DNA of 63,226 bases, filler included, from Reclinomonas americana ATCC 50394 (Eukaryota): NCBI GenBank assembly GCA_048213135.1. It is 14 parts of 14 records of this genome, joined end to end, with 100 filler letters (N's around TTAATTAATTAA, not from the genome) between each part and the next. Parts side by side here need not be neighbours in the genome. Positions count along the whole stretch, not along the records: positions 1 to 4,613 come from AFZH01022651.1; positions 4,714 to 9,838 come from AFZH01022652.1; positions 9,939 to 17,594 come from AFZH01022653.1; positions 17,695 to 28,616 come from AFZH01022654.1; positions 28,717 to 31,965 come from AFZH01022656.1; positions 32,066 to 35,472 come from AFZH01022657.1; positions 35,573 to 40,759 come from AFZH01022658.1; positions 40,860 to 44,192 come from AFZH01022659.1; 6 more parts are not named here. One strand, given 5' to 3'. Shown in pieces: positions 1 through 63,226 of this stretch (position 1 is the first letter of the stretch; the number at the start of each line of letters is the position of its first letter). The notes below the pieces were generated by a model that ran no database searches, was not told the DNA's origin, and worked only from the letters and a program-made list of their open reading frames with translations. The position numbers were made by a program, and so were the translations under genes.

Positions 1-79
<79 letters not shown>
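1..79. repeat. (GT)n microsatellite
   Basis: Perfect GT dinucleotide run from the window start. Confidence 0.98.
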
Positions 80-83
<4 letters not shown>

Positions 84-548
84 AGAGAGAAAGAGCTTGC
101 ACACTTGTGAGCGAGATGCCACAGAAGAATGCAAATGAAGAAAGGGACGCGTGAATGTGTGGGAAAGAGACAAAGAGATGGCAGGGGAGGAAGCACGGAA
201 CAAGAGATAAGGCAGATAGAGAGTTTAAGGTCAGCAAGACTGAAAAAAAGCGATGTGCGTGTGCGAGAGAGGAAACTCCAATGCTCTCTCCCACACACTC
301 CCCCCACGACACACAAACACACCTCACACGACACAACACCATCGGCAGCGTCGTTTAACATCTTGCAAGCTCGATCTACCGACTTGCTCAGAGCATTGGC
401 CGTGCATGTTAGAGGCAGAGCCGCATGGGAGCAAGTTTGCAACTTCTCCACACGCTCCTTGCACCACGTGGCAAACGGCGACGACATTGAGCGCGCAGAA
501 AGTGAAAGTTGATTTGTCAATTGAAATTTCATGTGAGTTTCTTTGATA

Positions 549-3500
549 TCACCTCACTGGTCTCTTTGGCGACATGACCGGCGGCGCAGCAGCCGTGCGC
601 GCCTCTCGGAACGACGCCGATGTGGGCGTGGTAGGCGACATGGGAGACAACTGCTCGTCGTCGGCCTCCACTTCGTACGCAAAGCCGACTTGCCTTGCGC
701 GTCGCTCCGTGACACGGCCCGCACGCAACGGCGTTGGAAGCGGTTCCATGAATGCCGAGCCGGCGTCTGACGTGGCGTCGCCTGCCGACGACTCGGCGCC
801 CTCCCCGCCCTCGGTCGACCGCGCGCCCTTGCTGCTGGTTGGTCTGCGCGATTCGCGACTGCCAGGACGCATGGCACCGCTGCCACCAATGGTGATGCTG
901 CCGGCTGATGACGGTCGCGGCACAAACGAGACAGCCGACGGAGGCGATCGGTGCAGTCCTGCGCTGTCGCCGCGCCCCGCCGACTGCGGCCTCAGCACGC
1001 CCACTGGCGGCGCGGCGCCCAGGTCGGGTGGCGCCGGGGCCGCACCGACCACAGCAGCGATTGTGCCGTCCACGGCGGCGGCACGTGCTGTCGATGAGGA
1101 CGACGAGGACGCCGTGGTGGTGGTGCGCGTGGTGGCCGATGCGCCGGCCGCTGCCGACGGTGCAGCAGCAGCTGCAGCTGCAGCTCCCATGCCATCGATG
1201 CTGTCGGGTGGTTCGGTGCGGAAGCCGGACGATTGGGAGATGGGTCGCAGTTGGATGAGAGAGGAGCGGGGTTTGAAGATTTCGAATTCGTCTTCGTTGG
1301 GGAGCAGTTCTTCCCTGTGTGGGGGTGAAGGAGGAGGGGGTGAGGGAAGGAGGGAGAAGGGGAATGAGGGGAACTGGGTGAGGGAGACAAGGAGAGGGAG
1401 GCGAGGAGAGGGAGGCGTGGAGGAGGGACTTTCTTTTCTCTTTCTTTCTTGTGAAAGGAGAAAGGCGCATGAAGGACAAGGGACTTTCTGTTTCTTTTTT
1501 GAATTGAGAAGAGAGGAGCCGAAGGCGACTCTCTTCTCTTTGAAGGAGAGAGAGACTTTCTTTTCTCTTTCTTTCTTTTTTGAATGGGAAAAGGCACATG
1601 AAGGAGAAGGGACTTTCTTTTCTTTCTTTTGAATTGAGAAGAGAGGAGCCGAAGGCGACTCTCTTCTCTTAGAAAGGAGAGAGAGGCACCTCCTTTCTCA
1701 CTCATCAAGAAAGAGAAGAAAGAAAATCAGTCTCTCTCTCTTCTCTCATCAAGAAAGAGAAGAAAGAAAATCAGTCTCTCTCCTCATCACGAAAGAGAAG
1801 AAAGAAGATCAGTCTCTCTCTCTCTCTCACTCATCAAGAATGAGAATAACGAAAATCAGTGTCTCTCTCACTCATCAAGAAAGAGAAGAAAGAAAGTCAG
1901 TCTCTTCATCAAGAAAGAGAATAAAGGAAATCAGTCTCTCTCATTCATCAAGAAAGAGAAGAAAGAAAATCAGTGTCTCTCACTCATCAAGAAAGAGAAG
2001 AAAGAAAATCAGTCTCTCTCTCATACAGAGATGGAGATAAAGACAACGAGGCAGGTGGGCAGACAGAGAGAATGACACACTGTCAAGTGGTTCACTTGGT
2101 TGTCATGTATGTGTACGCGTACATGCAGATGGAGACCTGACGATGCGCGAAACTGCGACAGAGCTTTGCGACCAGACTCACAGGAGAAGCACAAAACAGT
2201 GACGACAAAGGAAAGGAGAATGAGGAGGAGGAGATAGACAATGCAGGAGAGACACGAGTTCAGAAACAAGCAAGATGACAGGAGCTCAAGGAGGAAAAAC
2301 ACAAGGCATGCGAAGAAGTTCGAGACAGATAGAAGAATGCAATCATGTTCTCTCTTTTGCCTATTTTTGCCATTTTGCGTGTCCTCTCCTGATCTGTGCT
2401 TCTCACATGTTTGTCTTTCCATTCAACTGCATCTTGCGTTCCCTGAATTCGTCGGTCTCTACTTCTCATCCTCTCACCTTTGCTTTCCCATCACGTTTTC
2501 TCTTGCACTCCAGCCTGCCTTCCATCTAATTCTACTGTCTCTCTCTCTCTTTCTCTCTTTCTCTCTTCTCCTTGTCCAATTCCTCTCACTTTCGCTTCCC
2601 CTTCAAGGCACGCCTCCTCTTGCACTCCAGCTTGCTTTCCATCTAATTCTACTTTCTCTCTCTCTCTTCTCTCTCTTTCTCTCTCTATTTCTCTCTCCCT
2701 TTCTCTCTCTCTCTCTCTTTCCCTTCTCCTTCCCCTCAACAAGACGCAACTGATCCGGCAACTCCTCGCCATCCACATACGCACGCTCCAAGTGATCGCA
2801 CATCTGCAGAAACTCCTGCTCGAGGGCCTCCAGTGCCTCCACATCCATGCCATCCATGTCCACGCCTGTCACGCAGTGAGTCAATCGACTTCCACTCGCA
2901 TTCTCTCTTCCACCACTCACCTCGCAACGACGGCAACCGCTTGATGGCGGTATTCGTCAAATTCTCATACTCCTCCCTCACCAGGCGGTACTGCTCGTAC
3001 AGTGAATCGCCGCGCTCCTGAATGTAGTCCAACTCGGCGTCGATTTCCTGCACGACATGATGAGCATTCCATGTCACACAACGCAAGGCATTGTACACAA
3101 ACGAAACTCCCATCTCCTCATCCACTCGTGCACGACTCTCGCGAATACCAGCCTGTCGCACGTACTCTTTCTCAATCCACTCGGCATTGCGTACGGCTGC
3201 AGTCTCTTGCTCCTCCAGCCCGTGCGCCTCGGCGGTGGTCTGCGGCAGGAAGAGTGAGAGGTGAGAATGTAGAGTGAGGACGGGAAGGGAAGCGAAAGAG
3301 AGTAACAGACCTGCTCCAGCTCCTCCTCCAGGACCTTCAGCTTGGCCTCCAGTCGGTCGTTCTTGGCAATGATCTCGGCGACTGGAAAAGTGGCAAAGGG
3401 AATCGATGGTGAAAAGAGAGATAAAAAGGAGAGAGGGTGGAAGAGATGAGAAGAGAAGCGCGGATCAGAAATGCATGAGTATGTTTGCTGGTTGGAGTGT

Positions 3501-6500
3501 CCCTGAATCACCCAACGCAACTCGCTTTCTTGTTCTTCTTCTCCTTGGCCAGCTTTTGCTTCAAAAACTCATTGTACATGGCCTCCAGCTCCTCCATTTG
3601 TTTCTGCTCTTGCTCCGACAGTGCTCTCTCCAGCGCCTCCGTCTGCGCACAGCAGTACAATCAATCCAAGATCCAACATGTTGTCACTGTGCTCTCCCGC
3701 AAACCTTGGCGATGTCCACACGCCGCAACGACTGCAACATGGTGCTCTTCAGTTCGTCCATTTTCGGCATCGGCAAGTCGTCCATGTCAAGGCCCTGCAT
3801 CACTCGGGCGGCCTTGGAGGATGAGTCGAGCTGCTCACGGAGTTCTGTGTTGCGGGCGCGCATTCGCTGCACTTGTTCCTGCAATGGGGAGAAAGAATGA
3901 GAAACAAGAATAGAATATAGAGAACATCGGCTCCCTCACGGCCATCTCTCTCTCCCTATTGCACCTTGATGCGGTTCAATTCCTCCTCTGCCATTGAAGC
4001 CTTGGTGACGGCGGCATTGGCCTTTTCTGCGGCCGCCACCTTGCTGGTGATCTCCTCTGCGCATTACCAATGGTCAGTCACTCTTTACAAAAAAAAAAGA
4101 GTGAGACTACGACGCGCAACTGGAGTCCGTGTACTGCTCCAACACCTCCTTGGAGAGAATGGAGGGCGCCAGCACAATGTACGAGTGTCGAGCACCGGCC
4201 GCACACCCAATGACTTCACGCTGTCGCAGCAAGCGCACTTCTCGCGGTGCCTTCACATTATTATTGTCGGCGTGTCCCAGCTGTCCGTGCTTGCCAAAGC
4301 CCCACGAGAAGACGCGATTGTCGGCTGCGGAGTTGAGGAAGGGTGTGAGACGGAGAAAGCTATGAAGAAAATAGGAAAGAAACCGACAAACCCGTTGTGA
4401 CCAGTGTGTGAAAGGCGGCAGAACTGGTGGCCACCTGCACGACCTTGTAGGCCGCCAGACCGTCAATCTTGCGTGGCGCAAAGGCGTTTTCCGAGTCACC
4501 GTGGCCCAGGCGCCCGCTGTTGCCGTATCCGAAGGAGAACAGGAGGCCAGAGTCTGTGAATTGCGGGGGGAAGAAGGGAAGGGGGAGAAGGGGGAAGGGG
4601 TGAGGGGGAAGGGNNNNNNNNNNNNNNNNNNNNNNNNNNNNNNNNNNNNNNNNNNNNTTAATTAATTAANNNNNNNNNNNNNNNNNNNNNNNNNNNNNNN
4701 NNNNNNNNNNNNNTTAGCTTGGGCGAGTGGTGCTCCGTGGTGTCACCCGTGCCCAGTTGTCCTACATGTTCCACAGTGAGGCCTTCTCTCTCCATCGCCG
4801 CCAGCAACAAGCACCAGGCGCACCTGAGCTGTTGTTTCCCCATGCCCACACGTCGCCGGCATCGGTACACGCCAGGCAAAAATCCCACCCGCACGCCACT
4901 CGTAAAATGCCCGAGCCCTCCAGGTCGTGCACCACTGTCGGCTCAAACACATCGGTCTGGTGCCCAAGGCCGAGCTGACCAAAGAAGTTCGACCCGCACA
5001 TTAGCAGATCGCCGACCTCTGCACGGAGGAGAAGTGGTGAAAATCAACTGGAAGATGTCTCCTACTCTAATGCTCAGCAAACCGGTGAGAATGGCAGTGA
5101 AATCGGCGCCGCAGCCGACAAACTTGGGTTTCCGTCGCACTTCGGTGAGACCAGGCACCAGCTGTGGAATCGGCTGCACCGGCTGCGTCAGCTGGCCGAG
5201 TCCGAGAGCGCCCTTGATGGTTTGGCCCCACGAAAAGAGCTGCCGGTCCTCTGCGAAATGATGGGTGAGTGGAGAGGCAAGCGGGGTGGGGGGTGGTAGG
5301 GTGAACGGAACCTGTCAAGGCAAGTGCGTGACTCGTGCCGGTGGCGAGCATGGTGACTTTCTCCGCCTCCAGGTGATTCATTGGGGTGAATTGGTTGATC
5401 TGTGGGGAGGGCAAAGGGGGGAAGGGGAGGAGAAGGCAAAGGGGGTGAGAAGGTGAAGGGGGTGAGAAGGCAAAGGGGGTGGGGAAGGGGAAGGCAAGGG
5501 GGGGTGAGAAGGCGAGGGGGGAGAGCAAAGGGGGAAGGAGAGGGAAGGGAGTGAGAAAGCGAGAAGGGGGGAGGGCAAAGGGAAAGGCAAAGTAGGGCGA
5601 AGGGCAAATTAGTGGAAATATGGGGACATAAATAGTGAAAAGAAGAAACAGAGACAGAAGTGTGAGACAGGAGTGAAAAAGGAATTGAAAGAAGCAAGAG
5701 GGAAATCGCAGAAAGCAGCGAAACAATCAGTGAGACAAGCAAGAAAGAAAACAGTGACCAAAGCAAAGCAGTCACAGCGAAAAGCAAGACAAAATCAAAT
5801 TAGAGCAAGACACTATCACAGCGACAGGGCGAGCCCTCTCCTTGTCCACCAACAAACCTCATCATGCTCCGTGTTCGCCAGCTGCCCAAACTGATTCGAC
5901 CCGCACGCGAATACGTTGGGTGGCACTACACGCAAGTATCGAATCAGACACCCACCCCACACAACTCAAACGTACTCACAGACGCGCAACATTTCAGCGG
6001 CAATCCCGACAGCGCGAGCGACATTTGCGCACCGGCCGCCAGCGCCGCCACCGGCTTCTTCTCCAGACCGAGCACTCGCTGCGGCACCGGACTGATCTCC
6101 AGTCTCTCCAAGCCCGTCTGTCCAACACTACCGTCACCCCACGCATACAGCAGACCCTTGTCTGTGCGCGCAATGGCGTGCTGGTAGCCGCACGCCACGT
6201 CGACAAACATGACCTTGCCGGCGGTGCTCTGTACCAGCGTCGGTGTGTCGACGACGGCGGTGAGCTGGCCGAGACCGCATTCGCCGTGCGAGTTGCGGCC
6301 CCAGGTGTACAACTTGCCCGTGTCTGCGAAGAGGGAGGAAAGAAGGGGAAGGAATGAAGGAGGAGGGGAGAGAGGAATATGAGGATAAGGGAAGGGGGAG
6401 GAGGGGAAGGGGATGGAGGAGGGAAACGAGGCAAGGAGGATTGGGATGGGGGATGTAGGAGAGAGAAGGAGAGAGACTGACAAACAGAGGAAGGGATGCA

Positions 6501-8543
6501 TCGAGACAGAGAGGGAGGGAGAGAGGGAGAGAGGGAGAGAGAGAGAGAGAGACTGCCAAAACAGGGGAAGGGATGCAGGGAGAGACAGAGTGGGAGAGAG
6601 AGATAGAGACTGCCAAACAGGGGAAGGGAAGTATGGAGCGATGTAGAGAGCGAGAGAGAGTGGAGAGAGACTGACTGCCAAAGTGGGGAAGGGACGCAGG
6701 GAGAGACAGAGAGGGAGAGGGAGACTGACTGCCAACAAGGGGAAGGAATGCAGGGAGGGACAGAGAGTGAGAGAGAGAGAGAGACTGCCAAACAGGGGAA
6801 GGGATGCAGAGAGGGACAGAGAGAGGGAGAGGGAGAGAGACTGCCAAACAGGGGAAGGGGCGTTGGGAGAGATGCAAGGAGAGCGAGAGATAAGGGATGA
6901 GTGAGGGAAGGAGAATGAGGAGGGAAACGAAGTGCAGACAAGAAGAGAGTGGAAAATGGCGACAACAGAGGCTGCGCGCACCTGTGACCGCCACGCTAAA
7001 GGCGTCGCCGGTGGCAATACGGACGATGAACACATCGGACGGCAACCGGACTTGCTTGGGAAAGAAGGCGATACTAAAGGCGCTGTGACCGAGGCGCCCG
7101 TCGTCACCGCTTCCCCTGTTGGAGGAATTGGAACTCACGGTGAGATCTTGGTGCAACAGAGATACTCTCCGTCTTCATGCACTCACCATGAGTACACCTC
7201 GCCAAGAAAGGTGAGTGCCATGGTGTGCGATTCACCACACTCGACTTGCGCCACTGGCTTGCCGACGAGGAACTCGACAAGGCGCGGTCCGAGTTGGTCA
7301 TTCGTGTCACCAATGCCTGCGTCGCCAAGTCAGGGTCGCACTGCATTGAGGCGATGGATGACGCGACTCACCAAGCTGGCCGTACTTGCCCCAGCCCCAG
7401 GAGTAGACCTGTCCCTCGTCTGTGCAAATTATCATAATAAGTCGTGCTCAACTTTTGATCACGCTGTGTGCGTTCTTTCCCCCCTCTTCCACCTCCTTCT
7501 CCTTACCCCTCCCCCCACCCACCTGTAATGCACGCCGTGTGCCCCGCTCCACACGCAATGTACACCACCGTCGTGTCCTTCAACGCCTCCACACGCCGCG
7601 GCAGGTACTGCATGCGCGTGTCGTGGTGACCCAGCTGCCCCTCGCCGCCCTCGCCCCACGTGTACACGTAGCCGTCGTCGGTGAGAGCTGCGCTGTGCAG
7701 CTCGCCGGCCGCCACCATCACAATGTTCTTGCCCTCCAGATACTCAATCTGCGCGGCCTCCGTGACGGACCATCTGCGGAGGGGGAGAAGGGGGTAATGA
7801 GAGAAGGGAGTGGATGTTTCTCCTTTCAAACTGAATGCGCAACGTGTGACCGAGTCCCAACTGGCCGTGCTGATTGTCGCCGAGGACGTAGACGTGGCCG
7901 CGTTCTGCAGTGATGATGAACAACATGTCTCTCTCTCCAACACAGGCTCCACTCTTCTTACGCACCAGTTCGCATGAGCAAGTGACTGCGACCCAGCGCC
8001 GCTGTCTCCACCGAGAATCCGCGCAGCTGATCGACGACTTTCGGCTTGACGACAATCAAATCGTCGAGTGGGTGACCGAGGGTGCCGATTTGATTGTCGC
8101 CCCACGCGTACACCTTGCCCGGGGCGGCTGTGCAGGCGGTGTCAGATAAAAAGGTGGGTGTGGACTGACGAATTCGTGATCGCGCACCATCCAGCAGCTG
8201 CGCCGCATCGATCAACCCTTTGCGCAACATGTTGGTGAACGAGGAGATCATTGGACCGCCCGTGTCCTGCGCCAGGGCGGCCTCCGCCGGCAGCGCAAAG
8301 CGACGGAAGCCGCGATTGACCATGGCGGCGCGATCGGCCACTCGACCGACCTGATGAAGGTGTGTGTGAGTGACGAAGAAAGAAGGGCATGTCAGTAAGA
8401 GACGGTGACGAATACCGTGGTGGGTGTCGCGAGTCCGCCACTGGACATGGAGGGCGCGACTGTGCCCGCCATTGAACCGGTGGGGGTGCTGGGGGCGATC
8501 ATGGAGCGGACGACGGAGCGAGCGGTGTCCTTGACGGCATAGC
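549..8543 (-). CDS. RCC1-repeat (beta-propeller) protein with C-terminal coiled coil and Ala/Ser/Pro-rich tail; about 22 exons, spans the linker at 4614-4713, 5' end not found
   Basis: Spliced exons give many RCC1 repeats (GKVYAWGDNQIGTLG, GYVYTWGEGGEGQLG, GKLYTWGRNSHGECGLG, RVFSWGFGKHGQLG, with VAAGELHSAAL/VACGYQHAIA), then heptad-rich exons at 2750-4055 and a last exon at 549-1314. GT-AG junctions keep frame. Confidence 0.88.
1400..2735. repeat. Intronic low-complexity repeats: ~130-nt duplication (about 1465-1680), ~40-nt CTCATCAAGAAAGAGAAGAAAGAAAATCAGTCTC units (about 1700-2020), and CT-rich tracts
   Basis: Repeated units visible directly; lies inside the intron 1315-2750 of the RCC1 gene. 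Confidence 0.8.
4614..4713. other. Artificial contig linker N44-TTAATTAATTAA-N44 (first of 13)
   Basis: Identical 100-nt block with stops in all six frames. Also at 9839, 17595, 28617, 31966, 35473, 40760, 44193, 48553, 49894, 56850, 59527 and 61262. Confidence 0.99.
6470..6880. repeat. Intronic ~60-nt degenerate tandem repeat (GACTGCCAAACAGGGGAAGGGATGCAG...)
   Basis: About 6-7 copies of GACTGCCAAACAGGGGAAGGG separated by GA runs. Confidence 0.85.
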
Positions 8544-8669
8544 CTGCACGATGGGGAAGGGGTGAGGGAGGAAGAGAGGGAAGAGAGAGGGAAGGGAGGA
8601 AAAGATGGGGAAGGGATGGAAGGGGGCAGGAAAGGGAGAGGAATGGAAGTGGAAAAGAGAGGGAGAAGA

Positions 8670-9635
8670 GTGAGGGAGACGAGCAGTGAGTGAGGGAGAC
8701 GAGTAGTGAGTGAGGGAGACGAGCAGTGAGTGAGAGAGAGAGACGAGGAGTGAGAGAGAGAGAGACGAGCAGTGAGCGAGGGAGACGAGCAGTGAGTGAG
8801 CGAGACGAGCAGTGAGTGAGGGAGACGAGCAGTGAGCGAGGGAGGCGAGTAGTGAGCGAGTGAGACGAGTAGTGAGCGAGTGAGACGAGCAGGGAGCGAG
8901 GGAGACGAGCAGGGAGCGAGGGAGACGAGCAGGGAGCGAGGGAGACGAGCAGGGAGCGAGGGAGACGAGCAGTGAGCGAGTGAGACGAGGAGTGAGAGAG
9001 AGAGACGAGCAGCAAGCGAGTGAGACGAGCAGCAAGCGAGTGAGACGAGGAGTGAGAGAGAGAGAGAGAGAGACGAGCAGTGAGCGAGAGAGACGAGCAG
9101 TAAGTGAGGGAGACGAGCAGTGAGCGAGTGAGGCAAGGAGTGAGCGGGGGAGACGAGCAGTGAGCGAGGGAGACGAGCAGTGAGCGTGTGAGACAAGGAG
9201 TGAGTGAGTGAGACGAGCAGTGAGTGAGTGAGACGAGCAGTGAGCGAGGGAGACGAGCAGTGAGCGAGGGAGACGAGCAGTGAGCGAGGGAGACGAGCAG
9301 TGAGCGAGGGAGACGAGCAATTAGCGAGGGAGACGAGCAGTGAGCGAGGGAGACGAGCAATTAGCGAGGGAGACGAGCAGTGAGCGAGGGACACAGAGCA
9401 GTAAGTGAGTGAGACGAGCAGTAAGTGAGTGAGACGAGCAGTGAGCGAGTGAGACGAGCAGTGAGCTTGCGAAACGAGCAGTGAGTGAGTGAGACGAGCA
9501 GTGAGCTTGCGAAACGAGCAGTGAGTGAGGGAGACAAGGAGTGAGCGAGAGAGAGACGACCAGTGAGTGAGTGAGACGAGCAGTGAGCGAGCGAGACGAG
9601 CAGTGAGTGAGCGAGACGAGCAGTGAGCGAGGGAC
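8670..9635. repeat. 20-nt minisatellite GAGACGAGCAGTGAGCGAGG
   Basis: More than 40 tandem, slightly variable copies upstream of the first identified RCC1 exon. Confidence 0.95.
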
Positions 9636-9938
9636 AGAGAGCAGGAGGCATGAGAGAGGGACAGAGTGAAGGAAGTGGAAGAGAGAGAGAGAAAGAACGG
9701 TGCTGACTCGCTTGCTGTTAGACTCGCTCGTTCACTGCTCGTCTCCCTCGCTCACTCCTCGTCTGACTCGCTCACTGCTCGTTTCTCTCTCTCTCTCCCT
9801 CCCTCTTCCCTTCTCTCTCTCTCTCTCTCTCTCTCTCTNNNNNNNNNNNNNNNNNNNNNNNNNNNNNNNNNNNNNNNNNNNNTTAATTAATTAANNNNNN
9901 NNNNNNNNNNNNNNNNNNNNNNNNNNNNNNNNNNNNNN

Positions 9939-10252
9939 CGCTCTCGTCGCTGTCGCTCTCGTCGCTGTCGCTCTCGTCGCTGTCGCTCTCGTCGCTGTCG
10001 CTCTCGTCGCTGTCGCTCTTCCTCGCGTGTCGCTCTCGTCGCTGTCGCTCTCGTCGCTGTCGCTCTCGTCGCTGTCGCTCTCGTCGCTGTCGCTCTCGTC
10101 GCTGTCGCTCTCGTCGCTGTCGCTCTCGTCGCTGTCGCTCTCGTCGCTGTCGCTCTCGTCGCTGTCGCTCTCGTCGCTGTCGCTCTCGTCGCTGTCGCTC
10201 TCCCTCGCTGTCGCTCTCCCTCGCTGTCGCTCTCCCTCGCTGTCGCTCTCGT
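9939..10252. repeat. 15-nt minisatellite CGCTCTCGTCGCTGT
   Basis: About 20 near-perfect tandem copies starting at a contig edge. Confidence 0.95.
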
Positions 10253-10386
10253 CACTTATCGCTTTGTTCCTCACCCCCTCCTTCCCTGTTTCGCAGCCTA
10301 CTTGTGGACCATCACTGCTGTGGTCTTCGGTACCCTGTACGTCACACTGGCTCCTCACCGCCACGAGACTGGCGAGAAGAACGCGC

Positions 10387-13170
10387 ATGATGAGTAAAAA
10401 ACGTCGACAGACAGACCTTTCAGGACGAAAACGCGATGCTGTTGTCGCCAGGATGCGTTGACGACATGCTCAGTGACGGTGGCAAGCTCGAGCCACTTGA
10501 CTCGCACAGCTGCGTCCACACAAGCGAGAGAGAACACATCAAAGGGCACGAGAATGCTCATCGGAACATGCAGTGCACGAAAGCATCGATGAAGACGACG
10601 ACTCGCAATGTGAAAGTGATCCTCCACGGTCTCTGGTTGCACTGGCAGTGCAGTGGGTCGCACAGAACATGGCCTGTGCGTTCTCTTGTCTCTCATTCTC
10701 CTTTCTCTCTCTCTCTCTCACTCGTCGTGCAGTCTTTGAATCAGCAGAGCACTCGCTGCACGACGTGCCCTTCTCGCTTCTCCTGCTGATTCTCGAGCGT
10801 GTGAGCGATCCGTGGTTGGTGGAGGTGATTGAGAGGCGGCAGTCTGTGGTGTTTGGATCGGCGACCGACCATGTGTGGATGCGCTTGTGTCGGGTACATT
10901 TTCCGACGCAGCTTGGTGAGTGGCCTTCGTTGGGTGACTGGAGGGGAAGGGTGAACGGAGGTGGAGGGGGCCCTCTTGCTTATTTGCTCTTGTCACTGCC
11001 CTTGTAGTTTCCTTGCTCGTCGCTCGCTTGTTCGTCGCTCCCTTGCTCGTCGCGTCTCCCTTGCTTGTCGCTTCCTTGCTCTCTTGCTCGTCACTCCCTT
11101 GCTCGTCACTCGCTTGCACGTCACTCGCTTACACGTCACTCGCTTGCTCGTCGCGTCTCCCTTGCTCGTCGCGTCTCCCTTGCTTGTCGCTTCCTTGCTC
11201 TCTTGCTTGTCGCTTCCTTGCTCTCTTGCTCGTCGCTCGCCTGCTCGTCGCTCGCCTGCTCGTCGCTCGCCTGCTCGTCGCTCGCTTGCTTGTCGCTCGC
11301 TTGCTCGTCGCTCGCTTGCTCGTCGCTTGCTTGCTTGTTGCTTGCTTGCTCGTCGCTCGCTTGCTCGTCTCTTCTCGTCGCTCCCTTACTCGTCGCTCCC
11401 TTGCTCGTCTTGCCCTTGCTTCTTTTCCCTTCGTTTCCCTTCTCCTCCCTTCTCCTTCTCATCTCTTCCCTTCTCTCCTCCCTTCTCTTCCTCACTTCTC
11501 CTATTCCGCAGCCTCCCATCGCGCCACCATCCGCTCCTTCCGCTCCGCCTTCTGGGAATGGCACACGCAGTCGTGCTTGCAACAGGCTGCCGAGGTGGTG
11601 GCGCAGCATGTCGCCACGTTTACCACCCATCGGAGTCCGTTTTCGCTCCACTTTGGCGGCATTGCTGTGGACTGCGGTGGTCGAGCCCCAGACCACACGC
11701 TGCTCGACGCGCTCACTCATCACGCCGCACACATTTGTCACTTGACGCTGCATCAATCGTTGTGCACGGGCGCGGATTTGGTGGTGCGTGGATCTCTGTC
11801 AGATGATGAGACGACAGCGTGCTGATCATTCTTCATACAGGAGTTGATTGCCGCATTGCCGCACCTGGATCACGTGCAGTTCTCCCACTTGTCGGTTCGC
11901 GGGGTGCGTGACAGCCCTGTGCATATCTTTCCATCCGGTTTTTGCACCTGAAAGTGACATGCAGGTCGCTGTGGCCGCTCGCATTCTGGAGTCTGTCAAG
12001 TGCGTTCGCTCATTGAGCCTGCGGTTCGCCTCCCTCGATTCGTCGTCGCTGGCAATGCTCGTGCACGCAGCGACGCAACAGCCACGCGTAGTGGAAGCGA
12101 TTGCGAGTGTGGAGAGGTGCGTGACTCTTCTCCATACGTCGCTCTTCTCCCCTCTTCTCAATCTCGGACTCGCAGCTCTGCCGCCGACTCGGACGACTTT
12201 GACCTGTATGCCGATGTGCACGTGCCGGTGGCACTCCGCGAACCATTGTCGCGAGCCTCGCAACTGCGCCGCCTGTCGTTGTACGCGGTGCTGCTGTCGT
12301 CAGAGGCAGTGTCGGCGCTTGCGCACGCCCTCCGTGAGCTGCCGCCGAACCAGCTGACGGCACTCGAACTCACCAACAATCGGTTGCGAGACGGCCAGAC
12401 CGCCGTGTTCCTGCAAGCTGTCGCCCATCAACTCGGAGCCGTGCGCACGCTGGTGCTGGCCGAAAACAGTCTTGGTGCGCGGACTGGCCGTCAAGTGGTC
12501 ACCATGGTAGCCTCGCTGCAGCGACTCGATCTGTCATTCAACGGGCTGCGCGGTGACGACCTGCAACCGCTCCTGCAGGCGCTGGTGCACAACACCTCGC
12601 CACCACAATTGATGCACCTGCGAGTGCGTGGGAACATGCTGTGCGACACCACGTGCGATCAGCTGGCTCTCTACCTGCAATCACCCTCGTGTTCGTGCGG
12701 TGTGCTGGATGTGGCCGAGTGCGACATGTCGCCTGCCGGGGTGGCGACTGTTCTTCGTGCAGCCTCCACGTCGGTTTCACTGTGCACGCTGATTCTGGAT
12801 GGGTGCGCTCTTGCGTGGTGTCTTGTCTATTCTACACGGAGTTGTGACTGATTCACTCACAGCAACTACGCCGGGCGGCACTTTGCCGAGGTGCTTGCCG
12901 AAACGCTGGCCAACAACGCGTCACTGACGACGCTCTCGCTGTGCCAAGTCGGGCTGCAGCATGTGCAGGCGGCGCAGGTCGCGTCGTTGACTCGTGCGTT
13001 CCACGGCAGTCGCCCGTTGATGGAGCTGCGATTGGATAGCAATCGGCTGGACGCCCGTGCTGCCGCGCTGCTGGTCGCGTGTGCAGCCGCCGAGGGAGAG
13101 GGCGTCTGTCTGCTTTCATTGAGGAACAATTCGATTGATGCGGCCGTGCTGTTGGAGGAGAGTGAGAGGT
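10387..13170 (+). CDS. Elongin-A-like (BC-box) N-terminal domain plus RI-like LRR protein (LRRC41/MUF1-like architecture); 3' end uncertain
   Basis: PRSLVALAVQWVAQNM...LHDVPFSLLLLILERV...TDHVWMRLCRVHF resembles the Elongin A domain. It is followed by ~28-aa LRRs (LTALELTNNRL, LQRLDLSFNGL, LMHLRVRGNML, LMELRLDSNRL). Frame-preserving GT-AG introns. Confidence 0.75.
11010..11410. repeat. 15-nt intronic minisatellite CTTGCTCGTCGCTCG
   Basis: About 25 degenerate tandem copies within the intron 10916-11511. Confidence 0.9.
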
Positions 13171-13948
13171 GGTGGTCGGTGGATGCGGGGAGGCGCGGGA
13201 GGGTGGAGATGGTGGATATGACGGGGTGCGTTTGGGGGAAGGGAAAGAAAGAGGGAAAGAGGGGAAGGGATGGGAAAAAGGGGGAGGAGGGGAAGAGGAG
13301 AAGAGGAGAAGAGGAGAAGAGGAGAAGAGGAGAAGAGGAGAAGAGGAGAAGAGGAGAAGAGGAGAAGAGGAGAAGAGGAGAAGAGGAGAAGTGGAGAAGA
13401 GGGAAAGAGGGAAGAGGAGAAGAGAAGAGGAGGAGAAGAGGAGAAGAGGAGAAGAGGGGAGAGGAATGGAGAAGAATGGAGAAGAATGGAGAAGAATGGA
13501 GAGGAATGGAGAGGCAAAGGCGGGGAAGAGGAACAGGAATTGGAAGGGGAAGGGGAAGAATAGAGGTGGACTGGAGCTGAGGAGAACGACAGTAGCCACT
13601 GTCGAGGAGAAAATAGAAGATTGACAAGAAGTCACTGTGCTATCATTTGAGGCAGTGAGTGTGCTTGCCGCTGTTCGGAAGCAAGTGCGAGAAGGGTGAC
13701 CGTCAATTCTAGCGAAGGCTGAACAGCGTCCTTGAATCTGGTCTTCGTCTCACCATCCACGTTCACCAAAAAACTGCAGTTGTTTACTGCCCAGCAACGT
13801 CGACACGGACGTCGACGGTGTAATGATGGCGGTCCACCAGGCATGCTTGCGAGTGGCTCGCAAGGTGCGACTCGGGGTTCCAGTCGCCGCCGATGCTCGC
13901 ATGTTGGACGTGTTGCGGCCGGATACGCCACCCGGACCGGTGACGTGA

Positions 13949-16900
13949 TTACGCTGGCGGAGGTCGTGGTGGCGGATCGTCACCTGTGTGATGTGTACGA
14001 GGGTGAGTGTGACGGAAGACAGCATTGCAGCCGCTTTGAAGCAGACCGTCAGGCTCCACCAGTTCTGTGAAGCGTGCAGGTGAGCACGCTGCACTTCTCT
14101 CCTCGCGCACTCATCAAGTGTCACTCACCAATGACGTGCTTCCGTCCTTCGTAGTGCCCGTTGGCGTCTCCGTTGATGGGAGCCACTGTTGCGAGCACGG
14201 GTGAGTGGACGAGCAAGACAGCAGCTCACGGCTGCTGCGTCACGCACCGGTGGTGGTGCGACGTCGCCGCTCGGCAAGCACAGCAAGGTGCGCGGGATTG
14301 GAAAGACCGGCTTCCTCGTCGACGGGATTCGGGGCGCGCTTGGGATCCGCCGACAGGAAAACGCCATCGCCGCCTTCGTCGTCGTCGTCGGCTGCTGCTT
14401 TGCGTCGCGGATGATGGACTGGGCGATGGAGAGGGCATGTGAGTGGGTGCTAAATGGGCAGTGAGTGGACAAGTGAAGCGCACCTTGCATGAGAATGGAT
14501 CGCTTCTTCATGCGACGCTGGCGGATGCACTGGCGGATCGGGTGGAAGAGCAGGCTGAAGACGAGAATGGCGATGGCGATCATGTTGACGACAAAGAGCA
14601 CAATGTCGGCGGGGATGGCGAAGTGGACGTTCTGCGGAGAGAGGGGAAGGAGAAGGGGGAGGAGAAGGGGAAGGGGGGGGGAAGGTCAGCGATAGGCCAA
14701 AGCGGCATATTTTGAAGACAGCTAAAGCCTGTAATACATAAGTGAGAGCAACGCACGGATGCAACACAAGCTGCACATGTGACACAACTCACAGATACAG
14801 AGAAGTGCACACCGGCAATACACAAGGAGCAAAAGAATCGCACTGATGCCACGGACGACGGACAACACAGGAATTGCTTGACTCGCGAAGTGCAAGAATT
14901 TGTGTGTCTGCACGTGGATACCAAAGACGCAACGACGTGATAGACAAACGCAACACAGAAATGATAGCGAGCACAGCGTAGCGCATGTGATCATGTGGAA
15001 GTGGGCAACAATAGACAGCTGAATGCAGGTTGCAAACTAATTGACGCACAAGCAGCACCTCACTACCTTGTCTGACCACAACTCACGTTCTTCAGCATCG
15101 CATAAATGGAGGCATTGATGGTGTTGGCAGTCTTGGCGGCAATAATCATCACGTCCTCCCATGTCTCCGAGAAGGGGCGGACGATGATGTAAAGAAGGGT
15201 GAAGCCGGCGAGAATGGCGGCGCCCACAATGCTCTGAGGGGAGGCGAAGTGAGAAGGAAGGCAAAGAGAAGTGGAAGGCGAAGAGAAGGAGAGATGAGAA
15301 GAGAATGGAGATAGCAAAAGGAGAGAAAGCGAATAGAGCGAGATTGGAACCAGAAAGAAAGACCAGAGGGAAACAAACAAGAACAGAGAGAAGGAGAGAA
15401 CAGAGACAAAGGAATAAGAATCGAGAAGATGGAGAACAGAGGGACACAAATGACAATGGAATAACTGACAAATGACGGAACAGACGAGAAGAAGAAGTAA
15501 GAGGAGAAGAAAAAGCAGTGAGGATGAAGAGAGGAAAGAAAGCAGCCAAAGCAGAGAAAGAACAGAGGACGAAAACAGACAAAGAGGAATGAGAACAGAC
15601 AGGAAGGAACGAGAACAGAGGGAGAACAGAGTGGAATAGAGAACCGAGAAGAAGAGAAAACACAGTGGAGGAGAGAACGGCGATGAAGAGAGAACCGAGA
15701 AGAAGAGAAAACAGAATGGGAGAGAGAACCGAGTGGAAGAGAGAACAGAGTGGAAGAGAGAACCGAGAAGAAGAGAGAACCGAGAAGAAGAGAGAACCGA
15801 GTAGAAGAGAACCGAGAAGAAGAGAGAACCGAGTAGAAGAGAACCGAGTGGAAGAGAGAACCGAGTGGAAGAGAGAACCGAGTGGAAGAGAGAACTGAGT
15901 GGAAGAGAGAACCGAGAAGAAGAGAGAACACAGTAAAAGCACCGAGAGCAAGGAACGAGAACAGAGTAGAACAGAGAACAGAGTGGAAGAGAGAACCGAG
16001 AAGAAGAGAGAACACAGTAAAAGCACCGAGAGCAAGGAACGAGAACAGAGTAGAACAGAGAACAGAGTGGAAGAGAGAACAGATTGGAATAGAGAACTGA
16101 GTGGAATAGAGAACTGAGTGGAAGAGAGAACCGAGAAGAAGAGAGAACCGAGAAGAAGAGAGAACCGAGAAGAAGAGAGAACCGAGAAGAAGAGAGAACC
16201 GAGTGGAAGAGAGAACCGAGAAGAAGAGAGAACCGAGAAAAAGAGAGAACATAGTTGAAGAGTGAACCAAATGGAAGAGCGAACAAGAAGGACCAAGCAT
16301 AGTGTGGAGGGAGCGAGAACAAAAACGAAGAAGGGAACGTAAAAGAAGAGAGGACAGAGAGATCCACGAAGAACACAATTCACAATGGCTCACAGTCCAC
16401 CCCCTCCCTCCACCTCCCTTTCTCTCCCTTCTCCCCCTTCCCCTTCCCCTCCCGCCCTCTCGATTGCCCTCCCGCTCACCTGAATCCCGCTCTCCGTTAA
16501 AATGTAAATGGTGACCACGAGCAGCACAAAGCTCTCGAGCAGTTGCACCTGCTTAAAGTAGCGCATCTTGCGCTCGTATGGCGAATAAAGATACGATGAC
16601 GGACTGCGCCATTTCTGCACGGTGAGCAGGTATTTCTCCTTGCTCGACTGCGAGGGGAGTGAGAACGGGATAGCAGAAGTGTGAATGCATCTCCTCTTGC
16701 AAAATCACCTGTTGCATCTCCGCCAGTCGCGTCTTCGCGTGTTCGTACTCGGCGGCGGTTTGATTGAGCACATTGGACGGCGCACGCTGCCGCCGCTGGT
16801 GACGGAACTTCACACGCAGCTTCTTCAGCTGCGTCTCCATGTCGGCGATGAGTTCGTCGTCGCGCAGCAGACCGCTGGCGAGCATCATCTTGGGGTGTGA

Positions 16901-17243
16901 CTGTGTGGAGGAGATGAGTGTCACACGTAAAAGGGGGAAGACACTGGCAGCGATGCGCACCCGGTGCACGAGGTATCCGAAAAAGACGGGAATGCCGACA
17001 ACGTAGAGCAGACCAAACACCCAAGAGAGGATCCACACCACAGATACGGAGCCGCCGGTGTATCTGGTGAAGAGATGTGGTGAGTCAAGCAGATTTGGGA
17101 TGTCTCGTGTGACACATGGCTGACGCAACGGGCACGGGCTGTCCCAGTTCTGCAGTGCGGTGCCACTCTGGTTGCATTTCAGCGTTGCCAGCAGGGTTCG
17201 GCAAATGGGCAGGTACGTGATGGTGATGAGGAAAAGCGCAAGC
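13949..17243 (-). CDS. Multi-pass membrane domain; probable C-terminal part of the large LRR gene upstream of the linker
   Basis: Exons encode LALFLITITYLPICRTLLATLKC...WDSPCPY...WILSWVFGLLYVVGIPVFF...YLYSPYERKMRYFKQVQLLESFVLLVV...AILAGFTLLYIIVRPF...VVNMIAIAILVFSLLF: at least 6 hydrophobic helices. Last exons tentative. Confidence 0.78.
15600..16250. repeat. ~18-nt intronic minisatellite GAGAGAACCGAGAAGAAG
   Basis: About 30 degenerate tandem copies in the intron 15234-16479. Confidence 0.9.
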
Positions 17244-17514
17244 CTGATTGGAGGTAAAGTGAGAATCAGAGGAAGGGAGGAGAAGAGGGAGAGAGGGAAG
17301 AGGGAGGAGGGAAGAGGGAAGAGGGATGAGGGAAGAGGGATGAGGGAAGAGGGATGAGGGAAGAGGGAAGAGGGAGAGAGGGAAGAGGGAGGAGGGAAGA
17401 GGGAAGAGGGAAGAGGGAGAGAGGGATGAGGGAAGAGGGAGAGAGGGAAGAGGGAGAGGGAGAGAAGGAAGAGAGAGAGAGAGGAGGGAGAGGAGAGACG
17501 AAGGAAAGTGATAG

Positions 17515-17594
<80 letters not shown>

Positions 17595-17805
17595 NNNNNN
17601 NNNNNNNNNNNNNNNNNNNNNNNNNNNNNNNNNNNNNNTTAATTAATTAANNNNNNNNNNNNNNNNNNNNNNNNNNNNNNNNNNNNNNNNNNNNGCTCAC
17701 TGCGTTTGCCCACTGCGTTTGCTCACTGCGTTCTGCTCACTGCGTTTGCTCACTGCATTTTCTCTGTACCCTGCTTTGCATTCTCTTCCCTGTGCCCTGT
17801 CTCAC

Positions 17806-20800
17806 CTGGAAGAATCCAATAAAGATCTCGCCGCGAACAAGCAACGTGCCGAGCCCAAACATGACCGCACGACGAAGTCGCAAAACGTGCTCGAGCATCG
17901 CCAATGCCGCTGCACATCAAGTTAAAAATGGAGCGAGTGACAACGACACTTCGTCTCACACATCTCACCAACTGCAGTATGCGACTGTTCCACGTGCGAG
18001 TATGACATGGTTGGCTGCGCGTACACTGTGCCTGCTACAGATGCGCCACGCATGACAGCCGCCTGTGATGCAAGGAGTGAACATCTCATTGACACGCTTC
18101 TTGCGTGTAGAGGTGGACGCAACACCCATTTCACCGCCGACACGGTCTTCGGTTTCGATAAGACTACGCAGTGTTAGTCGCGTGTCCTTGCTTCTCTTGC
18201 AATACTCGTTCCACAGTGTCAGTGCGTTGTTCCTACGAAGAGAGAATAGTGAGACGCATGATCGCCGATGACATTTAGCGCACAACGCAACGTCTCTTCA
18301 TCGTCAATCATCTCGCCGTCCAGTTCCAACAGTGTCGGCAACTGACTGATGAGCAGCAGGCGGAACTCGGGCAATGTGTCGGCGACAAAGTTGCCTTGGC
18401 GGATCTACAGGAGCAAGTGGTGAGAACACACACGAGCTTCTTTCTCTCTCACATCCTTCCACTCACCCACAGACGACGCGGACCAGCACGGTCACGCGCG
18501 TACTCCTCGGTGAGTTCGCCAAGGGCCATCATCAGTGGCCAGAAGTGCGCCAGCTGCAGCTGGTGGTTGCGCAGGTCAACGTCGGTGACGTCGTTCGGAC
18601 CGATGCCGAATTTGGAGAGGTAGTCGAGGGCCTCCCATTGGTCGTCGGTGTACGGCTTCGGGTTGAGAATCTCGTCGCATTTTTCGAGGGCGCGGAGGCG
18701 GCGGAACACCGCGCTGCGGAGAGGGGAGAAGGGAGGAGAAGAGTGAGGAGAAGGGAGGAGAAGGGAGGGGAAGAGAGGGGAAGTTAGGGGAAGAGTGAGG
18801 AGAAGGGAGGAGAAGGGAGGAGAAGGGAGGAGAAGGGAGGAGAAGGGAGGAGAAGGGAGGAGAAGGGAGAAGAGGGAGAGGAAGAGGAGAGGAGAGGAGA
18901 GGAGAGGAGAGGAGAAGCAAGGAGAAGCAATGAGAAGCAAGGAGAAGCAAGGAGAAGCAAGGAGAAACAAGGAGAAGCAAGGAGACGCAAGGAGAAGCAA
19001 GAGGAGGCAAGGAAACCAGTCTCAGAGCTTCCTCTTCTCTCATTCTTCTTCATCACGAAACTTGCTGTATGATCGAGCTTCTCGCAGACACTCTGTTTCT
19101 GGACAGTGCGCCCACAGCTCGCGTAGCTCGTGGCACTTTTGCAGCGGAATGGTAACTGCTTCGATGGAGGTGAAGCGATTGCGGTCGACGGCCAAACCGC
19201 GCAGTTTTGGCAGTTGGTCGAAGCCTTGGCCCTGTATGGAAAGATAGGGAGTGAGCAAGGGAATTCAAGAAAAATGTGAGTGAAGAGAAGGAACGGGCAA
19301 GAGATGAGAGTAAGAGGACCATGCAGGACACGCACACACGCAGAGAGGTGAGAGTGGAGAGCGAAGAACCAAGTGAAAGGGAAAGAGGAGATAAATGTAG
19401 AAAACAACGCATGAGGCATCAGTGAAGCTGGAGCAAGAGCGAATTGAGAAGAGTGTGAAAGGAGAATGGGGAGATGCTGAGAGAAGACAGCGGGAGAAGA
19501 GAAGAGAGCGGAACGGGAGAATACAACGTGACGAGAGAAGAGAGTGAGATTGGTGAGAAAAATGATGACGGTCAGTGCTTGATGTTAAGGGTCAAGGGAA
19601 TAAAGTGACAGAAAGGAAAAATGGCACACGGAGTGAAGCAAGTGAGGACGGAGTGAAGCAAGTGAGAGGTGGAGAAACGAGTGGAAAGAAAAGAACGGAG
19701 GCCAGAAAACGAAGAAAGAGATTGAAGAGAGCTTCTGCTCTGTTCAGATCACCTCCAGTGTCGTCAAGTGATTGTTCGACAAATCCAAATACACCAGTGA
19801 CGTGAAGCTGGCAATACCGACCGCGCTCTGCATCTCGTAACCTGACATGCGTGCCGACTGCGATACCAATGCGTGTCAGTGCAAGGACATGCCTCACTCA
19901 CACAACGGAAACGCAACGTCGGTATCCAGAGTGATTCCGTTCTGGTACTTGATGGTTTCAAAGCGCAGCTCCTCCACCAACTCGGCAGTGGCTCCTCGGC
20001 GCAGCTTCGTCGCAGCACACTGCATTAATGAGGAGGAAGAAAGCACATACAACAGTAAGTGAAAAGAGAACAAGCGTGTGCGACTCAGCGAGAAAAAGAG
20101 AAACGAATAGGAACACAGATTGCACCGCGTGAAAGAAATGAAAAAGGTCCACTTTGCATCTCGGAGAGAAAGAGAATGCGGATTCATATCACTCTCGCCT
20201 GCACGCGATTCCAGTGGGAATCACGCTGGTCCTTCACCCAATGACAGTGGCGAAAGCGGAAAAATACACAAAAAGATATGATAATCAATCTGCATCCTCG
20301 CTTCCCTTCCATTCTCAGCTCCTCTCTCAAACAGAAGAGTGATGAGATCTCCACTCTTTCAACCCCTCTCCTCTTCAGCACGCAACCCGCAGTGGAATCG
20401 TCACTGGCTCATGGTTCAGGACGGCAAACGGCGACGACGGACGGAGAATGGCGTCGAGACCACGCAAGAACAAAAGAAGGCCGCGCAATCCGAGGCGCGA
20501 CTTGAAACACCGATTGCCTCTCACATTGAGGTTCTGTGGATGACATGAGAAAGAGAGTACAGAAGGGTGGTGCTCTGCAAGTAACGCAACTCTCAGCTCA
20601 AACAGCTTGTTCGCCACGCGCCACACAGCGTCGGCATTGACAATGCGATTGAATGACAGATCGAGAAGCTCGAGATGAACACATAGATCGAGACTGGCGA
20701 CTGCATGCACAAACATCTCATCAGCTTTTCGGCAGTTTTCACCAAGGATCACAGCGCACGACGCAACATTCGAGTGATGTCGATGTGATGAGATTGTGCG

Positions 20801-23800
20801 ACAAGTTGAGTTGACGGAGGGCGCGAAAATCGGTAAAGTTGAGCCACTCCAGGCTGCAGCGCTTCAGGTTGAGCGTTTGCACGGTGGAGAGATCGGTTTG
20901 TGGTGCGTCCTCCGAGGCGTTGAGCTGATGAGAGGAAAGGAGGGAAAAGGGGGGGGGGAAATGAGTCTCAACTGACTCCATCACAGTCATCAACTTCTTC
21001 AATCGGATCTCATTCAATATCTTATTCTCACTGCGGCGCCTTTCTTCCCCCACTCTTCCTCTCACTCAATCCTGAGTCCAACAATTGATTGCTCACTCAC
21101 TTCCTTGTCTTCTCACAAGTCGTCCGTAACTCTCAGCACTCTTCCTCTCATTCAATCAGTACTGAGTTATTGAAGGAGTTACCTTCAATTCAGCCTCTTT
21201 ACACAGTGTCACTCAAATATCCAACGCTTCTCTCACACTCACATAAACCTGAATAAACAATCACATCGATTCAATTCAGCGGTCCATGTCGTCATTCTTG
21301 CTTCCGCCACTCTTTCTCTCACTCAATCCTACTTCCACAACGATGTTGCTCTCAGTCAGACACTCACTCTGCACTTCCCTGTTTCTCACAAGTCACCGTA
21401 ACTCTCAGCACTTTTTCTCCCTCGCTACGTCAACTGCACACACTCTCTCAGTCGATGTACTTCTTTCCAGGCGCTAACCACTCGTGCCCTGTGACATTGA
21501 GTCCTTTGTTTCATGTCGCCTCCTCTCTCATCATGCTGAGGATGAGCGTGGGGGTGCGCGCGAAGACAAACTTTGCACTCAGTTTCTCCTCGTCGTCCTC
21601 GCCAGACGTCACTGCAGCCTTCTCTCTTTCTCCACGCTCCCCCCCCATCCCCCTCGTTACCCCGCCCTTTCCCTCTATCCCCCTCTCTAATCATCCTTTC
21701 CCTCTATCTTTCTCTCTCTACTCCTTTCCCTCTATCCCCCCTCTCTACTCCCCCCTCTCTACTCATCCTTTCCCTCCATCCCCCCTCTCTACTCATCCTT
21801 TCCCTCCATCCCCCCTCTCTACTCATCCTTTCCCTCCATCCCCCCTGTCTACTCATCCTTTCCCTCCATCCCCCCTGTCTATTCACCCTTTCCCTCCATC
21901 CCCCCTCCCTACCCACCCTCTCCCCTCCCCCTCTCCCTTCCCCTCTACTCACCAATCGAAACACCGTGGCATTGAAGCGAAACTTCTCCGCATCCGACTT
22001 GTTGTTGGCTTGCATCACCCGCGCCAACTCATCCAACGTAATGTCCTCTTCGTCGATGCGATACAGCGGGCACTGCATCTGACTCAACTGCGGCAGCGAC
22101 TCGAGCAGGCGCACGCGGTAGTCCTTGAAGAGGTTGCCGCTGACGCCCAGCACCTCCAGCAGCGGCAGCATCTCGGCCAGCTGCACGATTTCGGCCATTT
22201 TGCGCAGTCGATTGTCGCGCAAATCGAGAGCGCGCAGGCGAGTGAGGGCATGCAGGCCGGTGGCCTGCAGCGTGGCCAGCTTGTTGCCGCGCAGCAGCAG
22301 CGTCTCCAGTGACACGAAACCGCTCAACTGAATCGTTTCCAGCCCTGCGCGACTCAGGTCGAGTTCGCGCACCGTCTCGAATGCCACCGCACCCGCGTGC
22401 GACACCAGTCGGCGCTGGAGGATGCAGCGGAAGCGGTAGTCGTTGGGGTTCTCTCGCGGCGCCGAGGAGCGCGCGGCAATCGACATTTTCTCCTCGATCG
22501 ACACTTGGTGGTCGACCACCACCAGGCTGCTGTCGACGCGCTGCAGCGAGGGGAGAAAGTTGAAGAGGCGGGTGCGCATCTTGTGCAGTGGGGTGGAGCA
22601 GGGGTTGCCGCGAAAGGCAAAGACGCGAATGTCGGGGAGGCTCTGGAGAAGGCGGCCGATTTCGGAGAGGGCGTCGCGGATCTCGTTGCTGCAGACGTCG
22701 AGGACGGCCAGGTGTTGGCATTGGTCGAGGTCGAGGACGAGGATGCTGGTGAGTTGGTTGTGCGAGAGGTCCAGGCGTTCCAGGTTGAAGAAGTCCCCAA
22801 AAGTCTACAAAGGGGAAGGGAAGGGATGAGGGGAAGGATGGGGAAAGGGGAAGGATGGAAAGGGGAAGGGTGGGGAAAGGGAAAGGTGGAGAGAGTGGAG
22901 AGAGTGGAGAGGGTGGAGAGGGTGGGGAGGGTGGGGAGGGTGGAGGGGGTGGAGAGGGTGGAGAGGGTGGAGAGAGTGGAGAGAGTGGAGAGGGTGGAGG
23001 GTGGAGAGGGTGGACAGAGCGGATAGAGTGGAGGAGTGGAGAGGGTGGATAATGGAGAGATTGGCGATGGCAAAGAGGGGAGAGTGGAGAGGGTGGAGAG
23101 GGCGGAGAGAGTGGAGAGGGCGAAGAGCGGAGAGGGCGGAAAGAGTGAAGAGAGTGGAGAGGGCGGAGGAGGTGGAGAGAGTGAAGAGAGTGAAGAGGGT
23201 GGAGAGGATGGAGAGAGTGGAGAGAGTGGACATCGTGTAAATATGGAGAGGATGGAGAGAGTGGTAACGGGTGAAAAAGGGTCGAGAAAATGAGAGGGTG
23301 GAGAGGGCGGAGAGGGTGGAGAGAATGAAGAGGGTGGAGAGGGTGGGGAGGGTGGAGAGGGAGGGTGGAGGAGGTGGAGGAGGTGGAGAGAGTGGAGAGT
23401 GGAGAGGGTGGAGAGGATGAAGATGGTGGACAGGGTGTATAGAGCGAAAAGAGTGGAGGAGTGGAGAGGGTGAAGAGAGTGGAGAGAGTGGAGAGAGTGG
23501 AGGAGTGGAGAGAATGAAGAGGGTGGAGAGGATGGAGAGAGTGGAGAGGATGGAGAGAGTGGAGGAGGTGGAGAGAGTGGAGAGAGTGGAGAGAGTGGAG
23601 AGAGTGGAGAGAGTGGAGAGAGTGGAGAGAGTGGAGAGGGGGGTACGGGTGAAAAGGGTCGACATAATGAGACGTTGAGAGGTCAAGAGGTGCGAAAGTG
23701 ATGTGATGGAGCTTGCAGATAAAAGGGGGAGAATGTAGAAAGTGGAGAGTGTAGACGAGGATAATACGATCACACAAGATTGATAACCGAAAGGTAAAGA

Positions 23801-26800
23801 GACTCAAGTTAATGGGGGATGTCCTCGACTTCTTTCTCTTTCTTTTCTTCGTCGTTGTCTTCTTCTTCCTCTGCTCTTCGCTTCCTCCTTTTGTCTTCCT
23901 TCTTATTCTGTTCGCCTTTCTCTTCCTGTTCGTAGTCTTCTTCAAAGAAAAAACACAGAGAGATGACTGAAACGCGCTTGAAGTGTCTTGTTGTCGTGAG
24001 TGACGCAACGCAAGAGCTGGTCAACTGGCAATTGCGCAACACCAGCTCCTTCACCATGGCGGCTTGGTATGGAGTGCCTGGTGCCACGAGACGTGGGTCG
24101 TAGAAACGTGATGGTCCCTGTTGAGCCAGACTGTGAGTGAGTGCGATGAACAGAGAAAGAGAATGCAATCGAAACGCAACGTCGACAATCTGCGACAACA
24201 CGTGCAGCTGAAGTCGGTACTTGTTCTGCTCGGTGGCCGTGTGGCCGTGGAGAGCCAGTGCCTGCACTCGCTCCTCGCACGTGACAATGACCTGCTCAAA
24301 AGAGGGATCAGCGGCATCAATATCTTTCTCTCGCTGTGACAAGCACGCACATTGTCGACGGCGCGCAGTTTCGGCAGCTGGAAGAGCAGGTTGGAGATGA
24401 CGCTGAGGCGGTACTCGGTCAGTGCCGCCTGCATCTTGCGGCTCTGCGAGGTGTAGTCGGTCGGGTTGGCGCACACCAGGAGGTGCTCGATGGCGGGACA
24501 CTGGGCGGCGTCGCCGACGACGCGAGGGAGGTGCAGGCGGGGGTTGCCCATGAGGTTGACGTAGCGGAGTCTGTGGGGGATGAGAGGGGAAAGGGGGGTG
24601 AGGGGAAGGGGGTGAGAGGGGAAGGGGGATAAAAGGGAAAGGGATGAGAGGGGAAAGGGAGAAAGGGCGTGAGGAAAAGGTGTGAGGAAAAGGGGGCGAA
24701 GAAAAGGAGGTGAGGAAGAGGGGGAAAAGGGCGTGAGGGAGAGAGAACGAGAGGACAAGACCACCAAGTGATAAGATGAATGCAGAGCGAGAAAGAATAA
24801 GGAGAACAGTAGAGAAAGAGAACACAATGAACAGAGAGGGACAAGGAGAGATGAGATGCACAAGAGATCAGAGAAGCGAACAGAAGAGCGCGACAAGCCA
24901 ACATATGTCACAGAGTGAGAGACATGCAGAGAGAGAAAAAGAAGAGAAGGACACAGCGAGATTAAACGAGCGCGAGCGAAGTGAGTGAAGCACAACGAGA
25001 CGAGAAGAACAAATGAAGAGAAGAAAAGAAAAGAGAAAGAAAGAGAAGACTGAAAGAGAGGATCACAGAAAGCAATGAGAAGAACACAAAAGGGAAGGGA
25101 AACAAACAATGCAACAAGACGAACGAAGCCACGACAAGAGAACAAATGAGAAGAGGAGCAACACAAGAGAAGAAATGAACGCAGGAAACTAAGAGAAGAA
25201 CCCGCAGAGAGAGAGGGAAGAGAAAGCCGCTGAATGGGATGAGATAACACAAAGAACGAGAGGAGAGCACGGAAGAGGAAGCGCAGACCACATAAAACGA
25301 AGAAAAGAACGCACTGAGAGAGAGGGAAGAAAAGGCCGCTGAGTGGGTTGCGATAACACATAAAACGAGAAGAGAGCACGAAAGAAAAAAAGCGAAGAAC
25401 ACAGAAAAGAAAGAAAAGAACGCACTGAGAGAGAGGGAAGAGAAGGCCGCATAGTGGGTTGAGATAACACAAAGAACGAGAGGAGAGCACGGACGAGGAA
25501 GCGCAGACCACAGAAAACGAAGAAAAGAACGCACAAAGAGAGAGGGCAGAGAAGTCCGCTGAGTGGGTTGAGATGACATATGGACCGACAAGAGAGCACG
25601 AGAGAAAAAGCGAAGAACGCACATATAGAGAGAGGAACATAGAAACCGAAGAAAAGAACGCACGAGAGAGGGAAAAGCCGCAGAATGGGATGAGATAACA
25701 CATGGAACGAGAGGAGAGCACGAAGGAATAAGAGAAGAACACAGAAAACGAATAAATAACACAGAAAGCTAAGAAACGAACACATCATACAAAGGGAAGA
25801 CCCCATGGGAAGAAAAGAAAAGAAAACGCACAAATCCCCCTTTTCCTCTTTCCTCTTTCCTCCTTTCCCTCCTTTCACCCTTCCCCCTCCTCACCTCTTG
25901 CACTGATGCATCCCCTGCACATGCCGCAAATTATTCTGACTCAAATCCAACAACTCCAACGCATGAAACTCCTCCACATCGGCAAACTCCAGCTGCTGCT
26001 GCACGAGTGCCAGTGTCTTGATGCGGCGCAACCAGCCCGGCGTGCGCACCTGCAAATGTCCGTAGAATCCAATCAAGGCAAACTCCCACCGCAACCGTTC
26101 CACTGCCGCGTGCGACTCCCGTCCTGGCGCGCTGGCCACGCGCATCTTGTCGCCGATCGACAACTCCAACCCGTCAAGTGTCACCAGTCCGGGCATGCGA
26201 TTGGAGCCAATGAGACGCATGGTGCGGTACACGACTTCGTCGCGCACATTGTCCGTGTTCAGCAGCGGGTTGCCGGCGATAAAGAGGTGGCGGAGGCGCG
26301 GAATCATGCCCAGCACTTTGAGGTTGTCCGCCGAGGCCTCAATGTCGTTGTGCGACAGGCGCAGGGTGGTGAGGTCGCCGCACTTTTCCAGTCCGGCACC
26401 GGCGAGACGCTTGATGCGATTGTGTGAGAGGTCGAGGCGTTGGAGGCTGGTGAAGGAGGGGACGTGGAACTCGGTGAGTTGGGCGTGGGTGAGGGTGAGT
26501 TCGACCACCAGTTCTGGGCGCCACACCACCATGCGTAACGGGAGGGAGTTAAGGGGGAGGGTGGGAGGGATGAGGAGAGGGGAGGGCGGAGGGATGAGGG
26601 TGAGAAAAAAAGGATATCTGAGGCTTGGAGAAAGTTGGAGACGGCCAGGTCCCAGCGGATGAAGCCGAGGTAGGGGCGGTAGGGGGAGTCGTGTTTGCGG
26701 ATGGCGGTGCACTGCGGGGATGGGGAAGGGGGTGAGGGGGTGAGTGGGGAAGGGCGATGAGGGAGAAGGGTGATGAGAGAGAAATGGGATGGAGAATGGA

Positions 26801-28260
26801 GAAGGGATAAGGGGAAGGGATAAGGGGAAGGGATAAGGGGAAGGGATAAGGGGAAGGGAGAAGGGGAAGGGATAAGGGGAAGGGATAAGGGGAAGGGAGA
26901 AGGGGAAGGGAGAAGGGGAAGGGAGAAGGGGAAGGGAGAAGGGGAAGGGAGAAGGGGAAGGGAGAAGGGGAAGATGAGTGATTGTGTTGCTTCTTCTTGA
27001 GTCCCTTCTGTATTTTGATATTGCATTCTGCGTCTTCTGCTCATTTGCTGCCTGTTTTCTTTTCCTCGTCTGATCTTCGTCTCTTTCTCGTGTCAGTCGA
27101 CAACTTTACTGTCTCTGTGTTTGACTCTCACTCTCATTCTTTCTTTGCCTCTGCTTCTGCTGTTGCTCTTTTTCTCGTCTCCTCATGCGATGTCTTCATT
27201 CGAAGTCTTTGCATCTGCCGCTAACACTATATCTGGCTTCATGTCTTATTCCTTGTCTGTGCTTTCTCCTCTTTTCCTGTCACTCTACGTCTCTTGCTGA
27301 GCGTCTCTCTGTCTATGAATCGTTTTCTGATACTTTGCAATGCGAAGAAGAGAGAAGCATTACGGAGAAGAGAGCACGAGGAAGAGCAATAAGAAATGAA
27401 AAGAGCGGTGTGGAAGAAGTGGACAGCGAGAAATAAGTGAGCAGCAACAAAGAGAAGAGCGAAAGAATTAGAGTACAATTAGAAAGAGAAGAGCATTGAA
27501 GAAGAGGAAAGACAAGAGTGAATGGGAAGAAGAATTGTAGGAATGAGAGACCACTGACGAAGAGCACAGAAATCGTCGGTTCTGAGTATGAACCTTGATT
27601 CTGGTATTGAGTAGATGACGAGTAGAGACCAAACGAATATTCCTTGCTTTTTCGTTTGTTGCTGTGGCACGCCAGAGAGCCTATCTGAGAAAAGAGGACT
27701 AATAATATTACATGCGTCTCTTCTTTCCCTTGCCCTCTCCCTGTCCCTCTTTCCTCGCTTCCCCTTGCCTCTCCCTCTCCCTCATTTCTCCCTTTTCCTC
27801 ATTTCTCCCTGTCCCTCTTTCCTCCCCTCCCCCTCCCCCACACCTTCTCATCCACCGTGGCGGTCTCATTGTTGATCTGCCGAATGTACGGGTTGGCGGC
27901 TACCACCTTTTGCACGAAATTGTCCACATCGCACACGCGATTGCTGTGCACGTCGAGGAACTCGAGGCGCGGGCAGTTGCGCGCAAAGACGGCGCACTTG
28001 TCGACCGACTTGATGCGATTGTCGGAGAGGTTGGCGTAGCGCAGTTGGGGGAGTTGGATGGCGTCGACCTCGCTGAGTCCCACGTTGCGCACGATGAGCA
28101 CCTCGAGGAGGGTGTACATGTTGAGGCGGTTGATAAAGTCGCGCTGGGTGTGGTCTCGGGAGAACATGAAATGGTCCATGTAGACGTAGCGGATGGTGGT
28201 GGGGGTGGTGCATTGGAAGAAGAGGTCGGGGTTGTTTTCGATGCGTTCGTTGCGGCGGTA
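17806..28260 (-). CDS. Very large SDS22-like LRR protein with repeated LRR + LRR-cap modules, entering a transmembrane region at the contig end
   Basis: About 17 exons with LRRs (LRYANLSDNRI, LQRLDLSHNRI, LETLLLRGNKL, LELLDLSFNRI) and repeated cap motifs (YRVRLLESLPQL...IDEEDITLDE; FRLLLISQLPTLLELDGEMIDDEE). Last exon ends ...GEIFIGFFQ. Confidence 0.85.
21700..21915. repeat. 30-nt intronic minisatellite ACTCATCCTTTCCCTCCATCCCCCCTCTCT
   Basis: About 6 near-perfect copies. Confidence 0.9.
22880..23640. repeat. 9-nt intronic satellite GGAGAGAGT/GGAGAGGGT
   Basis: Dozens of degenerate copies in the intron 22804-24009. Confidence 0.9.
25200..25745. repeat. ~110-nt degenerate intronic tandem repeat
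   Basis: Recurrent CCGC...TGGG.TGAGATAACAC...GAGAGCACG...GAAAAGAACGCAC units, about 5 copies. Confidence 0.75.
26535..26617 (-). other. U12-type (minor spliceosome) AT-AC intron, 83 nt
   Basis: Sense strand reads TCA G|ATATCCTTTTTT...CCCCTTAAC-TCCCTCCCGTTAC|GC ATG: canonical ATATCCTT donor, CCTTAAC branch site about 13 nt from the end, AC acceptor. Removal joins FLQAS-G-MVVWRPEL in frame. Confidence 0.93.
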
Positions 28261-28521
28261 CTGCGCGGGAGGGGAAGGGTGGAAGGAGGGGAAGGGTGAG
28301 GGGAAGGGTGGAAGGGAGGAATGGAGGAAGGGAAGACGGGTGGACGGGAGGATGGGAGGATGGGAGAGGGAGGATGGGGAGAGGGAGGATGGGAGAGGGA
28401 GGATGGGAGAGGGAGGATGGGAGAGAGGGAGGAAGAGATAGAGGAAGAGATAGAGGAAGAGATAGAGGAAGAGATAGAGGAAGAGAGAGAGAGAGGAGTG
28501 GGAGGTAAAGAGAGGAAGAGA

Positions 28522-28616
<95 letters not shown>

Positions 28617-29287
28617 NNNNNNNNNNNNNNNNNNNNNNNNNNNNNNNNNNNNNNNNNNNNTTAATTAATTAANNNNNNNNNNNNNNNNNNNNNNNNNNNN
28701 NNNNNNNNNNNNNNNNGACGACGTGACGAGAGACGAGAGAGGAGAGGAGAGGAGAGGAGAAAAGAGGAGAGGAGATGAGACGGGATGAGACGGGAGGAGA
28801 AGAGAGGGGAAGAGATGGGAAAAGAGATGAAAAGAGATGAGAAGATGGGAGAAGAGAGAGAGAGAGATGAGAAGAGAGGAGAAGAGAGGAGAAGAGAGGA
28901 AAAGAGATGAGAAGAGATGAGAAGAGATGAGAAGATACGAGAAGATGGGAGAAGATGGGAGAAGATGGGAGAAAAGAGAGAGATGAGAAGAGAGGAGAAG
29001 AAAAAGAGAAAAGAGAAAAAGAGAAAGGAGAAGAAGAGGAAACAAGAGGAAATAAAAGACGAGAAAAGAGAATAGAAGAGTGGTGAAGTGAAGAGGAAAG
29101 GGATGAAATAAGAAGAGAAGGCAAGGAGAGACGAGAAGAGAAGAGATGCGGCGAAAGAAGGAAACAAGAGAGCAGATGAGAGGGATAATCGGAAAAGCTG
29201 GAAGGTCAACAGAGAACGCAAAAACATCTCGTCACTCGCAACAGAGAGATTAGGATAAAAGGAAAGAAGCACAATCGTCGGCGCAAC

Positions 29288-30463
29288 TCTTGAAGCAGCA
29301 GCAGCAGAAGCAGCAGCCGTTGCCGCCACCGCCGCCGCCGAAGCAGCCTGCGTATCATGGTGACTGGCGCGACGACGCTGAGCTAGCTCAATCATCTCCT
29401 GCGCCAGCGCGTCAACGTCGACTGTGTTGGGCGCGGATGCCGCCGCAGGTGCTGCAGATGGCGCACGGTGGATGTGTCGTGCGAATTCACCGTCGCCGTG
29501 TGGCGACAGCGGTGCCATGCGCGGTCGGACGGCTTGGATTTCCGGTGCGCTGGGACGGCGCGCTTGCGGTGGCTGCAAGGGAGTGAGATCACGGTGGACG
29601 AGAGGGTGTATAGCACGCACGCAACAGCAGGCATGGGCGCGGCATCTTCATCGGCGTGGGCGTGGGTCGGGGACAGGTCGGTGTGTGAGTGGTGTCGTCG
29701 GAGAGTGCCGACGTTGGTGGCGACAATAAATGGTCCGTCGGCGGCCTGTGGAGGGCAAAAGAGATGGTGGGTATGTGAATTGAGTGTTGGGGAGAAGGGG
29801 AAGTGATGACGAACTGCGCTGGGGACGTCGGGGAGTCGAGGAACGACGTGTGTTCGGCGGGTGGGGTCGTCTGCAAGTGGGAAGGGAAGGTGAGAGAGGG
29901 ATGGCAAGGAAGACAGCGCTGTTGGAGAAAACGCAACAGGAGACCACTTGCACGGAGCCGAGTGGTCGTGGGGCTGGTCGAGTGGTCCACTCGACGCCCT
30001 CTCCAGCGCTCTGAGATGACGTGGAACGTGGGAATGCGGCAAAGAGGGACAACGAGGAAAGCAAGAGGAAGGGAAGGCGAGAGGAGGCTCGTTCGCTCTC
30101 TCATTCACTGCTCTTCTCCCTCGCTGCTCGTCTCACTCGCTCACTGCTCTTCTCACTCGCTTGCTGCTCGTCTCACTCGCTCACTGCTCGTCTCACTCGC
30201 TGCTCGTCTCGCTCGCTCACTGCTCGTCTCACTCGCTCACTGCTCGTCTCCCTTGCTCACTGCTCGTCTCCCTCACTCACTGCTCGTCTCACTCGCTCAC
30301 TTCTTGTCTCCCTCGCTCACTACTCGCCTCCCTCGCTTGCTGATCGTCTCCCTCGGTTGCTGCTCGTCTCCCTCGCTTGCTGATCGTCTCACTCGCTCAC
30401 TCCTCGTCTTACTTGCTCACTCCTTGTCTCCCTCACTCACTGCTCGTCTCCCTCGCTCACTCC

Positions 30464-30497
<34 letters not shown>

Positions 30498-30673
30498 GCC
30501 GCTTCACACACCTCATTGCTCCTCCTCCCATCCTTCTCATCATCATCATCGTCATCATCGCTGGCGGGGAGGTCGACGGTGGTGGTGTCCTCTGCAGCAA
30601 TTCGAGGGTGAGTCTGTGTGCGAGTGGAACGGAGAGGGAGAGAGTGTGTGCAGCACAGACCATCGCGTGGCAT
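29288..30673 (-). CDS. Low-complexity hypothetical protein N-terminus (MPRDEDTTTVDLPASDDD...); may be the 5' part of the large LRR gene
   Basis: Six short exons can be joined in frame through GT-AG introns, and the gene runs into an intron at the linker. Linkage to the LRR gene is inferred only from strand and order. Confidence 0.55.
30105..30465. repeat. 20-nt minisatellite CTCGCTCACTGCTCGTCTCC (reverse complement of the 8670-9635 unit)
   Basis: About 17 degenerate copies inside an intron. Confidence 0.9.
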
Positions 30674-30905
30674 GATGATTGGAGAAGAAAATCGAACGTT
30701 ACAAAGAAACCGGACAGAAAAGATTTGTGTGGGACGGAGGAGAAAAGGCAAGCACGGATGAAGGAGAGAGAAGAGCGTGTGTGTGAGATAGCGAGTGAGT
30801 GAGTAAGGAAGAGACTAGTGAGGCACGTTCTTGTCTGGTTTGCGTGAATGTCGCGAAGTTGCATCTCCGCAGGACAACAGAGTTAATCCGTGTGTGTGAC
30901 AGAAG

Positions 30906-31486
30906 ATGGGAGACCGCGCGGGTGCACTGGACGACGCCATTCGATGCCCCATCTGCTATGAGTCATTCGACACTGGCGAACGGAGGCCGATGGTGGTGCC
31001 GTGTGGCAACGGCCACGCCATGTTCGTCACCGCGTGTTGTCCACTCTGCACGCCCTTGCCAGCCGCCATTCATTCCCTCTCGCACAGTTGCCTCGCCTGT
31101 GTGCAAGTGTATCGCGCGCAAGAGTGTCCGGTTTGCCGAGGTGCATATCGCCCTCGCGCTCTTCCGGCCGGCACCATCGCACCTCCTCATTATCCGTACG
31201 AGGAGGACATTCATTTGCGCGCTGTGTTGGACGTCCTTCCGCGTGGTGAGGAGCAGCAGCAGCAGCAGCAACAACCACAACAGCCACAACAGATCTTTGA
31301 GGTGCCATTCACCGAGCTGACAATAATCAACGAAATTGGTCGTGGTGCCAGCGCCGTGGTGTATCGCGTGCAGTGGCAGCTCTCCGATGCGTTTGCGCTC
31401 AAGGTCTTCCGCTGTGCGAATGTGGCGGAGCGGCAGGTGGTGTTGGCGACGGTGCGGAAGGAGGCCGCGGTGGCCATGCATGTGCG
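30906..31486 (+). CDS. RING finger + polyQ + protein kinase (TKL-like) N-terminal part; truncated by the linker
   Basis: CPICYESF...PMVVPCGNGHAICLAC...CPVCR after removing the in-frame intron 31022-31087. Then EVPFTELTIINEIGRGASAVVYRVQW...FALK...EAAVAMHVR (kinase subdomains I-III). Confidence 0.88.
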
Positions 31487-32065
31487 GTGAGTGTGATGCT
31501 GTCCGCCATATTGTTGTCAGGTTTACTCTCTTCTCCCCCCGCACGTGCATTCTCGAGTTGTCAATCGTTCTCTTTGCGTCTATCTCACTCTCTTCTCTAT
31601 CCCTTCCTTTCGTCTGCCTGAATGTGTCGCGCTGAGTTCATTCATTCTTCTGCCTGCCACTCTCTCTCTGTCTCCCTCCTTTCTCTTCCTCTTCCTCTTC
31701 CTCTTCCTCTTCCTCTTCCTCTTCCTCTTCCTATTCCTCTTCCTATTCCTTTCCTCTCCTCTCCTCTCTTCTCTTCTCTCCAACTCTCTTCCCCTCTCTT
31801 CCCCTCTCTTCTCCTCTCTTCTTCTCTCTTCTCCTCTCTTCTCCTCTCTTCTCCTCTCCTCTCTTCTCTTCTCTTCCTGTTTCTTCTCCTCTCCTCTCCT
31901 GTCCTCTCCTCTCCTCTCTTCCTGTTTCTTCTCCTCTCTTCCTGTTTCTTCTCCTCTCCTCTCCTNNNNNNNNNNNNNNNNNNNNNNNNNNNNNNNNNNN
32001 NNNNNNNNNTTAATTAATTAANNNNNNNNNNNNNNNNNNNNNNNNNNNNNNNNNNNNNNNNNNNN

Positions 32066-34636
32066 CGGGATGTCTACGTGGCCAAAGAGCACAGCAAACT
32101 CATAGGCCTCCGCCGACGGGAACTGATCGCGACGTAGTCGCAGGCTCATCTGTTGCGCCGTCTGCGCAAGTGATTCTAGGCGACGAGCAGCCTCCTGTTC
32201 CTGTTCCAGTTTCGCGCGACGCATGGCTCGAAATTCGTCTGCCACTCTGGACACCGCCGCATGAAGGTGCGGATCAGCCGGTACCTGCGTCACATCAGTG
32301 CCGGCGGCGGTAGTTCGCACAATGTCACCATCAGCGGCATCTCCGGGCTGCGCATCCGCCGCCACCAATGGCGCCGCCGGTACCGGCACTCGATTGTCCT
32401 CATCGGCCTCCTTTGCCATGTCACCGCTCTGTGACTCCGCTACGTCGAGTCCTTCCTCGCCTTCCTCCATTTTGGTGGCCAGTACTCGGTTATGTCGATG
32501 CTGTTACGTCGTCGGCAACCAGCGTGAGTAAGGGATGCGCAGACAGAAACTAGTCAACAGTGCGTGTGCGTGCATGTGTGATGTCAACGAAACTGCGGTG
32601 CCAGGTGGCGAGACACGAAGCAGAGAGGCGGCGGAGACGCCAGCCGAGCTTTCCGAGCGGTGCGTTGCCCAGTCCTCAGTGTTGACGGTGTTCTCGCCGG
32701 CGTGTACGAGACGGCGCACAGGGCCACCTCCACTACCAGCAGTGAGTACCTTGCGGCCGGTGACACGCTTTCCGCCCCTGCTGTTATCGGTGGCACCAGT
32801 CGGACCAGCCAACATTTCCTCCTCCTCCTCCTCTTCTTCATCATCGTCGTCGTCGTCGTCGCTGTCGGAACCGTTGCGCTGTGGGGCTGTTTGCGGTCGA
32901 TCGGCAGCAGAGGCCTGGAGAATGTGGGCTGCAGACTGGCGATTCAGCGCTCCAGCTGGAAATCGATGCCCCCTGCCAACCAACACACATGCTACTTGTG
33001 AGCAGGCACAGGCACACAGTGGCAAAGTGGAGGACGCCCAACCTCCAGTTGCCAGCCGAGCGCACATCCCTTCGCTTTCCTAGGGTCGTCGCGGGTGCGG
33101 GTGGCAGCAGGCCCTCCTGGTGCGGAGACGTGCGTGAAAAGCCGACCAATTCTGCAGGTGTGACAGCCGCGCGGATGGCACCCATCTGCGAGACGCACAC
33201 CACTCGTGTGAGTGCTCTTCTGTCCCCCCCCCCTTTGACCGATTCCCGCAAACCAAATTACCCGCACCACGGCAGTGGAACAAGGTTGCCATTTGTTGTC
33301 GACACGTGGTGTGACCGCGTTGCGCTCGGGGGCACGAAGCGACAACAGCGTGTGCATGTGTTCGAGATCCGAGCGAATCTGGCGCAGTTTCCACGACAAT
33401 CTGCAAGAGTGGTAGCGGTCGGTCTCAGTGCCTCGTCCCTCCACAGCCACGGGAATCAAACCTCTCATGATCCTTTTCTCTCCACCCATGCAGCACGGCA
33501 TGACGCGCGTGGTGTCTGGCCACCAGCGCGTCACGTTCACGCCGACACTGATTGAGATACGTCCGCACGGCCACAAACGAGGCCAGCACGTGCTCTATGT
33601 GCAGCTCCTACACGACGCATGTCTCATCAGCGCACATACAGAAAACACGTACGCATACACGCGTGTGCGCTCACCAGCTCGTCATGATACTGCTGGTCTT
33701 CGTCTGCAATCGCCGGCAGTGTGATCACCGGCAAGGCACCAACATCGGTCGGCACTCGATCCAGGTAGCTGACCACATCAAGCACGCCCGCACGGTGTTT
33801 TTGCTGCGTCACGGTCACCCCGCAGAAAAGCAGTTGAGCACACAGCAACAAGACATTCAGAGTGCGACAAGAAGAAACGCGCACCTTGAGCACGCTCAGC
33901 GCGGTACCATCGGATCGCTGGCACACCTCCATCATCTGATCCCACAGGGCGTTGAGGTCGTCAACCAGCGACCTGGCAAACAGGTCCAAGTATTCGTGCT
34001 GCGGCAAGAGATTGTGAAAATCTCCACCACCAAACGAGCAACGACGACCATGACACAACAACTGACGCAACATTGTGACGCGCCTTGCGCTGCAGTTGTT
34101 TGCGCTCTCGTGCCAACGCGCGGCGTGTCTCACCCGTGGTCGACTCGACTTGATCGTGCACACGCTGCGCCTCTTGCAGCGCCTCGCGGAACAATCCCTC
34201 CACTGGTGTACTGTTGGGTGCACGTGTGTGTGTGTGTGTGTGTGTGTCAGTCCAAGCGCACGCTCTCTCCTCCCTCCCACTCTCTTGACCAATACACAAA
34301 CACACACGCACGCATATATACGAAAGGAGTGCAAAAATCACAACGAGAGCGAGCGTGCGGCCATGTCGTGTCACACACAGAGACACTCAACATCTTCTCA
34401 TCGAGTCGAGCCACCAACGACACTTCATCCTCTGTGAAGGTGACGCCGGTGGGGACACTCGCTGTGTGCTGCTCACGGGTGGGGAGCGCAGGTGCCGAGC
34501 CGCTCTTGCGCAGCGATCCGTGTCGCAAGCTGCTGCCACTCTTCTTGCGGTGGTGGTGAGGTGGTGGCGGGGTCGGCGGTCCCACCTGATGGGGGTCGTC
34601 GACGGGGCTGCCGGGCGTCGACACCAGCGCTGCCAT
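32066..34636 (-). CDS. Hypothetical multi-exon coiled-coil/low-complexity protein; 3' truncated
   Basis: Coding-like exons (TPVEGLFREALQEAQRVHDQ..., HEYLDLFARSLVDDLNALWDQMME..., RVADEFRAMRRAKLEQEQEAARRL) with GT-AG boundaries. No family recognised. Confidence 0.6.
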
Positions 34637-34829
34637 CTGTGTTTGTTGTGTGCGACGTCCGAGATCCGTTTCATCGATTGATGTCTGATATCTTCATTCA
34701 TTCACCAACAAACAAGCAACAGCTGTCTTGATGACTAAGTTCAACCGTATCCAAAGGTTCTTCATCACAGGAGTACCACTATTGCTGCTCGTATATTTGG
34801 GCTTCACCACATATACAGGCTCTCACTCT

Positions 34830-35800
34830 TTAAAGCTCATCTCGTGACGGCATGTCGTCGTCGTCGCCGCCGCCACTGGGTGGAGCGCCGCCGCTCTCCT
34901 TGTAGATGCGCGTCACAATCGGGTTGACAATCGCCTCGGCCTCCTTGCGCTTGTCGTCGAACGACTCCTTGTCGGCGTCGCCGTGCTCCTCCAGCCACTC
35001 CAGCAGGTCCTTGTGGACCTCCGTGATCTTCTCCTCCTCGTCGTCCGACAGCTTGCCCTTCAGCTGCTTCTCGTCGTCGAGCATGTTGCGGAGGTTGTAG
35101 GCGTAGGTCTCGAGGGCGTTGCGGGCGTCAATGCGCTCCTTCAGCTTGCGATCCTCGTCGGCAAACTCCTCGGCCTCCTCCACCATGCGCTCAATCTCCT
35201 CCGCCGACAAGCGACCCTTGTCGTTGGTGATGGTGATGCGCTCCTCGTTGCCGCTGGCCTTGTCCAGCGCCGACACCTGCATGATACCGTTGGCGTCGAC
35301 CTGGAAAGTGACCTCAATCTGCGGAGTGCCACGCGGCGCCGGCGGGATGTCGTTGAGGTCGAACTGGCCCAGCAAGTGGTTGTCCTTGGTCATGGCACGC
35401 TCGCCCTCGTACACCTTGATGGTCACCGAGGTCTGGTTGTCCTGGTAGGTGGTGAACACTGTGTTGCGAGGGNNNNNNNNNNNNNNNNNNNNNNNNNNNN
35501 NNNNNNNNNNNNNNNNTTAATTAATTAANNNNNNNNNNNNNNNNNNNNNNNNNNNNNNNNNNNNNNNNNNNNCTTGATGCGAAAATGTATGACGCAATGC
35601 AAACACACAAACACATGCCATATGCACCAAGCAACTCACCCGTTGATCTTGTTCTCCTTCTTCTCCTCCTTCTCCTCGCCGCCCTTCTTCTTCTTGTCGT
35701 CCTTCTTGGTCTTGGCGGCAAAGGCCAACTCCGACACCAGGAGCAGCGCAATTACCAAAAACACCAGCGCGCACACGCGAGCGTGCTTTGAGAACACCAT
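34830..35800 (-). CDS. BiP: ER HSP70 chaperone BiP/GRP78; ATPase domain hidden in the gap
   Basis: Signal-peptide exon 35640-35800 ([21 protein letters not shown]...). C-terminal exon has [21 protein letters not shown]...[15 protein letters not shown]...[11 protein letters not shown] and ends RDEL. Confidence 0.96.
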
Positions 35801-36335
35801 GTCTGTGTGTGCGTGTGTCAACACAAGTCAGCAAAAGCACAGCAACGAGAAAGAGAAGAAAGAGAGAGCAAGTCGGAATTGCGTCAGCAGCAATGTTCCA
35901 CGTAAAAGAAAAAAAAGAGAAACACACGCACACAAAGAAAGGAGGCAAGACGCAAGAGTGCAGAGAAGAGAGAGGGAGAGAGAGTCGGCAAAGAGAGAGA
36001 GAGAGAGCGAGAGACAAGTCGGCGCCTAACCTCTTCTCCGACTTGGGCTGAAAAAAAGTTGTGAGTCCGTGAATTTTCCCCGATCGCTTTTGTGGACCGA
36101 ATGTCCAAAAATCTGAGGTGCGACGTGGCACGGTGACACGCGTACAGCCCCCGCGAGGTGCCACGTGGGGGTCTGTCACGTGGCAATCGGAACATTCCTC
36201 GACTTGTCCTCGGATTCGATGATCTCTTCTTTGTTTTTTGTTTTTTGTTGTTGTGTTTTTTTATTATCGAATGCAGACGCCCTCTTCCCTTCCTCCTCTC
36301 TCTCACGCCGCCCGAGACAAGTCGACGAGTTTCCG

Positions 36336-39300
36336 TTACAGAGGCACGTTCAACAATTCGTCGGCACGGTCGATCAGCAACTGGAACGCGGCGTTGCAGT
36401 CGGTGATATTCTGGAGGAGAAGTATTTTATGAGTACATCGCAGTTACCGATTCTGAACACCGTACGAACCCGCATCGCCACCAGTGGATTCTCGTCGCGC
36501 GACTTGAGGCACGTTGGCGAAAAGACGGTGGCCAGCGAGAGCGATCGCATCAGGTTCTTGTCGGCGTGCCGCAGAATCTCGCGCATCAGCGCCACCAGCC
36601 GCCGCAGCAGCGCCAGATTCGCACGCGGCAGCGCCAGCAGGGCACGGCGCACAATCGGGAGCGCTTCGGGGGCCTTGTCGCGTCCGATTCGTGCTGCGCG
36701 ATAGCGAGTTTTGATATTGGTGACGCGCCGCATCAACAGCACATTCTCCCTAATACTCACCACCAGCATCTACAAACGTATCGTACAGCTCATACGTGAG
36801 CAGTGGCTCCGGGAGGTCACGAAGGTACAACTTGAGCAGCGAGCACACACTCGACGTCTCCAAGTCCTCCACAGCCACATTGTAGCCTGCGCTTGCTCGG
36901 TCAGACGAGGAAGAGGAGGAAGAGCAGCACATACGCGCAGAGAAACGCACCAGCCTCGATTTGTGCCTTGACTCGCTGCAACACGGCACCGGCACCGGGC
37001 ACACGGAACACGCCCTCCTCGGACGCGCCTGTGTGTCACATGAACAGTGAGACCGCCGCGCGGTGACAACAAGCTGTGTGGTGCATGCGAACCGTGCGAA
37101 TGAATGGCGTTGATGCAACGAACAAGAACCAGCGGCACACCGTCCTCGTCCTTGGGCACTGCACGCGGAAAACACACAGCGAGTGAGCATAGAAAGAGAG
37201 AGAGACACACACACGCACAAGCAAGCAAGAGCAGCAAGCGGCAGACGCAACAGCTGCAGTCACCCAAGCTGGCACCGAAAAACCTGACTGGAGGCACTGC
37301 GGCAAGAGCACAAGAGTGAATTGATGACAGGGGTTGGATGACTGTCGCTTCACAGGGAGGGCGGTGGACGCACTCTCGTCGGAACGTGTTTGCGTCTCGT
37401 CCCACCTGCGCATTGTTGGTCAGTCACCACTCGGAATTCAGAGGGCCGCAAGTCGACGCAACAATATCACTTCGGTCGGCAGCGGAATGTTGTCCTTGCC
37501 TACTTGCTCGTAGAGGGCGGTCACCGAATCTAGGTAGTGGATCTTGCGGTAAAACTTGGACGAGATGAACAGGCGAGCCAGTCGGAACACCGTCTTTTGC
37601 CAAAATGACGGGTGCAACAAGTACAGGGCCTTCAGATTCTTCTTGTACCTGCAGCACGACACCACATCAGCGCGCCATGGCCACTCAATTCACAACACAC
37701 ACGTGGCACGCAACTGTCGGCCAAAAACACGGTACATGCGTTTGATCCACGAAAACGGAGGTCGGTTTGACGCCGTCATGTTTGCCTGCGCGTAGCGCAC
37801 AGAAGCGTCGTCAGAATAAGCGTGGCCCCCTCGCCCACGCAGACGACCCGAGTGCGCAACTTGACAGGATACCACAACATACGGCTGCTGTACAACATCA
37901 TGCATCTTGAGGATGAGGTAGCGAATGAAGCTCTCGAGTCGATCGCGGTTCGGGAAGCGCTCCATGACCATGGTGACGATTCGTCGACCCTCGCGATCCG
38001 TCCCTGCGGCCCCCACACATGAGTACAAAGAAACTAACAGAGGAAAATAGAATACGCCCACACCTGGGAAGCTGAGAATGCGGTCGCGTTCAAAGTCCGA
38101 AAAGTCTTCTGCCTGCGCCTGCGCATACAAGGCATCGTACGACTGCTCCACGCCTGCAAGCAGCACGAATCGTGTCGGTCACGAGGAAAGCACACCCGAC
38201 ATGCAACAAAACAGACCAGTGTCGTCCATTCGGTGCTCCTCGGCCTCGTCCAGCGCGGCAATCTGGGCATCTGTGTGCACACACAACAACACGACCAGTG
38301 AGGACACGGCACGACATCCTTCTCTTTCTTTTTTGCATGGCACGTAACCGCGCAGTGGTTCGCCGACGGGGTGATCGGCAGCCTCGCGGTCCAATCGCAC
38401 TCGCAGCTCCTGCAACTTGGCTATCCGCACCGTCAGCGCCTTGTAGTACTCGGACACATCTTCGCCTGGGTACCGCTGCTCAAAGAACTCGGACAGCAAC
38501 TGTGCCGCCACGCAGAGACAGTAGGTGAGTACAAGCACAAGAGAGGGCGGTCATGCGCCACTGACCTTCGTGTACTTGGACACAATAACATGCAGTGCTG
38601 TGGCCATTTCCACATCGTCGTCGTCCATGTCAGCCATGTCTGCACAGAGCAACACAGAGAGAGGCGCAACGTGTGAGAGACGATTCATGCGGCGATCCGG
38701 CACTGCCAACGCACCCAGTCCGGTGCGTTCGGGAGGGCGACACAAGCCCACAAGGTACGCCGTCATCGGCTGCTGATTGCGTTCCAGGAACGGCGCCATG
38801 CACTGCATGTACGCTTCCTTGGAGCCGAAATCTGCTTGATTCGAGACATTCTGCGAGTAGCGACAAGTTAGCAGCAGCCCACAATTACAACAAGACAGTG
38901 CAAAAAACGAAACCTGCAACACTTTCGAAATGAGAATCAGCTTGCGTCGCTGCTGTGGGTCGAGTGTAATGTCGATGATGCCACGATGGTCGGCCACCGC
39001 AATAGCCGGATTGAGGTATCGCAGAATCACCAGGCCACCGACCAACGGCAGTGGATCCACGCCCATCCTTCGCGACGTCTCGCTAATGTGGAAGGCGGCA
39101 TTCCTGCAACACGAGAGAACGGGAGAGCACGTCACCAGCAAGTTCAACGAGGACATGAGCGACACAGCCACGCACTTGACTTCAAACGGCAACAGATCCG
39201 CGGCATGCTCGTTGATGAACGAGTCCAACAGCTCCTGCGACGCCGCCGCCAACCGCTGTGCATTCTCCTGCGTCAGAGCCTCCTTCTCCGCGTCGCTCAG

Positions 39301-40323
39301 ATCCGACGGCATTTTGCTGCGCAGCCGCACTCGTCAGCACCACACGCGCATACGCACAGAGAGCGAAAGACGAGGAGGCAACGCAACGCCGGATCAATCT
39401 CGAGCGATCCCGGATCGACAATGATCTCATTGAGTGACTTGCGCAGCACCACGCCCAAGTACAGCTCCGGAGGTGTGTTCTCTACACAGGCGCCCAGCAT
39501 GCGTCAGAGAGAGAGAGAGAGCGAGTTGACAAGCGGAGAAAACGCAACGAATGTAGGCATCGATAAACTTGGTGGTCAACGAGGCACCGCGCAGAATCGC
39601 ATTCACATTCTCCACGCTGATAAACTTGGCAAACTCGGCCTCCAACAGCGCATCCAGCACGTCGCCTGAGAGAGCACATACATGAGCGCGCGTCTAATAG
39701 TGAGTGAGTGTGTGTGAGAGTAAGACCTTCGCACTGCTTGCGCCGAGAGGCCGCAGAGAGCAGGCCACCGAGCTCGGTCGAGTCCACTTTGCGGATGTTG
39801 TGAAAGAGACCGCAGAGGACCCTGTGTGCACGCGCGCGCGGTCGGGAAATGGCACCACTCTTGCACTCACTCACACACACTTGCAACTCACAAACATAGA
39901 AAGCAGACAGACAGGCAAGGTAACAGTGTGTGTACGTGCGTGAGAATAGGAGAGAGCAGCGGAAAGAGAGAGAGAGAGAGACGCACAGAGTGTTGAGAGA
40001 ATGCATTTACAAACACGAGCGCGAGAACTTGCGCGAAAAAACCTCACGTACACACACTCTCTCACACACACACTGTCTCGCACACTCACCGACGATCTTC
40101 CAGTGTGAACTGCAGGAACCTGTCCGCAAAGAGAGAGAGAGTGAGAAAGACAGACATGCGGAGAATCATGTTTGTGTTGAGTGGTGTGTCGTGTGCTCAA
40201 CTCTCGGAACCACGAGCGGTTGTCGAGATCAGCAGCAACAGGCTCATAGTCGTCCATCAATGAGCGGTCGCGCGCGATACTGCCTCCGCGGCTTGGTCTC
40301 AACAGTGGTGAGCCGTGAGACAT
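36336..40323 (-). CDS. RasGAP + BCH/CRAL-TRIO + RhoGAP multidomain protein, about 22 exons
   Basis: RasGAP motifs ILRGASLTTK, LEIDPAK, GGLVILRYLNPAI, LILISKVLQNVSNQADFGSKEAYM; BCH motifs GTDREGRRIV, NRPPFSWIK, YKKNLKALYLLHPS; RhoGAP motifs EEGVFRVPG, VCSLLKLYLRDLPEPLLT, NLMRSLSLATVFSPT. All are joined in one frame. Confidence 0.9.
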
Positions 40324-40468
40324 GATGTTGGAGGGATGATCTGTGTGCACGTCTCTCTCTCTCACTCTCTCGCCCTTGCACTCACTCGCTGACGCACTGC
40401 ACAGAGATAAGCGCGACACTGAGTGTGTGCGCGTGTCAGGTGCTCACAAACGCGGCGGACAATCACGT

Positions 40469-42110
40469 TCACTCGTCTGTTGGATTGTGTGTGGCGAGAT
40501 GGCGGTCGGCCTGCGACGGGGTGAACATGAAGACGCGCTCGCACACACTGCACTCCCATCGTTGACGCGCTTCTGTGGCTGCGGGAGGTGGTGGTGGCGG
40601 AGGTGCCGGGTTTCGTCGTTGTCGGCGGACCAGACTGACGACATCGTCTTCGTCTTCCTCCTCCTCCTCGTCTTCTTCCTCCTTCTGCTCATCATCCATC
40701 GCCATCAGCGTAGTTTCTTGTCTTCCGCCACCATCACCATCATCATCATCATCCCCATCNNNNNNNNNNNNNNNNNNNNNNNNNNNNNNNNNNNNNNNNN
40801 NNNTTAATTAATTAANNNNNNNNNNNNNNNNNNNNNNNNNNNNNNNNNNNNNNNNNNNNGAGGAACACGACGCGCGTGTCGACTGACTTGGACGACTCGA
40901 AGCGGATCTGGTAGGCGATCTGCGAGCCATACTCGTTCAACGTTTCCTGCACCAATGACAACGCCGACGAGCGTCATGTGAGCAATCGTCACAGATGCAT
41001 GCTGCAATCTGCGGCAGCAAACACACCTGCGCCACGCGACGGCAGAGCGACATGGCCGAAATGCGTCGCGGCTGTGTGCAGGCGATGCGACGGTAGCCAG
41101 CATCGAGCAGGTATTGCGGTACTTGCGTCGACTTGCCACAGCCCGTGTCGCCGGCCACCAACACAATCTGATTGTCGCGCACGGCCTCCAGCAGCTCCTC
41201 TCGATGAGCCGCCATGGGCAGATTGGCTCGATCCTGCTGCAGCTTGGCGATCTTGGCCATGGTCTTCTTTTGCAAAAAGTCCTCGAAGAGCACCATGGCC
41301 TTCAGGAACTCGTCCACTGCACGGCGCGATAAGTGCGGCTCCCACCTTTTTCGAGTCACGTGAGCGCCGACGAAAGCGTAGCAAGTCAACAGTCACAAAA
41401 CGTACCGACTGCGCAAGGCCTCCACACGCGCCAACATGTCCGGCGACAAGGCAAAGTTCACACGATGCCGGTTGTCGTACTGCTCGGGAAACTGCTGAAA
41501 CACAGCCGCCGCTCGCCGATCCGCACTGCTACCATGCAGGAGCTCCGCCACCGACACTCGCGGTTTCGATCGCGCGCCCGTCGTCCCCGCAGGCCTGCCT
41601 GTGGCAGCCACACGTTGCCTCACGTACGAACAGTAGTTGTCGTAGAACTCTGCGCATGCACTCAGCGTGAGCCGGGCATCGCACAGACCGCAATGCAGTC
41701 ATCGCACCTCGAAACTCGCGATATTTTTGCGAGTACGGCTGAATGAGATCACGATGCGAGAAGAACACCTCCTGCAGCAGCGGCTCAAACGTGGCAAACT
41801 CAATCAACCCGTCGTCTTCACCCTCTGCACGCATGATGATGATCCGTCAGGACAAGTGCATTCAGACTCGCAATTATCATCACCATCACCACCAACCTTT
41901 GCGCATTGACGGTGGCGGCGCTGGACCTGCTACGGAGGCTGTCTTCGCTGTTGACTTGCGTCGCGTCTCATGTCGCCTCTTGTCCTCATCACTGGCATCA
42001 CTTGCATCATCAGCATCCTTGCCTGTACGTTGCGTGGCAGTGATGGCAGCTGGCGTCGATACGCCAAGCTCGACATCCCACTTGGAGATGCGTGATCGCT
42101 TGCGCTCCAT
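40469..42110 (-). CDS. DHX34: DEAH-box RNA helicase DHX34-like; central part hidden in the gap
   Basis: [19 protein letters not shown]...[37 protein letters not shown]. The fragment beyond the linker ends [24 protein letters not shown], matching the C-terminal C2H2-like tail typical of DHX34. Confidence 0.88.
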
Positions 42111-42184
42111 CGCCGTAGGAAAAGCCTTTCATGGTGGATTGCGGATCAATTGAACCCCACTTTCACGACACAGACACACCTTCG

Positions 42185-45100
42185 ATGCGCACGACATTGC
42201 TGATTGCCGCTCTCATCGCGCTGGTGGCGGTGGTCGCCGCTGCCTCGTCGACCACACGCGCTGCAGACAAGTTGCGTTTTGTTGAAATGGTTGGGCGGGG
42301 TGGTGCTGTGCTCAAAGTGATGCGACATTTTCCCCTCTCTCTCTCTCCTTCGTTCAGGTACGCCCTGGAGCCGCGAGTGGCGCCCGAGTATGCGCACTCG
42401 GCTGATGGACAGCGCACAGTGCACGCGCTCTCAGAGGTAAGAGAGAGCGTGTGTGAGTGACTCTGTCAGTTTGATCATTTTTTTGTGTTGTTTGCACAGG
42501 GCGCCGCGGAGCGTCCTCGCGCAGTGGCACCGATGCCGAAAGGCTGGCAAGTGACCACTGAAAGCCGCGCCGATGCCGAGAACAACCTGCGCTCGCTCAA
42601 CATGCGCTTCACCATTGCACTCAAGCAGCGCAATGTCGACACGCTGCGAGTTGCGTGCTGCGATCGCTGCGACGGGTATGCATGAAGACTCATCTCCGTG
42701 CATGCATGCATGTTGCAGGCGGATTTCTGGGAGATCTCCGACCCCAAGTCGCCTCGTTATGGAGAGCATTACTCGTTTGATGCACTTACCAAGTTGGTGA
42801 GCTCCTCCAAGGAGACCATTCAGGCGGTGCAGCAGTGGGTCGAGGCGCACGGTGGACTGGCGGAGTTGACGCCGAGCCGCGATTTCATGACGGTGTTGAT
42901 GCCCGTCGCCAACGTCGAGACCCTCCTGCAAGTGCGCTTCCAGGTGTTTGATCACCCCGAGACCAGTTGCGCCGAGTGACCCCGCGCTGTGTTGTGTTGT
43001 TGGTGCTGACGCTGCGATGCAGACCGCCGTGCCATCCGCACTCGCGATGTGTACACGGTGCCGCAGTCGATCGCCCCGCACATTGATTTCGTGGGCGACA
43101 TTGTGCGCTTCCCCAGTTGCGTCGTCTGCGCGCTTTCTTGTGTGCTGCATGATCTCTCACGCTCGGTTGTCGCAGAGCTGCCGAACCGCGTGCCCGAGTA
43201 CCCGCCGACCGTGGCAGAGTTGGATGCGCAGGCGCGTTCCGCTGCCCCCACCACTCGCGACGCTCAGGCCATACCGTACATTTTCGGCCTCAAGTTACGC
43301 AGCTCACAGCCCGACCACACTGTGTGTGCTGTGCGCACTCAATAATTGACCTTGCGTGCCACAGGTCGGGTGCCAACCAGATTCTGTACTCGTTCGCTCC
43401 GCAGTGCGCCGACAACTCCTTCGCTGTCTTCGACTCGACGACGCAGACGCTGTGTGCCAACGTCGGCAACGCCATCACCACCGCGACGCTCGGCGCCGAC
43501 GCGCAGGGCACCGCCAGTCCGACACCGATGGCGCTCCCGCTGCAAATGTCCAACTGCGTGCAGTTGCGTCCAAGGAAAGGAAGTGATTATATCCGATCAA
43601 GTGCTGACTGTGTGTGCAGGTGCTCGACGCTGCCGTCGTGCCCGGGCTTCAAGAGCGCCAGTGGCTGCCAGGACAACTCCGCGATTTGCTCGCTGATCCT
43701 CAAGGGCGTTCCCAACAACGTACCTGTGTTCCCCTACATGTCGGTGCAGTACAACAATGGCCAGAGCGAAGTCAAGTACTACGGCACCTCGCAGTCTCCC
43801 AAGGTCTCTCAACCTGCCTGTACCTGATTCACTGTGGCGTGTGTGCATGGGTGAACTCACGAAACTCGTGTCAGATGCAAATCCAAGTCACCGACTGGAC
43901 GACCCCGCAGTCCATCCAGCAGCTGTACCGCATTCCGACCGGCATTCGTGGCTCCAACCCGAAGAACTCGATGGTGATGATCGCGCACACACTCACTCAC
44001 GCGCATCACGTCAAGAGAGCCTTGTCACTCACTCTTTTGCTGTTGGTGGTGGTGCAGTCGGTTGCCGAGTTCCTGCAGCAATTCTACAGCCCCGACGAAC
44101 TGCAGGTGTTCTTCACCTACTTTGGATTGCCGAAGAACCTGGCCAACAGCGTCACCCTCATTGGCCCCAACGACGCCACCAAACCCGGCGGTNNNNNNNN
44201 NNNNNNNNNNNNNNNNNNNNNNNNNNNNNNNNNNNNTTAATTAATTAANNNNNNNNNNNNNNNNNNNNNNNNNNNNNNNNNNNNNNNNNNNNTGCTGTTG
44301 GACCCTGAACTCTGACCGCATATGACGCAGAGATCGATCTGAGCAACCCGCAGTGCGGTCGCTCGACTCCCGACTACCCCGGCACGTCGCCGTACGTCAC
44401 CGTCGTCGGTGCGTTCAGTAGACTTGTCAGTTATGTGGGTTCCACCCCGGTCACTGACTTCGCATGAGCAGGCGGCACACAGCTGTCGGCTGAGCGCTCA
44501 CCCGTGGCCCTCATTCCCAAGACGGCCACTGGTTTCCGCTACAACACAGAGGTGGCCGAGATCATGTGCGACGGCGGCAAGGGTGGTGTGATTACTAGCG
44601 GTGGTGGTTTCAGCGACGTGTACGGCCGCCCAGCGTACCAGGTCCGTAATCATCATTCCACACCTCTCTCAACAATGTGTGTGCTTACGGAACATGCGGC
44701 GTATGCGTGCGCAGAACGACGTGGTGAACACGTACCTGAGCCACGTGGTTCCGCAGCCGGATCCCAACTTCTTCAGCAGGAACGGTCGTGCGTACCCCGA
44801 TGTGGCCGCGCTCGCGCACAACTACCTGGTGTACCTGCAGGGCGCCATCCAGACCATTCGTTGCGCACATTTCTCTGTGATGTCTGTCCCGTTGCCCCTG
44901 TTTGAGACAATTGTGTTAACACCCTCTGGGCACAGACGGCACTTCGGCTGCCACTCCCGTGTTCGCGGCCGTGGTTGCTCTGCTGAATGAGGAGCGCCTG
45001 AACAACTACCTGCCACCGCTGGGCTTCCTCAACCCGATGCTGTACCAGATGTACGCGGAGATGCCGCAGACGTTCACCGACATCACTGTCGGCAACAACA

Positions 45101-45517
45101 ACTGCATCGCTTTCGCCTCGTACTGCTGTGACCCGACGCAGGGCTTCTCGGCGTGGACTGGCTGGGACGCCGCCACCGGCCTCGGCTCACCCGTCTACTA
45201 CGAGATGGTCCGCTACGTGCTGAAGCCGGCAAAGGTTTGCGTCTCTTTTTACCGGTGCTGCGTTTGCTCCTTTCCACTCGTGCTGATGCTCGCCCCCCTT
45301 TGCCACACGACAGCCAAACATGGGCCTGTGGGTCCTGGCGAGCATTGGCGTCGGCTTTGGCGGCCTGGCTCTGCTGGCAATCATTGTGCTGGTGGTGTTG
45401 ACCATCATCATGAAGCGCCGCAAGAAGAACCGCCGCGGACAGGGCTTGACCACCGCTGCGGCACAGGACGCCTACGGCTCCATCAACGATCCGCACAACC
45501 GCGGCAAGGCCCTCTAA
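42185..45517 (+). CDS. S53 (sedolisin / tripeptidyl-peptidase I-like) protease with signal peptide, prodomain, Cys-rich insert and C-terminal transmembrane anchor
   Basis: Prodomain IALKQRN...WEISDPKSPRYGEHYS; catalytic-domain motifs YPGTSPYVTVVGGT, SGGGFS, GRAYPDVAALA, GTSAATPVFAAVVALLN, LGFLNPMLY, DITVGNN, GWDAATGLGSP; then a hydrophobic helix followed by KRRKK. Confidence 0.93.
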
Positions 45518-45583
45518 ACATTCACACAGATTTTTCTTCCCACTCATTACACAAACAATTTTTCGTCTTCAATGCCTCCAGAC

Positions 45584-46402
45584 TCAGTACTTTTTCCTCC
45601 CGGATAGCACACGCACCCAGATGGCTACCGAGGATACACAACAAGGAGTGAGACACGCGTGTGTGTGGGAGGCCGACTCTCTGGCTTGCAAGACGCACCT
45701 GCAATCGGCATGGACACGGCGGCAATCAAGTTGAAGAAGAACATGACGACTTGAGCGGCGGCAAATGCCTGCACACATCACCACCACAGTTGGCCTCTCT
45801 CCCCCTGTCTTTTTCCCTTCAACAACACCACGCACCATGCCGGCCTTATCAAAGTTCGTCTGCAACGCATCCCAGCAGAAAAAGGACGTCACCACCGACG
45901 CCATGGAGACGACATTGGCCACCGCAAACACCGTCAAGATGGAGCACACACGATTGCGCGACACAGCGAACAAGATGAACGTGGCGACCCACACCGCAGC
46001 CGAGATCATGGCCAGTGACTGTCACAATCAAATCACACACACAAGAGCATGAGCGTGAGGAAGGAGGAGAAGGCAGTGTTGAGGCACGCAACAACAGAGG
46101 CCACGAGCACCGGTCGCGCGCGCACTGCCGACGTGTATCCCTTCAGTAGCACAGCAGAGACGCCCGTCTGCAGCGCAATGCACAGGATCGTGACACTGAC
46201 ACCAAACAACTGCCAAGCGAACCCCGTTGTGAGACGCACACACAAAGTGAGCAAAAGACGAGGAAGCAAAGTGTGCGCAACGAGAAAGAACCGAGTCAAC
46301 ATCTGCGCGCGCAAAATAACAACAATTCATCGTCAGTGATCAACGACAACAGGAGAACACACACACTCACACACACACACACATTCTTTCTTCCTTTTTT
46401 CT

Positions 46403-46433
<31 letters not shown>

Positions 46434-46566
46434 CACTCAATCCGTCACTCACTCCTTCTCTCACACACAAAACTCTCACCGGTGAAATGTCTCTTTGCAA
46501 GGCATCCTCCACCACCCAATCCCGCGTTTGTGCATCTGAGCCCAGCAGCGGCTTCTTGTCGGCCAT
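45584..46566 (-). CDS. Small multi-pass membrane protein, 5 exons
   Basis: MADKKPLL... followed by 4-5 hydrophobic segments (FAWQLFGVSVTILCIAL, ISAAVWVATFILFAV, ILTVFAVANVVSMA, VVMFFFNLIAAVSMPIAAIWV). Introns preserve frame. Confidence 0.7.
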
Positions 46567-46660
46567 GATCTCTCCACACCACGCAAACACACAGACGGAG
46601 ACAAAAGATATTCGCAGGACAGTACTCGCGCGTTTCCCGCACTCTTTCATTCCCCCCATC

Positions 46661-48934
46661 TCAGTCATCGACATCGACGAGGTCGACGATCTCTTGCTGC
46701 GCGCTGCGGGAGGTTGATCCGCGAGACGGTGGAGTTGTGCGTTGGTGTTGTTGTTGTTGCTGCTGCTGCTGTTGTCGTTGTTGCTGCAGCTGCTGCCTTT
46801 CCAGTTGCTCGAGTGCGAGTTTCTCCTGCAGCCAGGCGAGTCCGCCGTCGCGGGTGGGCGTGAGCTGCAGGGCGATTTCGAGAGGGACGAGCTCGGGCGG
46901 TTCGGCTTCCGGCAGTGACCCGTCTGGTGGTGGTGGTGGTGGAGCTTCGACGGCGGCGGTGGCGGCCTCGCTGGCGGGCGGCTCATCGTCGGGTGCCGGT
47001 TCGTCGTCCTTGGACACTGTGCGCATGTCGGTGAGATCGCAAAGAGGGGCGACGGGAGAAAGAAAGGGAGGCGTGCGCGAAACAGTCCACTAGTTGTTCC
47101 GTGCTGGCGGCGGCGGCGGCTGCCGCTGCCGCTGCTGCTGCTGCAGCCGCATTTGCGGCGAGTTTGGCACGAAGCCACTGCACGTAGGTGACCTGCTGCT
47201 TGACGAATATACGCAGCTCGTTGTACTTGTACATGAGCTGCACGATGGGAAGTGCAGGCGGTCACACACTGACAAGTCTCAAAGCAAGACATAAAGGATC
47301 ACGCAACGGGGCCAATGACCCGCCGCCGCCTCAACCACGACAACACGACATCGCTCTCCGGGTAGCCCATCAACGAACGCGGTATCCGAATACCTTGCCT
47401 CTCCCACACTTCCAGCTGCTTCTGCTCTCGCCAGCACCTCCCTCTGTCAGGTCGATAACCATCACAGCACAAAGCACTCACGCGACCATCGACGCACCTT
47501 GAGCAAGTGGAACACACTCGCCACATACCAACGAGAAGCGTGCGCCAAGACCACCGTCGTTGCACAATTAGGGTGCAGAAGTACGTCCTCATTCTTGCTC
47601 TGTGACGTCTCCCTGAACTGCACGGTCCACCATTTTCAGCAGCTGCTCCACATCGTGCTGTTCACCACCACCACCACCACCACGTCACGCAACGTATTCG
47701 CTGATTTTGTTGAAGGCGAGTCCGCTGGGTGCCAACGGATTCAGTACTGTGTGTCGGTCCATCCCGCCAATCACCGGAACCTGGAATTGGAGCGTCACCA
47801 ACTCGACATCATCCGATTGGCACATGCACAGTTGACATCGAGGATCCAGGTCCAACACTTTGGCGCCCGCCTTGAGCGAGACGAACGGGTAAGCTCGATG
47901 AAGGTAATACTAATGCAGGTACACAACACAATCAGGAGCAAGCGGAGCGAGTTGTTGCAGCGTGGTGTGCGTCTTACCAAATGCTCATCCGAGGTCTTCG
48001 GTACCAACACCGACGCCACGCTCTCGGTGGCCTTGATGAGATCCAATGCCGGCTGGAACAAATCACCTGCAGGATGTTCCTCTGTCAGTCACAGCGCGCA
48101 AGTGCGTGGCAACGGGCACAGCAGGGTCACGCACGGCGGCTGGACATGGTGCCGTGATGCTTGTCGTGCAAAATGTTGCCCTTCTCCAACGAGTGCGTCA
48201 TGAATTCGATAAAAGCCTCGAACAGAGGCACAGTGGGCATGGGCAATTCGGTAACCTCTGCCGCCGACTGACCATCTGCGTTCGCCCGATTGCGAGCACG
48301 ACGCGGCGCTGCGGTGGAGTTGCGTGGCGGAGTGACAATGCCGTCGGGTTTCGGAAGCGGAGCACCGCTGCCCGTCTTCTCTCTGCTCGAGGAGAGTTTG
48401 AGTGGCAAGGAAAAAGACGGCAAGAGGAGCAAGGCGCGCAACTCGAGAAACTCCACATCCGAGTCCACATCGGCGTCCTCCTGGTCCAACGTCACCACCG
48501 TGTCGGCTTTTCTCTGGCTAGATGCTGCTGCATCGACGGTCACCGTGGTCGCNNNNNNNNNNNNNNNNNNNNNNNNNNNNNNNNNNNNNNNNNNNNTTAA
48601 TTAATTAANNNNNNNNNNNNNNNNNNNNNNNNNNNNNNNNNNNNNNNNNNNNTTGCATGTGCAACTGTCGATCATCTTCGTCTTCTACATCCTCAATCTC
48701 CTCGGGCTGATCAGTGACTTCTGTGAGAGGCTTCCCTGGTCCACCGAGAGCTTTCCGCGCGCGCGCTCGACCACGTTTGCGTGACCTTTTGCTGCGTTTT
48801 TCCTCGTGCTCTTGCTCTTCCTCTTCGTGCTCCTCGTCCTCGCCTTCGTCCTCGACAGCGAGGTTGATGTGACTGTTGCTGTTGCTGTGCTCGGTGGCGT
48901 GACGCGACTCGTCAGATCGTCGCCTGGACGACAT
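46661..48934 (-). CDS. Hypothetical protein(s) with acidic N-terminus and polyA/polyQ C-terminal coiled coil; probably one gene across the linker
   Basis: Coding-like segments MSSRRRSDESRH..., PLFEAFIEFMTHSLEKG, LMYKYNELRIFVKQQVTYVQWLRAKL, LAWLQEKLALEQLERQQLQQQ. Exon chain only partly resolved. Confidence 0.5.
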
Positions 48935-49421
48935 CTTATCTCTTGATTGATTGTTGGCAAACTTGCAAGTGTGGGACATAAAACTTGCTGCGTGTTGTCT
49001 GCTTTTGTTGCACTTTCGATGAGTGGAAGGGGCAGACGACTGTGTTATGTGCATATATGAGAGACCTTGAGCATGCGCTGCACTGTGTACCGTATTGTAG
49101 TCGACGTCGACGTTCGACGTCCGTCAATACCGAGCGTAAAAGATGCCAGCGAGGCCATAGAGACCGACTCCGTGTTCCCCGTATGAGAATACCACTGCGT
49201 ACATAAAAGCCCACGGTCGTAGCCGAAGAGCATACGGTGAAGGCAACAAAGAATTCAAATTCGAACATGTACAACACAGACAGCTGCAGCTGCAAGTGGG
49301 CATCTCGCGTGAGGAGACGACAGCTAGCTCCGTACGCTCACTCGTTCACCACTCGTCTTGCACGCAGCGGCAGTTCACGCTTGTCCGGCAAGTCAGTTTT
49401 CAATTGTCCATCCTAACATCA

Positions 49422-51304
49422 ATGAACGATCGCGAAGATCGCCGCCTGGTGCTCCGGCATCAGTTGCGTGCCCCGCCACAAACAACAGCGTCCTTTATGC
49501 CTCTCTCTCCTTCCGCTCACTTGCGTTCTCTCACACACACAGAATGGAAAAGCTCATGGCCGAGGTCAGCTTACCGGTCGAAGAACGGCACTTTTTCCGG
49601 GCGTTGTTGCTCAAGCCTGCGGTCGCCACCTTCACAGTCTTGTCCAACATGGAGGAATGGGTGTGTCTCTCAGCCGCTCTCTCTCTCTTCCTCCTCTCTC
49701 TTGCTCCTCAGTGTGCGCGCGCGTGTGTGTGTGTCTCACACGACAATCAACGGCCAGATTTCCGTGTTGCGACAGCACAAGAAGCGCACTCTGGAGGTGC
49801 TCAAGGTCATTCAGCAGCGTGAAGAGTGCCTCGATGCGTTGCACGAGCTCGGCCTGTTGCTGCTTGATCGCTCTCGAAGGTCCTTCACTCTCANNNNNNN
49901 NNNNNNNNNNNNNNNNNNNNNNNNNNNNNNNNNNNNNTTAATTAATTAANNNNNNNNNNNNNNNNNNNNNNNNNNNNNNNNNNNNNNNNNNNNGATCGAT
50001 CAATCATTCGTTGCTCACCTTGAGCGCACACAGTCAACCGATGAAGCGCATTCGCACCGAGGTGCTGCGCAACACCAAGGCACTACAGATGTTGTCGTTA
50101 CAGGTGGTCGATCGCATACAAAAGTGGCGCGATCCCTCCGCGCTCACTCGACCGTGGCCGTTCATGTGGAAGGGTACCCCTGTCTCTCTCTCTCTGTCTC
50201 TCTGTGTGTTGTGACGCGGGGGCCTCCGCTCATCATCATCATCATCGCGCCGCAGGTCAGAACTACATTCGCAAGATGAGTGGCGACACGCAGCTGTTGG
50301 ACACAATGGAGATCTCGCTGGTGTTGCCGATTACCTTCAAGGATAATCCGCTGCTGCGCGACTTGGATGGTGTGTTGCATCGAATCACCAAGGCCGAGCC
50401 GGCTGATGTTGTGCTCAAGACGCGCGTGGGCTTTCGTGGCTACGATCGCCGATCCGATCGCCGTGGTTTGTTCGGGTGTTGTATTCTTGTGTGTGACGAC
50501 CAAGTGCCGACCACTGTCTGCAGAGCACACGAAGGTGATCCGGTGGGTGGAACGCATCATCAGCGAGGAGGGCACGCTACAGAGGCTGCTGTCGCGCGAG
50601 TGCGTCCACCACCGATCCCTCCCGCAACACATTCCGCGCTCGTTCTCATTGTCGCGCGCACAGGGTGATTGACATGCAGCGCCAGGGTCTCATTCTACCG
50701 TCGCTGCAGACCAAGATCTGCACTCCTGGTGAGTCACGCGCGTTGCTTGCAATCCGCGCCACTGACGACACACACTCACGGCGTGAGCATAGAGTGGCAA
50801 CTGCTGCCGGGTTCCTCGACGCCATCCAATCTGTCGTCCATGAATGCCATGCTGGAGCCGCCATCGCGACCCATGTCGGCCTCGGCCTCTCTCGGTCGTG
50901 CCTCGCGACCAGTCGCGGCGGCCACCGCTGCCTCCATCTTCTCGTCGCCGTCGTCGGCCGGCCAGGAATCGTCGCAGAGAACCGACAGCGATGAGGAGAG
51001 TGAGAGCGACGCCGACGACGAGTACGACGAGGTGCCGCGTACGCACCAGCTGCACCAAGCGCCGCCTCCCGACAAGAGCCAGCTGAGAGTATCCACAACC
51101 TCATCGCACCTCTCCTCGAGCGTCGACAAGACCTTGTCGGCCGTCACTCCACCTGCGTCCGCAACGAAACCTTCGCAGCCACCGCCACCACCACCACCAC
51201 CACAAGCACAGGCACAGGCATCCCGCGCCGGCGCCTCCTCCCCGTCGTCCTCGTCCGCCAGCGACGACAGCGACGAATTCGAGGACGACGACGACGAGGA
51301 ATGA
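49422..51304 (+). CDS. Hypothetical helical protein with Ser/Pro/acidic tail; spans a linker
   Basis: Exons join to MNDREDRRLVLRHQMEKLMAEV...TLEVLKVIQQREECL...SLQVVDRIQKWR...PFMWKGQNYIRKMSGD...WVERIISEE. Confidence 0.7.
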
Positions 51305-51362
51305 AATTCGTGTTGAATAATGACAAGAGAAAGAAGACTGACTGTGTACACTCAGCCGTGCA

Positions 51363-53546
51363 TTACACCAGCTGATTGGGTGGCGGCTGCGAGCTGCGTC
51401 GTGCTCGCTGCTTCTCCCCGAGTTCCTCATCGAACAACTCGCCATCCGCCACGCCGCCTTCGCCATCGCCGTCGGCCATCAGATCGTCGGCGTAGGGCAT
51501 GAACGGCGTGACGGTGGCCATGGAGGCGGCGGTGGCCGGTGGGGAGAACACCATGGCCGTCGTGGTGGTCATGGTGGTGGTGGCGCCAGACACCACCGGC
51601 GTCGGCGTCGTGGTGGTGGTGGTGGTGGTCGTCGTCGAAACCACCGGACCATTGCCATTTGCTCCCTGCTTGCCGCCGGAGGCCAAGTGAGCGGCAACTC
51701 GTGCACTGGGTCGACGGACGTTGCGGTTGGGTGGGGCTCGAGCTCCGCGTCCGCCATTGGGCGCATCCGTCGATTCCGCCACGTCGACAATCGCCGGCGA
51801 CACAAAGTTCGGGCTGGTCAGGCGCCACCGCCACACTCCCATCACGGCCACCCACATCACCAACGTTGTGACGAGGACAGTGGCCACGATGCTCACACTC
51901 GGACCCGCATACACCAGTGCCGGCTGCGCGAGAATGAGAGCAAGAGAGGGTGAGTTCGGCAAGCGAGCGCGGAGACTGCTGAAAGCGACATACCTTGTCG
52001 CCGCCGAACGGATCCGGCTCATCCTCCGGCCACAGCGCCACGCAGGCGAGCAGCGACAGCAGGAAGACGAGCAGCTGCTTGCCAATGAGCAGCCACGACC
52101 GCACATCAATGCCCCACACTGTCGGAGTCTTGTGGGCGGATTCTGGGGCGTGTGGCGACGTCCGAGTCGGCAGCTGGAACGCGAACGTGTTGAGGACGCC
52201 GTAGAAGAACACGCGAAGCGCACAAGCCGCGCCGTACGCTCTGCATGTGTAGGAGGATGAGTGGTCGGCAGCTACAGCGCTCTCTATCGAGATGCGGGCG
52301 CTCGCAACGGTTCGTCAATATCGGCCTCGGTCGTCGCGCGTCGATCGTGATACCACGAGACAATGGTCGACAGCGCAAAGTTGCCGAGCAACGCGAACAT
52401 CGTGATCCGGGTGCTGCGGCAAGGTCAGCAAACGTGCCCACACGACACACACACACACACAGACGAGCACTCACCCCAGGCTGTGCACCGAAAAGGCGGT
52501 GAACAGCACCAGCGCAGCGCAGTGCGTGCCGGCGCACAGTGCCGCCAGGAAACGCGTCACTGCCGAGCCACTCTCCGCAACGACGGCGTCAAAGTTGGTC
52601 AGGCAGCCGACCGACAGCGACGACACAAACACGGCCGAGAGGAAAATGCCGTTCTTCAGCGCCTCCACGTTGGAGATGCCACAAACGAGCAGCATGATCA
52701 GTGTTGGCGCAGACTGCATCGCATCCGCACGCCGGTAAGAGAGACAACACCGAACACTCAACAGAAATGATCAATGCAGCCGCGCACCAGCAACAGGGCA
52801 GCCAGCGTGCTAAACGTAAACGCCGTGGCCTCACTGTGCACATAGTCGACCGGCGACTCGGCCGTCTTGCGACAGCAAAAGCAGAAGCCGTACGTCCACG
52901 ACGACGTGTTCGAGGCCGCGCTGACCATCCACGCCGGCAACGGCGGCTCCTCATCCGCCTGCTCCCCATTGACCTCCGCATCCCGATACCGCATCGCTCG
53001 TCGCCTTGCCGCATCCGCACCAGTCTCCGCCGGCACATCCAGCGCCAGTGGCAGCAACGCGCGCACCCGCTGACTCGGAATGCACGTAGCCAGCAGATCA
53101 GCACGCACAAAGCTCGACACGCCCTTGAGCAGCGGCACCAGGTGCCATGCGCCGACTGTGGCTGCTGCGGCGGCGGCCATCACACGACGCATCAACAAGA
53201 CGATCTTTGCAGTGTCGACATCACCCTCGTCGCGCAGCGCAAACAGTCGCCACGAGGTGAGCATCGCCAGCAGCGAGGAGACCGCTGAGGAGACAATCAG
53301 AGTCACCAGAAGCGCAGTGGCTGTCACGCGCTCGGTGTCGTTGTGAGGTCGCGTCGACCATTGGTGAATGAGCGCCACACACAAGATCCACCCCTGTGCA
53401 GTGCAGAGTGAGCGCAAGAGTGTGCGTGTGTGGAAGAGTGCGCGCAAGAGTGAGTGCGTAACAAGTGTGTTGACGACGCCAGTGGTGAGCACAAAGACGC
53501 GCGAGGAGAGCTGCATTGCGCAGTCGCGCGCTCGTGCCGACGACAT
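51363..53546 (-). CDS. Polytopic membrane protein of unknown family
   Basis: More than 8 hydrophobic segments over several exons (ALLVTLIVSSAVSSLLAML, FTFSTLAALLL, FLSAVFVSSLSV, LLVFLLSLLACVALW, IVATVLVTTLVMWVAV), then a Thr/Pro-rich tail. Confidence 0.65.
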
Positions 53547-53999
53547 TTTTTTTGCTGAGTGAGAGGAGTGCTCGCAAAACGCGCGCGAAACACTGTCTGC
53601 TGACGGAGAATGAGCTCGCAGCAGTGCCCAGTGTGCGGCTCTGCTCTGCGTATATGTCGCACAGCGCACCCTCAGACTGCGCTCGTTGTGTGTGAGCAAG
53701 CAGAGGTGCGTGTGTCTCTATCTCGCCTGCGGCATGAGTGATCTCATCATTCATCATTGACGCAGTGTTTATTCCCGTTTGGTGCCTCCGATGAGACTCT
53801 GCAGCAGTGCACAGTGACACTGCCGCCTGTGAGTGCGGGCTCGCATCTGCACGAGTTCTATCGCGTGTACGCGGAACGTTGCGTGTGTGTGTTCTGCTCC
53901 TCGTGACCTGCTCATCCGCTTATGAGACAAGAGGAGACGCAGGTGTGGCGCGCAGCTCGGCTGCTGCTGGACCCAGTTGAGACAGAGACTCCAGAGCTG

Positions 54000-56849
54000 T
54001 CAGTCGACAGGGTCAAAGATGCGCTGCTGTTGTGTGCGCAGGTGAGCCTCGGTGTGTTTCTCCGCGTTGCAGCGTGCAAGGCAAGGCGCAACTCGTGGCG
54101 ATTGACCGTCGTCGCTGGGCGGATAGTCGGCGGCTTCGTCGTCCATCTCTGCTGTCTGCATGTCCATGTCGTCTTCGTCGTCGTAGACCTCGTCGTCGCT
54201 CTGCAGGCGAGTGAGTCGAAGTGGGGGGGGAGGCAATGAAGGTGCAGAGAACTAAACCTCGGGGAACTGGTTGAGCCAGGCGCAGATGGTGTTTCGTGCG
54301 CACAGCGAGCGGCGAAGCACCTCCAGTCGCCCGTCCTGCACACGCACAGAGGATGGAGATTAGCAGATGATGGATGGAGGGGGGATGGGCAGGTTCGCGA
54401 ATTGACACCTTCCACAGGGCGAGCAGCGAGTCGGCGCCGCCAGTGGCAAACATGGTCTCGCCGAGTGACACCGCCACTTCGACGGAGCCACTGTGTGCGC
54501 ACAGCTCGCCCACCTTGTCGAACGTGTAGATCTTGCGCGGACGACTCATTCTGGAGGGAGAGAGAGAGAGATGAGTGAGGCGTGCGGCGAAGAACCATGT
54601 CAATGCAGCGGCCGACGACGCAACGAAGAGACTTGGTACGTCTTGACCGTCACTGGTAGTGATGGTGACGTACTGTTTACACCGCACACAGTCAGCGACA
54701 CAACTATCGTACCAGCAACAACACGCCCGCAACGCAACGGCGAGGACGCGGAAGCAGCCGAGGCCGCCACCGAGGGCGACGATGCCGACGAGGCCGCGGA
54801 CTTGCCGCTGGCTTTGGCTGGCACGGCGTTGGTGGTGCTCGGGAATGTCTGGCACACCAGTCAGTCGCAAAGTACATGGCGAGTGATTTGGGGAGCACGC
54901 AACAGAGCGCGAGCCCGACGACGGCTTCCGCTGCTGCAGATCCCACACGAGGATCGCCGAATCGGCGGCGCAGGTGATCAGTCGGCGCCTGTGGCGCGGT
55001 TGGTCCAACAATGACACGATGCAAAAAAAAAAGGAGGGCGGCGAACGCAACCCTTCATGTGAGACCACCAGAGCCTGGATGGTGGCGCGGTGTGCTTTCG
55101 GTACGTGGCCGACACACTCGCCAGTCTCCATATTGTACACACAAAAACCGGTCCCCGACGACATGGCCACCGTATCCTGTGTTTCTTCGTGAATAAGGAT
55201 GCATACATGCGCGCAATGAGGGGAATGACGCACCCGTGACACCACGCGAATGCATCGTACGGCGAGCGGATCCGGCATGTTCTTCTGTGTGTACGACTCA
55301 AAGTAGTTGACGACTCGCAGCGGCACTGGCAGGCCCACAGGGCACATGGAGTGCGCCACCTCGTCTCCACTGGGCGCTGCGGATTGCACACTAAGCTCGC
55401 CACTCAACGTAGCAGCAACCAGCGGTACGTACCTGGAGTCGAATTCCACAGGACCACCATGCCGTCGAGCGATGCAGACACGAAGCGGCTGTTTGAGAGC
55501 GAGCGCAGCGTGGAAATGGCCTCCCGATGAATAGACAAACGTCCCAGTGCCGTACCGTCGCGCCAATCATACACAACTGTGAACACCGGGGGGAATAAGG
55601 TGGACGGGATGTGAGCTCCTACAGTATGTGATTGCAACGCAACATAAATCAGCCAGCGTCGAGCCCGTCACAATGCGACAACAAGTGAGGGGAACGATGC
55701 CCATTAAACCTGCAGCGCGCCCACCCACCACCGGTCAGGCACTCCTCCACCTGGATGAACTCCCATGGCGCGCGGCTACGCAACTCTCTTGCTGGTCATC
55801 CGGATGCCGGTGTATCCGCCGATACCCGCTGGCCAGCACACTCATACTCCACAAAAGCATGAACGAGTCGTTGCCGCCGGAGCACATCCACGTTCCATCG
55901 AGATTGGTCATCACCTTGACAGCACCACGGTGCTCGTCGAGCACATGAGCCAGAGAACCGTCCTCGCTGTGCCACACCTGCAGTACCCGATCGCACCGTT
56001 AGCAACCCATAGCGTTCGACTCCCCTCATACTCGATCAGCACACCTTGATGGATTCGCGGCGGTCCACAGACGAAGACACCACATACTCGCCCATTTCCA
56101 GCAACGCAGTAATGGGACCCTCGTGTGCCCGCACTCTCCACACGCGCTCCCCCGACCCTATCCGCCACATGCACACCCACCCACCATCGCACCCGGTGGC
56201 GAAACAACGACTGCGCGCGCACATGAGCGGGGAGGGAAGCAAAAAAATCACGCAGGCGCAGAAAACACAAACCCCTCCTCCGAGTGCACCAGCACCGCCA
56301 CACGGATGCGGTCGGTGTGGCCGAGAAGCACCTGCAGTTCCGTGTATGGATTCGCGGCTGTATTATCAAAGAAGCTGGCGGAGTCTTGAGACATTGGGGA
56401 GGTTGGCGACGAGGCCGAGCCGGCGGCCACCGACGCTCCCATTGCCGCGCCGAGCATCACTCCTGCAACGGCGTGTGACGCGAGGAGGCAACAAGGAGAG
56501 GCAGAGGATGAGAGAGAGAGAGAGAGAGGTGGCACACACCTCCTGAAGCCGCTGGGCTCACAGCACGTGCGGCCGCCATGTGAGCCGCACGACTCGACGA
56601 CGGCAACGAGTTGGAACGCGACGTACGACCCCCACCCGTCCCTGCTCCAAGCCCATCAGAAACACTCGCGGTGCTGCCCCAGTCACATATACACACACAC
56701 TCACCAGGCAACGACATGGTCTGTCGCAACGCCTCGGCGCTCTCCATGGCGTCAGCATCGCTGACTGTGCTCGACGACGACGACCGCGGAATGCCGAGTC
56801 GCGGAGACACAGAGCTGTCGCCCGAGTTGGAGGAGCGAGTGGAGGCCGG
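54000..56849 (-). CDS. WDR41: WD40-repeat protein WDR41-like; 5' truncated
   Basis: NPYTELQVLLGHTDRIR and GELCAHSGSVEV...GADSLLALWKDGRLEVLRRS resemble the characteristic N- and C-terminal WDR41 segments (from memory, not a search). Multiple GH..WD repeats over about 16 exons. Confidence 0.85.
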
Positions 56850-56949
56850 NNNNNNNNNNNNNNNNNNNNNNNNNNNNNNNNNNNNNNNNNNNNTTAATTA
56901 ATTAANNNNNNNNNNNNNNNNNNNNNNNNNNNNNNNNNNNNNNNNNNNN

Positions 56950-59526
56950 TTCTGTCGGTGCGGCTGCAGGGCGACAGTTCGTGTGCGTCATTGTCCACCG
57001 CAAATATTGTGGACGTGAGTGCATCGAACATGACAACGTCGACGAGTGGAGGAATCGACACACTTGTTGCGACGTTCGTCGGCGGTCTGAACGTGTCCGG
57101 GTCGTATGCTGTGTGCATTGAGTACGCATCGACACCTGGATCGTTTGTGAGTGTTGGATTGAGTCGGCTGTTGATCTGTTGCGTTGCGAGTGGATGTCCG
57201 TGGTAATCGTCGGCGGTTCGCTGACATGTCTTACTCCTCTGTGTTTCTCTCCTGTGCGTGCTGTCATCTTGTGCAGCCGAGTCGACTGGTTACTCGCCGG
57301 CCACTGCAGTCAAGGGCGTGACGACGGCGCTGAGTGTTGTTGGAACGCAACTTGTACCGACGACAACTGTGCTGTCGTTGCGACTGCAGGGCGACAGTTC
57401 GTGCGCGTCATCGTCCACAGCAAATATTGTGGACGTGAGTGCGTCGAACATGACAGCGTCGACAAGTGGAGGAATCGACACACTTGTTGCGACGTTTGTC
57501 GGCGGTCTGAATATTTCTGGGTCGTATGCTGTGTGCATTGAGTACGCATCGACGCCCGGATCGTTTGTGAGTGTTGGGTCGAGTCGGTTGTTGATTCGTT
57601 GCGTACAGAGCGTGGAAATGTCAATTGCCGAGTTTTTTTCTCTGACACTGAGTGTGCAGCAAATGCGACAACCTTCACACCGACGAGCGCCCTCATCTCC
57701 TCGTCCACACCAGTCCTAATTGCTGGCGATGCACTTCAGCCAGGCACGAGCGTGCGGAGTGTTCGGGTCGAGCCAGCGGCGTCGTGTTCGACTGGTACCG
57801 GAGTCAACCCCGCGACCGGCACAGTTGTCATGTTGGCTGCAAACTTGTCGGCCACCATGTCCGGCTCGACGCTTACTGCGACGCCTGCCACTCCGTTCAC
57901 TGTGTGCGGTGCATACGTTGTGTGCATCGAGTACGTCGGACAGCCAGATGTATTCCGTCGAGTTGATGCAACGACGCAGCTATTGATTCGTTGCGTGCGC
58001 CGTGGGACATTTTCTGCTCAATTTACAGAAGCTCACAAATTGTTGCTATAACAGCTTGCTCCAATACGGTTGCCCCATTGACAATGTTTGCTGGGTCGGC
58101 TGGGTCAACTGTCGTTGTCACTGTGACCGGTACAGCTCTCCATGTGAATCAAAGTGTGCGAGCTGTTCGGTTCGAACCGTCGTCAACGTGCACCGCTCTG
58201 AGCAACCCGGTTCCCTCGGGGGTTGTGCTTGCAGCGAGTATCGCATCGAGCATGGACATGACGCTACTGCGTGTCAGTCTTTCGGCATCGGGAATCCCTG
58301 CCGGAACATACAGCGTCTGCGTCGATTACTCTGCTGCCGATGCACAAGGCCAGTACATCAACGTCGGTTCTACACAACTTCAAGTTGGTAAGTGACTCCG
58401 CCTTCCACACTTGTGGCTATTGTGTGGAGTTCTGGCATTAACTCACTGCGACTGACACAGTGACTGACGCCGCGGTGTCTGTCAGCCCTCGAGGCCTACC
58501 GATTCCAGTCTCTGCAGCCACTGTCCTTACGGTGACAGGAGGCCCGTTGACTGCCAGTGATCAAGTCATGCTTCTTCAGATCGATGCCAATGGCCTTGGC
58601 ACGTGTGATCAGCCAGCATCGAACCCAACTCTGGCGACCACGGTTCTGTCGGTATCAGGCACAACTCAGCTGACGGTGGCATTGAGCAGTGCGATTAGCA
58701 CTGGCAACACCTATGTTGTGTGTCACCAGGCATCTGGCGTTGGAATATTCAGACCGCTCCAGGACAGCAGTTTGCGATTCTTCTCGGCAGGTGCGCCACA
58801 CGATCATCACTCGTTGTATGTATGATATCTTCGCCTTATACTTTGATCGCCGCAGCTTCTGTCTCCAGCGTGTCACCAGTGCAGTGGAATCTTGAGCGAA
58901 CCCCCATCACGATCACTGTAGCGGGTGCTGGTCTCAGCGCGCGGGACTCGTTCACTGCCGTGGCAGTCGGTAGCAGTTGCAGTGCTGCTGCTGTGCCCGG
59001 ATTGCAGTTTACTCTGCCGCCAGCCGTCACTTCGTTCAACAGCCAAATCGAAGTTTCTGCAGCGGTATCCGCTGCGCAAGGATTCGCGTTCAAGCTGTGT
59101 GTGCGACCTGGGGGCGAAGCAATACTTGCCGCCGCATCGATTCCATTTGCGCAGCCATTGACGGTTGTCTCAACAACTGGAATGTCACCGACCGCCGTCC
59201 CGCGGGTCGCCTCAGTCTCCGTGACGATTGCGGGCGCAGGCTTTCCGTTCCCCGGTGGAAACTTGCTTGTAGTGGTATGTTGTTGTGTTTCGAGTGCGCC
59301 CACCGTTAGAATCCGCATTGAACCGCATCTGTCTTGTTGCTTTTTAGGTCGCGATGGGCTCGTGCGCCGGAGGAACAACTCTGCCCGCAGGAACTGTTCA
59401 GCTGACGTCAGTTTCGCAAGCGACGGTCACAATCGACACTCGAACAGCAAGTTCTGGCGACCAGTTTATTGTGTGCTTGCGTGCTACGACAGCGGATTCG
59501 TTTGCGCCAGTTGGCAGTACGCCATT
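56950..59526 (+). CDS. Ser/Thr/Val-rich protein built of ~110-aa beta-sandwich (Ig/IPT-like) repeats; both ends truncated
   Basis: At least 7 repeats of the pattern SP...T.TV.G......C......G.Y.VC..Y. Most are encoded one per phase-1 exon. Confidence 0.8.
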
Positions 59527-59631
59527 NNNNNNNNNNNNNNNNNNNNNNNNNNNNNNNNNNNNNNNNNNNNTTAATTAATTAANNNNNNNNNNNNNNNNNN
59601 NNNNNNNNNNNNNNNNNNNNNNNNNNTCGTC

Positions 59632-59686
<55 letters not shown>

Positions 59687-60546
59687 ACACGCACACACTC
59701 TCACAATTTCATGCACTTGTGCATGCATTGCTCACTCCTCTCTATTCTTTCTTTCTCTCTGCTCTCACACTCTCCCTTCTCTTCTCTCTCTTCCCCTCCC
59801 TTCTCTTCCTCTCTCTCTCTCTCACACACACACATTCTCCCTTTTTCTTTCCCTCATTCACTCTCTTTTTTTATCTTGTTTACATTACTCACCCACAACT
59901 TCAACATCTGCGACGGGTTATGTAGCTCACACGTTCCGTTGTGTGCGGCACGCCCGCGGCCTTCGTCTCTCAGCATGGCCGCATCCAACAAATCCAGCTC
60001 GTCATCACTAGCAGCCACAGAGGCGCGAGAGACGCGCAGGCGACGCCCGTGCTCGTCGGAGAGAGAGGCGCCCATGTGTGAAAGACAACAGCGCGCGAGG
60101 CTTGGCACAAAGATGAATAGAAAAAAAGGGGACAAGAATAACCTGTCACGTTTTGCCGGATTACATAAGAAATGGGAGTCGAGGCACAGGAGAGGAGGAG
60201 GTAGAGGAGGTAGTGAAGTAATGACATGCGCCGAGTTGCTGCTCCTTTCTCCTCGTGCGCTGTGGAACACTTGCGACGTCGACGTCATATATCGACGTCG
60301 ACGTTCACGTGATAGATAGACATTTTGCAGTTGCCTCAATTGATCGACAAAGCAATGCGCGCGCCAGTGAGTGGCGTGTAACGGCCACATCAGCGACGTC
60401 GTGTGGTGACTGCAGTGAAGTTGGCAATTTTGGCGCCAAATCTTAAAGTTTTCAACCGTTTTCTGTTCGACTTGGCGCGCTGCGCATAACTTAAGGCCAT
60501 GAGAACACGATTTGACTCTCTTTGTGTGTACACTCACGAGGGCATC

Positions 60547-61261
60547 ATGCGCCTGCTGCTCTGCTTCGCGCTCATCGCTCACTTGCTCGTTGTCACCTCG
60601 AGTTTCGTTTGTGTGTGTGTGTGTGTGTGTGTTTGTGTGTGTGTTTTGCCCGAACATGTGCACCCACAGGTTTGTACGTTCTGCTCACACACTCTCTCGT
60701 TGGTCACAGACGCCCAGACAGTCACCACCGCCGTTGCCAGCAACATCACTGGCACCACTGCCACTCTCAATGCATGGGTCAATCCCAACAACGTCGCTGG
60801 AGGCACCACCAACTCCTTTGAGTGGTCTCTATACACCGCCGCGATTGGTGTCTCTTCGGCCACTGTCGCCACCTTTGTGGGCACGGCGGGCACCTCGGGA
60901 ACGACGGATGGCGTTGGAGCCAGCGCATTGTTGAATACGCCAATGGTTTGTGCGCGAAAGGTGACCCTGCTGTGCACTTTCGCTGACAGTGTGCGTGTGT
61001 GCTCTCTCCACAGGGACTGGCCTTGGACGCGGCAGGCAACGTGTACGTGGGCGATTACGGGTTTGACTTACTTCCTGTTGTCTGTCGATTGTTGATTCGT
61101 CACTTCTTGCTCTCTCACTGCGCGATGATGATGGCAGCAACTGTCGCATTCGATGCATCACACCTGCAGCAACGGTGACCACGTTTGCTGGCACAACATG
61201 CGGCCTGCTTGATGGCACAGGAGTGGCTGCTCAGTTCAAAAAGTACGCTCCTGCTCTTCAT
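60547..61261 (+). CDS. Secreted protein with FN3-like segment and NHL repeats; 3' truncated
   Basis: Signal peptide MRLLLCFALIAHLLVVTS; VTTAVASNITGTTATLNAWVNPN; TFVGTAGTSGTTDGVGASALLNTPMGLALDAAGNVYVGDYGNCRIRCIT...TTFAG...DGTGVAAQF. Confidence 0.85.
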
Positions 61262-61480
61262 NNNNNNNNNNNNNNNNNNNNNNNNNNNNNNNNNNNNNNN
61301 NNNNNTTAATTAATTAANNNNNNNNNNNNNNNNNNNNNNNNNNNNNNNNNNNNNNNNNNNNCGTCGTACCGACCGACCGGACGGACGGACGACCGTACCG
61401 TACGTTACGTTACGTACGGTACGGTACGGTACGTCGTCGTCGTCGTCGTCGTCGTCGTTTCGTTTTTTGTTTTTTGTTTG

Positions 61481-61482
<2 letters not shown>

Positions 61483-61560
<78 letters not shown>
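61483..61560. repeat. (GT)n microsatellite
   Basis: Perfect run, probably intronic. Confidence 0.97.
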
Positions 61561-61561
<1 letters not shown>

Positions 61562-61586
61562 CTGACTGGGTGTCCGTGTCGGCAGC

Positions 61587-63226
61587 TACGAGGCCGCGCT
61601 GGCCAATGCTGCCACCCGTCTGGCGTGGTGGACATCGCAGACGAGCCCTCCCGAATATCGTGTGACACGCTGGCATTTGTTTGTCGGCAATGCCGCGCTT
61701 ACCATGGGCGACTACGAGTGTGCCGAGAATGAGGTTATTTCACATGCCACGTGCTTGGTGAAGCTGTGTGGCCAGCTGACTGTGATTCGTCGCCCGTCGC
61801 AGCTGACGCAGGCCAAGAGCAAGTTGGAGAGCGTGCGGGTGAACGATGCGGTGAATGAGGCCATGGAGGACATATATGCGACACTGCAGGTTGGCATCGC
61901 GAGGCAGCTGTCGTGAGATGGACCGCGCGATTTCAATTCTTGCTTGTCTATTGCGCAGTCGGATCTCGGATGTGTATACATGTACACTGGTCGCTATCGG
62001 GAGTCGTACGAGGTACTCCACGCACGTGAGTGTGTATTGAGAGGGAGAGTGAATTGTTCTGACGCTTGATTGCAGACTTTCAAGAGTGCGCTGGAGTGTC
62101 GGGAGCGCTTTGGTGAGCAACACGTGCTCATTCCGACTCTCCTGCACAACATATCGCGCCTGGCCGGTGTTCTCGGGAAGCGAGAAGAGTGTGGTGAGTG
62201 CTCTTGATATTGAACCAGGATCGGAAGGCACTCAACATGCTGGTAATGCGCGCACAGAGACAACCTACCGACGGTGTCTGGAGGTCAAGATACGCATGTT
62301 TGGCGAATTCAGTACCTCGGTGGCCAACACGTGCGTCTTCATCTCCTCTGTCTCCTCCCGTGTGTGTGCTCATCTCACACACGACTCGTCTTCCGCGCTG
62401 CAGCCGCTGCAACTTTGGTGCGTGGCTGACAGAGCAGAGGCGCACAGATGAGGCGCTGGAGCAGCTGGAGTCGGCATTGGAGATCAAACAGCGGGTTCTC
62501 GGCAATGCTCACCCAGAAGTCATTGTGGTGCGCGGGCGTCACGCTCTTCTCTCGTCGTGCGACGTGCGACTATGGCACTCACCCACGCCGCAGATTCTCA
62601 GCAATCTCGGCGCCGTGGCACAAAACAAGGGCGACTTGGCGCGCCAGGCCGACTACAACGACATGGCGCTGTCGAGTGCGCGCCAGTGCAATCACCCGCA
62701 GCTGCACCTGTTCATGCAAAACTCGGCACTGTCGTGCTGCAAGCTGCGCAAATTCGACAAGTCTCGCGAGTTGTACTTGGAGGCGCTCGCCGCGTGCAAG
62801 TCTCCCGAGTCGGCCGAGGTTGCCGGCATTTGGGAGAACATGGCCAATCTCGCCAACGCCGAGGGCAAGCCACTGGAGGCTCTCGAATGCTTGCGCAAGG
62901 CGGCGACCATGTTTGCCAAGTGTCTCGGCGAGTCACACGGCCGCACACTGGGAGCGATGCTGTCGGTTGGCGAGGTTGGTGGCAGTGCATCATCATGTTT
63001 CATCCTCATTCTATCTCAGTTCCTTCAGTCTCTTTCCTCTCTCTTCTTCGCTTTCGCTTTATCTCCGTCGCATCTCTCTTCTCTTGTCCTCTCTTCTCAC
63101 TGAACCGCATGCACAGTTCGAAAAAGCATGCAGACAACCGGAGGCTGCACGCACAACGTTGCAGCGAATGATCGACTGTGCGGGAGCGAGTGACGCCGAG
63201 TTGATGTGGGAGGCCGCTGAGCTGTT
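61587..63226 (+). CDS. Long-TPR (kinesin light chain-like) repeat protein; partial
   Basis: YRRCLEVKIRMFGEFSTSVANT, ALEQLESALEIKQRVLGNAHPEV..ILSNLG, ALECLRKAATMFAKCLGESH. Frame-preserving introns. Confidence 0.85.

Follow-up and report, generated by a model that had tools for sequence, protein, structure and literature searches.

The question raised by this stretch of Reclinomonas americana DNA is how an intron is recognised when the upstream exon ends in A, C or T instead of G.

A donor class tied to the last exon base

All counts below come from one 63-kb window, by which we mean the whole stretch of DNA that was analysed (63,226 nucleotides, 14 contigs). An initial annotation had traced 45 introns by hand to donors of the form H/GTTNNG (H being A, C or T, and the slash marking the exon end). 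We find this sequence at all 45 coordinates on the strand assigned to it, and G at -1 in none of them; 40 sites read GTTGCG, three GTTTCG, one GTTACG and one GTTGAG (Table 1). The sites 57178 and 57598 lie inside an internal repeat and are partly paralogous, so that the 45 sites amount to about 44 independent cases. Tandem Repeats Finder detected no array in 56950-59526.

The link between donor and last exon base was reproduced by two runs of a gene finder. The blind run, which is strand-resolved, ignored the donor sequence beyond GT, and the learned run used a table of intron bases +1 to +6 only, without the exon base. With the blind settings GTTGCG was the most frequent donor hexamer, used by 19-20 of some 150-160 introns, and G stood at -1 in 4/36 GTTNNG donors vs 55/110 other donors (p=2.6e-5); after learning, the figures were 4/43 vs 62/114 (p=1.5e-7). 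Normal donors with G at +5 carry G at -1 in 39/51 cases of the learned run, and the 12 that lack it agree with the earlier estimate for normal donors after non-G exons (about 12). A second donor class, N/GTTGCG after exons not ending in G, is confirmed as real in the 63-kb window. Its proposed share of about a third of all introns applies to the window only, where it accounts for 43 of the 157 modelled introns. Introns with normal donors after G-ending exons are in phase 2 in 5/39 cases, and the shifted introns are spread 11/13/15 over the phases, a pattern that fits a -1 base dictated by the codon.

Table 1. Genes, donors and exceptions in the window. Donor positions are those of the +1 G.
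Feature	Position	Strand	Donors and details	Basis
RCC1-repeat gene region	2745..7843	-	shifted 7843, 5990, 4120, 3521, 3107 (GTTTCG), 2750	
Shifted donors	17124..20767	-	20767, 20590, 19917, 19061 (GTTTCG), 18291, 18123, 17129	7/7 in learned run
G-ending exception	20386	-	G/GTTGCG	gene models
Shifted donors	24004..29937	-	29937, 29625, 29287, 24180, 24009	sequence; 0/5 recovered by gene finder
Shifted donor	34066..34071	-	T/GTTGCG; best acceptor at 73 nt	sequence; missed by gene finder
RasGAP / CRAL-TRIO / RhoGAP region	36336..40759	-		gene models; Pfam RhoGAP and CRAL_TRIO_2 matches
RasGAP-region shifted donors	37251 to 40201	-	40201 (GTTGAG), 39548, 39387, 37860, 37714, 37462, 37251	sequence
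RasGAP-region G-ending exon	~38913	-	G/GTTTCG	sequence / gene models
RasGAP-region exception	39175	-	A/GTGCGTGG; non-G exon, normal donor	sequence / gene models
Sedolisin (S53 peptidase) gene	42185..45517	+	13 traced introns; crosses linker 44193-44292	spliced frames open
Sedolisin H/GTTNNG donors (7)	42271 to 44860	+	42271, 42650, 42966, 43116, 43294, 43563, 44860	sequence
Sedolisin G/GT donors (6)	42437 to 45235	+	42437, 43804, 43974, 44409, 44642, 45235	traced model
Sedolisin donor	42650..42655	+	A/GTTGCG	0/19 alternatives score higher; best is GTT/GC (GC-AG), -6.3 bits
Sedolisin donor	42966..42971	+	A/GTTGCG	0/5 alternatives score higher; best -4.3 bits
Sedolisin donor	44860..44865	+	C/GTTGCG	0/2 alternatives score higher; best -6.1 bits
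Sedolisin donors	42271..43568	+	42271, 43116, 43294 (GTTACG), 43563	both gene-finder runs; homology non-discriminating
Shifted donor	46087..46092	-	T/GTTGCG	sequence; both gene-finder runs
Unlisted H/GTTGCG donors	47238..52308	-	52308, 48442, 47307	called by gene finder
WD40-repeat gene	54087..55784	-	55784, 55643, 54903, 54738, 54624, 54092	sequence; 54903, 54624 recovered
Shifted donors	49463..60607	+	49463, 57178, 57598, 57990, 60602 (GTTTCG)	sequence; 57598, 57990, 60602 recovered

Comparison of the two classes

Position by position, the shifted class has G at +4 in 41/45 sites, C at +5 in 44/45 and G at +6 in 45/45, and the normal class has C16/A15/T7 at +4 and a conserved G at +5. The base that follows is similar in the two (shifted +7, T35/C10/A0/G0; normal +6, T28/C7/A3/G1), and the inner dinucleotides of the shifted class, GC, TC, AC and GA, are shared by the normal donors GTGCG, GTGAG, GTACG and GTTCG. 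The downstream consensus is displaced by one base from the cleavage site, as in a shifted or bulged U1 register. The exon side behaves differently, in that shifted -1 (A20/C13/T12) does not resemble normal -2 (A16/T16/G6/C1), which argues against a pure shift of the whole helix. The earlier view that both classes collapse to one motif at a one-base offset thus stands for the intron side and fails for the exon side.

The 3' parts of the introns are alike. Both classes contain a CT(C/G)A(C/T) branch motif at a median of 16-18 nt from the AG, and C occupies -3 in 36/39 and 32/39 introns, with no class difference in the acceptor. Branch-AG distance (18 vs 16 nt), intron length (67 vs 65 nt) and pyrimidine content do not differ either. 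A branch A shortly 5' of a pyrimidine-preceded AG is what major (U2-type) introns possess, as is the GT start, present at 45/45 shifted sites. Because branch motif, branch-AG distance, acceptor and length are common to both classes, a single spliceosome is the simplest reading.

Pairing with snRNAs and a proposed mechanism

A shifted U1 register had been suggested as the explanation of the shifted class, and with the canonical U1 arm it brings no gain in pairing: the duplex with A/GUUGCGU has only three pairs and -1.4 kcal/mol, and A/GUGCGU gives the same value. The noncanonical register is therefore not the more stable one with this arm, which may not be the organism's own, and shifted pairing leaves the near-invariant C at +5 (44/45) unexplained. 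Since canonical U1 gives the shifted sites no advantage, altered or paralogous snRNAs are plausible. An Rfam search of the window returned nothing at gathering score, and at E<=1 only weak miRNA-like and SNORD59-like matches, no snRNA.

We think it moderately likely that these are real spliceosomal introns whose donors fall into two classes according to the base that ends the exon, and that one major spliceosome reads them at an offset. Exons ending in G would be followed by G/GTG(C/A)GT-like donors with a conserved G at +5, and those with A, C or T at the end by a much more rigid /GTTGCG(T/C) in which the same conserved G falls at +6. The introns are about 65 nt long, branch at CT(C/G)A(C/T) and have CAG as the acceptor. 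The same major spliceosome may read both donor classes. In the GTT class, the pairing that usually reads +3 to +6 (by U1, then by the U6 ACAGA box) would be set one base deeper, the extra U being bulged or mismatched and cleavage still occurring before the first GU. Where the codon leaves no room for G at -1, a fully matched intron-side helix could stand in for the missing contact with the exon, and such compensation would explain the near-invariant GCG(T) of the GTT class. The C at +5 finds no partner in the canonical U1 arm, so the RNA that pairs with it in this organism probably carries a complementary G, on a changed U1 5' arm or on an additional U1 variant.

A more far-reaching version, which we put forward tentatively as possible, is a rewired 5' splice-site code. 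Here a dedicated arm complementary to GUUGCGU, carried by a variant U1 or by co-evolved U1 and U6, would read about a third of introns one base off, the register being chosen codon by codon through the last exon base, within the major spliceosome and in common with at least one related organism.

The difference in rigidity between the classes could alternatively reflect two recognition RNAs. A second U1-like (or U11-like) snRNA complementary to GUUGCGU would then pair unbulged and have no need of G at -1, and ordinary U1 would read G/GTGMGT. The near-fixed +4 to +6 of the GTT class, against the much looser normal class, would be expected on this account, as would the inability of the canonical U1 arm to pair with GCG at those positions. 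U12-type sites likewise combine a tight intron-side motif with the lack of an exon-side consensus. We nevertheless consider it unlikely, given that the two classes are alike in branch motif, spacing, length and acceptor, where minor-spliceosome introns have a distinct branch site, and that the match of +7 with +6 and the common inner dinucleotides are what a single offset reader predicts.

Junctions of the sedolisin gene

The sedolisin gene provides the closest view of individual junctions. The rule for the -1 base is kept in 13/13 of its introns, the frame is retained in 13/13, and its exons are free of frameshifts; its closest homologue is 60% identical. Against a profile of 84 homologues, no better junction exists at 7/13 introns (42650, 42966, 44860, 43974, 44409, 44642 and 45235), and by this comparison with homologues the junction positions at these seven are shown to be exact. 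The remaining 6/13 junctions fall in variable regions, where the profile is non-discriminating. Donor 44860 lies just upstream of the exon with the catalytic-serine region.

These junctions bear on a reading of the sites as GC-AG introns, in which the exon ends in GTT and the intron begins NGTT/GCG, so that there would be no shifted GT donor. Such a parse can be written wherever GCG follows GTT, that is at 40/45 sites, and at two RCC1 junctions (7843 and 5990) it nearly equals the GT parse, differing from the reference by +0.3 bits at one and by -0.3 bits at the other; the homologue profile puts alternatives within 1 bit at both. At three conserved sedolisin junctions, however, the extra residue costs it 4.3-6.3 bits. 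It would also require GTT at the end of every such exon irrespective of the codon, in view of the 11/13/15 distribution over phases, and GT is in first position at 45/45 sites. We regard a GC-AG origin of the class as very improbable.

Census of GTTGCG in the window

Counted over both strands, the window holds 92 GTTGCG, where 37 are expected from mononucleotide composition and 47 from a second-order Markov model. On a strand map taken from the donor-blind gene finder, 61 of these lie on the sense strand, 25 on the antisense strand and 6 between genes, and sense GTTGCG preceded by A, C or T is seen 55 times against 18.1 expected. Split by the preceding base, the sense counts are 14 AGTTGCG (3.5 expected), 27 CGTTGCG (6.4), 14 TGTTGCG (8.2) and 5 GGTTGCG (4.4); the antisense 7-mers are close to expectation.

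It might be argued that GTTGCG is simply a common word, picked by chance or by the tracer wherever it occurs near an exon end. Two observations could be read in this way. The gene finder recovers 21/45 sites in the blind run and 28/45 in the learned run (frame-consistent models), leaving 17/45 missed by both, for which the basis is the motif, the 3' signals and the frame tracing of the initial annotation. In addition, 26 more sense GTTGCG exist besides the 45 listed sites. Yet the sense surplus of about 38 agrees with the number of sites claimed, while the antisense strand stays at expectation, and a model blind to the donor reached the motif independently. The 45 sites also have better branch and acceptor signals within 40-150 nt than 26 antisense or intergenic GTTGCG (Mann-Whitney p=6e-8) and than 800 random sense GT (p=1.6e-8), with the best acceptor at a tight 50-76 nt from the donor in 30/45. 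Selection of a frequent word is, on these numbers, a scarcely credible source of the class. The sites that our own models missed have a practical side: where a gene finder relies on one donor matrix, many exons of this genome will be given the wrong end.

One 5' motif repeated some 40 times at the head of uniformly short introns also recalls introners, i.e., copies of a mobile intron element with a GTTGCG end of its own. Introner-like copies were rejected: outside the 7-nt motif, the 80-nt flanks are more than 50% identical in only 1/990 pairs, and flanks unrelated in all but one pair imply that the 45 sites are not copies of one element. The normal-class introns, moreover, match them in length and in 3' features, and we judge an introner origin highly unlikely.

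An ORF from a related organism

The unspliced ORF P0341 of a related organism covers 39649-38911 in the RasGAP / CRAL-TRIO / RhoGAP region. If GT-AG introns and conserved exon ends are assumed, it follows the -1-base rule at four introns of one gene, three of them orthologous to introns of the window; by codon logic, its donors would be C/GTTR.., A/GTTYTG, G/GTCNGT and G/GTNCG. The DNA behind P0341 was not found in metagenome contigs. P0341 encodes GTT at two orthologous donors, which, together with the intact exons of the 13-intron sedolisin gene and the fact that an over-called T would be independent of the preceding exon base, makes it least probable of all that the true donors are GTGCG and the second T an artefact, even in an assembly as fragmented as this one (14 contigs in 63 kb).

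Relation to known 5' splice sites

In human, a shifted +1 register and one-nucleotide bulges at +2/+3 are known, and noncanonical U1 registers are regarded as rare exceptions, validated in the data given by Tan et al. at 3119 of 201,541 sites (1.5%), with 68 predicted sites for bulge +2/+3 and 51 for bulge +3 (Tan et al., 2016, PMC4856993). The donors described here resemble these in their GU, in a downstream consensus one base further out and in cleavage kept at GU. They differ in being used by 43 of the 157 modelled introns, in having a near-invariant GTTGCG of their own and in being tied to the -1 base. Use of the human registers was proven by suppressor U1s, whereas the register proposed here is inferred. 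Roca and Krainer have reportedly also worked on noncanonical 5' splice sites and U1 registers in human.

[quoted passage not shown] As in the AG//GU and //GURAG classes, G at the exon end is traded here against the intron side, which is strong where G is absent from -1. In those accounts, both classes keep one register, with G at +5; here the G moves to +6, with a U inserted at +3.

Gene finders have used maximal-dependence relations among donor positions, such as that of G at -1 with G at +5. The likeness is that -1 is statistically tied to intron positions, but maximal dependence concerns the presence or absence of consensus bases, and here the whole intron-side motif is displaced by one base. 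U12-type introns have a RTATCCTT 5' motif, a tight intron side, no exon-side consensus and a branch site of their own like TCCTTRAC. The GTT class shares with them a rigid intron-side 5' motif that does not require G at -1, and differs in reading GTTGCG and in using a branch site (CTSAY) common to both donor classes. A minor-spliceosome (U12-type) identity was rejected on these motifs, and because the 3' features are equal in both classes.

Full-text searches of the literature for the donor sequence brought up primers and unrelated uses and no GTTGCG-type donor class; such searches miss logos in figures and supplements, where a genome paper may already show it. An organism in which between a quarter and a third of introns use such offset donors would lend itself to asking what sets the cleavage site, U1 or U5/U6; it would probe the slack that the active site tolerates between GU and the ACAGA helix, and would show snRNA arms co-evolving with splice sites.

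Other loci

The best homologue of a BiP C-terminal part is 66% identical. In the RCC1 region, whose homologues are at most 43% identical, the gene finder called donors 5990, 4120 and 3521; donor 2750, which is followed by a GA-rich repeat, was judged by eye and is doubtful. The same holds for 54092 in the WD40 gene, where 55784, 55643 and 54738 have plausible 3' signals. Each of the five donors between 24004 and 29937 has a branch-like CTRAY and a YAG 50-90 nt downstream.

A putative donor class associated with exons ending in A, C or T

All 45 candidate donors traced by hand in the initial annotation indeed carry GTTNNG after A, C or T on the named strand (GTTGCG 40, GTTTCG 3, GTTACG 1, GTTGAG 1). 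We refer to these as the shifted class, and to G/GT donors with a conserved G at +5 as the normal class, a slash marking the exon-intron boundary. GTTGCG occurs 92 times on the two strands of the window, against about 47 copies expected from a second-order Markov model. With gene strands assigned by a gene finder blind to donors beyond GT, 61 copies fall on the sense strand, 25 on the antisense strand and 6 between genes; the antisense number is at expectation, and the sense excess of about 38 is about the number of claimed donors. This excess is limited to copies with A, C or T at -1 (55 observed vs. 18.1 expected), sense GGTTGCG being found 5 times for 4.4 expected. GGTGCGT (14 vs. 6.5), GGTGCGC (16 vs. 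9.5) and GGTGAGT (13 vs. 3.2) are also enriched on the sense strand. These counts reveal the dependence on -1 without an intron model. NGTAAGT, which contains the near-universal optimal donor GTAAGT, was seen once on the sense strand.

The Viterbi gene finder combined a three-periodic coding model, intron composition, an acceptor matrix, a movable branch-site matrix and a length model, and competing strands were settled by score. Donors were scored in one of two ways: every GT received zero (blind run), or the score came from a self-learned table of intron positions +1 to +6 (learned run); exon bases were never used. GTTGCG was the top donor hexamer of the blind run (20 of 149 introns, followed by GTGCGT with 11) and served 28 of 159 introns in the learned run. 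When introns touching N or a sequence end were excluded, the -1 dependence was reproduced: G occupied -1 in 4/36 GTTNNG donors vs. 55/110 others in the blind run (Fisher p=2.6e-5), and in 4/43 vs. 62/114 in the learned run (p=1.5e-7), in which 39 of 51 +5G donors had it. The finder, which left some in-frame introns unspliced and placed some clearly wrong donors (GTCTCT), recovered 21 (blind) and 28 (learned) of the 45 sites. Most of the 20 minus-strand sites missed in an earlier run have, by eye, CTRAY and CAG 50-76 nt downstream, the 3' signals of 2750 and 54092 being unconvincing. The best 3' signal 40-150 nt after the 45 sites beats that after 26 antisense or intergenic GTTGCG copies (p=6e-8) and 800 random sense GT (p=1.6e-8), and lies 50-76 nt away in 30/45. 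Bias in the hand tracing was set aside on the donor-blind finder, the sense-strand excess, its restriction to A/C/T and these 3' signals.

Comparison of the two classes

The 45 shifted donors were compared with 39 modelled G/GT[ACG]NG introns. After GT, the shifted class has G at +4 (41), C at +5 (44), G at +6 (45) and T or C at +7 (35 and 10); the normal class has G at +3 (30/39), C, A or T at +4 (16, 15 and 7), G at +5 by selection, and T28 C7 A3 G1 at +6. The intron sides of both classes thus align given one additional T after GT, that of the shifted class being far more rigid. The exon side shows no matching shift: the shifted -1 (A20 C13 T12 G0) is unlike the normal -2 (A16 T16 G6 C1).

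In the 3' halves of the introns, the classes cannot be told apart. The branch motif has nearly equal counts in both, and neither branch-AG distance (18 vs. 16 nt, shifted vs. normal) nor pyrimidine fraction (0.63 vs. 0.59) nor length (67 vs. 65 nt) differs (all p>0.2), which argues against minor-spliceosome introns. Mobile introns were rejected after comparison of the flanks of the 45 sites. Intron phases are 11/13/15 for the shifted class and 16/18/5 for G-ending normal introns, a spread expected if the codon decides whether G can occupy -1. Depletion of G/GTTGCG does not have to reflect a ban on it; the complete motif may just be unnecessary where -1 is G.

Junctions supported by homologous proteins

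Removal of 13 predicted introns from the sedolisin gene (Table) yields clean open frames, and the proposed rule holds at all 13: seven donors after A or C are GTTGCG (six) or GTTACG (one), and six after G are GTAAGA, GTCTCT, GTGATG, GTGCGT, GTCCGT and GTTTGC. All frame-keeping GT/GC..AG alternatives up to 45 nt from each junction (239 variants) were scored on a profile of 84 of 120 homologues, those of 500-830 residues. No alternative beat the reference at three shifted and four normal junctions; the other six, in regions that lack conservation, do not discriminate, many alternatives there scoring a little above it. At the three shifted junctions, the runner-up is a GC-AG parse with exon-final GTT (GTT/GCG), 4.3-6.3 bits below the reference. 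These deficits, and the phases, led us to discard GC-AG introns as an explanation.

A further view comes from P0341, a 269-residue database ORF returned by a search with the RasGAP exon, its best-matching stretch being 82% identical. It is clearly an unspliced read-through of the orthologous locus in genomic DNA of a relative: the orthologous exons alternate with translated introns, and a further intron, between LVILR and YLNPAIAV, is absent from the window. Assuming GT-AG ends and the window's exon ends, its codons constrain the relative's donors (Table). At protein rather than DNA level, the relative would use GTT after non-G and non-GTT after G in the 4/4 resolvable cases. Its DNA was not found among metagenome contigs. 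An over-called T is countered by P0341, the clean sedolisin frames and the -1 dependence in both gene models and sense 7-mers.

Also within the RasGAP-like open frame is a predicted in-frame, stop-free intron, CAG/GTTTCG...CTCGCAG, which the gene finder ran through; most homologues align its two sides separately, skipping about 20 residues.

Positions of features in the window and donors deduced for the relative of P0341
Feature	Position	Strand	Detail
SNORD59-like matches	1739-1796, 1864-1918, 1937-1996	-	26-27 bits (gathering score 45)
First linker	4614-4713		12 further
RCC1 junctions	5990, 7843	-	alternatives +0.6 to -1 bit over the two, no parse preferred by the homologue profile
In-frame predicted intron	38850-38913	-	RasGAP-like locus
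P0341 match	38911-39649	-
Relative's intron	orthologous to 39175		A/GTTYTG, codon-forced; window A/GTGCGT, exception
Relative's intron	orthologous to 39387		C/GTTGGG compatible, codons leave choice
Relative's intron	orthologous to 39548		C/GTTR, codon-forced
Relative's intron	after KVLQ		G/GTNCG, codon-forced; window G/GTTTCG, exception
Relative's extra intron			G/GTCNGT, codon-forced
Sedolisin gene	42185-45517	+	13 predicted introns
Shifted junction	42650	+	runner-up -6.3 bits
Shifted junction	42966	+	runner-up -4.3 bits
Shifted junction	44860	+	runner-up -6.1 bits
Normal junctions	43974, 44409, 44642, 45235	+	reference unbeaten
Linker in sedolisin gene	44193-44292
Internal repeat copies	57066-57200, 57486-57620	+	GTTGCG donors 57178, 57598

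Possible mechanism and relation to known donors

A single spliceosome is favoured by the 3' signals common to both classes and by the one-base alignment. It would read the intron-side helix one base deeper, leaving the additional U in a bulge or mismatch. We have moderate confidence in such offset reading, for which an altered snRNA arm is expected; a register of this kind has been shown for rare human sites (PMC4856993). The shifted U1 pairing originally proposed, with +1G in the C9 slot, brings no energetic gain with the canonical U1 arm: predicted duplexes are -1.4 kcal/mol for A/GUUGCGU, -1.4 for A/GUGCGU and -5.0 for G/GUGCGU, and nothing in that arm can pair with the invariant +5 C of the shifted class. 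That GTAAGT is scarce and G dominates at +3 also hints at a pairing arm unlike the one in textbooks. The main rival to offset reading is a second U1-like RNA, complementary to GUUGCGU, that would read the GTT class.

No account of GTTGCG donors as a class turned up in full-text literature searches, which do not reach logos in figures or supplements; a genome paper may contain one. Closest among known cases are human noncanonical U1 registers, 1.5% of 5' splice sites (PMC4856993), and the view of 5' splice sites as two classes (PMC9803359, PMC11732430, PMC11842720). The former are rare, and neither is known to include a displaced register in 1/4-1/3 of introns keyed to -1.

Gene content and other features

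The window (63,226 bases, 55% GC) comprises 14 contigs of 1.2-10.9 kb, with a 100-nt linker, N44-TTAATTAATTAA-N44, at each of the thirteen joins. One linker is crossed by the sedolisin gene, so the contigs there are in order and orientation. Pfam searches of long open frames identified eukaryotic genes with RCC1 repeats, LRR, WD40, TPR, BiP-type Hsp70, RhoGAP and CRAL-TRIO; the sedolisin gene was recognized from homologues and the spliced model, and a RasGAP-like domain was named by eye and from distant homologues. The best database proteins are merely 60-66% identical to those of the window.

Throughout the window, C and T abound on the sense strand of genes, a strong asymmetry that follows gene direction. 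The commonest hexamers are (AG)n/(CT)n and (TG)n, with many such runs, and TGTGTGT occurs 129 times sense vs. 32 antisense. Three weak SNORD59-like (C/D box) matches in a row within a modelled intron stretch of the RCC1-repeat gene could represent clustered intronic snoRNAs or arise by chance. Finally, a repeat of about 420 nt is internal to one gene, in a region where Tandem Repeats Finder reported no array (56950-59526); both copies have near-identical exon ends and a GTTGCG donor.

Follow-up and report, generated by a model that had tools for sequence, protein, structure and literature searches.

AT-AC introns make up 24-26% of the minor introns of human (PMC3584512; PMC8280824) and 77% (196 of 253) of those of Blastocystis sp. 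subtype 1 (PMC10639083). Physarum polycephalum carries more than 20,000 minor introns, which are mostly of the GT form, have an altered branch motif, and bear a transposon-like signature (10.1101/2020.10.12.336362). Discoba and alveolates are among the lineages reported to be without minor introns. In human cells, CENATAC chiefly serves AT-AN introns (PMC8280824), and the vertebrate CENATAC gene itself holds, in intron 5, competing major and minor donors with a minor-type branch motif and one acceptor, the minor path being non-productive (PMC8280824). For plant CENATAC, a retained-intron version of autoregulation is described in a preprint legend.

Here, we describe a predicted minor intron in a window of 63,226 nucleotides (the whole stretch of DNA that was analysed) from Reclinomonas americana ATCC 50394. 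The window is made up of 14 contigs, set apart by N runs that enclose a 12-base linker (13 spacers, e.g. 28617-28716), and adjoining pieces are not true neighbours; positions 17695-28616 are one contig (AFZH01022654.1, index C7187). The segment from 26617 to 26535 on the minus strand (83 nt) is very probably a U12-type AT-AC intron that lies in an old multi-module LRR gene and would be removed by a retained minor spliceosome. By itself, it is a further member of a known intron class, and a protist with one such intron is nothing unusual; a near-pure AT-AC set together with the layout of the CENATAC gene makes the system a variant of known minor splicing. As a whole, the data are best explained, with good confidence, by surviving AT-AC introns, one of them in an old LRR gene, along with retained machinery and a decoy donor in CENATAC.

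The introns described here resemble known U12-type AT-AC introns in donor, branch motif, branch spacing, AC end, and avoidance of phase 0, and U11, U6atac, CENATAC, and TXNL4B of the U12-type system are present here too (PMC3584512; PMC8280824). Blastocystis is likewise a protist with many, mostly AT-AC minor introns (PMC10639083). In Physarum, too, minor splicing works in a microbial eukaryote (10.1101/2020.10.12.336362), as is predicted here.

The predicted intron and its LRR host gene

The features of the locus, in the direction of transcription, are as follows.

27844..28260, minus strand: upstream LRR exon (frame test)
26712..27843, minus strand: major GT-AG intron, 1132 nt, phase 0
26618..26711, minus strand: exon upstream of the minor intron, 94 nt (aligns to the linker of 8 homologs)
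26535..26617, minus strand: predicted U12-type AT-AC intron, 83 nt, phase 1 (signals, junction scoring, homolog alignment)
26609..26617, minus strand: U12-type 5′ splice site ATATCCTTT (motif match to RTATCCTT; bases +5 onward pair with the 5′ end of this genome's U11)
26548..26556, minus strand: U12-type branch motif CCCCTTAAC (motif match, CCTTAAC; predicted branch A at 26549)
26535..26537, minus strand: 3′ splice site TAC (motif and junction scoring)
25895..26534, minus strand: exon downstream of the minor intron, an LRR module (homolog search)
24571..25894, minus strand: major GT-AG intron, 1324 nt, phase 2
24351..24570, minus strand: next LRR exon
21956..22804, minus strand: further LRR exon (later exons continue toward 17800, not traced to the base)

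The contig ends at 28616 and so cuts off the 5′ portion of the gene. All of the signals that the initial annotation had listed for an 83-nt AT-AC intron (donor, branch site at 26548-26556, and TAC acceptor) are present, on the minus strand, which it had left unstated. The predicted branch A is base 15 counted from the 3′ end of the intron, and 13 bases follow the branch motif, the last three being TAC (26537-26535). The pair RTATCCTT plus CCTTRAC occurs once in the whole window, at this intron, against 0.011 pairs expected under a third-order Markov model of the window, an expectation counted before an AC end or a restored frame is required. U2-type AT-AC introns carry a G at position +5 of the donor and lack the U12 branch motif (PMC2831892); the intron here has C at that position and a complete U12 branch motif. 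The locus is present a second time (L186) at 98% identity; there, too, the intron is 83 bases long, and its three internal differences leave the signals unaltered.

Translation and homology agree with the earlier claims that removal of the intron joins two reading frames and that no suitable GT-AG alternative is seen. Across the exons 28260-27844, 26711-26618, and 26534 onward, splicing out the intron leaves 0 stops over 381 codons, whereas retaining it gives 5. Among donor-acceptor pairs whose ends are GT/GC-AG, AT-AC, or of a related kind, 158 leave no stop. Scored against P0002 (1733 aa, 38% identity), the one full-coverage homolog found with the downstream exon, the AT-AC junction is the highest of these (506), the best GC-AG junction reaching 483 and the best GT-AG junction 432. 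It was also the best of seven models (six alternatives) in 7 of 8 homologs, and the alignments to 6 of the 8 show no gap at the junction. It is very improbable that the transcript uses another junction, such as GC-AG 26587-26514, with the U12 signals being incidental. That junction is free of stops and slightly ahead in the one exception, a distant homolog (298 vs 293 for the AT-AC junction), but it scores lower in the other seven; its donor sits in a low-complexity C-rich tract and fits no donor consensus, and the donor and branch pair is hardly expected by chance in the window. The alignment alone does not fix the exact splice base, since sliding both ends still scores 500-506; it is the splice signals that fix it.

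With P0002 as the query, E was 1e-20 or better for 8 of the 8000 candidates that were scored, among them full-length proteins of Balamuthia mandrillaris, Acytostelium subglobosum, and Trichomonas vaginalis. The LRR protein of the window is 24-36% identical to the 8 homologs over the region, and the host family is old; the view that the gene is lineage-specific is not supported. An Atlas search with the LRR protein returned generic LRR clusters only, and no genomic relative of the gene was found in the metagenome contigs searched.

Components of the minor spliceosome

A retained minor spliceosome, as the initial annotation had proposed, is indicated by U11 and U6atac above the Rfam cut-offs and by CENATAC and TXNL4B genes. 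Among the snRNAs it had named, U11 (51.2 and 51.1 bits; cut-off 39) and U6atac (37.8 and 34.9 bits; cut-off 33) were each recovered in two copies, whereas U12 was found neither by Rfam nor by patterns. Over the genome, the U6atac core pattern matched only the two U6atac copies, three ordinary U6 copies, and two chance sites. In both U6atac copies (L001 and L002, 1501-1632), the stretch that would pair with the donor is CCGA rather than AGGA, and the 3′ stem-loop is without the loop of the Rfam consensus. The same CCGA characterizes the published U6atac "CC variant" of Acanthamoeba, Physarum, oomycetes, and cnidarians (PMC2396436), in which it is preceded by G or U rather than by A as here. A reading of this U6atac (CC at positions 13-14) as new, or as serving donors of the GTTGCG type described below, was rejected, the variant being in print for many lineages.

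CENATAC is present in two copies, with the CCDC84 family over its cut-off and the remaining motifs identified by eye. A TXNL4B-type exon matches TXNL4B at E 4.5e-21 vs 3.3e-4 for TXNL4A, and the genome carries both genes. The TXNL4A exons lie on opposite strands flanking a gap (L190 and L193, contig C85), which is probably a scaffolding inversion. The motif CCCACAA is common to U6atac, U11, and U6, about 65-70 bases upstream of each RNA (L001, L003, L114), and is a probable snRNA promoter element.

For U12, Rfam scoring of 42 of 1907 candidates from the 16,441-contig assembly gave nothing, and five patterns yielded 15, 9, 13, 33, and 18 matches vs 27, 9, 6, 26, and 8 in the controls; none of these matches was convincing by eye, nor did an Rfam scan of part of them find any. 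Possible U4atac genes occur as three tandem candidate copies about 1.35 kb apart (L132:156, L132:1501, and L132:2876; contig C280, 86.5-89.3 kb), about 17 kb from the TXNL4B gene. The U4atac candidate folds with U6atac, although the pairing does not exceed that of motif-fixed shuffles (798/2000; 817/3000), and it has no Rfam match. Exon-by-exon searches of low power gave no match to the U11-48K zinc finger, U11-25K, or CRIPT families.

By analogy with the human pathway (PMC3584512), U11 would pair with donor bases +5 onward, U12 would pair with the branch motif and bulge A26549, and a U4atac/U6atac.U5 particle with CENATAC and TXNL4B would activate the donor. If the major spliceosome, or a hybrid in which U2 stands in for U12, cut at the same ends, this would accord with the failure of Rfam and the five patterns to find a U12 snRNA. 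Such an arrangement is nevertheless improbable, because about 150 genome matches keep both strict minor signals, because U11, U6atac, CENATAC, and TXNL4B are all retained, and because the U12 search covered only the share of candidates given above in an assembly of many contigs.

Extent and age of the AT-AC set

The assembly (108 Mb) includes bacterial contigs, and many of its loci are present twice. A strict pattern, RTATCCTT followed 20-120 nt on by CCTTRAC, matched 168 times vs 15 for the reversed pattern used as control; the AT form accounted for 159 matches vs 7, and the GT form for 9 vs 8. When the branch motif was relaxed and gaps of as much as 200 nt were allowed, the figures were 174 vs 20 for AT and 42 vs 41 for GT. 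Genome-wide, the pattern matches number about 150, or about 80 loci if each was assembled twice. A count of donors alone (419 vs 90 in the control) is too high owing to bacterial contigs C1 and C2. By eye, 5 strict GT matches and up to 4 further ones are intron-like, and AT-AC introns therefore constitute about 94-97% of the minor introns. Since the count required strict motifs no more than 200 nt apart from donor to branch, it misses GT-AG minor introns whose donors are looser or whose interiors are long; the true share is likely to exceed 85%. The estimate is above the highest share found in the literature searched (that of Blastocystis), though the per-species tables of PMC10639083 could hold higher values. 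The difference from Blastocystis is significant (Fisher P 2e-6; 5e-4 with counts halved for double assembly), with the reservation that the counting methods differ. Of 62 candidates, 57 have CCTTGAC as their branch motif, the intron at 26535-26617 being among the few with CCTTAAC, and Pfam domains continue across the AT-AC junction in TBC, CK2-beta, TERT, and UDPGP genes.

In the telomerase reverse transcriptase gene, an AT-AC minor intron splits the RNA-binding domain (L085 near 1000); TERT is absent from the human list searched. One ion-channel gene appears to carry two minor introns separated by 3.2 kb, one AT-AC and the other GT-AG, and a two-pore-channel-like gene holds two AT-AC introns (both among L045, L046, and L201). 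Gene finders restricted to GT-AG introns would fail on some 80 genes in this genome, telomerase among them.

For phase and length, 64 candidates were examined from 100 listed strict matches after removal of second copies and one bacterial match, and 5 more were added later. The 56 that passed an automatic phase filter, a set still holding a few false candidates, show phases 1:2:0 of 29:18:9. Phase 0 (9 of 56) is rarer than among major introns (44%, P 1e-5) and resembles the level among minor introns (22%, P 0.34). The introns are uniform in length, most of them measuring 68-102 nt, whereas those of Blastocystis are about 42 bp long and lie in phase 0 in 49% of cases (PMC10639083). An all-against-all comparison of 62 pyrimidine-rich interiors gave only one match, of 12 nt. 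Set against Physarum, the genome holds about 150 matches (strict donors only), whose branch motif is canonical and whose interiors have no sequence in common, and the marks of Physarum-type gain were not seen.

The positions of thirty AT-AC loci were checked against two lists of human minor introns from PMC8280824 (206 and 516 rows). Host names have Pfam support for 11 of these loci and are provisional, read from the translated flanks, for the rest. Within those lists, three loci match human minor-intron positions in phase and flanking codons and 27 do not. A calcium-channel intron is at the position of the AT-AC intron in human CACNA1G/H/I; a SAC1-family intron is GT-AG in human SACM1L but AT-AC here; and a POLE2-like intron is AT-AC in both, the host name and the wider human context being provisional. 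Short exons of the POLE2-like, SAC1-like, and CENATAC genes found no useful match in the PDB. For a kinase intron (L061), correspondence to a minor intron of human MAPK14 or CDK5 was considered and then rejected after comparison with the human list.

Because three positions are common with human, some minor-intron positions are ancient; the absence of a human minor intron at the other 27 fits gain as well as loss. It is conceivable, though we judge it unlikely, that the intron at 26535-26617 is U12-type but was gained in this lineage along with most of the AT-AC introns, perhaps by an AT-AC-specific route. Those 27 loci would agree with this, as would the uniform lengths and the presence, among the hosts of AT-AC introns, of an Indigoidine_A-family gene and of a putative NagB-like gene; minor-intron gain is, moreover, documented in Physarum and has been raised for Blastocystis. 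The recent U12 gain suggested by the initial annotation nevertheless finds no positive support: phase 0 is far scarcer than in Blastocystis, the interiors share nothing beyond the single short match, three positions are common to human minor introns, and the host LRR family is old. A recent burst of minor-intron gain is not supported, nothing in the sequence pointing to it.

The most likely cause of the AT-AC excess, which we favour with some reserve, is that old minor introns were lost or converted unevenly. AT-AC introns would remain because a point change turns GT-AG minor introns into major ones but does not easily do so for AT-AC introns, a conversion bias described in PMC2831892. A set that is about 95% AT-AC resembles the end state predicted on this basis, in which GT-AG minor introns convert and AT-AC introns remain. 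The excess also bears on the question whether there is a mechanistic difference between the two subtypes and on the reason why CENATAC is kept.

Two further observations concern the assembly itself. Bacterial contigs C1 and C2 are both of megabase size. In addition, cox1 is represented by two bacterial copies and one stray 597-base fragment (L189), no mitochondrial cox1 of the organism and no mitochondrial genome having been found in the assembly, while a cytochrome c1 gene is present. A DIMT1 exon gave named matches at up to about 72% identity but clustered solely with two unnamed proteins.

Predicted competing donors in the CENATAC gene

In both CENATAC copies (L145 and L146; contigs C136 and C174; minus strand, about L145 1835-1972), a major-type donor is followed 20 nt on by GTATCCTTTT. 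The two competing donors share an AG acceptor, and 36-37 nt before it stands a branch-like motif that has one mismatch. In both copies, the major path continues in frame through the C-terminal motifs, whereas the minor path shifts the frame, meets an early stop, and loses those motifs. On balance, CENATAC is probably in a negative feedback by way of a minor-type decoy donor in its own gene. The layout is the same as that of vertebrate CENATAC (PMC8280824), but it apparently occupies a later intron than vertebrate intron 5, and it may therefore be convergent. No earlier report of such a feedback layout in a protist was found in the literature searched. The presence of the layout outside animals and plants would carry the circuit to another eukaryotic branch.

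A more speculative proposal, which we hold to be doubtful, is that the minor spliceosome works almost solely for AT-AC introns (about 95%), while one of its few GT-type minor donors acts as a feedback sensor in CENATAC, an AT-AC-promoting factor. In its boldest form, the AT-AC set would still be growing, by gain or by GT-to-AT switching (compare the SAC1-family intron). Should the set still be growing, the organism would be a natural test of why two minor subtypes exist, and the feedback on CENATAC would be either ancient or a product of repeated evolution.

Donors of the GTTGCG or GTGCG type recur both in the CENATAC gene (L145) and in the LRR gene (window regions 24282, 20768, and 19916, minus strand), and GTTGCG occurs 92 times in the window vs 46 for its reverse.
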